64,000 bases of DNA from Epiperipatus broadwayi (GCA_028023455.1 JAQFVV010000011.1:3224001-3288000); one strand, 5' to 3'. Positions 1 to 64,000 are shown, counted from the stretch's first letter. A program made the numbers and translations. Notes: generated by a model from the sequence alone, not told the origin.

Positions 1-2315
1 TTGTTTTTAATTTTAAAAAATGTTTTCAAAAATTAAATTAATTATTTTGAATATTTGTTCTAAAATTGAAATTAACAGAAACAACAAAAAAGTCAATTGT
101 GTATATCATTTATTTAAATTAAAAGGAATATAATTTGCTAATAGAGACATTTCTGAGTATCAGAATCAAGATGAAGAAAATGGAAAGTAAACTAGCATCG
201 TTATCAAAATAATATCACATTGCTAAACTCCATTTAATTATTCTTTTTTTTTTTTACATTGTATACAAAAATATTCAAATTTAGCATTGTGTACATTTTC
301 AAATACTAGGGTAAAACTACTGTATTAAGGGAATGAGGCAAAAAATAAGCACATCTGTTCCTGCACTGTCTTATCAGCACCCAGTCATTCTATACAGTTT
401 TGAACATGAAAGAACAATTCAAATGTGATTGTAGTGTGAAAAACAGAAACTACCCTTCTTATGATTTGCATAAAAGAAGAGCAACATGCAGTGATTCCTT
501 GTGGTCTGAGAATGTGTCTGGTGCCATATTTATCGAAGAGATGGTACACAGTATGGAAAAAGGGGTTTTACGATGAAGTGTGTATAAATAAATACAAAAG
601 TTCAAGGAAGGCCTAATGAGTGTCAGCAATGAAGTTAAAAGTGCACCCACATCTGATGACAACACTGACACAGATTCCTCTGGATATATAAGTTACAGTA
701 GATTATATAGCAAATCATTTGCAAATTAGCCATGACTCTTTCTATGCAATAATTTCTGACAGATTTTAGCTTTGAAAAATTTGTGCCAGATGAATACCAA
801 AACAACTCACAGGAAAGACAAACCAAAGAATTTGGAAATTTGCAAACAAAATGGGTTGATATTCCAAGAATGGTTAAAGTTTCTGAAAAAAGGATCTTTA
901 CTGATGGATTCATCACTGAGTCACATGAAGATGAAGATTCACATCTGATGAAGAAGTGAAGACAAGGGTGGATTCTTAGCTTGCAGCTCATTTTTAATGA
1001 GTGAATACAAAGGTTTGTTGACAGATGGACAAACTGTTGGCAGAGAGATTACATCAAAACAATGTATTTGTTACTTCTGAAAGTTAAAATAAATTCTATA
1101 GCTAGAATTTTGATAATGTTTGACTTAGCCTCATTTAATGGGATTTAATATAATTTTAAATATTAAAATGCATGTAATATAAAACAGCTTTATATGGAGT
1201 AAGTACCAGTTCCAAAGATATGAAATAAAAATAAAATACAAGAAAAAGAAAGTCTAAAAAAAATTTAACTGCATTATTTTCTGAAAACTTCACTTGAAAG
1301 AAATTTATAAAAGTTTATTAGACTGGGGGTCATGGGTTAGGTTCTTTGTTTGATATTGTACAACCATAAGTAAATCATATTGAAACTGAATTTGATACAA
1401 AAGTTTCAGAGAAGCAAAACTTTATATTTGGGCAACAAATTTCTCTATCTAAGAGGAAAGCAAATGGACCTTGAATGTTCCCTTAAATGGCCAATTTTTG
1501 CGGTTCCTGCTCATTTGACCTATTTTATGAATCACTCATTCATTAAAGTGTTAAAAATAATTGTAAAATCGATATTATTAATGATCATAAAGCAAGGATA
1601 CTGTGATAGGAATAAAAATAAGTACTTTAAATCTTTTTTCCAAATACAGATATGTGGAATGTGTGAACTGTATATAATATAAACTCTTTGAGATCTGAGC
1701 AGAGAATGACACTTGTTGTTAAGCAGTGGTGAAAATGTGAGATCAATAGAGCTGCTCTTAATAAAATTCTTCAAGAGAAAAGAAGTTTAAGAGAGCAAGT
1801 CAATGGTTACATATTTTTTGGAAGGAAAGACACATATAGTGAAAAATGACTGCACGATAAAGTCTAATTTAGTATTATCTGTTCTTGCAATTCCTACATA
1901 CATCAATGAAATGTTAATAGTATTGAAATTGGTTTTTCACAGTGGTATCTATGTTCACTACTCTCATGTATATGCTATAATTTTAAATGAGCATGCAGAG
2001 TGAGAAAGCTTTTATTCTTTGCTGTATAGCATTATTGTAGAAGCAGCATTAAAAGGTGATTTTGTGAGTAACTTTAATCCACATGATGGCAAAAAATTAA
2101 ACCCTAATCAAAACTTAATATAAATAATTCTATTGGTGCTATAATCACAAATGTCAACTGTTATTGAATTTTTGCATGGATTGATTATCCAAAAATTGCT
2201 ATAAAGAGGTTTTGATATATATAATATTTTGTTTAAACTTTGCTAATATGTTATGATTTACAAAGTGTATAATTATTATTTCTTTGATGTTTTTGGTTCT
2301 TCTCCATTCATATTT

Positions 2316-2318
<3 letters not shown>

Positions 2319-2392
<74 letters not shown>
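2319..2392. repeat. (AT)37 microsatellite
   Basis: Uninterrupted AT dinucleotide run read directly. Confidence 0.97.
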
Positions 2393-2395
<3 letters not shown>

Positions 2396-3085
2396 CTAAG
2401 TGTTGACTAGTTTCTAATAGTTACTTATAAACCCATTTAGCCTTGAGAATTATTACATTTATTATATAAGTAATAATTTGGGTGAAATTTGAAAATTATA
2501 ATTGCAATTTGGTAATGTTACAATTTTCTATTTATTAGTCTGCATTCAGAACAGGTTATATTTATCTATTTAAGGAGATTTATTTAAGCTTCTTTGTATG
2601 AATGGGCAAGTTGCAATCTTTAGTGTCTATGCCTTGGCAACAGTTTGAGATTGTTGACTGTTATGTATATTGGGATTGTCTAAGTGTTGACTGGTTTCTA
2701 ATGAATTTACATATATATACATTCTTATAACAAAGACATTTAATAGAACTACATTATAATTAAAAATCAGAATATTAAAAAAAAGCATATTACATGAACA
2801 ATTACATGTTCAGATTATTGGACATATCTAATTCTAATCATATTCAAAAAAATCTTAATGTTCATTCTTTAGAATCAACTACTATTTATGTTAAAATGTA
2901 AGAGTTATTAAATACTAAAATGCAAATTGTTATCATGTTACTGAGGCATGAAATTCTGTTAATGAATAAATATATCCTTGGATTACCTAAAAAAAAAAAC
3001 TATGGCTAGTTCACTGACAATAATTCCATTATTAGAGACTAAATCAAACGTAAATATTCGACATTTTCTGCTTGATACTTTCAGT

Positions 3086-5541
3086 CAGTGTTCCCCAAAC
3101 TTTCAATATCTGTGTACCTCTTTAATAATTTTCCTAATGCTAAGTACCTATCGTCAAAATAATTGCATATACTTTAATTATAATAAAAAAATATATTATT
3201 TTTTTTCTTTTTAGTATATAAAAAAATAATAAACAATTTTTTTTTATTCATAATAAAATATAAATAAAAGTTATACTATAAATAAAATTTATTAAGATCA
3301 ATGAGAAGGATGAAATTGTTTATATTGAGGTGATATATCATAATTTGGTTCCCTGGTTGTTAATTTTAACCTAATATGGGGTTCTACATCCAAAAGCCTG
3401 TTCTTTTTTCAACTTAATGTCTACAAATGCTGAAAAAGCACCCTCACATAGATATGAAGTTGGAAAAGGTAAAATGTATTTCAAAACTTTTTGCGATAAA
3501 CCCAGATATGCATGTTGCTTTTGCAACCAGAATGATGTTAAAGTACACTCCTTGTGTTTATTTTTCAAGAATCCATCTGAAGCTAATTCCAACAATTGCT
3601 CTTCTTCTGCATGCAATAAACCTTCTGGCATGGATGCTGTATTAATGTTAAACAGAAATCTTATCCATTCAATATTTTTATTTAAATCAGGAAAATAGTT
3701 TTTCAAGCCCACTTGTAAACTCTCTAAATGCTGTGTTATACATTTCATAGTATCAGCATCTATTTTAATATTTAAATTTATTATAAATTCAAAAAGAGAA
3801 GGAAATAAGTCTATTGCTAACTCTCTTTTGACATAAATTTAGTTTTGCCATGGTAGCATTCACTTTATCTTGATCGTGAAACAATGAAATTTCTTTTCCT
3901 TGCAATGATAGGTTGAGACTCTTTAAAACAGAGAATATATCTGCTAAGTATGCTAATTTACAAAGCCATTGCCAGTCATATAAACAGTTTCTCAGCTCAA
4001 GTCTATCATTAAGAAAAATCTGAACTTCATATCAAAGTTCAAATAATCGGATTCAAATTTTACCTCGAAATAGCCAATGAACATCAGTATGAAAAAGAAT
4101 CTGAGTATGACTACTTCCCATTTCTTCACACATTTGTGAAAAAAATTATGCATTCAGAGGACAGCCTTTAATGTAGTTAATAATTTTCATGCTTTCATCC
4201 AGAGCTTTCTGTAGATCAGCGGGCATCTTACATGTTGCCAAAGCCTCTCTGTGTATGCAACAATGTGTGGATATGATATTTGGGACCACATTCTGAATTC
4301 TTGCCACAAGTCCTTTTATTACTTCCGACCATACTTTTTGCTCCATCTGTGCTTATTCCGACACATCTATTCCAATCAATTTTGTTCTCTTTCATAAATT
4401 TATTAATAACATAAAAAATATCTTCTCCTGTTGTATGACCTAATAAAGGCTGGAAAAATAAAAAGTCATCATGAATTTCTTGATCCTTTTCATATCTAAC
4501 AAATGCCATAAGATTTGCAATATCAATGGATTCATCAACTTGTAATGCATAATAATGACTTTGAGGAATATCAGGCAATAACGTCTGTTTTACATTATTA
4601 GATATGTCAATGATTCATCAATGAACTGAATTATTTGAGAGGGAAACTCAGTCAAAAATTTGTTTAGCTCTATCTCCTATCATTACTGATGCCATTATCT
4701 TAGCTGCAGGTTTGATTAAAGTTTCACCAATCATCTCCGCTGCACTACATCTTGCAATTAAAAGTGACACATGATATGAAGTTATTAGGATTTTTTGATT
4801 GTCACTTCCTGTCAAATTCCACATTACTTTTTGAGACAGATTTAAATCCTTAAGTTTGTTTTCAAAAAAATCGATGGTTTTATCTTTGTACTGATTGTGG
4901 TTTGTCTCAAAATGATGCTTTAAGTTGGATGGTTTCATGCTTTCATTTGTTAGATTTTCAAAACAAATGATGCAGGCTCTTTTCATCTCCAGTCCATGAG
5001 AATCCAAATTTAAGATATTCTTTATCGTACTTGCGAGTTTTTCTTGCTTGTTTCTTAACAAGTTTCTTTAAAATTGTAAATGGTTCACTGTCATTGTTTG
5101 TTGATTGATACTATTATTCAGTTAAGGAGTTCCAAATTTTGTTCAGTAAATATTAGAGATAAAAATTATATTTTGTAAAAATAATCAAAATCAATAGGAC
5201 TTACTAAAAAACATAACAAACCTTTCCAATAGAAAAATCACGTGAAAGCTAAAAATATGCATGCACACACTGTAACAGTTCAACGTGTATGTGAATAAGT
5301 ATAGCATGTAACACGTTATCTGAGACATAGATCTGGAAGAATATGCATAATCAAAGTGCCTGTTGACACCATGGCTATGCATACAAAACTACACATACAC
5401 AATACTAATAAATAAAAAAGTTTTTTATTATTTTTATATGCTTGTAATAAAAAACAGTAAACTACTTGTTGCACCAGATGCAGTCAAAGTTCGGTAATGG
5501 ACGTACCACTAAGAGTATGCATACCCCACTTTGGGAAACTG
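3086..5541 (-). mobile_element. Full-length decayed hAT DNA transposon, Buster/Charlie group
   Basis: Imperfect TIRs CAGTGTTCCCCAAACT (3086) and ACTTTGGGAAACTG (ends 5541). Flanks CTTTCAGT and CTTTAAAT match 6/8, and the latter fits the NNNTANNN Buster target. Transposase fragments lie inside. Confidence 0.9.
3371..5061 (-). pseudogene. Frameshifted Buster-type hAT transposase (ZBED5/SCAND3-like family)
   Basis: Four ORF pieces in the expected order: CIICFENLTNESMKPSNLKHHF (BED-like), ALQVDESIDIA...GISTDGAKSM (catalytic aspartates), THCCIHREAL (CxxH) and LPFPTSYLCEGAFS (dimerisation domain). They are split by frameshifts and stops. Confidence 0.92.
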
Positions 5542-5989
5542 CTTTAAATGATTGGTGGATTAAAAAGGTAAAAAAAAGGATGTAAATATTCACTGATTAT
5601 GGTTACTTTAGATTGTTTTTTGATGCAATGAAAGCAACATGTGGACTTTAAAAGCACTATCATAAACTTAGTAAATCAATCTGTAGGATTCTCCCATATG
5701 ATGACACTGATATTTTATTTTGACTTATCTGACCAACTTTTGAATAATGATATATTCATTCTATTTACTCATTTAATTTGGATAAAGAAATCCAGCTCAG
5801 TAAAAATGAAACAGTTCATTGTAATGTTAAAAAATGAAAAGATTGATGAAATATCTGGAGAAAATTTTAGATTTGATGATGGATGAATATTAATTTAAAA
5901 AAATATATAAACTCATGAAGTTGTACTGTTTGAGCTTAAAAGTACTTCTATTTTTTCAATTTTTTAAAAATAAAAGGATTAAATAAAAT

Positions 5990-7230
5990 CGCAGTAATTA
6001 TCTAGGAATATTATTATTGTCCACTGTAGCAATAATATTTTCAAGAATTTTGTTGAATAGGTTGCATCTAGCATAAAAGAATGGTTATCAGAGACTCAAA
6101 ATAGTTTTAGGAAATCAAGAAGCAGCACAGACATAGGTTTTTTTTATTATAAATATATATAAAAAGTATCAGAGACAAATAAGGGATTTATATATTACTT
6201 TGATTGAACTGGCCGAGGTACTTGACTCAATTAATCAAATAGTTCTGTAGCACCATTTGAAATTAATTGATTGCTCACAAAATGTTTTGCATATTATGCA
6301 TGATTTTATATGATGTAATGCAAAAAAGTGTTATTACTGTAGTTATAAAATATGAAACATTTAAAATAAAAACCAGTATTTAACAAGTATATATATTAGT
6401 TTTGATTTTATTTTGATTTTTAAAACCTTTGTCTATGAACTCATTGTATGCAACATAATGAAACAGGAATCAAGATGTTGTACAGGTTTGTCTGTGGAGT
6501 TTTTAATTTAAATCAATTATAAATAAAAACAATTAAGTTCTATTTTTTGCTTCTGAATTTTCAATATGTTGATAATAAGTCTAACTTTGACATTTCAAAA
6601 TGTAATCTACAGAATGTATTTAATGTTCTGAATACAACATATTAAAGACATTGATATAATAACTAATGTTCAAAACACTCAAATCTTTCATGAGTCTGCA
6701 ATGGAAAAAAAATCAGCAATTTTTAGCCTAGATAATCATCCACTTGAAAGTATGAGATAATTTAAATATCTTAATAAATTATTAAGTAGAAAGTTGGTCT
6801 TAGATGTAGGGGTACAAACCACACTCCAATCTGTTATTACTACTTTTAACAAGCTAAAAGTTAGGGTATATAGAGTTATTATTTTATCTATTTTTTTAAT
6901 GTGAACATGAGATTTCAATCCTCCACTGATGTGACTTTAAAAGCATTAGAAAATTTTCATTTGAGAATTCTCAATAAAATTTTAAAAATATATTGAAAAT
7001 ATCATAACACCAATTAATATATTCTTCATCTAGATTGATATAATGCTTTAAAGATTACTAATTCAGTCTCATGGAAATGTATGGTAACAGACTGTCTAAA
7101 TAACCTTGAGCATTATTTTATAAAATGTACAGACTCTTTTCATGCTGTTTAAATTTATTTTGGTGTAGATGAAGATAAAATGTAATGGAAAGCTACAATT
7201 AGAAAAGCTATTGAACTATTTTAAGAAAAC
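5990..7230 (+). mobile_element. Highly degenerate RTE/BovB-like LINE reverse transcriptase remnant
   Basis: Manual translation gives collinear decayed motifs: RILLNRL..SETQNSFRKSRSSTD, YITLIEL..VLDSIN, VYRVIILS and LENFHLRILNKILK. There are many stops. Boundaries are approximate. Confidence 0.65.
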
Positions 7231-7394
7231 GTTTGTTAGGAAATAATTTAAAAAACAGCATCATAAAATATCAAATAAATAGAATACTATACCAGCCTAC
7301 CATATGTGGATGAAACTGTAACTCACAGATTCATTCATGCAGTAATTGCAAAATCCATCTTTAGTATATTATTATATATGTGCACACAGAGTTG

Positions 7395-7612
7395 TAAACT
7401 CTCTGTACAGTAGTGCCACCTAGTGCAAGCCTTAGTAATCAATGGGTGCAAGAAGATTTGTTCATAAAATTGCTATCTAATGCCTACTCATCCAATATCC
7501 CCAGACTAGTTTCTAGCTTCTAACTTTCATCAGTGAGGAGTCTTGGATTTGAGAGCACTGCATCTAGATCTTAGAATAGAAAATGGTGATCATGTGAGGT
7601 TTTAGTGGTTTT
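7395..7612. mobile_element. Family A hammerhead retroelement, truncated, with a short inverted 3' tail at the right end
   Basis: Aligns by eye to the copies at 10950, 24954, 29141, 30845, 52154 and 61755. Hammerhead on the minus strand at 7498-7539: TCCTCA CTGATGA AAGTTAGAAGCTA GAAA CTA GTC TGGGGA. Confidence 0.85.
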
Positions 7613-8289
7613 ATACATAATTCTTTTTTAAAAAAAATTGTATTGTCTATATTCATTTGTGAGTCACTGCTCATGATGATGATAATGATGATTGTTTGTA
7701 CATGCTAATATAGTTAAAAAGATAACAAAAGTCTTTATACTCTTAATGATAAATGTTATTTATTGAAAGAAAATGTATCCATATATTTTACCTGTATTTT
7801 TTTGGATCCAAATTTAACATCATATAATAATACACAGTTAATATATAATCCAACATTTCCAATGATTTTATTTTCTCTCTCAGGTGCTTCTGTATTTACC
7901 AGACAGTTTAGATTGGGGATTAAATTAGTGATTTTAGATGACTACTGAATTTAAGTTGTTGCTTTAACCAACTAGGCTATTTTGTCAAAGATAAGATTTG
8001 ATAGAAATTTTATATATTTATGTATGAGAGTCCTTAATTTCTTCATTTTTATATTTTAATAGCAAGACCAATGAGTAGTTTTAAGCAACACGGATAGTAT
8101 TCATTAACTTCACCTTCTACAAAATGAAGATAAAGATAACAGGATGACTCTGATAGATAAGTACACCAAATTTAGTTCTACCATTACCTGTGATGAAAAA
8201 TAATTAAATTTGTTAGAACATCAAGCTGATCTTTAATGTATTACAATTTATAAAACATAGCGCTATAAAAATAAATGCTTATTTACATC

Positions 8290-8380
8290 TTAAATTTAAT
8301 ATTCACAAATATAAAGATCACCAATTTAATTCTTCTAATAGTCTTTTACTAATCAGATTAGCAACACCTGAAGAAAAGAA
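8290..8380 (+). mobile_element. Degenerate Family C fragment (tRNA-like head to hammerhead 5' half)
   Basis: TTAAATTTAATATTCA...AAGATCACC...GCAACACCTGAAGA is collinear with the copies at 9327 and 29691. Confidence 0.5.
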
Positions 8381-8719
8381 AAAATTATATAAATGTTATA
8401 CTTTATACTAATTTGTATGTTTGTAGTTTGATTTTTTTCTAAAACATTTAACAATTCAATTATTTCATGAACGTAGTTCAATATATAATTTATGAGTAAA
8501 ATGCTGGCATTACAAATCTTCAGATAACATTATATAAATAACATTATTTTATTCCAGATCAATTATTTTTTGAAATATTACTTTATTGTATCAATCATTT
8601 ACCAACCATAAATCCAACATATTTTTCTGTTTGGATATTTTTTTTTTTTTTTACAATTTTTAAATTTGAATTCGTACAATACAATTATAATTAGTTGTTC
8701 TTATTAACTACATTTTCAT

Positions 8720-8958
8720 AAATTCTAATTTGACTACAAGTATAATGTATATACTAAACTTTAGATGTAATTAGATGGGATTTGAACACCAACTTTTAAG
8801 CTCCATTCAGGTCATTCCAACTCATACAACTGATACACATGAACACATAATGTGAAAAAGATAAATGATCTCCAATATACATATTTTGTGCTTAAACAGC
8901 ACTCATCAATTGATCCAGATTACTATCTCCACACATATATAATCAGTGCTCAGTTTAT
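8720..8958 (-). mobile_element. Family B hammerhead retroelement
   Basis: Homologous to the copies at 50505 and 55111. Decayed hammerhead at 8871-8914: GATCAA TTGATGA GTGCTG TTT AAGCAC AAAA TATGTATA TTGGA. B-box-like GGTGTTCAAATCCC lies downstream on the same strand. Confidence 0.8.
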
Positions 8959-9326
8959 TTTATGATATCAAATCTTCAAACTTTAATGGATACAAATCAC
9001 AGTTTTTTTTTCTCAGTTGCCTAATAGTTCTTAACTGAAATATTGGTTGCATTTTCTCGAAAACAGAATGAACAAGTATATGAATGTTTTTTTTATATAT
9101 AGATATTTGTGAACATGACAGATAAACTAAATTATGGCCCTTATTCCCAGGAGACTGTGAAATTGCCAGTCAAGATAGCGAAGTCTTCAGCTGTCCATAT
9201 TGATGATGGCATGCTCAAAGCCCTTGTTGATGCCAATTTGGTTGTCAATAAATTTAAATAAAATATAAATAGCATATTCAAAATGATATTACTATTTTAC
9301 AAAAGCTTGCTATGATTTTGCATTTG

Positions 9327-9610
9327 TCTGAAGATTTGTGATTATGGTATTTTAGAATTAATTATTTTCTGAATTTTTCCCACCATCTAATATTAAATAT
9401 TGAATGTCTTTAGACAAATTTAAATTTTATTTATACTTTCCAAATACATTCAACTGTAATTAGTAGCACACAAGTTGGTATTTAACACAATGTTTCTTGT
9501 GGTATCGTTCTTCATTCTTCAGATATTGTTGACCTGATCAGAGACAGTACTTCCATGGGAATCAAACCATGACCTTGAGATTATTGAATATTCAATTTAA
9601 GATAATGTTC
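9327..9610 (-). mobile_element. Family C element (tRNA-like head, hammerhead, AT-rich tail)
   Basis: The minus strand reads B-box-like GGTTTGATTCCC, then AATAT CTGAAGA...GAAA CA TT GTGTT, then a tail ending near CACAAATCTTCAG. The tail is shared with 24229 and 29691. Confidence 0.8.
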
Positions 9611-10949
9611 TAATTTTGTCCTTATAAATTTCTTTGATTTTTAAAAAAAATTTTATAACATATTTTGGAACATATAAATATAAGACTTATGGTCAAATAA
9701 GAGTTGTATGAAGTTTATTTGTATTAAAATTAATTGCAATATCATTCTCAGAATTTAAACAAAAACTGGTCTACTTCCAATATCATGGCTTCTGATTTTC
9801 AATGATAATGTTTTAATTGTTTTAAACCAGAATGCAACTGTTTTCAGAGTACACCAAGTATTATTGCTATTTGAGCCACGTAGTCTTTGATTTATTAATT
9901 AATATTCACAAACTACATATAAAAAATCAAAATAAGAGTCATATATTGTAAGTTATAAACAATGAGGATTTCCAATTCTTCAACAAGGTTTATAATAAAT
10001 GCTTAGCCAGATAAAGCATTTAAAATATCTCTGTCAGGAACCTCCCCCACCAACCCCTGACCATGGTTTCATGCTTTGGCACTTCTCAGAGAGGTGCCAG
10101 GGTAGGCTGTTTTAAATAAAGTATCGTGAAAAGAGAACTATGAGAAATGTGGGTGTTTTTATATGAATAAGTACTACAGTAAGAATGAAAGAAATTTTGG
10201 TCATATATGAATAAAACATTCAAAATTCTTAAATGTTTAATCAATCTACAATAGAAAAAAAATTGTCATCAACTTTTGTCTTGAATGAATATCAGCATTA
10301 TAGTGTGAACCAGTTTAAATATTTTGTCAGATTAAATTATGGAATTAAATATTATGATGCAGTACAGAGACTAATATATTGGTTGCTGCTTTGACCATGT
10401 TAAAGTGTATAGAATTTTATTACAGAGATTTAACTACTTCAGTGAAATTACTTTAAAAACATAGGATTGTTGTTCTGCTAAATTTATTTTTCAACTGACT
10501 TTACATAATATAAAAGCAATAAAAAATTTGAATTGAGAGTAAATAACATTTTGACAACAGCTTGATGATGGTAAGAACAATCAATATATTCTTTGGATTA
10601 AACTTTTAATTGTAAGGGATGTCTTAATTAGACTGAGCATGAGAAATAGATGAAAAGTAATAGACTTCATAAAAAATATTTTATGATAAATTTGAGCATG
10701 ATTTTATGGAAGTTATTAGACCTCATTTATAATTTAAAAATTATGTCAAATGTAAAATTCAAAATTGATTGATTTTTTTTTTGGGAGGGAAGGATCAGAC
10801 AGGATAAAATTCAGTGAAGAATGACAATTTGGTGAGGTACTGAAGTCTTTCAAAAAGTAATGTTCATTACAAAAAAAAAGTCAAAAGATGTCATAACTAA
10901 ATAACAACTAAATGAAGTACCAGACTGTGATATGACATATTTGTGTTTT

Positions 10950-11948
10950 TAAGCAGGCAAAACTCTCCTTACAGTAGTGCCACCCTGTGTCAACCAGAGT
11001 AACCAATGGATGCCAGAAGGATTGTGCATAAAAATCCCCATCTAGTACCTACTCATCCAATATCCCCAGACTCGTTTCTAGCTTGTGGCCTTCATCAGTG
11101 AGGAGCCTTGAATCTGAGAGCACTGCACCTAGATCTTAGGATCTAATGCAACCCTTCAGCAACCACCTTTTATCTCTACTTAACTACAAAACTATGAGAA
11201 TGAAATTGAAGACACAATAATATCTTTCAATCTAAGCTTAATAGCTTATATAGTCATATGGGTCTGAACTCAGTTAAGCACCCATACACTTTGGTGTCTA
11301 TGGCTCTTCGATAACCATAGCCACCACTATCCTATTAGGCAGGATTGGTGTTAAACCACTAAATATCACCATCTCTTATGCTAGCACATAACTGTTATTA
11401 AACAAGCAAAACTCTTCATACAGTAGCGCCACTCAGTGCAAGCCAGAGTAATCAATGAATGCCAGAAGGCTTGTGAATAAAATCCCTATCTAGTGCCTAC
11501 TCATCCAATATCCACAGCCTAGTTTCTGGCTTGTGGCCTTTGTCAGTGAGAAGCCTTAGATCTAAGAGCACTGCACCTAGATCTTAGGATCTAATGCAAC
11601 CCTCTAGCAGCCACCTTTTATCTCTACTTAACTACAAAACTATGAGAATGTAGGCTCAAAAGCTTATATAGTCATATGGGTCTAAACTCAGTTAAGCACC
11701 CATATATTTTGGTGTCTATGACTCTTTAACAACCATAGCCACCACTATCCTATTAGGCAGGATTGGTGTTAAACCACTAAACATCACATGATCGCCATAT
11801 CTTATGCTAGCACATAACTGTTATTAAACAGGCAAAACTCTCCATACAGTAGTGCCACCCTGTGCAATCCATTGATTACTCTAGTTGACACAGGGTGGCA
11901 TTACTGTTTAATAACAGTTGTGCTAAGATAAGAGATGGTGATCATGTG
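10950..11948. mobile_element. Family A multimer (about 2.1 tandem units, periods 449 and 426 bp) plus inverted 3' segment; one insertion
   Basis: Unit starts AAAACTC at 10959, 11408 and 11834. The inversion junction is near 11868. Perfect 13-bp TSD ATATTTGTGTTTT at 10937-10949 and 11949-11961. Confidence 0.92.
11063..11104 (-). ncRNA. Minimal type I hammerhead ribozyme motif (Family A)
   Basis: TCCTCA CTGATGA AGGCCACAAGCTA GAAA CGA GTC / TGGGGA, with a 6-bp helix I and a GUC triplet. Predicted cut between 11069 and 11068. The homologue in unit 2 (near 11517) has GGC instead of GUC. Confidence 0.75.
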
Positions 11949-12142
11949 ATATTTGTGTTTTACATGTTGGTTAATATAATCATCAGAAAACTCATTTTGT
12001 AATTTTTGTATTTTACCTGGTTCATTTTCTCTGTTTTTATATGTTAGAATAGCTATCATTGAGTTCCTACTTTAGCTAATTAATAATGCATATATAAATA
12101 CAATAACAAATTTGAAAAATCAAAATATTAGACCATTAAAAT

Positions 12143-12240
12143 ATCACATGACCACTTTTCTTATGCCTACACAAGCTGTTAAGACAGTAGCAAATTTCTC
12201 TATATAATCTACTGATTGCCATAGCTTATACTAGTTGGCG
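12143..12240 (-). mobile_element. Family A-related 3' end fragment
   Basis: ATCACATGACCACTTTTCTTATGCCTACACAAGCTGTT matches the Family A terminus ATCACATGATCACCATCTCTTATGCTAGCACATAACTGTT. Confidence 0.55.
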
Positions 12241-15200
12241 TATCATATGGAAACATTTTTTTCTACATCAAAATATTGGTAAAGAAATTTTGATAAACAA
12301 TAAATTAAAAAAATAGATATTTGCTAAGTCTCTAATTTTATATGTAAGTGAAGGTGTTTGCCAACCGACAAACTGAAGTGTCATAAGATAACAAGTAGCT
12401 GCTATTGATCACTACTAGTGACATCTATAATACAATTTATTCTAAAATCTCAATATTTAAAGATGCATTAGAGACTTTAATGAACCATTTAATTATTTAA
12501 GACAAATTATTCCAAACAGACAAATATTTATTTCAAAGTTTTTTTAAAAAAAATATTTATTCTGATTTTTTTATATCTTTTAATTATTTTCTGCTTCACT
12601 AGTGTTCTCTCGTTATGGCTAACCGGTTGCTACTTATCTTCTATATCATTTATGCTAGTCTTAGATGCCTTCTACTTAATTATTTTGCTCCATGTATTGT
12701 TATATTATTCATTTTCATTCCATTTGTGATCTGTTTTCTTTTTAAAATTTTAATTTACCTCACCATATTTTCAAAATAAATATTTAAAAAATTTAATATC
12801 GACAAAATGTCTAATTTTAAAAATATGAATATATATACTTTGCAATTCTGTTCTTATTAATAGTAAAAAACGTGGAACATCAGTTAATTTGATTACATTT
12901 TAATAATTTTGTATGACTTAATATTTAATATTTAATAACAAAAAACTAATAACATGTTTGCAAAAAAATGTAAAATGAAGATTAGTTGTTTTAGTAATAA
13001 ACTGAAGCAAAAATAATAAAAAAGGAGACAATTTTATCAATTTTCTAGGGAAAAAATTGAACTAATATTCAAATTTTTAATTACATTTTGAAAGTTAATT
13101 TTCTCAAAGTCCGCTGTAGCTGTCAAATTAATAAATGTGACAACTTTTTTTTTTAAAAAAAAGTATGAATTAGTTATGATTAGTAAATTCAACTCATCCC
13201 TTTATAAAAATAAGTTTATATCTCTCATCTGAGAATGTACTGTCTATTTACAATTGTTTTTAAAAATATAATTTTAAAAATGTAGATAAATGATCGCAAT
13301 TACAAGATAGAAATTTTTTTTAATAATGTAATATAACAGAATAACGAAATTATTTTTATATTTAAAAAAAATTAAAATGATATATCAATATGTAAACACA
13401 TTTTAAAAAATGTAAAACTTTTTAACTACGACATAGAAATTTCGAGTTCAAACTTTGGCTTCCAAATTTAAGCATATTTTTTTCAAATTGCATAAAATTC
13501 CAATACACATATGTATTACTACAGTTTGATGTACGAGTTTCAAATTTTCTGCAATTAGGCTACTGACACCACCTCCTTTAGGTACATATATTGATGCTTA
13601 TTGCTAATCACTTCTAGGCTAAAGATTATTGCATCATTCGTAGCCCCATAAATCAACTTTAAACAGTTTAAAGATTAAAATATGTTTTTTATTAAATGTA
13701 ATCACGAGGTATTACACTGCTTATAGTATCGCTAACTTCATCATTCTTGTCTACATATATATATTTTCATTCTGCAGATTATTCTTGAAATATGAATAAA
13801 GACATTGAAAAAGATAAATGATAACTAGGTACTTACGAATGTATTAAATAACTTCCACACCACACACAATCTATGCAGAGCCACCATTGTTCAATTGTTC
13901 AGCTTTCAATATTCTACATAGCATTCGTCAATATTTTCAATATTAAATTAAATTTTGATCTATAATTATCAAATGTTTGACATACACACCTTTGATATCA
14001 TCATTAGATTAACATATTAATATCTATCATTAATCATTTATCAGACTAGAGATTCGCATATTATTCCTAGCCTAAATACAACTTGTAAATTCAGTTTATT
14101 AAACATAAACACATGGTATTACTAACTCATTCCTTCATTTTTCCTTTAGCCTAATAAGTGATTAATGATAATTATGACTGTAGTTATATAAAGTGATTGA
14201 TGTCAAAGGTTAGCAGAAAATCTTAGCACTTGTAGTTCAAATGTTACTAATTTGATGTTGATAAATATTAAATAAATGATGAACATATGTGTAAGAAATT
14301 GAGGCTTAGGCTGATTAATCATACTGGTTTAGTATGATATGAATCTTGTGGGTTATTTACCTTTTTCAGATGTTTTTATTGACATGTTTCAAAAATATGT
14401 GGTGGAACAAACAGTTTAAGTATATCAAGTATATGAAAAAACACATTAAATAACACCTCTCTTATTTTTTTTTCTTTATATACACTAATTTCATACAGAA
14501 GCTTATAATCAAACATAATTATGAATAGATAATAATATAATATCTTAATAGTTTTAAATGTTTCTAGAGTTGAATAAATGATATAAATAGATATGAGAAT
14601 TTCAATGACTAAATGCGCAAATGATAGATAGATGTTATTTTAGGTCCAGTGAACTTAGGTGTAAAAAAGATCTTTTCTAAATATTTTATTTGCAATTTTA
14701 AGTAATATAGAGATATGGAGAGTTAAGAAAAGAAAGGAACAAACTGAAAGCTTGAAGATAATAATTTGAAAAAATAAACTAAAAGGATAAGATTAGCAGC
14801 CTACAAGTATTTCATACTGTTGAAAAGAAATAAACATGCAAAACTCACTACACATATAAGAAATGATGATCATGTGATGTTTATTGGTTTGAAAAAAAAA
14901 TAACATAAAAAATTATTTGAGAAAATTATATGGAAGAAATCGATTGGGCAAACATTTTGAGGCAAAGGAATTATAAAAAATGTATTGTAAAAAATAACAA
15001 AGATTAAAAAAAGATGATAGAGAGAAATTTGAGTGATGATTTTAAGGATGTGGATAGTTATGAGTATTTAAAAATTGGAGCAAGTATTTAGAAAAAAAAC
15101 TTGAAGAAAGTGATCTGACTAAGTGTGTAAAACCCATCTTTTGATTGATATTTCAAATATGATCACCCAAAAAAAATATATAAAAACAAATATTGACTTT

Positions 15201-15699
15201 CATTACAGGATAAATAAATGCGCCCATTTAGAATTTTTATACTAATCCTTGAGATAGTGGCATAATGTAAAACTGGTTAGTGGGAGATTAGATTCTAAAT
15301 CATGTTCCAAATGAAAAAAGTGAAAAGAATTCATGAAATGAATGGAATTTTTGTTTCATTCACCACTTTGGCATTCATGTTCTCTTATTTAGAGAACTAA
15401 ATATGTTAAACAGCAAAAGAATTAAAGGCAATAGTTTGGCAAATAAAAAATAACTTATCCAGAAATGATATTATAATTCAATATATCGATTTTTAGTTCA
15501 TGATCTTTTTTAAATTATTAGAATTATAAATAATTATCATAAGATTTTTTAAAAAATCTTTTTTTTTTATATCCAACAGTAAATTTAGTTGGATGTTGTT
15601 TTCTTAGACATATTCAGGATAACATGTGGTCATTGTGTTCATTTTCTTCATAAATAAAAATTAACAACCAACCAATGTGGATGTGATTAAACTCTAACT

Positions 15700-16380
15700 G
15701 TGAAAGACATAGATAGTAATTATTTACTCTATAACTGCAGTGGCAGAATTGAAAAACGTAATAAATGACTGAATCTATTTCCTGGTTGGAATCTCTACAG
15801 GTTCTTTATGCACCTTTATGCACCTAGAAAACAGGAAAAACTTCATAAATTAAATTGTTCCGCACAAAATGTATCTTGGGCCATTTGACTTTTATTATGG
15901 TCTTTATTCATATGATTTGAAAAGAATGTGTGGGGATATTGAGATTATTTAATACATTTATAAAAGATATTACATGTGAGAAAGAGAAATGTGAATAACT
16001 CTATGCATATGTGTTTAATTAAAAAAATCAGATATATTAATCTTTATCTGTGACTTAAAGTTTATATTTGAGCTACATATAATCTCTAGTTTAATATATG
16101 ATTAGTGATAATTATTACTGTATTTATCTAAAGTGGATGGTGACAAAGTTGTGGATGGAGTAGGTTTGACATTCTTAAATCAAAATTGATAAATACTATA
16201 CATATGATAAAGATATATATGGAAGATGGTGCCCTTGACCAATTAACGAGTGCTGGTTCAGCATGAAATGCATCTTGGGGGTCATTTAGCTTTTATTATA
16301 TCTTTATATGATTTTGAAAAGAATGTGTGAGGGTCTGGAAGTTATTTAATACATTTTAAAAATGATATTATTTTATTAAA
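15700..16380 (+). mobile_element. Family B' tandem pair (399-bp period) with hammerhead motifs
   Basis: Duplicated block GCAC/T-(A/G)AAA-TG(T/C)ATC-TTGGG...TTTTATTAT...GAAAAGAATGTGTG at about 15861 and 16260. The second copy has GACCAA TTAACGA GTGCTG GTT CAGCAT GAAA TGC ATC TTGG (16238-16279). Confidence 0.7.
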
Positions 16381-16546
16381 TACGTTTTTACTCCTAGTCA
16401 GTTCTCTAAATGATTGCATAAGTTGATAATAAAATCTATTAAATATGAAACATGAGGATAGTATATCTGACATTCAGACAGAATGTACCTTTTAATAAAT
16501 TTTATTAGTCATTCATTAGAATAGAGATTATCCACTTAATGAATAA

Positions 16547-16677
16547 TATCTCTGTAGTACAATTTTCACTATACCACTCTTCGCAGGGTTTACACCCTTC
16601 CATATGGGTTTAAAGTGGATAAAAACTATTTCCTATTTTGTATAAGAGTGGTGTGGTGAAAATTACTCTACAGAAAT
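16547..16677. repeat. Small fold-back, about 35-bp arms
   Basis: TATCTCTGTAGTACAATTTTCACTATACCACTCTT versus AAGAGTGGTGTGGTGAAAATTACTCTACAGAAATA, about 80% complementary. Confidence 0.75.
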
Positions 16678-17519
16678 AATTAAGAATGTATCTTTTATTT
16701 ATTGTAGTAAACTTTAAAAATCTATCTTTTTAAAAAGAATTTCATTACATCTTATTAATAATTACATATTATATGCAATCTAAAAAAAAAGGTATTTTGA
16801 AGTACATGCCATAAATAATATAGATATTTGTTTTCAAAATAGTTTACACATATATATTTCTCTGATAGCCTGTTTCTATTTCTATATTTTATTTCTTATC
16901 ACTTTTTCTCAAAATTATGAAACTAAATTTTGAAAGTACCAGTCAATGAGTTGATGCAGGTTAACTAAACAAAAATGACAACTTGTCAGTTAAAACTGAG
17001 ATTGCGAGTCAATGTTCTTGTAGATGAATTGAAACCACTACCATACTTATATCAAAAACTTCACTTTCAAGTTATATTCTGACTTTAGACGTCAGGTTGA
17101 GAATATCTCCAGATTGTAGAAATGGTTTATTACTAAATTTAAGAGCTGCATTATAACGATATATACATATATATGTATCTTTGTGTGTAGCTGTGTGTTT
17201 TGTTGGAAAATGTGCGTTTATGGCTAATTGTTAGTGATTCTTATAGTTGTATGTAGTAAATATAACATCGATTAGAGTCATTATTATTTAAGACATTTCT
17301 TATCCTTTAGCTATTTTTTTAGTCAATCAAAGTCTTACCTAATATTATATACCTATTATACTAATGCAATCAAAAGTCCTCATACTGTATATGTATTACA
17401 ATGCATAAATATTATCCACATACAAACCATTACTAACACACATGGCAGTGTATATATTACTTCAAAAGTTGTTTGATAACCAACAATTATTCAATGTTTG
17501 TCATACAATGATATATAAT

Positions 17520-17601
17520 GCAAGAATTATTTTAATATATCTCAAAAATGGTTTAAAGTAGCAAGAGTTATTTTAATATATCTCAAAAGTGGTTTAAAGT
17601 A
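17520..17601. repeat. 41-bp tandem duplication
   Basis: GCAAGA(A/G)TTATTTTAATATATCTCAAAA(A/G)TGGTTTAAAGTA occurs twice. Confidence 0.9.
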
Positions 17602-18331
17602 ATAATCTCCATTTGAAATCCCGCAGAAGATCAGTAGCTGTTATGTGAGATTTTCCAAATTAAGCAGTAACAGGCATAAAGTTGATTTAAAAAATAAGGA
17701 AACCAGCAAACATATATTTGTCAAATATGCTCCTGAATATCTTGCAACTATGCTTCAAGTAACCACCACTAGATAGCAGAAATGTGCTGATTCTTCTGTG
17801 ATTTTTGGGATTGTAAGCAACATGGTACTTGCTTTGTCATAAGAATGAGTGTGTTCTTGATATGGAATATTATACCCAATGTTAGTATTGAATAAAGAAT
17901 GCAGGAAAAACAAATTGTTACATTTCTGTTACTATGAAAATAAAAAAGTTATTTATAAAGTCAAATCATCTAAAAAAATATAAGCCATACTATTACAAAA
18001 ATCAAATGCTTTTTTGTGTAAAAGTTCAAAAGAAGACTGAGCATGAGAAATGATAGAGCTGAGCTGTGATCCATGGACTTGGAGCTCCAGAATACACCCC
18101 TCCACCACTGCACCAAACCTTACAGGGCTCTTTAAAAAGAATGTTAAGCTAAATTCTTTCTATTGAAGTTAATCAGTGCTGCATTTCGTTACTCTAGCAC
18201 CAACAACCAAATGTGGTGCAACAATCAAATGTGGTGCAACACCTTAATAGCATCCATATAAGATTAAGTTCATATCCATCATAAGCAGTACACCCAGCTG
18301 TATCTAAGAAGAAATCGCTATTTCATATGAG

Positions 18332-18782
18332 TTTATTCTTATAAAGTACTGAAAACTTTGAAATTATTCAAATGGAAGTCAATCTCTGACAACATGCTAT
18401 TTCGTAAATATTATAAATCTTCACACACTCTCCCACTGGTAAGAGTTTAAAAAACTTAAGTGAATCATTTAAGTTTAGAGCATAATTCTATATACACCAA
18501 CTCTTATAGACCATGCTTAAATCAGGGCTTGAGTCTATTGTGTGCCTGTGTTGGGTTAAATAGATTTGTACAATTGAATATTTGATTATAACATCAGGCA
18601 CACAATAGACTCAAGCCCTGACTTAATCATGGTCTGTAAGAATTGGTGTATATAGAATGAATGCTCTAAACTTAAGTGATTCACTTAAGTTTTTTAAACT
18701 CTTACTGGGAGGTGACTGCATGGAAATTTATAATATTTAAGAAATAGAGCATTGTTGGAGATTGAGTTCCATTTGAATTATG
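18332..18782. mobile_element. Fold-back element with about 190-bp arms, an unpaired 33-nt tail and a candidate 9-bp TSD
   Basis: Arms at about 18365-18553 and 18593-18781 are reverse complements. TCATATGAG occurs at 18323-18331 and 18783-18791. Confidence 0.7.
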
Positions 18783-18849
18783 TCATATGAGGAAAATAAT
18801 AAATCTTCTTGGTCACAGATGTTAAGAATGTTTGGCTAAATGAAAGTAT

Positions 18850-19300
18850 AAATACAACCAAAAGGGAAAAAGTAATATTTCAAAAACATTATTGTAACTG
18901 ACAATGAAACTAATAATTAGAAATTTCTGATAGCTAAAGAGACTTTAATAAGGATAAAATGTTGTTTAATGACTTCATAAAAATATATATTAAAAAGAGG
19001 CACTTTAGATATTTTGTTAAAATAATGTTATGTAAAACAGATGTGGAGAATTAAAAAAGTTATTTAAAAAATACAATGAAGACTTTAGAGATGATTCAGA
19101 AAATATTGATAAGGATAAGCTCAAAGATAAAATTAGCATTGTACAGAAATTAAAAAAAAAATAGAGCAAAATAATTATTTTAATGAGAAAACTATGAGAA
19201 TCAAGAGTTGAAATCACTCAAATGATAAAATGAGCACAACAATTATATTCAATTAGTCAAATGGAGTTTAATTATTCTCCTTATTTAGGATCACTTCCAG
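18850..19300 (+). mobile_element. Very degenerate RTE-like LINE C-terminal remnant
   Basis: Decayed resemblance to LYGxETW...AFEMW..RRMLRISW.DKI.N. A similar piece lies near 10500-10750. Confidence 0.35.
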
Positions 19301-20984
19301 AATCTTTATCTCAAGAGTTAATCATTTTATCACTTTGCTAAATTATAAAAAAAAAATAGTATGAAAATAGTTGAATGTCATATACATAAAAATATATATT
19401 GAATCAAGAAAGTAGCTCATAGGATGTCATCAAGATTTGAAATAGCTGAGGCAGTCTTCAGATTTATGAAATATGATCATTGCTGAGTTAAATTTCATAT
19501 GATGATTAGAATTTGTATTCAGATCATTTCTTTTTTTTAGCGCAAAATATTAAAAACCATGTCTTATCAAAGCATCAAATACTATTTATCAATATTTCTA
19601 AAAACACTAATTAACCCCTAAATATAAAATCAATATATTATAATGGTTGGGGAAGATACTCTTGCACTATCTGCTGTACAGGGTGCCATCAGACCAATTG
19701 AACCTGGAAAATTTATGTAGTAGGCAGATACTTCTTTATAAAATCCCATTTTTAATTTGACCGATATGCCCTAGTCGCTGGTTCAAGGAATAGCTGAGAT
19801 TTAATAATATAAACTTTTAAACACATTTTTAATAAAGAAAAAAGATAATAAAATAAGCCACTGCCAGTAATAATCACACAAACATTTATTTACGTATTTA
19901 TATAAAATAAAGTTGAGGAATAAATTATTTAACATTGTTTTAGGTTTTATTATTATTTTTTTTAACTTTAAGTTTTAATATCTTGATAAGATCATCCAGA
20001 TGGATATTTTATATAATTTAATAATTTGATAAATGCAAATACACTACATAGATTACGCATTTATATACTCGATTCTTTCTTTTAACTTCAGGCTACAAGT
20101 TCACATCAAAACCAAGGCCAGATTATTGATATACCGATGTGATCAATGCAAAATGAGGACGGTAGCATATAAAAAAACCATGCTGACAGGAATGTGCATC
20201 TGTAGTATGATATCATTAAAAAAAAATGACCCTCGTCCACTACAGGAATGTGCATCTGTCTGGTGAGGTAATCATTTGGAATATATATATATATTAGACA
20301 TGCTGTATAATGGGGGATTGTGGTCTTGGAATCTTACTCTCACCACCCAGAGCATAAGGAGATCAATGGCATAGGGAATATGTCTACATTCATTGGCAAT
20401 GTGATGGCTATACTTTTGGTCATGTATTCAATTGGGTATAGTACCCTGATGCTAACATGGTACAAGGAAATGAGAATCCAAAGCACCTCCCCATCACATT
20501 GACATAAAACACCCATACATACATCCACCAGCACAGATTCAACCACGAGAAAAATAGTCTGAAATTAACCCACTTAAACTAACATAATTTTACGTGATGT
20601 CTAGATTGATAATTAACACAAAATTAATTTTATTAACTTAATTATTTAATAAAAATCCTTTATTTAACTTTAATAAAATTATTTAATCACTTTAAATCAA
20701 ACATATTTTATTTAAAATAAACACCCTTTTTTATCTTAAGAATTCTTCAAGATTATCATTATTTAAAATGCCTTTTTATAAAATACATTGCTTTTAATAA
20801 TTCCTTTTAAACTTCTGAATTTTTCATCAATATATGCACAAATACCTGTACACATATACATTAAATATAATCAACATTTTAAAACAATAAAACTCAACTT
20901 TTATCCATTAAAAACTTATTTACATTAAAACCAATTCCAATTAGATCTTTAGGCTTAATGTTTTAAATTCTAACTTTAAACAAA

Positions 20985-21720
20985 TATTGCTAAGACTATT
21001 AATTAATATATGGTATGGCTGAAGATTTCTCAACCCCATATAACTATTTGAGTTAGATAGCTAGATTTGCAGACATATAGATGCCAATTTTAATTTTTTT
21101 ATTTAAAAGTTAACTATCAGATAAGTGCTAACTTTAAATGGTATTTTGGATCTAGTGTCGGAAATATCCTAGCACCTCACCGAGGAAAGCCAATAACTTG
21201 AAACTGGTTTGAGGGTGAAGTTAATTTCTAGATAGAGATTTTAAGTGCTTTCTTGGAATTTTTTAATAATGCTTGTTAGAGCTATTAGCACACTCTTTAT
21301 TTTAATTTATAATTATAAGATTATCAAATTAAATCACGTGATGTGTGACTTTAATTTATTTACTATTATAATTTGGAGTTTAAGTCTTAAGAGATGCTAT
21401 ATTGCTAAGACTTAATATATGGTATGGCCAAAGATTCCTCAGCCCCATTTAGCTATTTTAGTTAAATAGATGGATTTGAAGGCATATAAGTGCCTGAAAA
21501 TTTCAGATGTTCTACTTAAAAATTAACTATCAGATAAGTGCTGGTTTTGAGATGGTATGGATTTATCCTAGCACCTCACTGAGGAAAGCCAATAGCTAGA
21601 AACTGGTCTGGGGTTTGGGGATAATTTCCAGATAGAGATTTTAAATGCTTTGTCTTATGGCATTCATTGATAAATCTTGTTGGAGCTATTAGCATGCTCT
21701 TTATTTTAATTTACTATTTT
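20985..21720 (+). mobile_element. Family F tandem dimer with two hammerhead motifs
   Basis: Units start ATATTGCTAAGACT near 20985 and 21399. Hammerheads lie at 21174-21215 and 21573-21614. ATCACGTGAT lies between the units. Confidence 0.88.
21573..21614 (+). ncRNA. Minimal type I hammerhead ribozyme motif (Family F)
   Basis: ACCTCA CTGAGGA A AGC CAATA GCT A GAAA CTG GTC / TGGGGT, with a 6-bp helix I. Predicted cut after 21608. Confidence 0.78.
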
Positions 21721-22269
21721 AAATATATCTTATCTTGAAAACTAGAAAAATAGAAACTTTAATATACATAAATCATACTTTACAAACAGCAACAAAAGCT
21801 TTATTTGTTGCAATAAATTTAACACAGCATATTTCCAATTAACTCTTATCCAGGTTTAAACTACTAAATTTGGATTTTTAAACAAATATTAAATAAGTAA
21901 ATTGATATTACTTTAGCAAATTATTACTCAAGCATGTTTAATATAATGGCTATCTTTTATTATTTTTAAATTTTAACAATAATAATTTTTATAAATTTAA
22001 AATATTGTTACAGAAGCAGAGGAATTATTGAATATTTTTGCATATTAACCATCCCAATGGTCAGACCAAGATTGTCTATAAATACATAAACTATGGCCAC
22101 CTTTTAAAATCCTTGCACCCACTCTGTAACTTCTAAAAGCAAAATACCTCTCTTGTGGATATTACCCTGGGCACCATTCACCCATTTGACTGGGATACCC
22201 ATACAAGAAAATTTTACATGCTTTAAGTGCTTGATTCCACAATTAGACTGTTTTTTATGAGGCTCCTCA

Positions 22270-22560
22270 TAGACATCTGACGTCACTCTAACTCAGCCGA
22301 TTCTTATGCTAAAAAATTCGTTCGATAGGTTTTGAAGAGGTTTTTAAAAGTTCTGTAAGATGGTGCCCTCTTCCGACTTATTTTACAAGTAAAAAATAAA
22401 AAAAAACGCATTTAAACCTAAACAAAGAAAGAACATTATTTGTGATTGGTTCTTAGCAAGCTCTCAGCCAAAAAAGACATTCTGATTGGCTGGAAAGAAC
22501 AAAGAAACCGCCTGATCAAAGAAAATAAAGAAAAACGCTGAGATTTTCATTTTGAATATG
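22270..22560. promoter_or_regulatory. Candidate promoter-like segment
   Basis: CRE palindrome TGACGTCA at 22278-22285 and two inverted CCAAT boxes (ATTGG at 22445 and 22485). CpG is locally retained in a CpG-poor background. No linked exon was found. Confidence 0.3.
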
Positions 22561-24228
22561 ATTTTAAAGTATTATAAAAGTATATTTGAGAAATTAAAAT
22601 TATTTTCAGAGAGAATACTAAAAAAACAAAATTATTTTTGAAAAATATCGAAGATTTTTGTAAAAATATTGAAGAATTAGTAAAAAGAAATATTTACTTT
22701 TCTATAACGTAAAAGTCGACCTTTTTGTTTATATTATAGCTTTTATGTTGCCGAAATTGAATATTTTAGAATAAATGAATAGCAATTTATTTTTGAAAGA
22801 ACTTTCGTTCTCTTCATAACCTGAAAAATTAGTAATATACTTTTTATAAACGTATCTGAGTTGAATTTAATATTATAGGCGAATATGTTTTAACAATAGG
22901 TTTTGTCTTCAGTTTGTGAGTTGGCCAATTAAAAGATTTGATTTTTACCTCATACAACCAATAATATAATTAGCGGTTAAAAGGTTAAATAAACAAGAAA
23001 CTTACATAATTTATGCTATCAGACAATGCATATTTAAACATAAATATAATTGGCAAATTTTATCTCAATTAAATGTCATATGGATGAGATACAGAGAGAA
23101 AGAATTTAAGTCAAATTAACATATTAAAATAAAATATTTATTTATAACAAAAAATATTATAATAATAATGAGAATAAAAAATCAGCACCACTTAGGTTCT
23201 TGGTAGTTGCTAGTAGGAGATGATGTAAACTAAATGGGCTTACACTTGGCAACCAGCACCACCAAGTAAGCAGATTTGCTGCCAGTTAGCTGGTGGAATG
23301 TTTTTGTGCTTACACATGGTGAACAGCACCATCTAGTAGCTGGAACAAGCATCACTGCTTTTGGTCCCTATCCTGGATACTTGTGTTGACACCGAAACAG
23401 CACTTCTTGCGGCCATCAAGCACATTCTCCACAACTACCATAAAATTAAAATTACAGTGTTATTCTGTATAGTTAAGTCTATTATAACTAGATAGTAAGA
23501 GTTTATCATTTCTAATTTTATGAGATGTTATTAAGAGAATGAAATCTTACCCCTGTATATCACTTTACATCTAGACTTTGAATTATTTTCTTATATTAAC
23601 TTGACCATGTCTTCTTAAGTTTATACAGTTAATGGCTGGAATTCTTGAACATGTTTTCCAGTTTTTATTAATGGCCTGTTACTTCTTTTCTGGGGCAGTG
23701 TATATCTTCATGGCCTTGTTTAGTAGTAATCTTTGATAATGATGGGTATATTTCTCAACAATGGCAAGTCAAAGATATATGTCACATCTCAGTCCACAAA
23801 ATGCTCAGGAACTGGGTGATGAAAACCAAATAAACACCCTGTTGCAAGGGTGATGTTAAGGCATTCACATAGCTATATGTGGTTGAATAACAAACTAGAT
23901 GTTCTCAATGAAAGAGTTTGCAAATTTCATCAGGTGATAAGTCAGCAAAATTTAATATAATTAGCAACAGCAGAATCAAATTAACAGAATCAGAATCAAA
24001 ATACATCAGAATGCAACAGAATAATGGTAAAATAATTCTAATGAAAATTTAGTAGCCTTTATACCCTTGACAAATCTTTGTATAAGCTCACCCACATCAT
24101 TAATCACTTTCAATCTTTTTTCAAATTAGTTAATCTTTTTTTAAATTTTAATTACAACATTCATCACAGCATTGATTATCTAATCAGCTGCATAAATTAC
24201 TGTTTTCAGTAAAACATAATCCATTCTT

Positions 24229-24749
24229 AGTGTTTTTCTGAAGGTTTGTGATGATGGTGTTCTAGCTGTATTTTTATATTGGACTATTTCCATCATCTAA
24301 TATGTGTGTTGAATGTCTTTAGAAAAGTTTAATTTTTAGTTAAATATTCCAAATGCATTCAACTGTTAGTAATATCACAGCAAACAGGTTAGTATATGCA
24401 CCAACTGTTAGTAATATCACAGCAAACAAATGTTAATAATATCACAGCAAACAGGTTAGTATATGCACTAACTGTTAGTAATATCACAGCAAACAGGTTA
24501 ATATATGCATATACTAACCTGTTTGCTGTGATATTACTAACAGTTAGTGCATATACTAACCTGTTTGCTGTGATATTATTAACATTTGTTTGCTGTGATA
24601 TTACTAACAGTTGGTGCATATACTAACCTGTTTGCTGTGATATTACTAACAGTTGAATGCATTTGGAATATTTAACTAAAAATTAAACTTTTCTAAAGAC
24701 ATTCAACACACATATTAGATGATGGAAATAGTCCAATATAAAAATACAG
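24229..24749. mobile_element. Family C 3'-end palindrome (484 bp, no spacer) plus 37-nt unpaired tail
   Basis: 24266-24749 is self-complementary about 24507/24508, with one mismatch seen near the centre. Perfect 13-bp TSD ATAATCCATTCTT at 24216-24228 and 24750-24762. The arms contain short internal tandem repeats. Confidence 0.93.
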
Positions 24750-24953
24750 ATAATCCATTCTTGATTAGACATTTTTTTAGATCATACTTTTCTCTAATTA
24801 AATAATTTTAAAGAATAATTCTGTACAATTATTTACATTTCAATTTTCTTGTTCTTTCCTTACAGTATTTTTTTAGTTAAATTATTTTACCAAGCAACTT
24901 TGTAATCTTTAAGTTATCTTTACACAATCGGTTTTAATTTTTCATTTGAACAT

Positions 24954-25757
24954 CACATGATCACCATTCTTGTTGCTTATATAAGCTATTTACACAAAGA
25001 CAAAACTCTCCATAGAGTAGCACCACTCAATGCAAGCCAGAATAATCAATGGATGCAGGAAGGTTTTTGCATAAAATACCTATCCAGTGCCTACTCATCC
25101 ATATTCCCAGACTAGTTTCTAGCTTGTGTCTTTCATCAGTGAAGAGCCTTGGATCTGAGAGCACTGCACCTAGATCTTAGGATCCAATGCAACCTTCCAG
25201 CAGCTACCTTTTGCCTTATTAGCTAACTATAAAGCTTTGAGTCCAAAATGAAAACAATAATGTTTTCAATTTAATCTCATTAGCTTATATAGTCATATAG
25301 ATCTGAACTCAGTTCAGCATCCATAGGTGTTTTTGGTACTTTAGTAATCACTGTGACCATAATCCTATTGGGCAGAAATGGTATTAAACCATTAAACATC
25401 ATACGATCACAATTCTTTATGCTTACATAAGCTGTTTACACAGAGGTAAAACTCTCCATACAGTATCACCACTCAGTGCAAGCCAGAGTAATCAATGGAT
25501 GCAGGAAGATTTGTGCATAAAATTCCTATCCAGTGTCTACTCATCTAATAAGATAAAAGGTGGCTGGTGGAAAATTGCATTGAATCCTAAGATCTAGGTG
25601 CAGTGCTTTCAGATCCAAAGCTCCTCACTGATAGTCTGGGGATATTGGATGAATCAGCTCTGGATATGGATTTTATACAAAAACCTTCCTTATTCATTGA
25701 TTATTCTGGCCTGCCCTGAGTGGTGCTAGTTTATGCAGAGTTTTGCCTCTGTGTAAC
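24954..25757. mobile_element. Family A 1.3-mer (446-bp period) plus inverted segment
   Basis: AAAACTCTC at 25002 and 25448. Minus-strand hammerhead at 25104-25145. The inverted copy from about 25547 has lost helix II and GAAA (CTCCTCACTGAT/AGTCTGGGG). Confidence 0.88.
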
Positions 25758-26129
25758 ATTTTGGAATTTATACTTTTATTTAAAAGAACAGATAAGCCAT
25801 TCCCCTTCAATAAAAAAATTAATTAAAATTCTTAAACTGCTTTATATTTTAATTATATTTTTTACTCTTCTACTTTTTTCTTTTATTTTAACTTGAGATT
25901 CAGATACTGAATTTTATTTTTATTTTTCTTTACTTCCGACTGACTTTTGATCTATTCTAAAATCTATTTATTTTATTTATTAAATTAACAATGTTTTCAT
26001 TAATAAATAAATAATACAGTATATTACTTTTGTTTTCCTAAATATTCTTATGTAAGGTGTATATTTACATATCTGTTATATTAATAAACTATTTTATTAA
26101 TAAATTAGAACAATTAGTTAAGCTTAACA

Positions 26130-26213
26130 ACAATGAAGCCTATTTATTACAGTTATATTTATTTAAATAAACAATGAAGTCTATTTATTACGAAGTTATA
26201 TTTATTTAAATAA
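26130..26213. repeat. About 42-bp tandem duplication
   Basis: ACAATGAAG(C/T)CTATTTATTAC(GA)AGTTATATTTATTTAAATAA occurs twice. Confidence 0.85.
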
Positions 26214-26670
26214 TTTTTTTTTAAAAAGTATTACATATTATATTTAACCCTTATGCTCTAAATATACAGTTACAATATATATTAAACAAATTGATGAAAC
26301 TAGCTCTCTGTGTGTTCTAAATTTTAACACTATGTATACATGAATATGAATCAATAACATACCTTTCATACTGCGGTAATATATATAATATGGAACATTG
26401 TAAATATTGACTAGATAAGAAAACATAAGAAGTCAAGGTAATCACAAAGCTACCCATTTAAAAATAACGTCTCATTGGAGTGTATTCTCCTTAAAATTTG
26501 TAGTGCACTGCTTTGCATAGTGGTAGAGTGATAGTTTCCAAAATTTTAATTATTTGAAGCTATGCTTTATTAATGAATATATGGAAAAAAGTTTTTGGAA
26601 GATTTGTGCATTCATTCTAAAACAGTTTATATTCTCCAATATAAAATGAAACCTTTTATATTTGACTATT

Positions 26671-27330
26671 TTATTATCATCATCATTTTTATCCAATATC
26701 AATCCACTGCACGATGAAGGTTTTTCCAAGTTCATTATATTTCTTTGATCTCTAGCCTCTATTCTCCGCATTACCTCAGCATACTTCCTTATTTCATACA
26801 TCTATCTCACATTTGAACTCTTTCTAAGTCTTTTACAATCTCTTGAAATCCAGTTTACAATTTCAACTATCCATCTACTGTCATCCATGTGTCCAGCCCA
26901 ACTCCACTTCAATCTCTTAATTCTTTTAATAATGTCAGTAACACTTGTTTATTTTCCCACCCAAGTTTTTTGATTTCAATCTCTTCTTGTTACTCTTAAT
27001 ATACATCTCTCCATACTTTGTTGAATGGTCTGAAGTCTCTGTATTGCTCTTCTGTTTAGTGTCTAAGTCATAATACTTATGTAAGAACTGGTAACACACA
27101 TTAATTAAAAACTTTTTTTTTCAAACCCATAAACATACTTCATTTTAATATTAAATAATTTCTACCATAAGTATTCCAACAAAGTTTAATTCTATGATTA
27201 ATATCATCCATTGTTTCCATCAGTAGTAGTAATATGGACAAGATACTTGTAGTTGTTAACTACTTTTAACTCATCAATATCGATCTTTATTTTCTTGTTT
27301 TGAGAAAATCCATTGACCATTTGCTTCTGT
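26671..27330 (-). mobile_element. RTE-clade LINE 3' fragment
   Basis: The minus strand gives VVNNYKYL...LQTIQQSMERCIL...IKRLKWSWAGH...AFIVQW, ending in a TGATGATGAT tail. Confidence 0.85.
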
Positions 27331-27519
27331 TTATTTCTCTTTAAGAATTTTTTTTTTTTAGGTAATTTGATTTTTTGAATGAAAGTTGTAAAAATTGGAA
27401 AGTAGAAAATAACCTTTGATTCATTTCAAAAATATAACTAAAAAAAAAAAATCTAAAGAATAAAAAGCAATATATGTTGCAATGTGTTGACTTTAAATGA
27501 TACCAATAAAATTTAAGGT

Positions 27520-27935
27520 TCAATTTGTAGAGGTCCCTACTATCGCATTTTTACATGCACATTCTTGAGGTTACAGCTTTAGTAAATATTACTTACATAA
27601 TTAATGTGCATTTAAATAAATTTATAAGTACAACTTTAAATTATCGTAATATATTTCTAATTATAAGATCTTTCCATTGACTCATAAATCAAAAGATTTC
27701 ATGAGTATTAATGTGTAATAAGAAATGTGGACTTAATCAGTGAAGTATTGAATAGCTTCATGCTCTCAGTTCTAACCACTTCAACCTCACCTATTTATAT
27801 AGAAAGTATGTTGAAGTAAAAAAGGGGTTCCCCCTTTTCTTCCTAAATATAAGCTTGTGGTTAAGACCTGTAGAAGTCCCTATTATCGCATTTTTATGCA
27901 CACATTCTTGAGGTTACAGCCTTAATAAATATTAT
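27520..27935 (+). repeat. Two Family E fragments about 343 bp apart
   Basis: GTAGA(G/A)GTCCCTA(C/T)TATCGCATTTTTA...GAGGTTACAGC at 27527 and 27870. The tail AATAAATTTATAAGTACAACTTTAAAT is shared with 39005-39190. Confidence 0.7.
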
Positions 27936-29140
27936 TTTCAATTTATATTAAATTTTCAAATTTATATGCACATTACAGTATTTAAAAGTTAAATACAGGA
28001 ATAAATTTAATATATTTTTGTACTTATAATTTTGATTATGTATTATATTTCTTCTGTTTAAATGGTAGTCTTGGATATTAATTTTATTCTAGAAAAAGGA
28101 TCTAGAGTTGATTATTTTTAAATATATATATTTCAAATGGTTGTTACACAATTTGAGTTTCTGTATCCAATTACATTCATTGTAGCAGATTCTACTGTAA
28201 AATATTAATAATTATCTCAAAGTATTTTCAAAGGTCACTGTCAATCAATTCCATAGATACAACATCAGTTAAGAGATCCTCATCACAATACTTATCCTTA
28301 TTTCAATAATTTCAAATATAGGAAATGGAGAATTTGTCACATTGTGGTTTGTTGAAGAATTTAGTACTAAGAATTTATTTCATATTTCTGTAATTCTGCT
28401 TATATAAAATCAAAAGATGTTATAGTTGCCAGATAGAGAATAAATCATAAAGCCATCACTCAAGAGCCACAGCATATGAGAAAAATTCTAATATTTCACA
28501 ATTTTATAATTAATAGTGATTGGAAATATTATTGCTTATTATATCATGATACTGAAAAATTTCAACAAGTACTGAGTAAATCTTAGTAATACATAGCAAT
28601 GTTGCAGATAATATCATCAAAAGGCAAAGGAATATCACAATCATTGACTTCATGCCATACAGTTTATCAATGTTATTGACTGACTAATGATATATTGCAT
28701 TCATAAATTATATGAAATATGCAATCAATAATGACAATTAACACAGGTCTGGGTTTGATCTAGACACATTAATTTTTAAATCTTCAACAAATTTTTAAAA
28801 TGTACATTAGATTAAAAATGAATTGGTGGTACCTATTAAAAACTAAATGATTTTACTTTTCATCATCTCAATTTGGTAGATTTTATTGGCATATTTAATA
28901 AAAATTAATTGCTAGTCTACATGTTAATAAAATCTGTGACATATACTATTAGTGTAAGTAAACAAAAAAATAACACATTAAAATTTGTAATTTTAATACA
29001 TTTTATGATAAAGCATCAGCCATTTTTTCTCTTGAACTTTGTTATTAATATTTCCATGGTTACACTGAAATCACATACATTTTATTCTTCATTAAGGTCT
29101 GGTCTGCTAACATAAAGTATTTCATGTAATAAAATGTTTT

Positions 29141-29540
29141 CACATGATAACCAAATCCTATGTTTACACAAGATGTTAAAACAGTATCACACCCTCCATA
29201 TAGTAGCGCCACCCAGTGCAAGCCATAATAATCAATGGATGCAAGAAAGTTTGTGCATAAAATCCCTACCTAGTGCCTATTCATCCAATATTTTCAAAGT
29301 AGATTTTAGCTTATGACTTTCATTATTGAAGGGTCTTGATCTGAAAGCACTGATTTATAGTTAGTTAAATAGGTAAAAAGTAACTGCTGGAGAGTTGCAT
29401 TAGATCTGAAGATCCAAGTACATTCCTCTAGGATGCAAAGCTCCTCACTGATGAAATCCTCAAGCTAGAAACTAATTTGGGAATATTGAATAAGTAGGTA
29501 CTAGATAAAGTGTGGCAGTAGTGTATGGAGAGTTTGCTAT
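29141..29540. mobile_element. Family A tail-out fold-back insertion
   Basis: The left end is exactly at CACATG and the right end is at GAGAGTTTGCTAT. Perfect 14-bp TSD TAATAAAATGTTTT at 29127-29140 and 29541-29554. Plus-strand hammerhead motif at 29442-29482. Confidence 0.9.
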
Positions 29541-29690
29541 TAATAAAATGTTTTCCAAGTGTAATGCTGGAAGCTTTTTGAAATGTAAGAAAATCTGTAA
29601 AGTATTTTAAGTAATAAAACAAAAGTTAACAGTATAGCAATGACAAAAAAAGGGTAAAATTCTGTACCATATCAGAAAGCCTAAAATTTG

Positions 29691-30290
29691 GCTGAAGGTT
29701 TGTGATGATAGATGTGATATGTTGGACTATTTTCATAATCTATGAGTGAATGTTGAATGTATAGAAAATTTTAAGCTTTATTTAAACATTCCAAATACAA
29801 ACAACTTGTTAGTAATAACGCACAAATAAACAACACAGGTTGATAATTACACAATGTTTTGAGTATTATTGTTCTCCGCTCTTCTTCAGGTGTTGCTGGC
29901 ATGATGCACACAGTGACAGTATTCGCATAGAAGTTGAATTCACATTTTTAAAATTTAAAATATCAAATTTAAGGTAAATGCTCTAACCAACTCCAACTGA
30001 GGCCTTTGCAGAATAACTCAGTTGGTTAGAGTGTTTGCCTTAAATTTGATATTCAAGAATCTAAAGGTGCGAGTTAAACTTCTACACGAATACTGTCACT
30101 GTGCATAACAGGCCAGTTACACTTGAAAAAGAGTTGTGAATAATACTACTCAAAACATTGTGTAATTACTAACCTGTCTTGTTTATTTGTGTTATTACTA
30201 AAACGTTGTTTGTATTTAGAAAGTTTAAAGTTTTCTATATATTCAACATTCATTCATAGATGATGGAAATAGTCCAACATATCACATCTA
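29691..30290. mobile_element. Family C head-to-head inverted pair with tRNA-like heads and hammerheads
   Basis: The plus copy has A-box TAACTCAGTTGGTTAGAG (about 30014) and B-box-like GAGTTAAACT (about 30071). Minus-copy hammerhead at 29849-29894: AACAC CTGAAGA A GAG...CTC AAAA CA TT GTGT. Aged TSD candidates at 29676-29690 and 30292-30306 match 12/15. Confidence 0.88.
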
Positions 30291-30844
30291 AAAAGCTTAA
30301 TGTTTGTAAAAAAGTTATCTGATATCTGAAAGGGATTACTGCAAATAGAAGTGACTATGCACTCAAAAACATCAAACCAACTGAATATGCCTTATCTTCT
30401 GACAATGAAACTGCTATTACATTTCCATAGGAAAGAAAAAGTTATTGAAAAAAAAAAGATATCCAGAGCTTGTTTAATTGCAATAGAACTGGGTTGTGTT
30501 AATACCTGTATGGTTTGAGAAGATCAAAATTTGATGATTTGTTCTTTATTTTATTAAAAGAATTATGTTACAATTTTTTTTTCAGTGTATGTAAGTGAGT
30601 GAAGACATACATAATAAATATATATTGTATATAAATGTATTACTCAATTTAGTATTAATAATTTTATTTTTAAAAATTTATTTATATTATAATCTTAATT
30701 TATGTGTGCACAATATATATATATAAAGTATGTTATAAACATGTGTGTGCATGTTAACAAGTATATACTCTTAAAATGTAATAAACAATAATTATTGTAT
30801 TGAAATGAAAAACTTAAACAAATATGAACTACTATCCATGATGT

Positions 30845-31150
30845 ATATAGTAGCAAACTCTTCAGACAGTAGTGCCACCTGGTGCGAGATATAATCATCA
30901 ATGTATGCTAGGTTTGCATAAAATCCCTATCTAGTGTCTACTCATTCCCAAACTAGTTTCTAACTTGTGTTTTTCATCAGTGAGGATATTGGATGAGTAG
31001 ACACTAGATACAGATTTTACACACAAACCTTCTAGTATCCATTGATTACTATAGTGCACTGGGTGATACTACTGTCTGAAAAGTTTGCTAATGTTTTAAC
31101 AGCCTGTGTAAGCATAGAAAATCATGATCATGTGAAGTTTTAGTGGTTTC
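30845..31150. mobile_element. Family A fold-back whose junction is hammerhead helix I
   Basis: The antisense copy runs through the hammerhead to TGAGGA (30981-30986), then switches to the sense strand TATTGGATGAG... and ends GATCATGTGAAGTTTTAGTGG. Confidence 0.85.
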
Positions 31151-31559
31151 ATAACAAAATATAATGGATAGTACTCTTCAATTGTAATGATCTTCTCAAA
31201 TTTTCTTTTATTTGCTGGATTATATATATCAATGAGCTATAAATGTGCTCCTAAAACTCTAACATGCCAAATGATATTAGATTAAGATGTAATAATCAAT
31301 TATTATATGCATTAACCTTAACTACAAATTAAAATTAAAAAACATTAACAAATTATTCAAAATGGCCTTAACAAATTATTTGTTTTCTGTTATATAATTC
31401 CAATATCTTTTCTGACTCTTGTTTAAACTTTGGGAACTTAATCACTGATCCCAAAAATTTATTGACTAATCCTAGAGAAGGGGGAGGGTAACCTACTTAT
31501 AGTCAGTTGTCATACACTTGATTTGGGTTATGATAATGATGACTTAGTTCCAACATAAG

Positions 31560-31800
31560 CCATATCATAGATTTTGAAAATCCTGCAGTCAATCGAAAAG
31601 ATAAATATAAGGATACTTGCCCATAATATATCGGAACTCTGTCATTTGAAACATAAATAATAAAGTTAAGATTGCCTGGTTTGGGTCACATCATGATATA
31701 ATCTAATCATGGGAAAAGTATATAACGCTGGGAAAGACTGATAGTAAAAAAAATAAAACGTTCATCAATATAGTGACTGAATGATGCCTTCACAACGTCT
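31560..31800 (+). mobile_element. Degenerate RTE LINE C-terminal remnant
   Basis: GLGHIM..., EKYITLGKTDSKK... resembles the RTE consensus YFGHIMR...LEK.IMLGK.EGKR. Confidence 0.5.
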
Positions 31801-34800
31801 TTGAGTAGCCTAAAAAAATAAATATATCATTTCAAAAAATTACTATTTACGTAATTGCCAAAAACATATCAATTTCATTCATTAATCATAATACAACATA
31901 AGTTTTCAACATCATGACGCAGTAATTAAAGTGTCACGTGTAAATAAAATAAAACGTAGTTAACTTAGAGATTAGTCCTTCCTGGCGAGTGAAAGCATCT
32001 TATTTATTTTCTATCAAAGAGGAAGGATAGCGTGAGGTGGGGATGGGGCTGAATGATAATTTTTTTTTACAATGACCGAATTATTTGATAAGAAAAAAAA
32101 TATTAATGCTTTTTTTTCTATAAATCTGTCTGCTAAAAAAAAAATTTCAGAATTTTACATAAAATTAAGTTGTTGTTTTTTTTTTAAAAAAAAAATTAAA
32201 GCAAAACAATTTTAATTCTGAGAATCTTCTTTTTCATGCATGACTGTCATAATCTGCCTCCAAAATACTTAATCTCATCAATTTGAGTGGAGCTTCTTCA
32301 AATGTTCAATTATTAGCCTAACAGCTGGAAACTCAAGACTTGCCTGCTAACATTTCCCATCACAATTTACTAAAAATTCATTCCACAATTTCTCAAATTA
32401 CATGTACTTCGCAAAATCTTGTTTTATTAAACTTTAATACCAGCTTAAAGAATATAACAAGTAAATTATGCTTTTGTCTACTTCAAGCTTGCAGAAATCA
32501 TGCATAGATTTAAAAAAAAAATAATTAATTAAAATATTATGTTTATATATATAATTTATCTAAAAAAAATTGCATTTTATCAAAAGAATTTATTAAAAAA
32601 CAATGGATTAAATATAACAAAATTTATATAAAAGAACAAATCAATACATAGCTTTAGTAAAGAAATAATTAGGAATACTGTATATAATATTTTGTTGTAT
32701 GTGTGTAAATATATATTAACATTCACATACACAAATTGTTTTTTTTATTTACGAGACAGACTACAAATCTTTATTAATGAAATGCTTTTAAATTTGGAGA
32801 TAAAGAAAATTAGTACAGATTCAAATGAAATTTGATAAGAAAGATAAACATATATAATAATCATGTTTAACTGAAGCATGTGTTTATATATATATATAAC
32901 ACTAATAATGTCAAGATCAATTATATGTAAAAAAAAAAAACCTAGCATATTCCAGTAGAAAAAGGTTTTTTTTTCTAATAATAATGGTTGTTTATATAAA
33001 AACATTAAAAAAATAATCCCCGCGCAGGGCAATAAGCATAAAAATATAATATAATCATCTCTGGCCTAATAAATAATTTGTAGTACTCATTAATGTATTT
33101 ATCCAAAGAGGATGATATCAAAAATGTGACTGCAGAAAATTGATACTCGTAGATTAAATTGTAGTAATTTAATAAAGAATGTCCAAAAAGTAGGAATACT
33201 AAACCAAAGCATCATATAATTTTTATCTTGCACTTAACACTCACAATTAATGACAACAATACATTTTACATATCTATAATCTACATTATTTATGCCCTAA
33301 TAAGTAATGAAAAGCCACAAGACGGTAAATGAAAAACACTGGGCTCTGTATATGCATACTATTTTCACTTTTATTTCTATTGTACTAGGCAAGCCAATGA
33401 TTTGAAAGTTTCAATACCCTAAAGTTTGAACCCAAGTCAATCTCTTTGACTAGCAATATAAGTCTGGCACTAGATTGGCAACTATAAATATTTGAAAGAT
33501 TTGCCATTTATATGCTAATAATACACAATTTTAACAATTTGATAAAAGGGTGGTATATAAATCAAAGTAAATGCACCATACAAATCTTTTAGCTTATTTT
33601 TAACACTTAATCTGGAAGCATTAATCTGCTCCTATATTTTATTTTAGAGCTATTTATGTAAGCATGGATATTTAATGGAGATCAAATAATAATGCCAACA
33701 GATATCAAAATTAGTTCTGGCCTTCCATCTAGTGTTTGCTGGCTATGTATTTTCAAGTAAGTAGCTTTCAAACCGATTGATATAGAGTGGATTATTGCAG
33801 TTATAATAAAAAGAAACTGTCTTAAAAGTGGACAAATTTAAGTTTTTGTATTACATCAAAATAAATAATATTCTCTACATCATCACTATTAACATTACAA
33901 TGCTTGTTACATTGTGATAATTTTTATATGCCTTATGCACACAACTGCACTACTATTTACTTAGACTTGCCATTCTACTTTATCTTCAAGCATTTAGTAC
34001 CCTCAGAATCTTTCCTGATTCCCCAAAATATAAAAATCATTAGTTTCCAAATCTGAACTATATAAAGAATGATCATATATTTTAAAAACATATAAAATAC
34101 TAAATCAATGAATTAGAGCTTTAATCATCCTTTGTATAATACATAATTGGAAATTTTTCATTTAGACATATACACTTTAAATAAAATTTTTAGAGATAAT
34201 GATGGTGTAAAAGCAATGATAAAGATGTGATTAAACAAACTATTACCTTTAGAAGCCAGACAAAGTTGGTAATATTAATATAATAATCATGTTACATTAA
34301 TAAATTTAATTTTTTTACATACTTTTGGATAACTCTCATATTTTCTTGCAAGAGGCATACGACAGAATAACAAAACTTTAAATGTGGTCATATAATTGAT
34401 ATCCTGGGTAGTTTTATGTTCAGATAGTTTTATATTCATCATGCTAATATCATATAAAATTTACATATCTTAGTAGAAGAGCAGTTTTGTGGAGAGAAAG
34501 CAATGCAAAGTTTAGTGAAGTGGTAAATGAAAGAGTTGAAAAACTAAAGGTCCAGAAATTTCAGCTCATCTTTGTCATTTTCAATGCTCAAATATCATAT
34601 TGCCTCTCAAGCAAAAATTGTGGATGGAGGACAAAGTTTTGGATTCATTTTTTAATAAGAAAAAACATGGAGAGGCAAATCTCAATCTTCCAAAACATTT
34701 TTGGGATATCTTTGGCTGATTTAACTATAGTCTGAATTCAATTTTAGACAGAAAAAGATGTGTATAATGACATCTTACTTAATAGTAATAATATCTTGGA

Positions 34801-37800
34801 CCATTTCTGTTATTTCACTGAAATTGTTAAAAGTTTCTAGAAAAATGCAAATGTTATTTATACTTTCTAAATATATTCAAAATGAGTAATAATACTGGAC
34901 AAATATTACACTATATAGACTTTGATAAATTACCTTAATTGATTAGAATAATAATCTTAAATTTAATATTTTTGAATTTAATGATCACTAGTTTAATTCC
35001 AATTGTAACTGCTACTGGGAAAGTCAGATGTACCTGAAAAAGAGAGTTCTCATTTCCAGAAGTCTATATTGAAATGGTCAGTTTCACCCATCTGCCCCTT
35101 TTACTTATCTTCCCCCCCCCCCTACCCATAACCCGGGCTAAAACCCCCGTAAGAAACCCACTAAATAAATAAAAATAAAATTATAAAAATAAAAAAAAAA
35201 ATAAGAAGGGTATGTCTGTGATTTAATAGCATAGGTATAGATTACGGATATGTATCTATTTTATAAATATTTCTAATTTAAGAAATATTTTAGTTTAAAT
35301 TATTGTTATGTTATTGGTATATATTACAGATATGTATATTCATTTTATAAATATTTCTAGTTTAAGAAATATTTTAGTTAAATTATTTAGCCAATTTTAT
35401 TGTTGTATTATTGAAATTGCATACATATATTTCCTGTTATTCTGCATGTATGGTTATAAAATTAGTTCTCTACTAATTAACAAGCAACTTTTATTTGTTA
35501 CTGGTAAACAAATGTTAAAGTAGGTCATGCATTGGTCCTAAAATAGCATGAACTTGATTTTGTAAATATAAAATGTTAATAACAGAATTAGCAAAAAAAT
35601 AAAATCTCAATTGGTTGTCATAATTAAAAATGTTTTTCTAAAATAAATAAAGGGATTTTTCTACTAGTAGTAGCTATTAAATATGTTTTGCTAAAATAAA
35701 TAAATGGACTTTTCAGCTATGTACAAGCTCGTAAAAATTAACAGGTGGCCAGAGTTTGAAAAGTATAAATACTAAAAGTTTTTTCACCAAGCTTGGATCA
35801 TATATATAATAAGTGAGTTGTAAGCAGTACCTATGCCCATTTTACCTTCAAAATGGTTGAGTAGAATGGCAATAACTCACCCCTCTCCTTGATCAGAAAT
35901 GGAAGAACTTTGGTCCAATAAAACTTAATGCCATACACCAGCAAAGACACCCATGGAAGTCTCCATTAACTTTAAATCATTGCCAAAAGTGTCAACTTAT
36001 TATCCTCCCAAGTGCTCCAAAACTAACTGCAATGAAAACAACTGAATGGTAAATTTTCTCTCAGAGCTCTGTTTATAAACTGTGACTTTCGATTCTTTCT
36101 TTTAAAAGCTAACTACTTATTAAATCTGCCTTTCCAAACACCTTTTCCAAAAGTCTACAAAGAAAGCTATAAAATGTTAATGTTTAAATCTTGTCTGAAT
36201 GTAAAACTTATAATATTGAATTCTCTGTTAAAGTGCAAAACTCTAATCTATTTTAAACTAAATGTATAATTTTCTGCGGTCTTTTTATGCCCATTTCTAA
36301 ATCTATTCAGTTTATTCTACGATTTTATCATTTTAATATTATATGTATTTGATATGCCAAATGACTCGAAACCATGAGTATTTATAAATATAATTTTAGC
36401 TTATCGATCTGCGAAGACAATTTCAAATCTTCACTATAATAAATATTAATAATTGAATTATTATTTTTCATTCTCAATCGCTGTTTTGAGATCATATTAT
36501 TATTTTACTGATTAAGTTTTGGGTATTAATATAACAATAATCAGTTATCTAGTTAAAATTGTAGTTTGCTTAATTCTAGTTATGGATTATAACTATTTAT
36601 ATATGTAACTTATACATCATAGGAACTAGCCACAGAGATATTCTCAAAACATATTTTAATGTTTTATTCATAATTATCCCGCAAATATGCTTTATCCTCC
36701 TTAGATTTATATATGTAGAGATGCAGGCGATAATATTAAACTAGGTTACTAATTAAGTTAGTCCCTAAATAGTATATTTAAAATACTAAATTTGAGAACT
36801 GGATTGTATAAATATGCAAATAGACACTATCTAATTTTAAGGCACGATAATATAACTTTAGGTATTTGCATTATATATAAGTTGCGGATGTGTCCTTACA
36901 AAGTACAAAATGTACAATTATCTGCTTGCTGCATGTTTATTGATGAGTTGTTGGCAGAGGTCACTCTCATCCACTTTAGTTTGGGTAAAGCACACACTTT
37001 TAAAACTAGGGCACAAGGACCTAGATGATTCATAATTAATACTTATCTGACTCCCTGAACTACTAATGTTCCTATTTGTAGCAAATTGAGTGGTTTTAGG
37101 GCAAACCAAGCATTCAATGCTGAAGCCGAGGAATAATGACCCATCCGCACCTTTTAGCTTTATTAATATTTTAATATGTGCAATAGAGTATATAGGTAAA
37201 CCTATTATAAACCAGTTTTCTCTCCTTTTATATTAAATGCTTATCTAGCATCAGTGTATACCCTAATCTAGGTTAACACATTAACCTGCATATCTCTGAG
37301 CTTAATTATATGCTCGACTTAACTTTGTATAGATAGATGCCACAGGAGCATTATCAAGTTAGTTATATAACTTTGGCTATTAAGTTCCATATGATCTAGC
37401 AGACTACATGAGAGCTAGAAATTTGGCATATTAATATAGGCATAAACTCCAATACCACACTACACTTATTAAACATTTATAATGAGATAAGTAACATTAA
37501 TCTCATTAGTTATATAACACCTGCGATGTAATATCTCACATTCCCATCACATAATTTTGTATATTTTGATTTATTATTTTTATTGTTTTATTAAATTAAT
37601 AATATTTAAAATCATAACTCGTTTTCATAATTTTATTATCTGCGAGTTCATTTTATCCAACTCTAGATTTAATTGCATATACATCATTTTATCCATATGT
37701 AGGTCACTTTATTAAATTTCATAATCCATCATTGATGTTTTAATTAATCACTTAGTCATATGTGTGTATATCTGACCAAATCAGTGCTAAATTAGTTAAT

Positions 37801-39004
37801 TTATGAGTTTTTTGTTTTATGCTGAGTGACTGCCGGACCAAGGTTAAATTGAATGTCTGTGTAAGTTGAAAAGTGTCATCCATAGGATATTAGATCATTG
37901 AGCAGAGGTGAAAGGATTGAATGTTGGTTGGATTCTGGATCCCGGTATCCATACTTGATCAGCTTTAGTGTAATTTGCCTGTTTTCTAGATTTTGTTACG
38001 TGGAGAGACAATTATTACCATTACAATATATATATATTTAAATTTAATGCAATCAGTCTGACAGTTTTACCTTGATTCTTGGCTTGGGACAGTTGACTGT
38101 TCTGGATATTATGCTTTCTAATTAAGTAATTATAATATTAAAATTAATATATTTAAATTTTGAGCATACTTGTTTTACTGGGATATCTATATATATATGG
38201 TTGAAATTTATTACATTTATATTAATGAATGTTTTCATAATTATATATATAATATCAAGATATACTGAGAAAAACACACACACAAATGAAAAACTATTAT
38301 CAGAAATTAAAATGCTAGGAATGTTTCTTTACTGTAATGAGTGGTTTCTGCAATTTAAATTTGAATAACTTTGAAGTTTCTTTGTTTTAAAAATGTATAC
38401 TTGTTAGTCTATGATTTCTCCAAGATTGCTATAATTTAGAAATTAAGGATTTGAATATATCATGCTATAACAAATTTGTTATTTTTATGTTTTTAAAGTC
38501 TCTACTTTCTGTTCAATATTCTATATTTCCCAGATGTTATCAAGTCACAATTAAATTTTCATATTCTTTGACACAGTTTCTTCCAAATACCTATGCAGTT
38601 CCAATATATTCTACTTCACTTGACATTGTAATAATTATACAATTATTTTCACAGATTATTCTGCCAATATAAGAATGTGTTCTCAAATTTCTTCACACTG
38701 CCATATAACATATAGCAGTGGTCTTCAATGACCAGTCCACAGACCAGCGCCGGACCGCAGAAGTTTTCTGCCAGTCCACACTAGACTGGCAAGAAAGTTT
38801 GCAATAACAAAATAATAAGATTTTAAACTTTTAATTAATATAAACAATTTTTATTTATTTTTTCATCACATTTTTACCTGATTAAAAAAAAAGAAACAGA
38901 ACAAAAACAAAATCTAATCAATCACACATAAATTAATTTGTTTTTCTATTTATCATAGATGTTTAGGGAGGGGGGTAGAATTAAATTTTTTATTATTTTT
39001 CTAA

Positions 39005-39190
39005 TAGTTTTAACAAGGCTGTAAACCTTAGCAATGAGCGTCTGCTCATAGCGTAAGCATGTGTTTTAAAGACCTACAGAGGTCCCTAGTGATGATTTTT
39101 TCAGACGCTCATTGCTAAGGTTTACAGCCTTGTTAAAACTATTACTGAAATAATAGTGAGCGTTTAATAAATTTATAATTACAACTTTAA
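39005..39190. mobile_element. Family E fold-back insertion nested in the MITE
   Basis: 40-bp perfect arms at 39005-39044 and 39102-39141, followed by a 49-nt unpaired tail. 13-bp TSD ATTATTTTTCTAA at 38992 and 39191. The sister MITE shows a single copy of this site near 60216. Confidence 0.88.
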
Positions 39191-39249
39191 ATTATTTTTC
39201 TAAAAAAATTCAAAATTAAAAAAAAAAAGTTTTTTATTATACAAACTCT

Positions 39250-40294
39250 GATTGTCTTTTGATAGCCAATCACGGCCACTTGTCGGCATTGTTTATGTGT
39301 TAAAACAATAAAATGTAATGTTACCGGGTTGTGATTTTAAAAATACGGTGACTTTTTTGATCGCTTAAATTTTTTCTATTCCCTCTTTTAATATTTCATT
39401 TTTAGTGTGTCTTTTTTTTTTTTGGTTAAATGGCGATTTTTTTTGGGGGGTTTTAACTTTTATTTTTGAAATCAATTTTTATTATCTTTTTTTAAAAATA
39501 AAAAACAAAAAATAACTTCTGTCTCTAACTTTTACAAAGTATTTCTCAATACACACACCCCACCCCAAAATAGAATAAGATCAAAACTTTTGACTTTTTC
39601 AAGTTTCAGTTTTTTTTGTCTAAAAATATGGCCACTTTTTTTTTTTTTAAATCTCTAAGGCGATATCTGTTTTGCCTTTATTTGTATACTGCTAATATAC
39701 TAAAACTTTTATTTTTAAAACCAATTTTTATTACCTTTTTTAAAAAATAAAAACAAAACAAAAGTAACTTTTATCTCTATCTTTCATCTCAGTGAAGACA
39801 AAGTATTTCTCAACCCACTCCCCCCAAAAAAAATTACAATAAGATCTTTTTTGGCTTTAACTTTTATTTTTGAAATCAATTTTTATCACATTTTTTTAAA
39901 AAGAAAAACAACCAAAAAATTTCTGTCTCTAACTTTTACAAAGTATTTCTCACCCCCCCCCCAATTAAAATAAGATCAAAACTTTTGACTTTTTAACTTT
40001 AGTTCTCTTTTGTTTTAAAAGACGGTGACTATATGGCAATTTGGGAGGGGGGGGCTTTATTTCTATTACGCGATGTCTATTTTGCCATTTCTTAAAAAAA
40101 ATTCTCCTATTAATTACATTTTTTGATCCTTTCAGCACACCAGCACAAAAAATTACAATAACATCAAAACTTCAGACTTTTACATGTTTCACTTTATTTT
40201 TTCAGATTTAAAATATCGTGAATTTGTTTTTGGCTGTACAGTGATTTTAATTATGCAATTTCTATTTTGCCCTTACTACTATCAAAAGACAACC
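39250..40294. mobile_element. Nested non-autonomous TIR element with internal roughly 200-bp direct repeats
   Basis: 14-bp TIR TTGTCTTTTGATAG (39252) and CTATCAAAAGACAA (40279). Absent from the sister MITE, where the site reads AAACTCCATA. The repeat unit occurs three times, near 39450, 39700 and 39855. Confidence 0.8.
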
Positions 40295-40829
40295 TCCATA
40301 TAGATATAATTTCATCTTGTATATTTAACATTAAATATAGATATTACATTTGTCATAATATTGTCATGTAATTATACTAGCTATGATATTTCCCAATATT
40401 CAGGTAATAATATCTTATTCTTGCATGTTTTAACAATGAAATAATAAATGTAGAAATGCAAGCACATTAATGAGAATGATTGTTATTGTACTGTTTTCTG
40501 TGTATGTGAAGGTAAGCAACACCATTACAATACACAATAACTAGTGTGCTTTTTTGGTCAGTTATAACAATTATGCTTATCTAAGGCTAAGCAGGTTACA
40601 TCTGTAAGAAAATTTATCTGTAAACTTCTGCTGATCTGCGAAATCTTATCCTTATTTTTGCCAGTCCACAGGTGTGAAAAGGTTGAAGACCACTGACATA
40701 TAGTTTTGTAAATAATTACTGCAACAAATACCTATAATTTTTACCATGCTACAACTATGAAGATATGATTATATATTATCCTATTACTAAAAGAATGTAT
40801 ATTTCTAACAATGGTGGATAAGCGACAGC

Positions 40830-41860
40830 ACTGGTGCTAATGATTGCTATAAGAGATCTTTAGCAACAAGAGAATATACATGTAAATGGGAAAATATGGG
40901 TGGTTTAGTCTGTAAATTATGTAAGGAAGGAATAGAAAATATTAGGGATCTGTTAATTCAATGTAAATGCTTGAAAACAAAAAGGGCACATATAATGAAG
41001 TTATGGAAGAATAAATATAAAAAAAGTGATTATACAGAAAGTGGATTATTGATTTTTATGTTGGGTTTGGGGAAAGACAAGGGGGATTTATATATAAAGG
41101 CCAAAGAGTTGACAAAGATTATGTTGTGGAAATGGGATGGTGCAGAATATGGAAAAACTTAGACTGGGGAATGTAAACTAAAGTAGCTAACAGGTTTCTC
41201 TGGGCATAATTGCTGAGAAATTCTTGACTTCATTTAAGGAGAAGCTATAGTATATAACATCACATTATACTTGTTGAATGCTATAGTGGCAAGGAATTGG
41301 GTAGAAGAACAGATGCATTAATAAATAATAGGGAGTTGGAGAGATGGAGAACTAGTATGGAGAATAAAAAGAGTTTAAATATAAATAGAAGTAAACAGAA
41401 TATTAGGTATGAGTTAATTTATGATAATAGCAAAAAAAATGGTTTACTGTTTAAGGCTTAAACAGGATCTTTAGCAACAAAGGGATTTACATATAAATAG
41501 AAAAATGTGGTGATTTAGTATGCAAATTGTGTAAGGAAAGCATAGAAAATGTTAGGCATCTGTTAATTAAATGTAAATGCCTGAAAGCAGAAAGAGTCCA
41601 AATGATGAAGTTGTGGAAGAATCAATATAAACAGAGTGGTTATATAGAAAGTGGGTTCTTGGTTTTTATGCTGGGTTTGGGAAAAGATAAGGTGGGTTTA
41701 GACATAAAGTTCACAGAGTTAACAAAGATTATGTTGGGGAAATGGGATGGAGTAGGATAGAGAAGAATATGGGGAAAATGTAAGGTGGGGAATTGAAATG
41801 GAAGGTAAAGTGACTAACAGATTTCTCTGGGCATAGTGGCTGAGAGATTCCTGACTCTCT
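40830..41860 (+). mobile_element. Two head-to-tail 3' fragments of one non-LTR retrotransposon (CCHC zinc knuckle)
   Basis: CKLCKEGIENIRDLLIQC and CKLCKESIENVRHLLIKC (C-x2-C-x8-H-x4-C), preceded by a LLFKAxTGSL-like motif. Both copies end in the same 3' UTR (AACAG(G/A)TTTCTCTGGGCATA). Confidence 0.75.
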
Positions 41861-43819
41861 TAAGTCACAGGGCATCACAGTGCATATAACAAGTAGTCAT
41901 GTCATTTGTATGATCATAAATGTAATTTCATTAACAGATCTATGTATAAAAACACACTTTGAAGTTCCCTAGAAAAAATTAAGAATTCATCAAAGCAGAT
42001 GATGAAAATGCTCCAACATATAACCATAAATGATAGCAAGAAATTGGTTTTTAATTCTAAATTGAAAAGTATCTCATAAATCCAATAATTTCAAAACAAT
42101 GATAGAAAAAAAAATCAAAAAATAAATTTATTTTTTATACAATTATATATGCATAAAAAATTATATAACTTCAAAATTATTACTTTCGAGATTTTTTTTT
42201 TTTTGAAACACAAAAAGATTAAGCTGCTAGACGATTATAATAAAAAATTAAAAAAATATGTCTAAAAATAATTATCTGTAAAAACTAATTGCATTTTTCT
42301 GGAATTAAAAGAATGATAAATACAGACTGAAGAAAATCAAAACGAAGATGGAAGAAGTATTAACTAAGATATATACATGTATAAATAGCAATTAGAAAAA
42401 AAGGAAATGCAGAAAAAAGAATTTAAAATATGAAAAAGGTAGGATTCCATAATAAGAGAAATAAAAAGAATGATTCTGATTGGGCTATTAATTAAGGTTC
42501 AGATCTGGATGAAACTTCAATTTTTCCCCCCAGGCATACAACACTTTTCTAAAGGAACTCAAAGTTATTTTAGCTAGTTGATTTGCAACCAATCCATAAA
42601 TTATAGATCAGTGAGTAAAAATCTTGTAATTCTGAGATGGGATGGTTCCGATTCTAGAAAAAAAGTCAAAGTTGGTCTGATGGATAAAAATGTACTTATC
42701 ATTTAAAAGAAACATATTTATAATGTACCAAAACTTCAATAAAGGAAGACATCATACATCAAAGGTCATCATTACCATTTATTAATCTTTTTTCATTTTT
42801 TTGTATAATCAAATCATTTTGGGTTATAACAATGAAAAAGTGTCCGCTGTTAATAATTTATATTTATCCTCTAATACTTTTTCCATTCATTTTCCTATTA
42901 CTAGTAATCATTTTTTAAATTTCTATAGTACACATCATTAGTTTCAAATTCCTACATTATATATATATATATGTTTTCTACTGGGAAATACTGTTTTCCA
43001 GCCAATAAATAATTAAGACATAGCTAAAGTAATGTCAAAACATTTGCATCTATTTACCTTAATAATATGTTTAGGATGATGACCAGAGTTCATTGTTTAT
43101 TATGGTTGACAAGATTATCAAGCATAGTATTTCTAGCAATAACCAGTAGTCAGAAAAATGCTGCAAGAAATCTAAAACGTCCGACCATATTGGTTTGTCT
43201 CACAAAATGTCATACTATTTTCCACAATTTACTTCCATTAATGAACTTGAGCTTGCTTGACCACTCCACAAGTAGGAAACAGAGCTTTTCTGTTAGAGTA
43301 ATTCTAGGCTGATAAATTATTGTTTTGAACATAAATCACTAATATTCAGACCTGTTTCTTTCTTAAATTGATCTCAATTTTAGTCATTTTCTCGATCTTA
43401 TGGTGAATAATTGCATCTACTAACCAATTATTTGATTGGCCTATTTGTGCTGTTGGCCATTTTACTGGTAAGTTATATTGTATTCTGATCCAATTTCAAA
43501 AATTCTATAGTTAGGACAAATCAATTATCAAAAACAAGCTTAAGATAAGTCCACAATACTCTCTCATCTAAAATTAATTACCATTAAAGTAATGTAACAA
43601 TATTCAAGGGACTTGTGCATCGATTAACTTTTTTGCCTATCAGAGAAGTTTATATTTATTAAACAAAAAAATACATTATACTAATTTTTTCTCATTATTG
43701 TAAATCTAGGGATTATATATATTTTTTTAACTGGAAAAAAATGGTAACGATAAATGACAAACAAATTAATTTCGTTTATTTATTAAAATAATGTTATTTT
43801 TTATTTTTAAAAAAATTAT

Positions 43820-44575
43820 TTATTTATAAATAATTTTATTGAAAAACCATATGTAATAATGATACAATTGTCAATCAAAAAAAAAAAATAGTAATCCATG
43901 TTAGTCAGGCAACCAAATGTTCTGATGTGGTTACTGGTGTTGTTAATCCAGATTAATCAGGCTCCATGTGTTGTCAAATAAAAATCTGGATGAGATTATT
44001 CTGTCCTTATGGTGAAATTCCTTTAGCTTGGAAATGAATGTGTCTTCAGGCCTGGGATGAGGAAAGGTAAACTTGTTGCGACATCTGGCCATCCAGATGG
44101 CATAAGTGAGAAAGGTTGAGAGTCTTGTGGTGACATAATCCCTGGACAGGAAGCAGCATTTAATATTTAAGATTTTGTTCAGGGAAATGTGGCAGTGGTA
44201 AGTAATGAAAGTTCTGATTTTGTTATATGCTGGGCAATCATTTATCATATGATCAAAGGTTTCACAGGTCCTATGGCAGTTGTGACACATAGGATCTATA
44301 TTCTTGAGGAATCTCCTGTAGTGCAGGAACCAGTTTGTCTGGAGTGAATTCAGGTTGATTTTCACTAGAAAGTCCAGGAACCTTGGCTCCAGCTTGAGAT
44401 TCTTGAAAAACCTGGTGACCACCTGATTGTTACCACTGAGGTAAGGAATGGTAGAGTTTTGTGTGGGAAATAGCAGGCTATGAGCATCCCAAATGGAGAT
44501 TTTTTTCTGAATACTAGGGTAGAGTGCCCATTGTGAGCGAAGGCTACCGTCGTAAATTCCTTTTTAAAAGAGCGA
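43820..44575 (-). mobile_element. 5'-truncated L1/Tx1-like LINE 3' end (zf-RVT-type zinc knuckle)
   Basis: The ORF at 43943-44422 contains CHNCHRTCETFDHMINDC and AIWMARCRNKF, with AATAAA downstream. The segment is GC-richer than its flanks. Confidence 0.8.
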
Positions 44576-45279
44576 TTTAATATGCATAAGTATACATATA
44601 AATAAGTTAATTAAATGCCCATAAATATGTAATAATATTGAATAATATTAATTATAGATTATACCATCTACAGAGCATAAAAAATTATATAATGAAGAAA
44701 ATTACCATTATATATTGTAAGAGTAGCTTACAATCCAATTCAAACCAACACTTATGTATCCACAACATTAAACTAAACCCATGAAAAACATAAACTGAGA
44801 TGATAGGTTTAAATAATGTTTTATCAAATTTTTTATGCAAACAGACATATAGAGTTAAATTACTACATGTGTTGAATGAAGTTTTATTAACATCTAATAT
44901 AGACTCAATGTTCACCTTATTTAATATCATTAGTTAGGCTTACAAAATCTAGGATAAGCAAATAAAGGAGGTTTATTATTTTTTTATTTAGAAAGCAGAT
45001 TTGATAACTGAGGCAGTATACTATTACAAACTATACTCATAAAGTTTATCATTCCATTGATTATATATTGCTAAAACTATGAGAGGGGCAGATAGCCAGG
45101 ATTTTATAATACAAATTGTTTATTTATTTTTAATTGTTATAAATGTAATATCTTTCAAAACACTGACCATTTGATACAATATACCAGTTTAAACTTGTTT
45201 TCACTTTGCAAAATTAGCCCAAAACCCTTACAAAGTAAAGCCTTGTACTGCCAGTAGAATTTTTTTTTTTCAACACAGC

Positions 45280-45800
45280 TAAATTAGCAAAAAAAGAAAA
45301 AAAAGAAATTGAATTTATTTTTTCATTCAAGTGAATAAAAAGCAATCACACAGTTAGAGATTCAGTGAATATGACTGATAGATCAGTTGGATCATGTTGA
45401 AATTAATTAAAAATTGTTTCACAGTCAAGACTGCTTGCAGAGGAATTGTCGTGGTGAAGATTTCATCTCACTTTGCCATAAAATGAACATTTACACTTAA
45501 CAGTATCACACAAATATTTCAGAATATTTAGATAAAATGTGACCATTAAGAACTAATTTTGAAAGAAAAAATGCCGTTTGCGTCAATAAAAAAGGTATCA
45601 GCATCATCGTGACCTTAGGCTTCACTCATGATGCTTTTGGAACTGGTGAATTTGACAATTTCATTAAATCATTTGTAAACTTGTGTTTTCCCAGAACGGC
45701 TTTCTTATAATCTGTTTCAAACATTACAATGTTTTTCCTGTGTGTTTTCTCTAAAAGTAAACATAATTTTACATTATTCCAATTTTTCCATCATACAAAA
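45280..45800 (-). mobile_element. Internally deleted mariner transposase remnant
   Basis: The minus strand gives GKTQVYK (HTH region), KVTMMLIP/FFIDANGI, LHHDNSSA and TVKQFL...YSLNL.LCDCFLF, matching mariner HHDNAPAH and YSPDLAPCDF. Confidence 0.75.
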
Positions 45801-47089
45801 AATCATCAAACATGTGAAACTCACATTGAAAACAAATGCACTACATGGCACCGTGATTTCAAATGATAATGTAATTTGGCAGATCCCTGCAAGAGGCATG
45901 TAATGACAGAAGCATGTACAAAACAACATGCACACTTACCTGGGAAAACTTCTGCTTATTTCTGAACCCTCCCTAATATATTTATTGGTATTTAAATATA
46001 TTCATGATATTTAATGAATGGATCATCAAAATGGAAAAAATAAAACCCATTATGCTGTTCTTTCATATAAATTATAACAACTAATAAAAATCATATACAA
46101 CAGCTAAAACCATTTGTGAAAAGGTTTTTTTAATGTATGGTTAATATATATTTATATCAGCTGTTAAATATGATTTTTATTATTTGTTGTAATTAATTAA
46201 TGGATAAATGTTGACTACTAGGTGCACTGATTAATAAAATATAACGTATATATTTCTCTTTATAAGACATATAATTTTTATTTTATGTACATATAGATTA
46301 ATGATATAATAATTGGCATTCTTGTTTCTACACCCATGACATAAAGATCACACCAGATAAATTTTTAAAAATCATTTTTAAAATCACTAGCAGATATTTT
46401 TTTTTCAGGTAATTGCTTAAAAGTCAATAAAACTAGCCATTTAATAGTAGTTAGTAATTGTATAGATACTCCTAACAGAGGGTAATGGTTTCAAGTTAAC
46501 ATATTGGTTATTTGTGTGATAGTAAAATTTAAAAAATGTGACTATAATATATGGTCTTTCTGAAATTTGTGAATATATATTATTTCTACATCCAAATTGA
46601 ATCTACAGTTAACCTTTATCTTGTACAGTCACATTTATGAATTAGATTGAGTGGGAGTAATACCACAGTTGTATTTATAGGCATAGATTTGCTAGACAAA
46701 TTATAGACTAGCATTTTTAAAATTAAAAATGACAGTTGTGTTAAATAAAGATCACTTGCCAAACATATTGCTAAGAAATTTGGTATTTGTTTTTTAGAAG
46801 CAACTAACATAACAATTCAATACTTTTTGATGATTATGCTAAACTCTAAAGATGTCTGTTGTTGATGTGAATAGACTGAGTGAGAGTGCACTAAAATGAT
46901 TGCTTCTCTGAGAAAAATGGTGTTATCAAGGACTTGATTAAAAAGAAGTGTGATATTCTTTGAATGCAAATTAAAGAAAATGTGGAGCTTCATAAAGAAA
47001 ACATTCAATGACAAATTTGAAAGTGATTTGTGAATTAAAATTACAAAAAAAAATTAATTTCTGAATGTGATGTCATATCAAAAATAACA

Positions 47090-47600
47090 TATAGACCTGG
47101 AAAGTGATATAATACTTATTTCAGATTAATGAACAGATAATTTTATGGTCTATTAAATAATGTTGCAAGAATGATAAATGGGTTTAATGATATATCTATC
47201 CAATCAACTCATTTTGATTTGAGCAGAGATATTCAGCTTAATAAAGTTACAACAACTCTTTGTAACTTAAAAAATAAAGAGACTTTGATTGGATATTGGA
47301 AGAGATTTATTACAAGGTAAGGAAATGTTAGCTCTAGAACTATTGAAAATTTTTAGGAATATTTGACCAATAAAATTGTTCCACTTAATTTTACTGATTT
47401 TTCTATTATCTCAACTTATAAAGTGGGTTAAAAAGAACCTCCAATAAATATTGTAAAATTCTCATTGAAATCAACTGCAATAAATATATTAGAAAGGATT
47501 TTACTGAATAACTTTCTTCCAGTTAAAGGTAAATTGTTAACAGAAATTCAATGTGGTTTTAATAAATCAAAGGTGCTTACTTGTGTATTATCCAATCTAC
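47090..47600 (+). mobile_element. Degenerate LINE RT N-terminal remnant
   Basis: PGKxDII-like, KSTAINILER and EIQCGFNKSK pieces occur in the expected order. Confidence 0.4.
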
Positions 47601-47770
47601 TAATCTTGGCAGCCATTTTTTTAATTATATAGTTTCAGCAGCCTACAAGTATTTGTTTACATTTTTTTTTGTAAATTTTATTCTACTGAATATGTGTTAA
47701 CTGTTAATTAAAAAAATTAATAAATTGATTATAAATTCCATTCAGAAGGCTTATTTCCATTTATATATAT

Positions 47771-48333
47771 ATGTTAAAACGAAGATTTGCAAGGGTTAAA
47801 TATATAAAATACATATTTTGCGGGTTCATCCATGTTAAAAACTTTTAATATTAATATACTGATGTTTCGACTTGGTCACACAAGCCATCCACAGAGTTAT
47901 AAATGGTAGAAAGATGGTTGTAGAGGTGCTATAATCACTGATTTGAATAAAATGTTAAAATTCCACCAATAGCAAAAAATGTTAAATTTAGGAATGTTTT
48001 TTAAAAAAATCTTTCCAAATAGGAGGAAGTTTACATGTATCATCTCGCTTATTGATACAATCTGGCCTTTTAAGTATCTTAATGGCTTCTCTAATTTTGT
48101 AAACTTCCTTCTATTTGGAAAGATTTTTAAAAAAAACATTCCTAAATTTAACATTTTTTGCTATTGGTGGAATTTTAACATTTTATTCAAATCAGTGATT
48201 GTAGCGCCTCTACAACCGTCTTTCTACCTTTTATAACTCTGTGGATGGCTTGTGTGACCAAGTCGAAACGTCAGTATATTAATATTAAAAGTTTTTAACA
48301 CGGATGAACCCACAAAATATGTATTTTATATAT
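47771..48333. mobile_element. Family D fold-back, two 236-bp arms and a 62-bp spacer, hammerhead motif in each arm
   Basis: Arms at 47800-48035 and 48098-48333. Motif ACT CTGTGGA T GGCTTG TGTGAC CAAGTC GAAA CG TC AGT at 48236-48275 (+) and 47858-47897 (-). Low-complexity TSD candidate TTTATATATAT at 47760 and 48325. Confidence 0.88.
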
Positions 48334-50004
48334 ATTATAATGTAAATGCTGACATCATCTGAACATTATCATTATTTGTTTACATTCAACATATTTATTT
48401 TTGTGCCCATTTTGGAAAAATGATGAAAGTTTGAGATTTTCCTTGACAGAACAGTATGCAGTCAATTTTCAAAATATGGGATCCTGCCCTCCTGAAAAGT
48501 CTGCATTAATATGCATGATATGACATTGTTTTGTGTTAATGCTTCTGAAACTGTATAATTATAAAAAATGGTTGCCAAGCTTGGAAGACAGCATAATACA
48601 CAAGTACCAAATCAAAACATTATAAATATTGTTTTTTGAGATAAAGAAAATACAAAAAATATATCATGAGCAAACATCTTTGATTTAATTAAAAAGGTTT
48701 GTGACAATGTCTAAAAATATCTAATAGCAACAGCAGTTTATTTATATGATACACCAACTATAAGGTGGTATAAGAAAAAGTGTTATTTTTAATAATGGCA
48801 GTCTGAATCATTTGAAATAAAAACCAGCTTTGAACAAAGATGACTCATATTGCTTTTAGTGATTTGATCAAATCATTTTATTCTGTTAACTTAACTGCAG
48901 TTTGTGGAGCATTTAACAGCAGGTTTATGATTGCAGAAGTTTTTTCACAATATATAATAGTTGCTAGATGAGGCTACAAGATAAAGTATCATTATTGATG
49001 ACAGAAAACATGAAGCATCGGGTTTAAGAGAGTCACGTATGAGCACCAATTTTGTTTTCATTTTAAGAGTTTTTGAAACAGTTTGTATGTGGTTTGATGA
49101 AATTTCATACCATGGTATTATAAAATTATGACGTTCTTCTTTTTTGAACTAGTTAAAAACAAAACAAAAATTTCAACTCCATAATTTCTAGAAAATCTTG
49201 CCATTTTAAATAACTGTCTGCAGCAAGTCCTTACTAATTTGAATGCCATTTGTAAATGCTTATGTTCAAAAAATTTTATGCTTTGTCAACCAGTAAGGAA
49301 AGAAGAATTTTCTTTTGTAAAGTGAATTACTTTACATATCTTGACAGTTTTTCATGAAAGCAGATATTGAGATGAAATATAAACATCTGTCTATTGCTGC
49401 CATGTTTAACAAGCTAATAAATAAAGTTAATATACTTACATTAGTCCTATGCAAATTTATTGACATGTAAATTTTGTTCCTATTGATTTTTCATTAAGGC
49501 ATTAGAAGAGTTTTATTTAAGAACATATATTACCTGAAAAATATAATAGCAAAATATAAGACCAATTAGAATGCTCTTTTTCTTGATGGATGCAAAAATA
49601 CTGTATCTATCAATGCAACTAAACTTCCTTAAAAGGATTTTTGCATGGTTTTTGGGAGAGAAATGGATTATTTATTTTATGTTGATTCAAAGTTGCTCCA
49701 AACTAATGCAACAATGATTGTTTTCATTGAGAGATTAAAGACTATAATGGAGAGCTACAATTAAGAAAGTATTGAAATCTTTTCAAAAGGAAAAGTTGTT
49801 TCATAATCACATGGTGTTGAGCAAATAGATTAAAGGGCCATATAGACATATTTGCATTTGCATGGATCTAAAAAATGTACACTTGAACTTTTTTCCCTTT
49901 ATCTCTGTTTGTGTTTATATTTCTTCTGATATCGTAATGGCTGTACACATTTAAAATTGCCTGCTAAAAAGAAAGAATGAGATCAATCAAAGTTTTACTT
50001 TAAT

Positions 50005-50172
50005 ATATACATATCAAGTGACCCCAAATGTTAAGAAACTTCAGCTACGCCCTCTATGAATAAATATATAAAAGTTGGACTCTCTCAATTATCCAGTTTG
50101 AGAGTCAAACTTTTATATATTTATTCACAGCGGGTGTAGCTGAAATTTTGGAGAGTGATTTGATATTTAATT
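50005..50172. repeat. Small fold-back hairpin
   Basis: The core arms TTCAGCTACGCCCTCTATGAATAAATATATAAAAGTTGGACTCTC (50040) and its near-complement ending 50144 are clear. The outer extension is weaker. Confidence 0.8.
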
Positions 50173-50504
50173 ACAGCTAGCCCTATGCTTTGGGCTTATT
50201 TCATATATATATGTATTAGTGAAGCTGGAATTTTTGGGTAAGATACACAGTAAAACTTTTATTATCAACCTTTTAACGTAATGATCGCGAGCTCTAAAAG
50301 ACTCCAAAAACACAAGGGCTTATACGCATTGTTTTAGTATACTTCATGACAGCTGGGTCACTATATATATATATAATATTGTATACTATATTTGATATAT
50401 AAGTATGGCAATTTAAAAAAGTAGTTTGATGTCTTACTTTTACAAAATATTTTTCCTATTCTTATTTTATATTTATTTTCTAATTTTTATGACATGAAAT
50501 AAAT

Positions 50505-50843
50505 AATATATAGGGTATATGAGCACAGACTTTCACATGACCCACCACTCTCCACACTATCTCATAACACTGATACACTCGAACACACATATGTTAAAAA
50601 GATAAATAATCACCAATACTTATAGCATATATGTGTAGAGATGGTAATCTGGACCAACTGATGATTGCTGGATTAGCATGAAATACGTATATTGGTGATT
50701 ATTTATCTTTTCAACATATGTGTGTTCGAGTGTATAAGTGTTATGAGATAGTGTGGAGTGGTGTGTCATGTGAAAGTCTATACTCATATACCCTATATAT
50801 TACAGATATAGACACAGGTATATATAAGCCTGTGTGTTTCAGC
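50505..50843. mobile_element. Family B fold-back insertion with hammerhead in the loop
   Basis: About 115-bp arms and a 41-nt unpaired tail. Perfect 17-bp TSD TATGACATGAAATAAAT at 50488-50504 and 50844-50860. Confidence 0.92.
50653..50696 (+). ncRNA. Minimal type I hammerhead ribozyme motif (Family B)
   Basis: ACCAA CTGATGA TTGCTG GAT TAGCAT GAAA T ACGT ATA / TTGGT. Other copies restore helix II as GTGCTG/CAGCAC. Confidence 0.75.
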
Positions 50844-52153
50844 TATGACATGAAATAAATGTAAATTACTAATAGAACTATCTCTTTAGTCTTAGTTATA
50901 CAATTTCTTTTTTTCTCTCTCTCCAAGCTAACTGCAATGCCAGATGACAAAGTTGGTGTAATGTGATTATGTTCTTAAAGTTCAGTTTACTGTTGATTAT
51001 CTAATCGTTCACAATGCATTTTAATGAAGGAGTAAGTCCTTGCGCGATTGGCAAGGCTTTTACCAGTAGTCGCACATCAATGAATAATCTTCAACTTTCT
51101 GAAAGCATTAAAAACCATTCTCAAACAGCAGTAAAGCGCTTTTTAATAGTTAATAAAGGAAATACTTTTTAAATTCAAAATCTGCTATATAAAATTAAAA
51201 TTATTTTTTAAAAAAAATTACAATTTTCTTCCACCAAATTGAATCCTTCACGAATTTGTGTCTTAATGAAATAAATAGATCGCGTACTTTATATATATGA
51301 AATTTAGCAATAAATAAATAAAACTATATATTAAATATATTTTATAAATACATGCACTAAACATGCTTTTGATTTATTCGTGGCAGGTTCAAGGTTAATT
51401 TTAAAAAAATTTGAATGTTTTATTGTTCGGGCCAAAATCCAAGACCTTGATCCAGAATCTACCATTCTATTACTGGTCTAAAACCTGCAGGATTAATTTT
51501 ATACTAATACCGAAATATAGACATTTAAAATTTGTTATCAGATATATAAATTTCAGTATGTTCTTAATTGCATGCTTTTAAAAGACGATGAGATTCATCA
51601 CATTGTTTGCGTTTGTAATGAGAGACGATGTCTCTCTCTCTCTGTCTCTTTTTTTTTTTTTGTAATAAACTCATTCTTCAGATATTCTTGACTTCCCTTG
51701 TATTAAATTCATAACTAATATTTCTTTCATTATTCAGAAATATGGAATTGTAAATAGGATTATTTTTATCTTGATAGATTTTGTATATATATTATATTAT
51801 TCTAGCATTCACACTTGCCTTTGTTTTGTCATTTTATATAATTAAACAATTATAGGAATACATTTAATGGAATAATCAAGATTAATCTCCATTATGTTTA
51901 GTTTATCATTGGAATTTACTATATAACCCCACTAAAGTTATTAGGCATTTGGAAACCAGGTTTGAACTCCTTGTCACATATCTTTACTAAGTTTTCTTCT
52001 GTGTGTTTATATTAAATAGTTTACCCTCCATTGTGATTTCTCTTCACATTATTATTATTGCTATTAAATACTTTTGAATTCAAATTTTTTCTTTGGAATT
52101 ATTTTTATTATATTCCAAGTGACTTTCACCAGATCAGCAGTAAATGTCTTAAT

Positions 52154-52422
52154 ACAATAGTAATCTCTTTGTACAGTAGTGCCACCTAGCACAAGCCTTA
52201 GTAATCAGTGGATGCAAGGTTTTTGCATAAAATTTTCATCTAGTGCCAGCTCATCAAATATCCTCAGACTAGCTTCTGGCTTGTGGCTTCATCAGTAAGG
52301 AACCTATAATCTGAGAGGACTGCATCTAAATCTTAGGATCAAATACAACCCTTCAGCAGTCAACTTTTACCTACTTAGTTGCACACTTTGTGTAAGAATA
52401 GGAAATGGTGATCATGTGAGAA
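52154..52422. mobile_element. Family A insertion with short inverted 3' end
   Basis: Hammerhead at 52261-52301 (minus, GAAA changed to GAAG). Ends GATCATGTGAGAA. TSD TAAATGTCTTAAT / TAAATGCCTTAAT (12/13) at 52141 and 52423. Confidence 0.85.
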
Positions 52423-55110
52423 TAAATGCCTTAATGTTTTGTTTGTCATTATGTCTGTGTTTACATAAATGGTAGTAATGACAATCTAATTGCTTTTTTG
52501 CCCAGAAAGTTTTTAAGAAGTTCAAGCATTGGAAGGGTTTGATCTGGGTTGATTTGCTGAACCTTAAGTTCCAGGGTTTGCCACTAGGTCTACCACTATA
52601 TCAAACCATTCGGGATGAAAATAATCAAATGGCTATATTTCTTGGGAGTTTATAAAATATTGTGCTGGAAATGACAGTCAGATGTGATCTTAAGATCCAG
52701 AATCTACCACTCTATACTTCCACCAAATCATTCAGGGTATAAATGGTATTTCATTTAGAGAAATGCTTAAAAATCTGTGTACCTACAAGCTTATGGTATC
52801 ATTGATATTTAATGAATGCATCCATAAATGTGTATAAATATAACAATCATTTTATAATCTAAGTTATTATGCATTTTTGATATTTCTGATTGCTCATGCT
52901 TAATATTTTACTTTAAATATGTATCAATGTTCAAATTTTTAAACATTTGTTGATAACTTTTCCACATGCCACATATAAACATCATTGAAGCACCTTTTGC
53001 AAGTAATATCAAAGTAATCATATATTGGGTTATATCATTTTTATACTCACTATACTATATATATATAAATAATAAATATAACAGTAATTAACTATTATAT
53101 ACAGTCTTTTAATCTGAACAAGTATTGTTGGTTAATTACTTAATCTTTCTCAACTGCTGTTAAATTAAAATAACAAAATGGAAACAAACATCATTAACTC
53201 AAATTCTATGAGTCCCGAATTTTAATATTAGCAGCTTGTGAATTAATTATATTCATTTTATTTCTATTTAATAAAATTGAAAAAAAAAAATACAAGCACC
53301 GTGAAAAGTAAAAATAATAATGATTTAATGACGGCTTCAGTTTTCTTGGATTATGAAAGGACATGTAAATATAAATTTAAGTTTGATATTAAAAGTGTTA
53401 AGATTCTTCATGAAGAGAAAAACCACAATAAAAGAAAAATTAAGGAGGCAATTTAATAACTAGAAATAAAATCAATATAATTAATAGACAAGCTGCCAAC
53501 ATTAAAATTTGGGATTCATAGGATTTGAGTTGCTGATGTTTGCTTCCGTTTTGTTTTTTGAATTTAATGGTAGTTGAGGAGGGTTAAGAAATTAACTTAA
53601 AGTACTTCTGCAGATTGAAAGACTGCATATAATAGTTAATTACCATTATATTTATTGCTTTCATTGTTATTACCATAGTTTTTTAATTAAACGGTATTTT
53701 ATTTGTATTATATATATATTGCTTATTGGGAGGGCCTTAGGCGACTTACTCAATATTAGAGATTAAACACTGATCTATTCAGATCACATATTCTATCATA
53801 AAATTTACTTTATTTCATTGACTTGTGCCAAGTGTCATGTGATGATCATGTAATATAAAAATTCTATTATGTTTTATGATGCCAATAATTCAATTCCTTT
53901 TTATTCATTGAATGACTGACTATCTTAGTACTTTTAATATATTCATACCAAAGCATACCATTAACCTAAAAGGATTAGTAAATAATCTTGCTAAAATGGT
54001 CCACGTAACATCTGCATATGAATTTGCATACAATTTGCATTAATATTATAGTTATTAACCAAATACAAGTCACCGTGAATATGGGATTATAAACTGTCCC
54101 GAAAGCGCTTGGCGGTAAATTTTGAGAATTTTACGTACATTGAATAACTTCATTATCTGTGCGCAGAGCATATATATATTAATTAATTTCAAACGCTAAT
54201 GAAGTAAAGCCTTAACTATTTCAATAAAATGCTTAGAATGAATGCCTTCCTAAACACTTTTGTATATTGCCTTAAAACTTTGAAGATAAAATTATCATTT
54301 AAATTTTTAACGTTATTATATGCTCTATTTTACGGAATTTTAAAGCTTCTACTTGTTGATTAATTTTTTGCTTGTACCATTATCTCAATCAACATACAGT
54401 AATGTCTTGTATTTATTTTAGACATAGTATAACCCTATTAAATATTTTATTAAAGCTACTTACTCTTTTATACTAGTGCTTATTTTTCCTGAGTTAGAAT
54501 GGACATATTTTTAATATATTAGCTGCTTATTTAAAAGTCTATTATTTTTTCTTTGCATAAATGATTTAAACTTCAATTGTTTTTTTCGGTGGATTTATCC
54601 ATTCTTTTCTCTATAAATCTGTAATTACATTTAAGTACCCTTTTATGACTTTAGTTTAAAATGAACTTTGATATATTAATAGTTTTTTAAAAAAACTTTT
54701 TTTAAGTTAAAACATTAATTTTATTTTAAAACTTCTTTTAAAATTATTTGCTCATTTTAAGTATCTGTTGTAAAATATTTCAGATAATAACACTAGGTGT
54801 CTCTGGCAGTTGATTTTATTTTAATTTTATACTTAATCAAGAATATAATACAAATATGCCAAGACTAAATGCAGGTATATTCGCATAATATTTACATTTG
54901 TAAACATTATATAAATATGCAATAATATTATTAACATTAACTTTAAGTATTATTGACCAATCTCTCTGCTGGATATGGATTTCTGCCATAGCCAATGTCA
55001 TCAGCAGAAATTTGCCTTTTTTTTCCCATGGAATACTGTGGTTTGAAAGATTGTGTAAAATTTATACAAACTGTAAAAATCAAAATTAACATTAGCCATT
55101 TTATATATAT

Positions 55111-55497
55111 TTAATTACAATGAGTTCAAACTCACACTTTCAAGCTCCCTACATCCCTCCACTCCATCTTATATAACTGATACACATGGCCACATACATG
55201 TCAAAAAGATAAATGATCTCCAATATATGCATTTCATGCATTAAAGTATAAAGATTTGCTATCTTATATGGACTGAGCACTGATTATATATATGTGTGTG
55301 GAAGATGATAAGCTGGATGAACTGATGAGTGCTGGTTCAGCACAAAATACATATAGTAGAGATCATTTATCTTTTTCACATGTATGTGATCATGTGTATA
55401 AGATGGAGTGGATAGGTGTAGGGATCTTGAAAATCTTAGTTCAAATTCTTTCTAATTATATTAAGTTCAGTATAGCCAATATACTTGTGTTTAAATA
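55111..55497. mobile_element. Family B fold-back insertion
   Basis: Inverted arms. Hammerhead at 55317-55360 (CTGATGA GTGCTG GTT CAGCAC AAAA T ACAT ATA). Low-complexity TSD candidate TTATATATAT at 55101 and 55498. Confidence 0.85.
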
Positions 55498-56559
55498 TTA
55501 TATATATAATGAAAAAACTAAACAGAAAACAAAGATATTCACCCATCCCTCTTCACACTGCTCTTTCATGAAACGGAAAAGATGTCCGCATATTTTATAA
55601 CACATTGGGCAACAAATATGATATGCTGCCATTATTTTTATTGATTAATGATGTGACATTATTATATATAAATGGATTGTTAATATAAAGAAAGAAATGA
55701 GTGGGTATAATCTATGCAATAACTCCTTTTACTTCAACAATAAATCCCAACAAAAGAAATAATATAATTAATGGAGAAAATTTATTTAGCCTCAGGGAGA
55801 TTGTCAATTACTAGTAATTAATAGTTTCCTGGCAACATCAGAGGCAAAAGTTATTTCTGTTTACATGGATAAAATTTCCTTATTTCTGTTCTTTATTAGA
55901 ATAATAATCCATGAAAAATATTTCATTCAATTAGAGAAATATGTTTTTAGCTAGAAATATTTCTTTATTAGCTTAGTGCAGAAAGGAATTTTCTGTTAAC
56001 TGAAAGGAAACTGTTATTCTAGTTTCAGGCCTTAAAGAAATCAAACAAAACTAATCCATAGTACCTATTCCAAAAATTCTTATAATTATATCATTATTAC
56101 TATATGATTATTCACATAATAAACATGGATGAAGTGCTAACCATCATGTATTAGCCAGTGTAATGAGTTTTTTGCATTTTTTTAAACCTCAGAATAAGAT
56201 AAAATCATAATTTTCTCAGTTGCTTTGTAGTTCTTAATTGAACTAATAATTGGGATTTCTTGAAGTGTGAAAAACAGGAAAAATTAAATTATAGCTCTTA
56301 TTTCCAGGAGGTTGTAAAATCACTATCCAAGACATATGTTCATAGCTGAAGATAGAGAATTCTAAGAATCCTCTGATTCCGGATTTATATTGCTATTAAA
56401 TGATGAACATTTATTTATATGCTTATAATTGCAGATTACTTTCAAATAAATGTGAAGGAAGATTTTATGAATTGAAATAAAATGTCTAATAAAAAACAGA
56501 ACATTATTGGATTTTATAAGGTTAGAAAAAAATAAAGAAATAATTGATTTAAAATGTGG

Positions 56560-57000
56560 TCATGCACTTTGAAACAAAGGTACAATCATTGGAATCACAA
56601 ATGGAATGGGATTTGTTATAAGTAAAAAGTGGAAGAACAAAGTTGTGGACATTAATGATATATCAGACAGAATGATAAGATTAGTTATTCAAATTAATGG
56701 AAGATACCAAATGCAAACAATTCTGGTTTATGATCCAACAAGTTTCTATAGTGATGAAGAAATATAAATTTTTTATAGGGATGTACAAAATGCTTTTGCT
56801 TAGAGTGTTGTGGATAAATTTGTTCTGGTACAGAAATTTAAAAAAAAAACAGATTTGAGGAATGCATAAGAAAAAGAACTGCATTATGAATTCTTTCTTT
56901 GAAAAAATACTAAATGGAAATGGACTAATAAAAAATATGCATTTCAAAATTATAATATTTTTAATAGATTCACCACAGAAAATCATTATTAATTAATGAG
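56560..57000 (+). mobile_element. RTE LINE AP-endonuclease remnant
   Basis: NGMGFVISKKWKNKVVDINDISDRMIRL...ILVYDPTSFYSDEEI.IFY matches the RTE APE motifs GVGF...SDRI...VYAPT...DEE.E.FY. Confidence 0.75.
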
Positions 57001-59232
57001 ATATAAGATATGTCTTGATGCAAAACTATAGGGATTAAGAACATTAAAGAAGATATTAACAATTGACAATTTTTACCTATAAAGTTCCTCTAATGAATTT
57101 AAATTAGAACTTGCAAATCATTTTAAAATATTAATAGAATTAGAAAACTGTTCAGACTTGATTAAAATCAATAAGGAGATAACTGATATATTCTTAAGAT
57201 CTGTTAAGACAAGACAATCTATTAAGAAAGAAGGAATATAAAAAAAAAAATTAAATTATGTAAAAAAAATTGAATATCTATTATTTTGAAAATTATATCA
57301 ATTCATGCTAAAGAACAACAGTGCTTGTAGTTGTTAAAAGCTGATAATACCAAAATACACAGATGCTGAACTAGTAGCTGGATAATTCAAGAAAGAATAA
57401 AAGATGACTTCTGGATGAAAAGTGCATTAGGTTCAAAAAATCCAAGCTAGAGCCTAATATGGTGGTACAGATAGAACATCATTGGATAGGAATTTAATAA
57501 GCATCATCATCTAATATGTAGAAGAATTGGAGTAGTGTAAATGCAAGTTGAGCATGTTTTTGACAGAGTGTGATGATAAGACTCTACAATTAAACACACT
57601 ACAACATATTGTAAAACTGACTTATGCATTTAGAGCCCTTTTTTGAAATTAAGTAAAGCTATCAACATTCTAGTAATATTTCTTTTTTTTATTTTAAAAA
57701 TGTAACTTTTATTAATATCTTTGATTAATTTTTAATAAAATCTATGACGCATAAAAGATTTTTATTTGTGTATCAATGATGCTGGAAATTTTTCTCGATG
57801 TTATTTAAAATATGGCCCTAATAAAATTATACATGTTAAAGACTCAAAAAAATTAGTCAATACTTGGCTCTATTATGCTTCCCAGAATTCGGAAAAGGGA
57901 CCAGAATTTGGCTCTCTCCTACATCTACGATGCCACATGGAAGCTAATCGATTTGCCTCCCTAAGGCAGATCCCTTTCATACCTGAATACATATCTCCTA
58001 TCATGGAAATGATTAGTAGTATTATTTTAATTAAAAAAACAAACAAATAGAAAGTACCTATTGTTAAATAAGAAATGAGACTTTTCCTATAGTAAAGAAA
58101 TATATTGTTACTTTGAATTTAAAATAAACAAAATTTGATTAAAACAAAAAAAAAAAAACTTTTACATAAGTAAATCTACAACTTCAGATTACTCATGTAA
58201 CCAAAGTAACCCAAGCTATGTAAAACCATGTGACTAATCCACAGTATGTAAAAATTTCTGTAATTCGGTGTAAAATAATAAATCAACTTTTATATATGTA
58301 ATTCTACAACTGTGGATTGCCCGTGTAAACTCAGCAATCCATGCTATGTAAACTCTTGAACCCTTTAAGACAATTAAAGCTTATCATTATAAAAAAATAC
58401 TTGGGTCTATTATTACATTTTGTAAAATACTAATATTAAATAATTTACTACTTTAAATTTGAAATTAATGTTGGAGCAAATATTGCATTGAAATCTGAGT
58501 AAAGTAAATTTAATAAACTATTTATATGTAACTGCATGTGAAAGAAGAGCCAAAAAAGTTCATAAGCCCATCATGGGTGTTTTCTTTTTTGGAGATTCAT
58601 CAGGACATGAATGATGTATGGTCTGATGATGCAATTAAAAAATTTAATATCAAATTAAACTAGCATACTCCCACTTTTATACCATTTGGATTTTGTATAC
58701 GGAGCACTCTCCCAATTTGTAAACCATGAAGACATATGTCTGATGCAGGTCTAGTATTTTACTAAATAATTCGATAATTTATTGCTTTGGAGTTAAAAAA
58801 ATTTTGAACAGTAAGAGACAGAACTAGACCATAATGTATAAACCTTGAACACCAGAAGCTGTCATTCATCATAGTACCAAGCCATGCAGAGGCATTTTAT
58901 ATTTCTGCTATCGACAGACAATATTTTCAAACTTCAGTTGCCATTAGTTTCAATCATGGTGAGATTAGCATTAGTAGAATATTTTTTATGGTCTTCTACA
59001 AGTAATTAAAAAAATCAATGTCAGATTTTTATTAAGAAATTAAAAAGAAAAATTAATAAATGAAAAGCAACACTAATATTGCTTTAGACATGAAGAAAAT
59101 ATTAAAAACATTAAATATAATTTAAATGCGTTTTTAGTACAAGTTCTCTTGGCAAAACCATATATTATAATATAATAGTTGCTTTGACGAGAATACTCAA
59201 CACTCAACACTAAAAATGTGTTATTTAGTCAA

Positions 59233-59304
59233 GCGTTGGCGGCCTAGTGGTTAGCATAGCTGGCTTCCAAGAAGCTGGCCCGGGTTCGCTTACCGGTCAA
59301 CGCA
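59233..59304 (+). tRNA. tRNA-Gly(TCC), probably a pseudogene
   Basis: 72-nt GCGTTGG...CAACGCA cloverleaf with anticodon TCC at 59266-59268. It has two anticodon-stem mismatches, T-loop TTCGCTT, a T-stem mismatch and no T4 terminator. Confidence 0.8.
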
Positions 59305-59929
59305 TTTAACATAAAAAAAAAAAGTGTTATTTATAATTAATATTTCAATATTTTCTCAGTATATAAAACAATATTAGTATTATATTTAATTTATTACATT
59401 TCAATGGCAACATCTTTTAAAAAATCAATTACAGGTATAAGCATATAAATCTTATAGAAATTGAATTCAAGTGAATAATATTAAGTCGGAAAATCAAAAT
59501 AATAATTAAAAACCAATTAATATACTGTTAGTTTGTTATTATTTTTTATTCAAACGACAATTGTTCTTTTGTTTAAAATAAATTGAAATCGAAAAGTTTT
59601 TTATTCCACAATTATAAAGAAAACACTGTTAAATCAATGAATAGAAAACAAAAGAAAATTGTAATTATGCTTAAATCATAATTTCCTCTTTAAGAAAGAA
59701 ATCTATTTCACACACAGTACTGAAGTAATGATTTAGTATAATTGTTACATTAGTATTGGCATTATTTTTTTTTTTACTAAAACTCTTTTCTAGTACTACT
59801 TCTACCATGTGACAATGTTGATGATGAGGTCACGAATAATATTAAAATTAATTTTAAGTAAAATGCCCAATTCCTTAAAATGAAATATACTTTTATAATG
59901 TAGAATAAAATTTCTGATATTATCTATAC

Positions 59930-60459
59930 CAGTGTTCTTCAACCCTTGGTCCACGGCCCGGCATCGGGCCGCAGAACTTTTCTGCAGGTCCGCGTGCTAG
60001 ACGGGCAGTAAAAAGTTTGTAATAATAAATAATAAGAGTTTAAACTTTTAATTAATATAGCCAATTTTTATTTATTTTTTCATCTCATTTTTACCCAATT
60101 AAAAAAAAAAAGAAAACAGAACGAAAACAAAATCTAATCAATCATTCATAAATTAATTTGTTTTTCTAGTTATCACAGATGTTTATGGGGGGGGGGGGGT
60201 AGAATTAAATTTTTTATTACTTTTCTAAAAAAATTAAAAAAAAAGTTTTTTATTATATAAACTCCATATATATATAAAACTTTATCTTATATATTTAACA
60301 TTGTTGTTTTGATCAGTTATAACAATTATGCTTATCTTTAAGAAAATTTATCTATAGACTTCTGCCAGTCTGCGAAATCTTATCCTTATTTTTGCTGGTC
60401 CATGGAACCTTATCCTTATTTTTACCGGTCCGCAGGTGTGAAAAGGTTGAAGACCACTG
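59930..60459. mobile_element. Buster-type hAT MITE (530 bp)
   Basis: TIRs CAGTGTTCTTCAA and TTGAAGACCACTG. Perfect TSD ATCTATAC at 59922-59929 and 60460-60467. Confidence 0.96.
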
Positions 60460-60899
60460 ATCTATACCATGTTATTTTTAAGAAAATCCAAACGACTAAC
60501 AATTGCTATCAGTTGTGATAATTGATACCGATGATGATCATATCATTGCTCTAAAGGTTCTTTAAAGATATCAAATATATATTTGAGTTTTCAAATATAT
60601 GTATGTAATATAAAATTATTAAGAATCTTTCTAGAATATATAGAGTTAAAAAATATTGTTTTGATAAAAATAAATATGAAAAATAAAAGAATTTAAGAAT
60701 AATAATTATTTAATAAAATAATAGATAAACAAATAGAAGATAATAACAATAAGAAAATTATTATAAATTGAAAAGAAAAATTTATTTATGATTTTTTCTT
60801 CTTTTGACAGCCTAAGTATTAATAACATATCATAAAAGAATCTACAGAGATTCCAACCAGAACATGGATTGACACATGGTTTTATTAATGTCTTAAATT

Positions 60900-61740
60900 C
60901 TGCTAATGTAACTATAGATTCAATATCATTAAATATCAGATTTATGTTTGTGTTTGACCATAATTACCTAGGCTAGACTAGTAAATTTTATATATGAAAC
61001 AGGAAAGTGTAACATTCATGGATTGTTCTAAATCTATTGATGAGACTTTAATGGTGTCTAGGAAGATCAAGTCTGCCTTGCTTTACTGTTATATATATAT
61101 AAGAAATTTTAGAACCTCATGAGAATTTCATTTTTATGCCATAATTCTTTGGTTGTATTTTTATATTGAACATTCAGAAAGATAGTCTTGATTTAAGATG
61201 AATCTCAAGTGATTAAATTATATCTTGAATTATTAGCAGATATCTAATTAAGAGATTTTTTTTACATATATTTTGTAAGACAACATTTTTTCTGATATTT
61301 GGTATAGAAGTATGTAAATGAATAGGAATCATAGGAGTAGAGTTGAGTTTGCAGGATATTTCTTATGTCAAAATTTAATTGAATATTCAAAAGTTTATTG
61401 TGGGAACTTTTTCTCCAAATAGGAGCACATTATTCACCAACAGAATATAACAGTGCTGCAAAAGCTGTCTATAAAGTGCATACATAACAAATCCAAATAG
61501 TGACAGATGACTTTTCAAGGAAGTTACCTCTAAAAATTATTTTACATCTCACCTTAAAATAAATAAGCAAAATATGATAGGCTATGATCCAAGATATATA
61601 TTTTTATATACATGCTTGTCTGACATAACATAATCAAACAGCTATGCTTTAAGGATTGGATTACATAAAAAAATAAATGATTATGGAAAAATAGTGAGGA
61701 ATAATGAAGACAATCTATCTTAGAAATGTTAGTGACGCAC
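60900..61740 (-). mobile_element. Degenerate I-group (ingi/Vingi-like) LINE remnant
   Basis: The minus strand gives TAFAALLYSVGE.CAPIWRKSSHNKLLNIQLN, resembling ALALxYSxAEYCAPVWxxSxH. The clade assignment and boundaries are tentative. Confidence 0.45.
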
Positions 61741-61754
61741 ATAATTAAAGTTGT

Positions 61755-61975
61755 TTATAACAAGGCAAAACTCTCTATACAGTTGTGTCACGCTGTGCCA
61801 ATCAGAGTAATCAATGGATGCCAGAAGGCTTATGAATAAAATCCCTATATAATGCATACTCATCCAATATCCCCAGACTAGTTTCTGGCTTGTGGCCTTC
61901 GTCAGTGAGGAGCTTTGGATCTGAGAGCATTGCACGTAGGATCTAGGTGCTAGTATAAGAGATAGTGATCACGTG
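61755..61975. mobile_element. Family A insertion with twin-priming-like inversion
   Basis: Perfect 12-bp TSD AATTAAAGTTGT at 61743-61754 and 61976-61987. The right end is at GATCACGTG. Confidence 0.92.
61870..61911 (-). ncRNA. Best-preserved Family A hammerhead motif
   Basis: TCCTCA CTGACGA A GGC CACAA GCC A GAAA CTA GTC / TGGGGA. Predicted cut between 61876 and 61875. Confidence 0.8.
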
Positions 61976-63004
61976 AATTAAAGTTGTGTTTTAAAAAATA
62001 AAAGGAACTTTATCATATAAGTTTTTCTTTACATATATGCAGATCCAAATTTAACATAAAAAATGTAAAAAAAAACAACAACAAACAAACAAAAAATTGA
62101 TAATTTTTAAATTTGTTTATATATGTTACGGTAATTTGATTTTCGGCTACAAGTTCAAATAATCCATCCGTTAGCAATTAATTCATGAATAAAATGATTT
62201 ATTATTAATAATAATTTACTATCAATTTAGTGCATTAAAAATTTTAAAAAATTAAAACCCAAATTGAAGCAAATTTAAAATATATCATTCATAAAATTAT
62301 CAGTAAACAAAATTAATAAATAAATGTGAGTTCACTATAGCAACGAAACTTTTATATGTATATATAAATGCTAAATTTACTTGGTTTATAATGTTTTTAT
62401 TTATTTTTTAATAAATGCATTAAAACAATATTCAATGTTATCTTTTGAAAATAACAATAATATATATTTTTAATAAATAAATACCAAACAATGGCAATTT
62501 AATAAGTAAATGTTTGTATTATATTTTTTATATAATCTAGCCAATATTTTTCCAAAAGTGATTTTTCCAAACTTGTTTATTTTTTTATGTACACTTTGTT
62601 TACAAACTGTTTTGCATTATAAGTAGCTCAGGAATCACGTGATGTTACGAACCAAAATAGTTGGTTGAGACGTTAGTTCTCTTCAAGTGATCAAATGGTA
62701 TTTATATATATCATTTGGAACTGATTCAGAAACATTTAACTCTCCAGTTGCCACTGATACTACTGGGTTAAAATTCCCAATACTATGACTGTTTACAATA
62801 AATATAATTAACAATCATATTTCTCTCCTCGATCTTTTATATAGACATATAACTAAAATATTTATTTCACCCATATTTCGATATTAAAAAAAAAAAAAAA
62901 CTCCTATAATATATACTGAAAAAGAGAATAAGTTAACTCAATTCTTGATATTACGTATGGTATCATTCTATATTAAATTTATTTCTTTTTTTACCATATG
63001 TCAA

Positions 63005-63083
63005 AGCATCGGCGGGAAGCGAACCCGCAAACCCGGGACAACTGCTTGTAAGGCGGCTGTGCTGACCATTCGGTCACCAACGC
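63005..63083 (-). pseudogene. tRNA-Gly-derived pseudogene with TAC anticodon and T-arm duplication
   Basis: GCGTTGGTGACCGAATGGTCAGCACAGCCGCCTTACAAGCAGTTGTCCCGGGTTTGCGGGTTCGCTTCCCGCCGATGCT has a Gly body, anticodon TAC and a duplicated GGGTT. Confidence 0.8.
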
Positions 63084-63559
63084 TTGACAAATTTAATTTC
63101 TTTTTAATGCTAACCTTAATTTATTTTAAAATCGAACAACTTGAAATTTAAAAGAAAGTATTTTTCAGATATTAGTATTTGTACAATACGTCTAGGTGAT
63201 AATATTATAGAATTGCTGGTAAATTCAATAGACAATAATATCAAAACCATTTGACTTTTTCTGATTTCTGTCTTTGATCAACAAAAAAGAAAAGAGTTAT
63301 AAGCTAATTTATAGTCGTTGATCTTAATAACAAGTATATAAAACCATCTAATGAGTACAATTTGAACATTTGCAAAATAACAAATAATAGAAAAACGACT
63401 ATACTTACTAAACTATTACGTAATACCCTTAGCTTAGTAGTAAATAAATTATACAAATCAACAAATTACATTAACATTTTGTTTTTGGATATTATTGCCA
63501 ACAGATTTTTAAATGTAATTCTGCAAAGAATTAAGATTATTAAATAATAACATCATTTT

Positions 63560-64000
<441 letters not shown>

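Follow-up and report, generated by a model that had tools for sequence, protein, structure and literature searches.

Metazoan non-LTR retrozymes are non-coding repeats of 150-450 bp, in tandem or dispersed, which carry classical type I hammerhead ribozymes and have a low GC content, long target duplications and highly self-paired monomers; they occur alongside autonomous Penelope-like elements (PLEs) carrying atypical hammerheads (PMC7229834; PMC4209133; bioRxiv 10.64898/2026.07.22.740005). Insertions of the PLEs themselves show partial tandems, inverted arms and tails, and reverse transcription starts ~90-120 nt past the motif (PMC11167929). Biochemically, both strands are cleaved and extended, a tail of 30-40 bp is formed and initiation is internal, 85-92 nt past the hammerhead cut (PMC11167929).

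Here, we analysed a 64-kb window (the whole stretch of DNA under study, 64,000 nucleotides) of Epiperipatus broadwayi, the genome of which is AT-rich and measures 5.6 Gb. The elements in this window are a well-preserved example of the known animal kind (non-LTR retrozymes, non-autonomous PLEs) and not a new one, and the window probably holds many insertions of retrozyme-kind elements that travel as non-autonomous passengers of PLEs. Families A and B possess the features of metazoan non-LTR retrozymes listed above, including the company of autonomous PLEs with atypical hammerheads. They differ from them in the size of the B unit (~490 nt), slightly above the usual, in the pair 10.1-11.1, usually G-C in a hammerhead but A·A or U·U in the variants of A and B that are most common, and in their insertions, which mostly comprise one to three units plus an inverted arm and not long arrays; moreover, A and B are known here from genomic DNA alone. 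With PLE insertions they share partial tandems, inverted arms, tails and the position of the reverse-transcription start. Compared to PLEs, however, they are protein-less, have no detectable sequence in common with the sampled PLE pLTRs, and their architecture is classical and not that of the minimal PLE hammerheads (PMC4209133). The original prediction, a multi-family retrozyme or Penelope-like system, holds for A and B by virtue of their insertion anatomy, while its five families and its complete hammerhead in family C do not stand. Our analysis contributes one large genome, AT-rich and of invertebrate type, with thousands of copies of hammerhead retrozymes and intact PLEs side by side; the general view of these elements remains the same. 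The full Penelope insertion signature on passengers provides direct genomic support for the mobilisation of animal retrozymes by PLEs, a claim that is still mostly inferential to date.

Hammerhead motifs and their families

Type I hammerhead-like motifs in the window are real and occur well above chance. A strict descriptor (helix I–CTGANGA–helix II–GAAA–palindromic helix III–UH–helix I') is passed by five intact sites in the 64-kb window (7533-, 11098-, 61905-, 21579+ and 50658+, signs giving the strand), whereas 30 Markov shuffles yield 0.03 on average, and an A-type covariance model built in this analysis finds 13 window sites at E<=0.015, six of which lie outside its training set. Three B-type motifs are present, one intact (50650-50699) and two decayed (55314-55363 and 16235-16284). 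Together with both arms of a foldback element (47800-48333) and three to four half-motifs of SINE C, the window total comes to about 21-23, and the earlier count of about 20 is reached only when partial and decayed motifs are included. The whole window gave no match to the Rfam hammerhead models, either at the gathering score or at E<=10, nor did two 91-nt stretches around A and B motifs at E<=10. Hammerhead_1 and its relatives, with which the motifs were expected to be recognizable, left those of A, B, the foldback and C all unscored, for which a helix III unable to close as a hairpin may be the cause.

The five strict sites contain the type I core C3-U4-G5-A6-N7-G8-A9...G12-A13-A14...A15.1-U16.1, with H17 and an open helix I. 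The consensus built from 53 units of family A likewise keeps every core nucleotide, as do 27 B-type motifs among those scanned in fetched loci. The hammerhead positions that are free to vary are N7 and 10.1, and these are the least conserved of the 30 positions q293-322 (core through N17) in the 53 A units; within the core itself, N7 is the only freely varying position in A and B.

For covariation, the sample comprises ~10 sequences with few independent events: across lineages 87.5% of the cells are paired, compared to 81.7±1.5 in shuffles and 23-48% with partners slid, and the covariation score is 0.226, compared to 0.124 in shuffles (0/500 reach 0.226) and at most 0.076 in slid controls. Compensatory changes between lineages affect four pairs in helices I and II, namely 2.1-1.1 (A-U/U-A), 2.6-1.6 (U-A/A-U), 10.2-11.2 (G-C/A-U/U-A) and 10.1-11.1 (A-U/U-A/G-C).

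The hammerheads of A and B are classical type I, with a canonical core and a helix II of 3-5 bp. The tiny palindromic helix III that had been described was found in A (ACTAGT), B (ATACGTAT) and the foldback (ACGT), as well as at 10089 (ACCATGGT), and palindromy persists throughout the lineages, at 6, 8 and 10 nt. Since a palindrome of 6-10 nt cannot close as a hairpin, two motifs would have to pair to build helix III. Helix I of A and B continues as a long duplex by which the monomer is closed as a whole, the cut-to-cut fold reaching -152 kcal/mol compared to -121±6 for shuffled sequences (z = -5.05), with the ends paired.

Instead of five otherwise unrelated families, sequence comparison distinguishes two independent motif lineages, the A superfamily and family B, next to a half-motif and a minimal motif of the Penelope type. 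A 3' module of ~170 nt is homologous in family A, the 21180/21579 family and the 10089 element, which makes these a single superfamily. Units are longest in B (~490 nt), followed by A (~447 nt) and the 21180/21579 family (~409 nt), and are non-coding, all five window ORFs of >=110 aa lying outside them. A type I hammerhead in each family, as claimed, is found for A and B, but not for C, which has the 5' half only, nor for the foldback with its U6.

Copies in the window and their insertion anatomy

The family A multimer at 10950..11948 (-) is one insertion event: an inverted arm, made up of the tail and the end of a unit, is joined to one partial and two ~447-nt units, and a target duplication of 13 bp, ATATTTGTGTTTT, lies on either side (10937-10949 and 11949-11961). 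Its hammerhead at 11061..11106 (-) has an intact core (CTGATGA...GAAA), passes the strict descriptor, scores 68.7 bits with the model and shows ACGAGT as helix III and a predicted cut after the C at 11069; a second one, at 11509..11554 (-), is decayed (core CTGACAA, 47.1 bits). Two 5'-truncated copies, 7396..7577 (-) and 61752..61944 (-), possess hammerheads that pass the strict descriptor, respectively at 7496-7541 (65.1 bits) and at 61868-61913 (72.6 bits, the top covariance-model score in the window), and the truncated copy at 52172..52377 (-) retains a decayed one (52259-52303). An inverted arm is also part of the insertion at 24998..25748 (-), with a hammerhead at 25102-25147 (-) and a motif fragment at 25620-25644 (+). 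Head-to-head pairs of family A occur at 29191..29506, with decayed hammerheads at 29289-29334 (-) and 29440-29485 (+), and at 30855..31086, where helix II of the hammerhead at 30943-30988 (-) is weakened. To the same superfamily belong a tandem of two ~409-nt units from the 21180/21579 family at 20996..21725 (+), with a decayed hammerhead at 21172-21217 (CCGAGGA) and an intact one at 21571-21616, and the 10089-type element at 9945..10104 (-), whose hammerhead (10051-10097, 50.1 bits) has the core CTGAGAA, G8 being changed to A in this copy.

The family B insertion at 50504..50851 (+) is composed of an inverted arm (50504-50618), a direct arm (50615-50810) that contains the intact hammerhead, and a tail of ~50 nt, and has a 17-bp target duplication, TATGACATGAAATAAAT, on both sides. 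Older copies (B') are a head-to-head pair at 55157..55402 (+), in the hammerhead of which GAAA is replaced by AAAA, and a decayed fragment at 16204..16300 (+), with TTAACGA as core and ATGCAT as helix III. A fragment of a B-related family at 8821..8990 (-) is 80% identical to the B unit.

Inverted arms with the 3' end outward are present in 24/39 family A insertions, the 3' ends mapping to 436 and 441-447 of the unit, with tails from +26; family B, with its 490-nt unit, also has inverted arms, and a tail of ~50-57 nt. In both families tails measure 26-57 nt, the 3' terminus is sharp and lies 113-123 nt beyond the predicted cut, head-to-head arms have both 3' ends outward, and units follow each other in tandem, in the window as well as at other loci. 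The target duplications of 13 bp (A) and 17 bp (B) both exceed 4 bp. A and B thus display the PLE insertion signature of partial tandem, inverted arm, tail and internal start.

The foldback element at 47800..48333, probably the family D of the original prediction, consists of a 68-bp centre between inverted arms of 233 bp each and belongs to a young, high-copy family in which the foldback structure is fixed in all copies. In each arm lies a hammerhead-like motif of the minimal Penelope type, in which CTGTGGA is followed by a bulged t and a 6-bp helix II, and then by GAAACGT C in the right arm and GAAACAT in the left arm. With a U at the invariant A6, it departs from the type I core.

Family C is a SINE of ~295 nt, found as a head-to-head pair at 29709..30295 and as a copy at 9341..9530 (-), which reads CTGAAGA...GAAAC and in which helix II fails to form. 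Its motif corresponds to only the 5' half of the Penelope type, with the core, a bulged A and helix II. GAAA has become AAAA in 2/3 window copies, and L003 and 9522 keep GAAA. The schistosome Smα and Sjα repeats, attributed to Ferbeyre and colleagues in 1998 and Laha and colleagues in 2000, are reportedly SINE-like, combining a tRNA-type Pol III promoter with a hammerhead. Family C resembles these dispersed repeats in its tRNA-like head, with A and B boxes visible in the alignment, and in its hammerhead-like core; it differs from them in that the motif is incomplete, N17 being G and helix I absent, and in that neither ARAGORN nor Rfam called a tRNA in the head. Lacking helix I and a valid cleavage-site nucleotide, SINE C was rejected as a complete Smα-like tRNA-SINE hammerhead.

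These copies also bear on two other origins. It is hardly credible that the elements are foldbacks derived from DNA transposons (MITEs) or plain satellites, with hammerhead-like strings present by chance or hitch-hiking: although the foldback structure of the 47800-48333 family is fixed and Rfam calls several junctions MIR1120, mir-3149 and mir-3338 hairpins (MITE/miRNA-like) below threshold, the A and B hairpins are head-to-head junctions with different breakpoints at every locus, copies share their 3' end, are truncated at the 5' side and bear tails as well as target duplications that are long and variable, and the motif excess and covariation speak against chance. We also consider it very improbable that the short elements travel, like ordinary SINEs, with a LINE (non-LTR) reverse transcriptase and not with PLEs. 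A weak zf-RVT remnant at 43943-44422, below the Pfam cut-off, and the tRNA-like head of family C, as in LINE-dependent SINEs, would agree with such an origin, and 5' inversions can arise by LINE twin priming; yet poly(A) or simple-repeat tails are absent, both arms of inverted pairs have a complete 3' end, unlike in twin priming, and the tail signature and internal start are PLE-specific (PMC11167929) and common to the PLE copies of this genome.

Penelope-like elements and the role of the hammerhead

Genome-wide, GIY-YIG candidates number at least 10,240, and intact ORFs of 800-901 aa with a YVDD reverse transcriptase (RT) motif and GIY-YIG are present elsewhere in the genome. The window has no autonomous partner, as originally stated, since tblastn with six Penelope proteins from the same genome found no RT/GIY-YIG gene in it. 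In one PLE clade, copies have a sharp end 87 nt downstream of the hammerhead-like motif that they carry, and form head-to-head pairs too. The motif of autonomous PLEs reads TTGAAAA (U3-A8 core), unlike A and B. Three PLE clades and the 47800-48333 foldback show the traits of minimal hammerheads (an unpaired nucleotide between 9 and 10.1, G10.1-C11.1, a long helix II, a short helix I and a palindromic 15.2-16.2), but their cores, U3-A8 and CTGTGGA with U6 respectively, deviate from those described (PMC4209133). No colinear blastn match was obtained between A, B, the 21579 type, the 10089 type or SINE C and the three PLE clades sampled from the GIY-YIG candidates. An A-like module upstream of a PLE ORF, considered as a sequence link, was rejected as it proved to be an independent repeat. 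The search for Penelope ORFs sharing sequence with the families yielded the intact ORFs, but no sequence shared with A and B in three clades. The idea of one machinery acting in trans retains the anatomy, which is like that of the genome's own intact PLEs, and loses the sequence link to the three clades; from this anatomy, one common machinery for the families may be supposed.

In the mechanism that we propose, a multimeric RNA would be transcribed from tandem copies, and the hammerheads may cut it into unit-length pieces that are perhaps then circularised. A PLE RT/GIY-YIG endonuclease encoded elsewhere would bind the 3' module adjoining the hammerhead and nick both strands of an AT-rich target, upon which cDNA synthesis would begin internally, ~113-123 nt downstream of the cut position. 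Such a course would account for the tandem units observed, for the second, inverted arm and for the short tail and the target duplications. Cleavage, circles and the identity of the working PLE are presumed in this scheme. Because unit boundaries lie at the reverse-transcription start and not at the cut site, genomic copies keep no record of cleavage, and in unbiased samples of A and B the cut site shows no accumulation of inner ends of inverted arms. None of the public runs recorded as RNA contained the stretch, and four runs, contigs of uncertain kind, covered only repeats, as low-coverage DNA would.

Alternatively, though we regard this as rather unlikely, the hammerhead shape could be kept mainly as an RNA structure for recognition by the Penelope RT and not as a working ribozyme; cutting would then be weak, protein-dependent or dispensable, and a circular RNA stage unneeded. 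Consistent with this, unit ends are reverse-transcription starts and not cut sites, the spacing from motif to start is near constant among unrelated families and an autonomous PLE (87, 113-123 and 120 nt), the conserved module spans from the motif to the 3' end, and the cores of the autonomous PLEs (U3-A8) and of the very young, high-copy foldback family (U6) deviate. In PLEs, moreover, catalytic hammerhead mutants insert unaffected in vitro, cleavage is protein-dependent and zero reads end at the cut site (PMC11167929). Against it, the A and B consensus keep all canonical catalytic nucleotides, which recognition alone does not need, and related animal retrozymes cleave and make abundant circles (PMC7229834). 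Two unrelated ribozyme lineages, along with core variants, offer natural material on whether cutting, enzyme recruitment or both are at stake.

Tentatively, the hammerhead and the ~90-125 nt downstream might act together as a single portable cassette for recruiting the Penelope RT, as suggested by the near-constant spacing from cut to RT start in the autonomous PLE (87 nt) and its unrelated passengers (113-123 nt). If so, the hammerhead fold would be a structural part of the platform by which the enzyme recognizes its template, and unrelated 5' bodies, even a tRNA-like Pol III head, could become mobile by capturing the cassette. U3-A8 or U6 variants could then persist because binding, and not cutting, is selected.

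Hammerhead-bearing families in the window

Hammerhead-bearing repeats are a real feature of this window, and the general interpretation in the original prediction was correct. They correspond to a published class, the animal non-LTR retrozymes, which are non-autonomous derivatives of Penelope-like elements (PLEs) and co-exist with autonomous PLEs bearing atypical hammerheads (PMC7229834; 10.64898/2026.07.22.740005), and the same co-existence is found here for the two non-coding lineages A and B. The proposed number of five unrelated families, however, has to be reduced. A module of ~170 nt, which extends from the hammerhead up to the 3' terminus, is common to family A (unit ~447 nt), the 21180/21579 family (unit ~409 nt), the single 10089 element and a repeat upstream of a PLE elsewhere in the genome, while the 5' parts of its carriers are unlike. 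Because of this common module, we assign A, 21180/21579 and 10089 on sequence grounds to one superfamily (the A superfamily). Family B (unit ~490 nt) is a separate lineage without similarity to A-superfamily members in sequence comparison, and its hammerhead is unlike theirs in every helix; a further proposed family, the tRNA-like SINE C, carries an incomplete motif.

To count motifs in this AT-rich window (~28% GC; source assembly 5.6 Gb), we used a strict descriptor consisting of helix I, CTGANGA, helix II (>=3 bp), GAAA, helix III starting A...U, a non-G at position 17 and helix I' (>=4 bp). Five intact sites pass it, at 7533, 11098 and 61905 on the minus strand and at 21579 and 50658 on the plus strand, compared to a chance expectation of 0.03 sites on average in 30 Markov shuffles. 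Permitting one core mismatch added 21180 (plus) and 10089 (minus). A covariance model trained on ten A-type motifs and searched with filters off identified 13 window sites at E<=0.015, six of them outside the training set. Three B-type motifs are likewise convincing, one intact (50650-50699) and two decayed (55314-55363 and 16235-16284). Including both arms of a foldback at 47800-48333 and the half-motifs of SINE C, the total reaches ~21-23, so that the predicted figure of about 20 stands only when decayed and partial motifs are included in the count. The Rfam scan that had been proposed as a check returned no hammerhead, neither at gathering score nor at E<=10, for the whole window or for two 91-nt stretches containing the best A and B motifs; two of its miRNA-like matches (11839-11921 and 50571-50737) coincide with head-to-head junctions of A and B insertions.

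Candidates for family A number at least 7,367 across the genome. In public sequencing data, A, B-related, SINE C and 10089-type repeats are high-copy in small runs labelled as about nine different organisms; the hosts behind these labels are presumably related, so that the families would be common to a group of species. Logan contigs from small runs of uncertain kind cover only the repeats over 7300-12000 and contain no molecule ends, and are thus uninformative on transcription or cleavage.

Constraint and predicted folding of the motif

Several helix pairs differ on both sides between lineages of the A superfamily. Helix I has A-U, U-A or G·U as its first pair and U-A or A-U as its sixth; pair 10.2-11.2 occurs as G-C, A-U or U-A and pair 10.1-11.1 as A·A, U-A, G·U or G-C. 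Double changes are found in four helix pairs of the motif alignment, in which 87.5% of cells are paired, compared to 81.7±1.5% in shuffles and 23-48% with the partners slid. Helix III appears as ACTAGT, ACTGGT, ACCATGGT and ACCAATTGGT, the palindrome being kept although its length varies, with the U·G wobble in ACTGGT as exception. Together these alignments give good but not overwhelming support for constraint on the motif through covariation, the sample being small and the events few. Among the 30 positions that begin with the core and end with N17 (unit 293-322), conservation across 53 family A units is lowest at N7 and 10.1, both of which are free to vary; beyond these, conservation of the motif is no higher than that of its flanks, as expected with neutrally decaying copies.

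For a young A copy, the monomer taken from cut to cut folds at -152 kcal/mol compared to -121±6 kcal/mol for shuffled sequences (z = -5.05), and in the predicted structure the monomer ends pair in a long duplex extending helix I. This fold, here predicted from sequence, resembles the self-paired retrozyme RNAs described earlier (PMC7229834). MFE z-scores of single 62-66-nt motifs were not significant, and when two isolated motifs were co-folded the result was domain-swapped helix I dimers, which is uninformative on a helix III dimer.

Insertion anatomy and the probable Penelope machinery

Insertion anatomy was studied in 39 family A insertions, from the window and 29 other loci. In 24 of the 39, an inverted arm is joined head-to-head to a direct arm, so that both outer ends are the 3' end of the element. 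These 3' ends lie at unit positions 436 and 441-447, and several insertions continue for another 26-109 nt into the next unit as a tail. The window's family A multimer (10950-11948) is flanked as a whole by a 13-bp duplication and was therefore inserted in a single event. Family B behaves in the same way, with a tail of ~50-57 nt and a 17-bp duplication at its window copy. As the breakpoints of the head-to-head junctions vary between loci in both A and B, the hairpins are made at insertion rather than being part of the element. From the predicted cut, after N17, to the 3' terminus downstream of it the distance is 114 or 123 nt in A, 120 nt in B and ~113-120 nt in the 21579 type, which indicates that the unit boundaries reflect the start of reverse transcription and not ribozyme cleavage. 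We also considered a "fossil" of cleavage in family B, where inner ends of inverted arms seemed to cluster between -4 and +13 nt relative to the cut. These loci had been picked with a junction-containing query, and the clustering is absent both in B loci found via the direct arm alone and in family A, so it was rejected as selection bias.

As predicted, no autonomous partner is present in the window, since tblastn with this genome's own PLE proteins matched no reverse transcriptase (RT) or GIY-YIG gene there. A 159-aa ORF at 43943-44422 on the minus strand has a weak zf-RVT match (22 bits, cut-off 27.5) and is possibly a remnant of a non-LTR reverse transcriptase, the only such remnant in the window. 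The whole genome contains at least 10,240 GIY-YIG candidates and intact PLE ORFs of 800-901 aa, which form at least three clades with 43-48% identity between clades and carry, in translation, a YVDD RT motif and GIY-YIG. Pfam found nothing in these ORFs, presumably because of their K/N/I-rich composition; they are identified by translation, six-frame GIY-YIG matches and their ESM Atlas neighbours (HTH_animal, RVT_1, DUF8422 and GIY-YIG). Three clades share C-TTGAAAA-N-(6-bp helix II)-GAAACGT-T (L073:4300-4345, and downstream of the ORFs at loci L074 and L077). In two clades it is located ~330-430 nt past the stop codon; the third has it between tandem ORFs, within their 432-nt spacer. From its sequence we classify it as a Penelope-type minimal motif in which U3-A8 replaces C3-G8. 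Its helix II has double changes at two pairs when clades are compared (GACTAT/ATAGTC versus GATTGT/ACAATC).

In one PLE clade, copies stop sharply 87 nt past the cut position of this motif, and about one fifth of the listed copies form outward-facing head-to-head pairs. For a lizard PLE it was reported that both target strands are cleaved and extended, that a 30-40-bp tail is present and that hammerhead catalysis is not required in vitro; its internal RT start lies 85-92 nt past the hammerhead cut, as computed here from distances of 111-118 nt and 26 nt (PMC11167929). Because the lizard element and this genome's PLE copies show like anatomy, mobilisation by PLEs fits the anatomy of A and B well. 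A search for sequence links of A or B to the PLE ends sampled, from three clades, found none. Upstream of one PLE ORF, a stretch matching the 21579-type module at ~70% was evaluated as a relation to the PLE terminal repeat (pLTR) and rejected, as a genome search showed PLE copies to begin with the ORF itself and the module to be a repeat in its own right.

Foldback family, SINE C and other repeats

The foldback at 47800-48333 is presumably the predicted family D with helix III ACGT. At least 1,322 genome candidates share 97-98% identity and a fixed layout with 233-bp inverted arms, and the family is very young. Its motif (CTGTGGA, t, GGCTTG...CAAGTC, GAAACGT, C) has one unpaired nucleotide directly following position 9, a G10.1-C11.1 pair, a helix II of 6 bp and a palindrome at 15.2-16.2, while its helix I is short; all of these are published features of Penelope minimal hammerheads (PMC4209133). 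The window copy read has a U at the invariant A6, and the foldback may be either an inactive relic retained for another reason or a tolerated variant. The constant spacing from motif to RT start, together with core variants persisting in young families, makes it worth testing whether the motif serves processing or enzyme recruitment.

SINE C (~295 nt; 29709-30295 and 9341-9530) is represented by at least 3,317 genome candidates. Its alignment contains tRNA-like A and B boxes, and neither ARAGORN nor Rfam called a tRNA in its head. The core reads CTGAAGA in some copies and TTGAAAA in one, with a bulged A and a helix II that is short and begins G...C. As a complete hammerhead it was rejected, since position 17 would be G, helix I does not form and two of the three window copies have AAAA in place of GAAA (which is kept at locus L003 and at 9522). 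Head-to-head SINE C pairs with both 3' ends outward occur at about 8 of 40 listed genome places, a hint that SINE C too was moved by Penelope machinery despite its incomplete hammerhead. At 24355-24655, the 3' part of SINE C has given rise to a block of 67-nt repeats, both tandem and inverted, which is the source of a mir-3338-like hairpin match, the Rfam miRNA-like match at 24434-24554 lying inside this tract.

Outside the mapped elements, a 95-nt near-perfect hairpin at 50045-50139 matches the MITE-derived MIR1120 model on both strands (53.8 bits, gathering score 86); it probably represents a Stowaway-like MITE that has no relation to the hammerhead elements. Long microsatellites of the (TATC)n and (AT)n types are present at 63804-64000 and 2319-2392.
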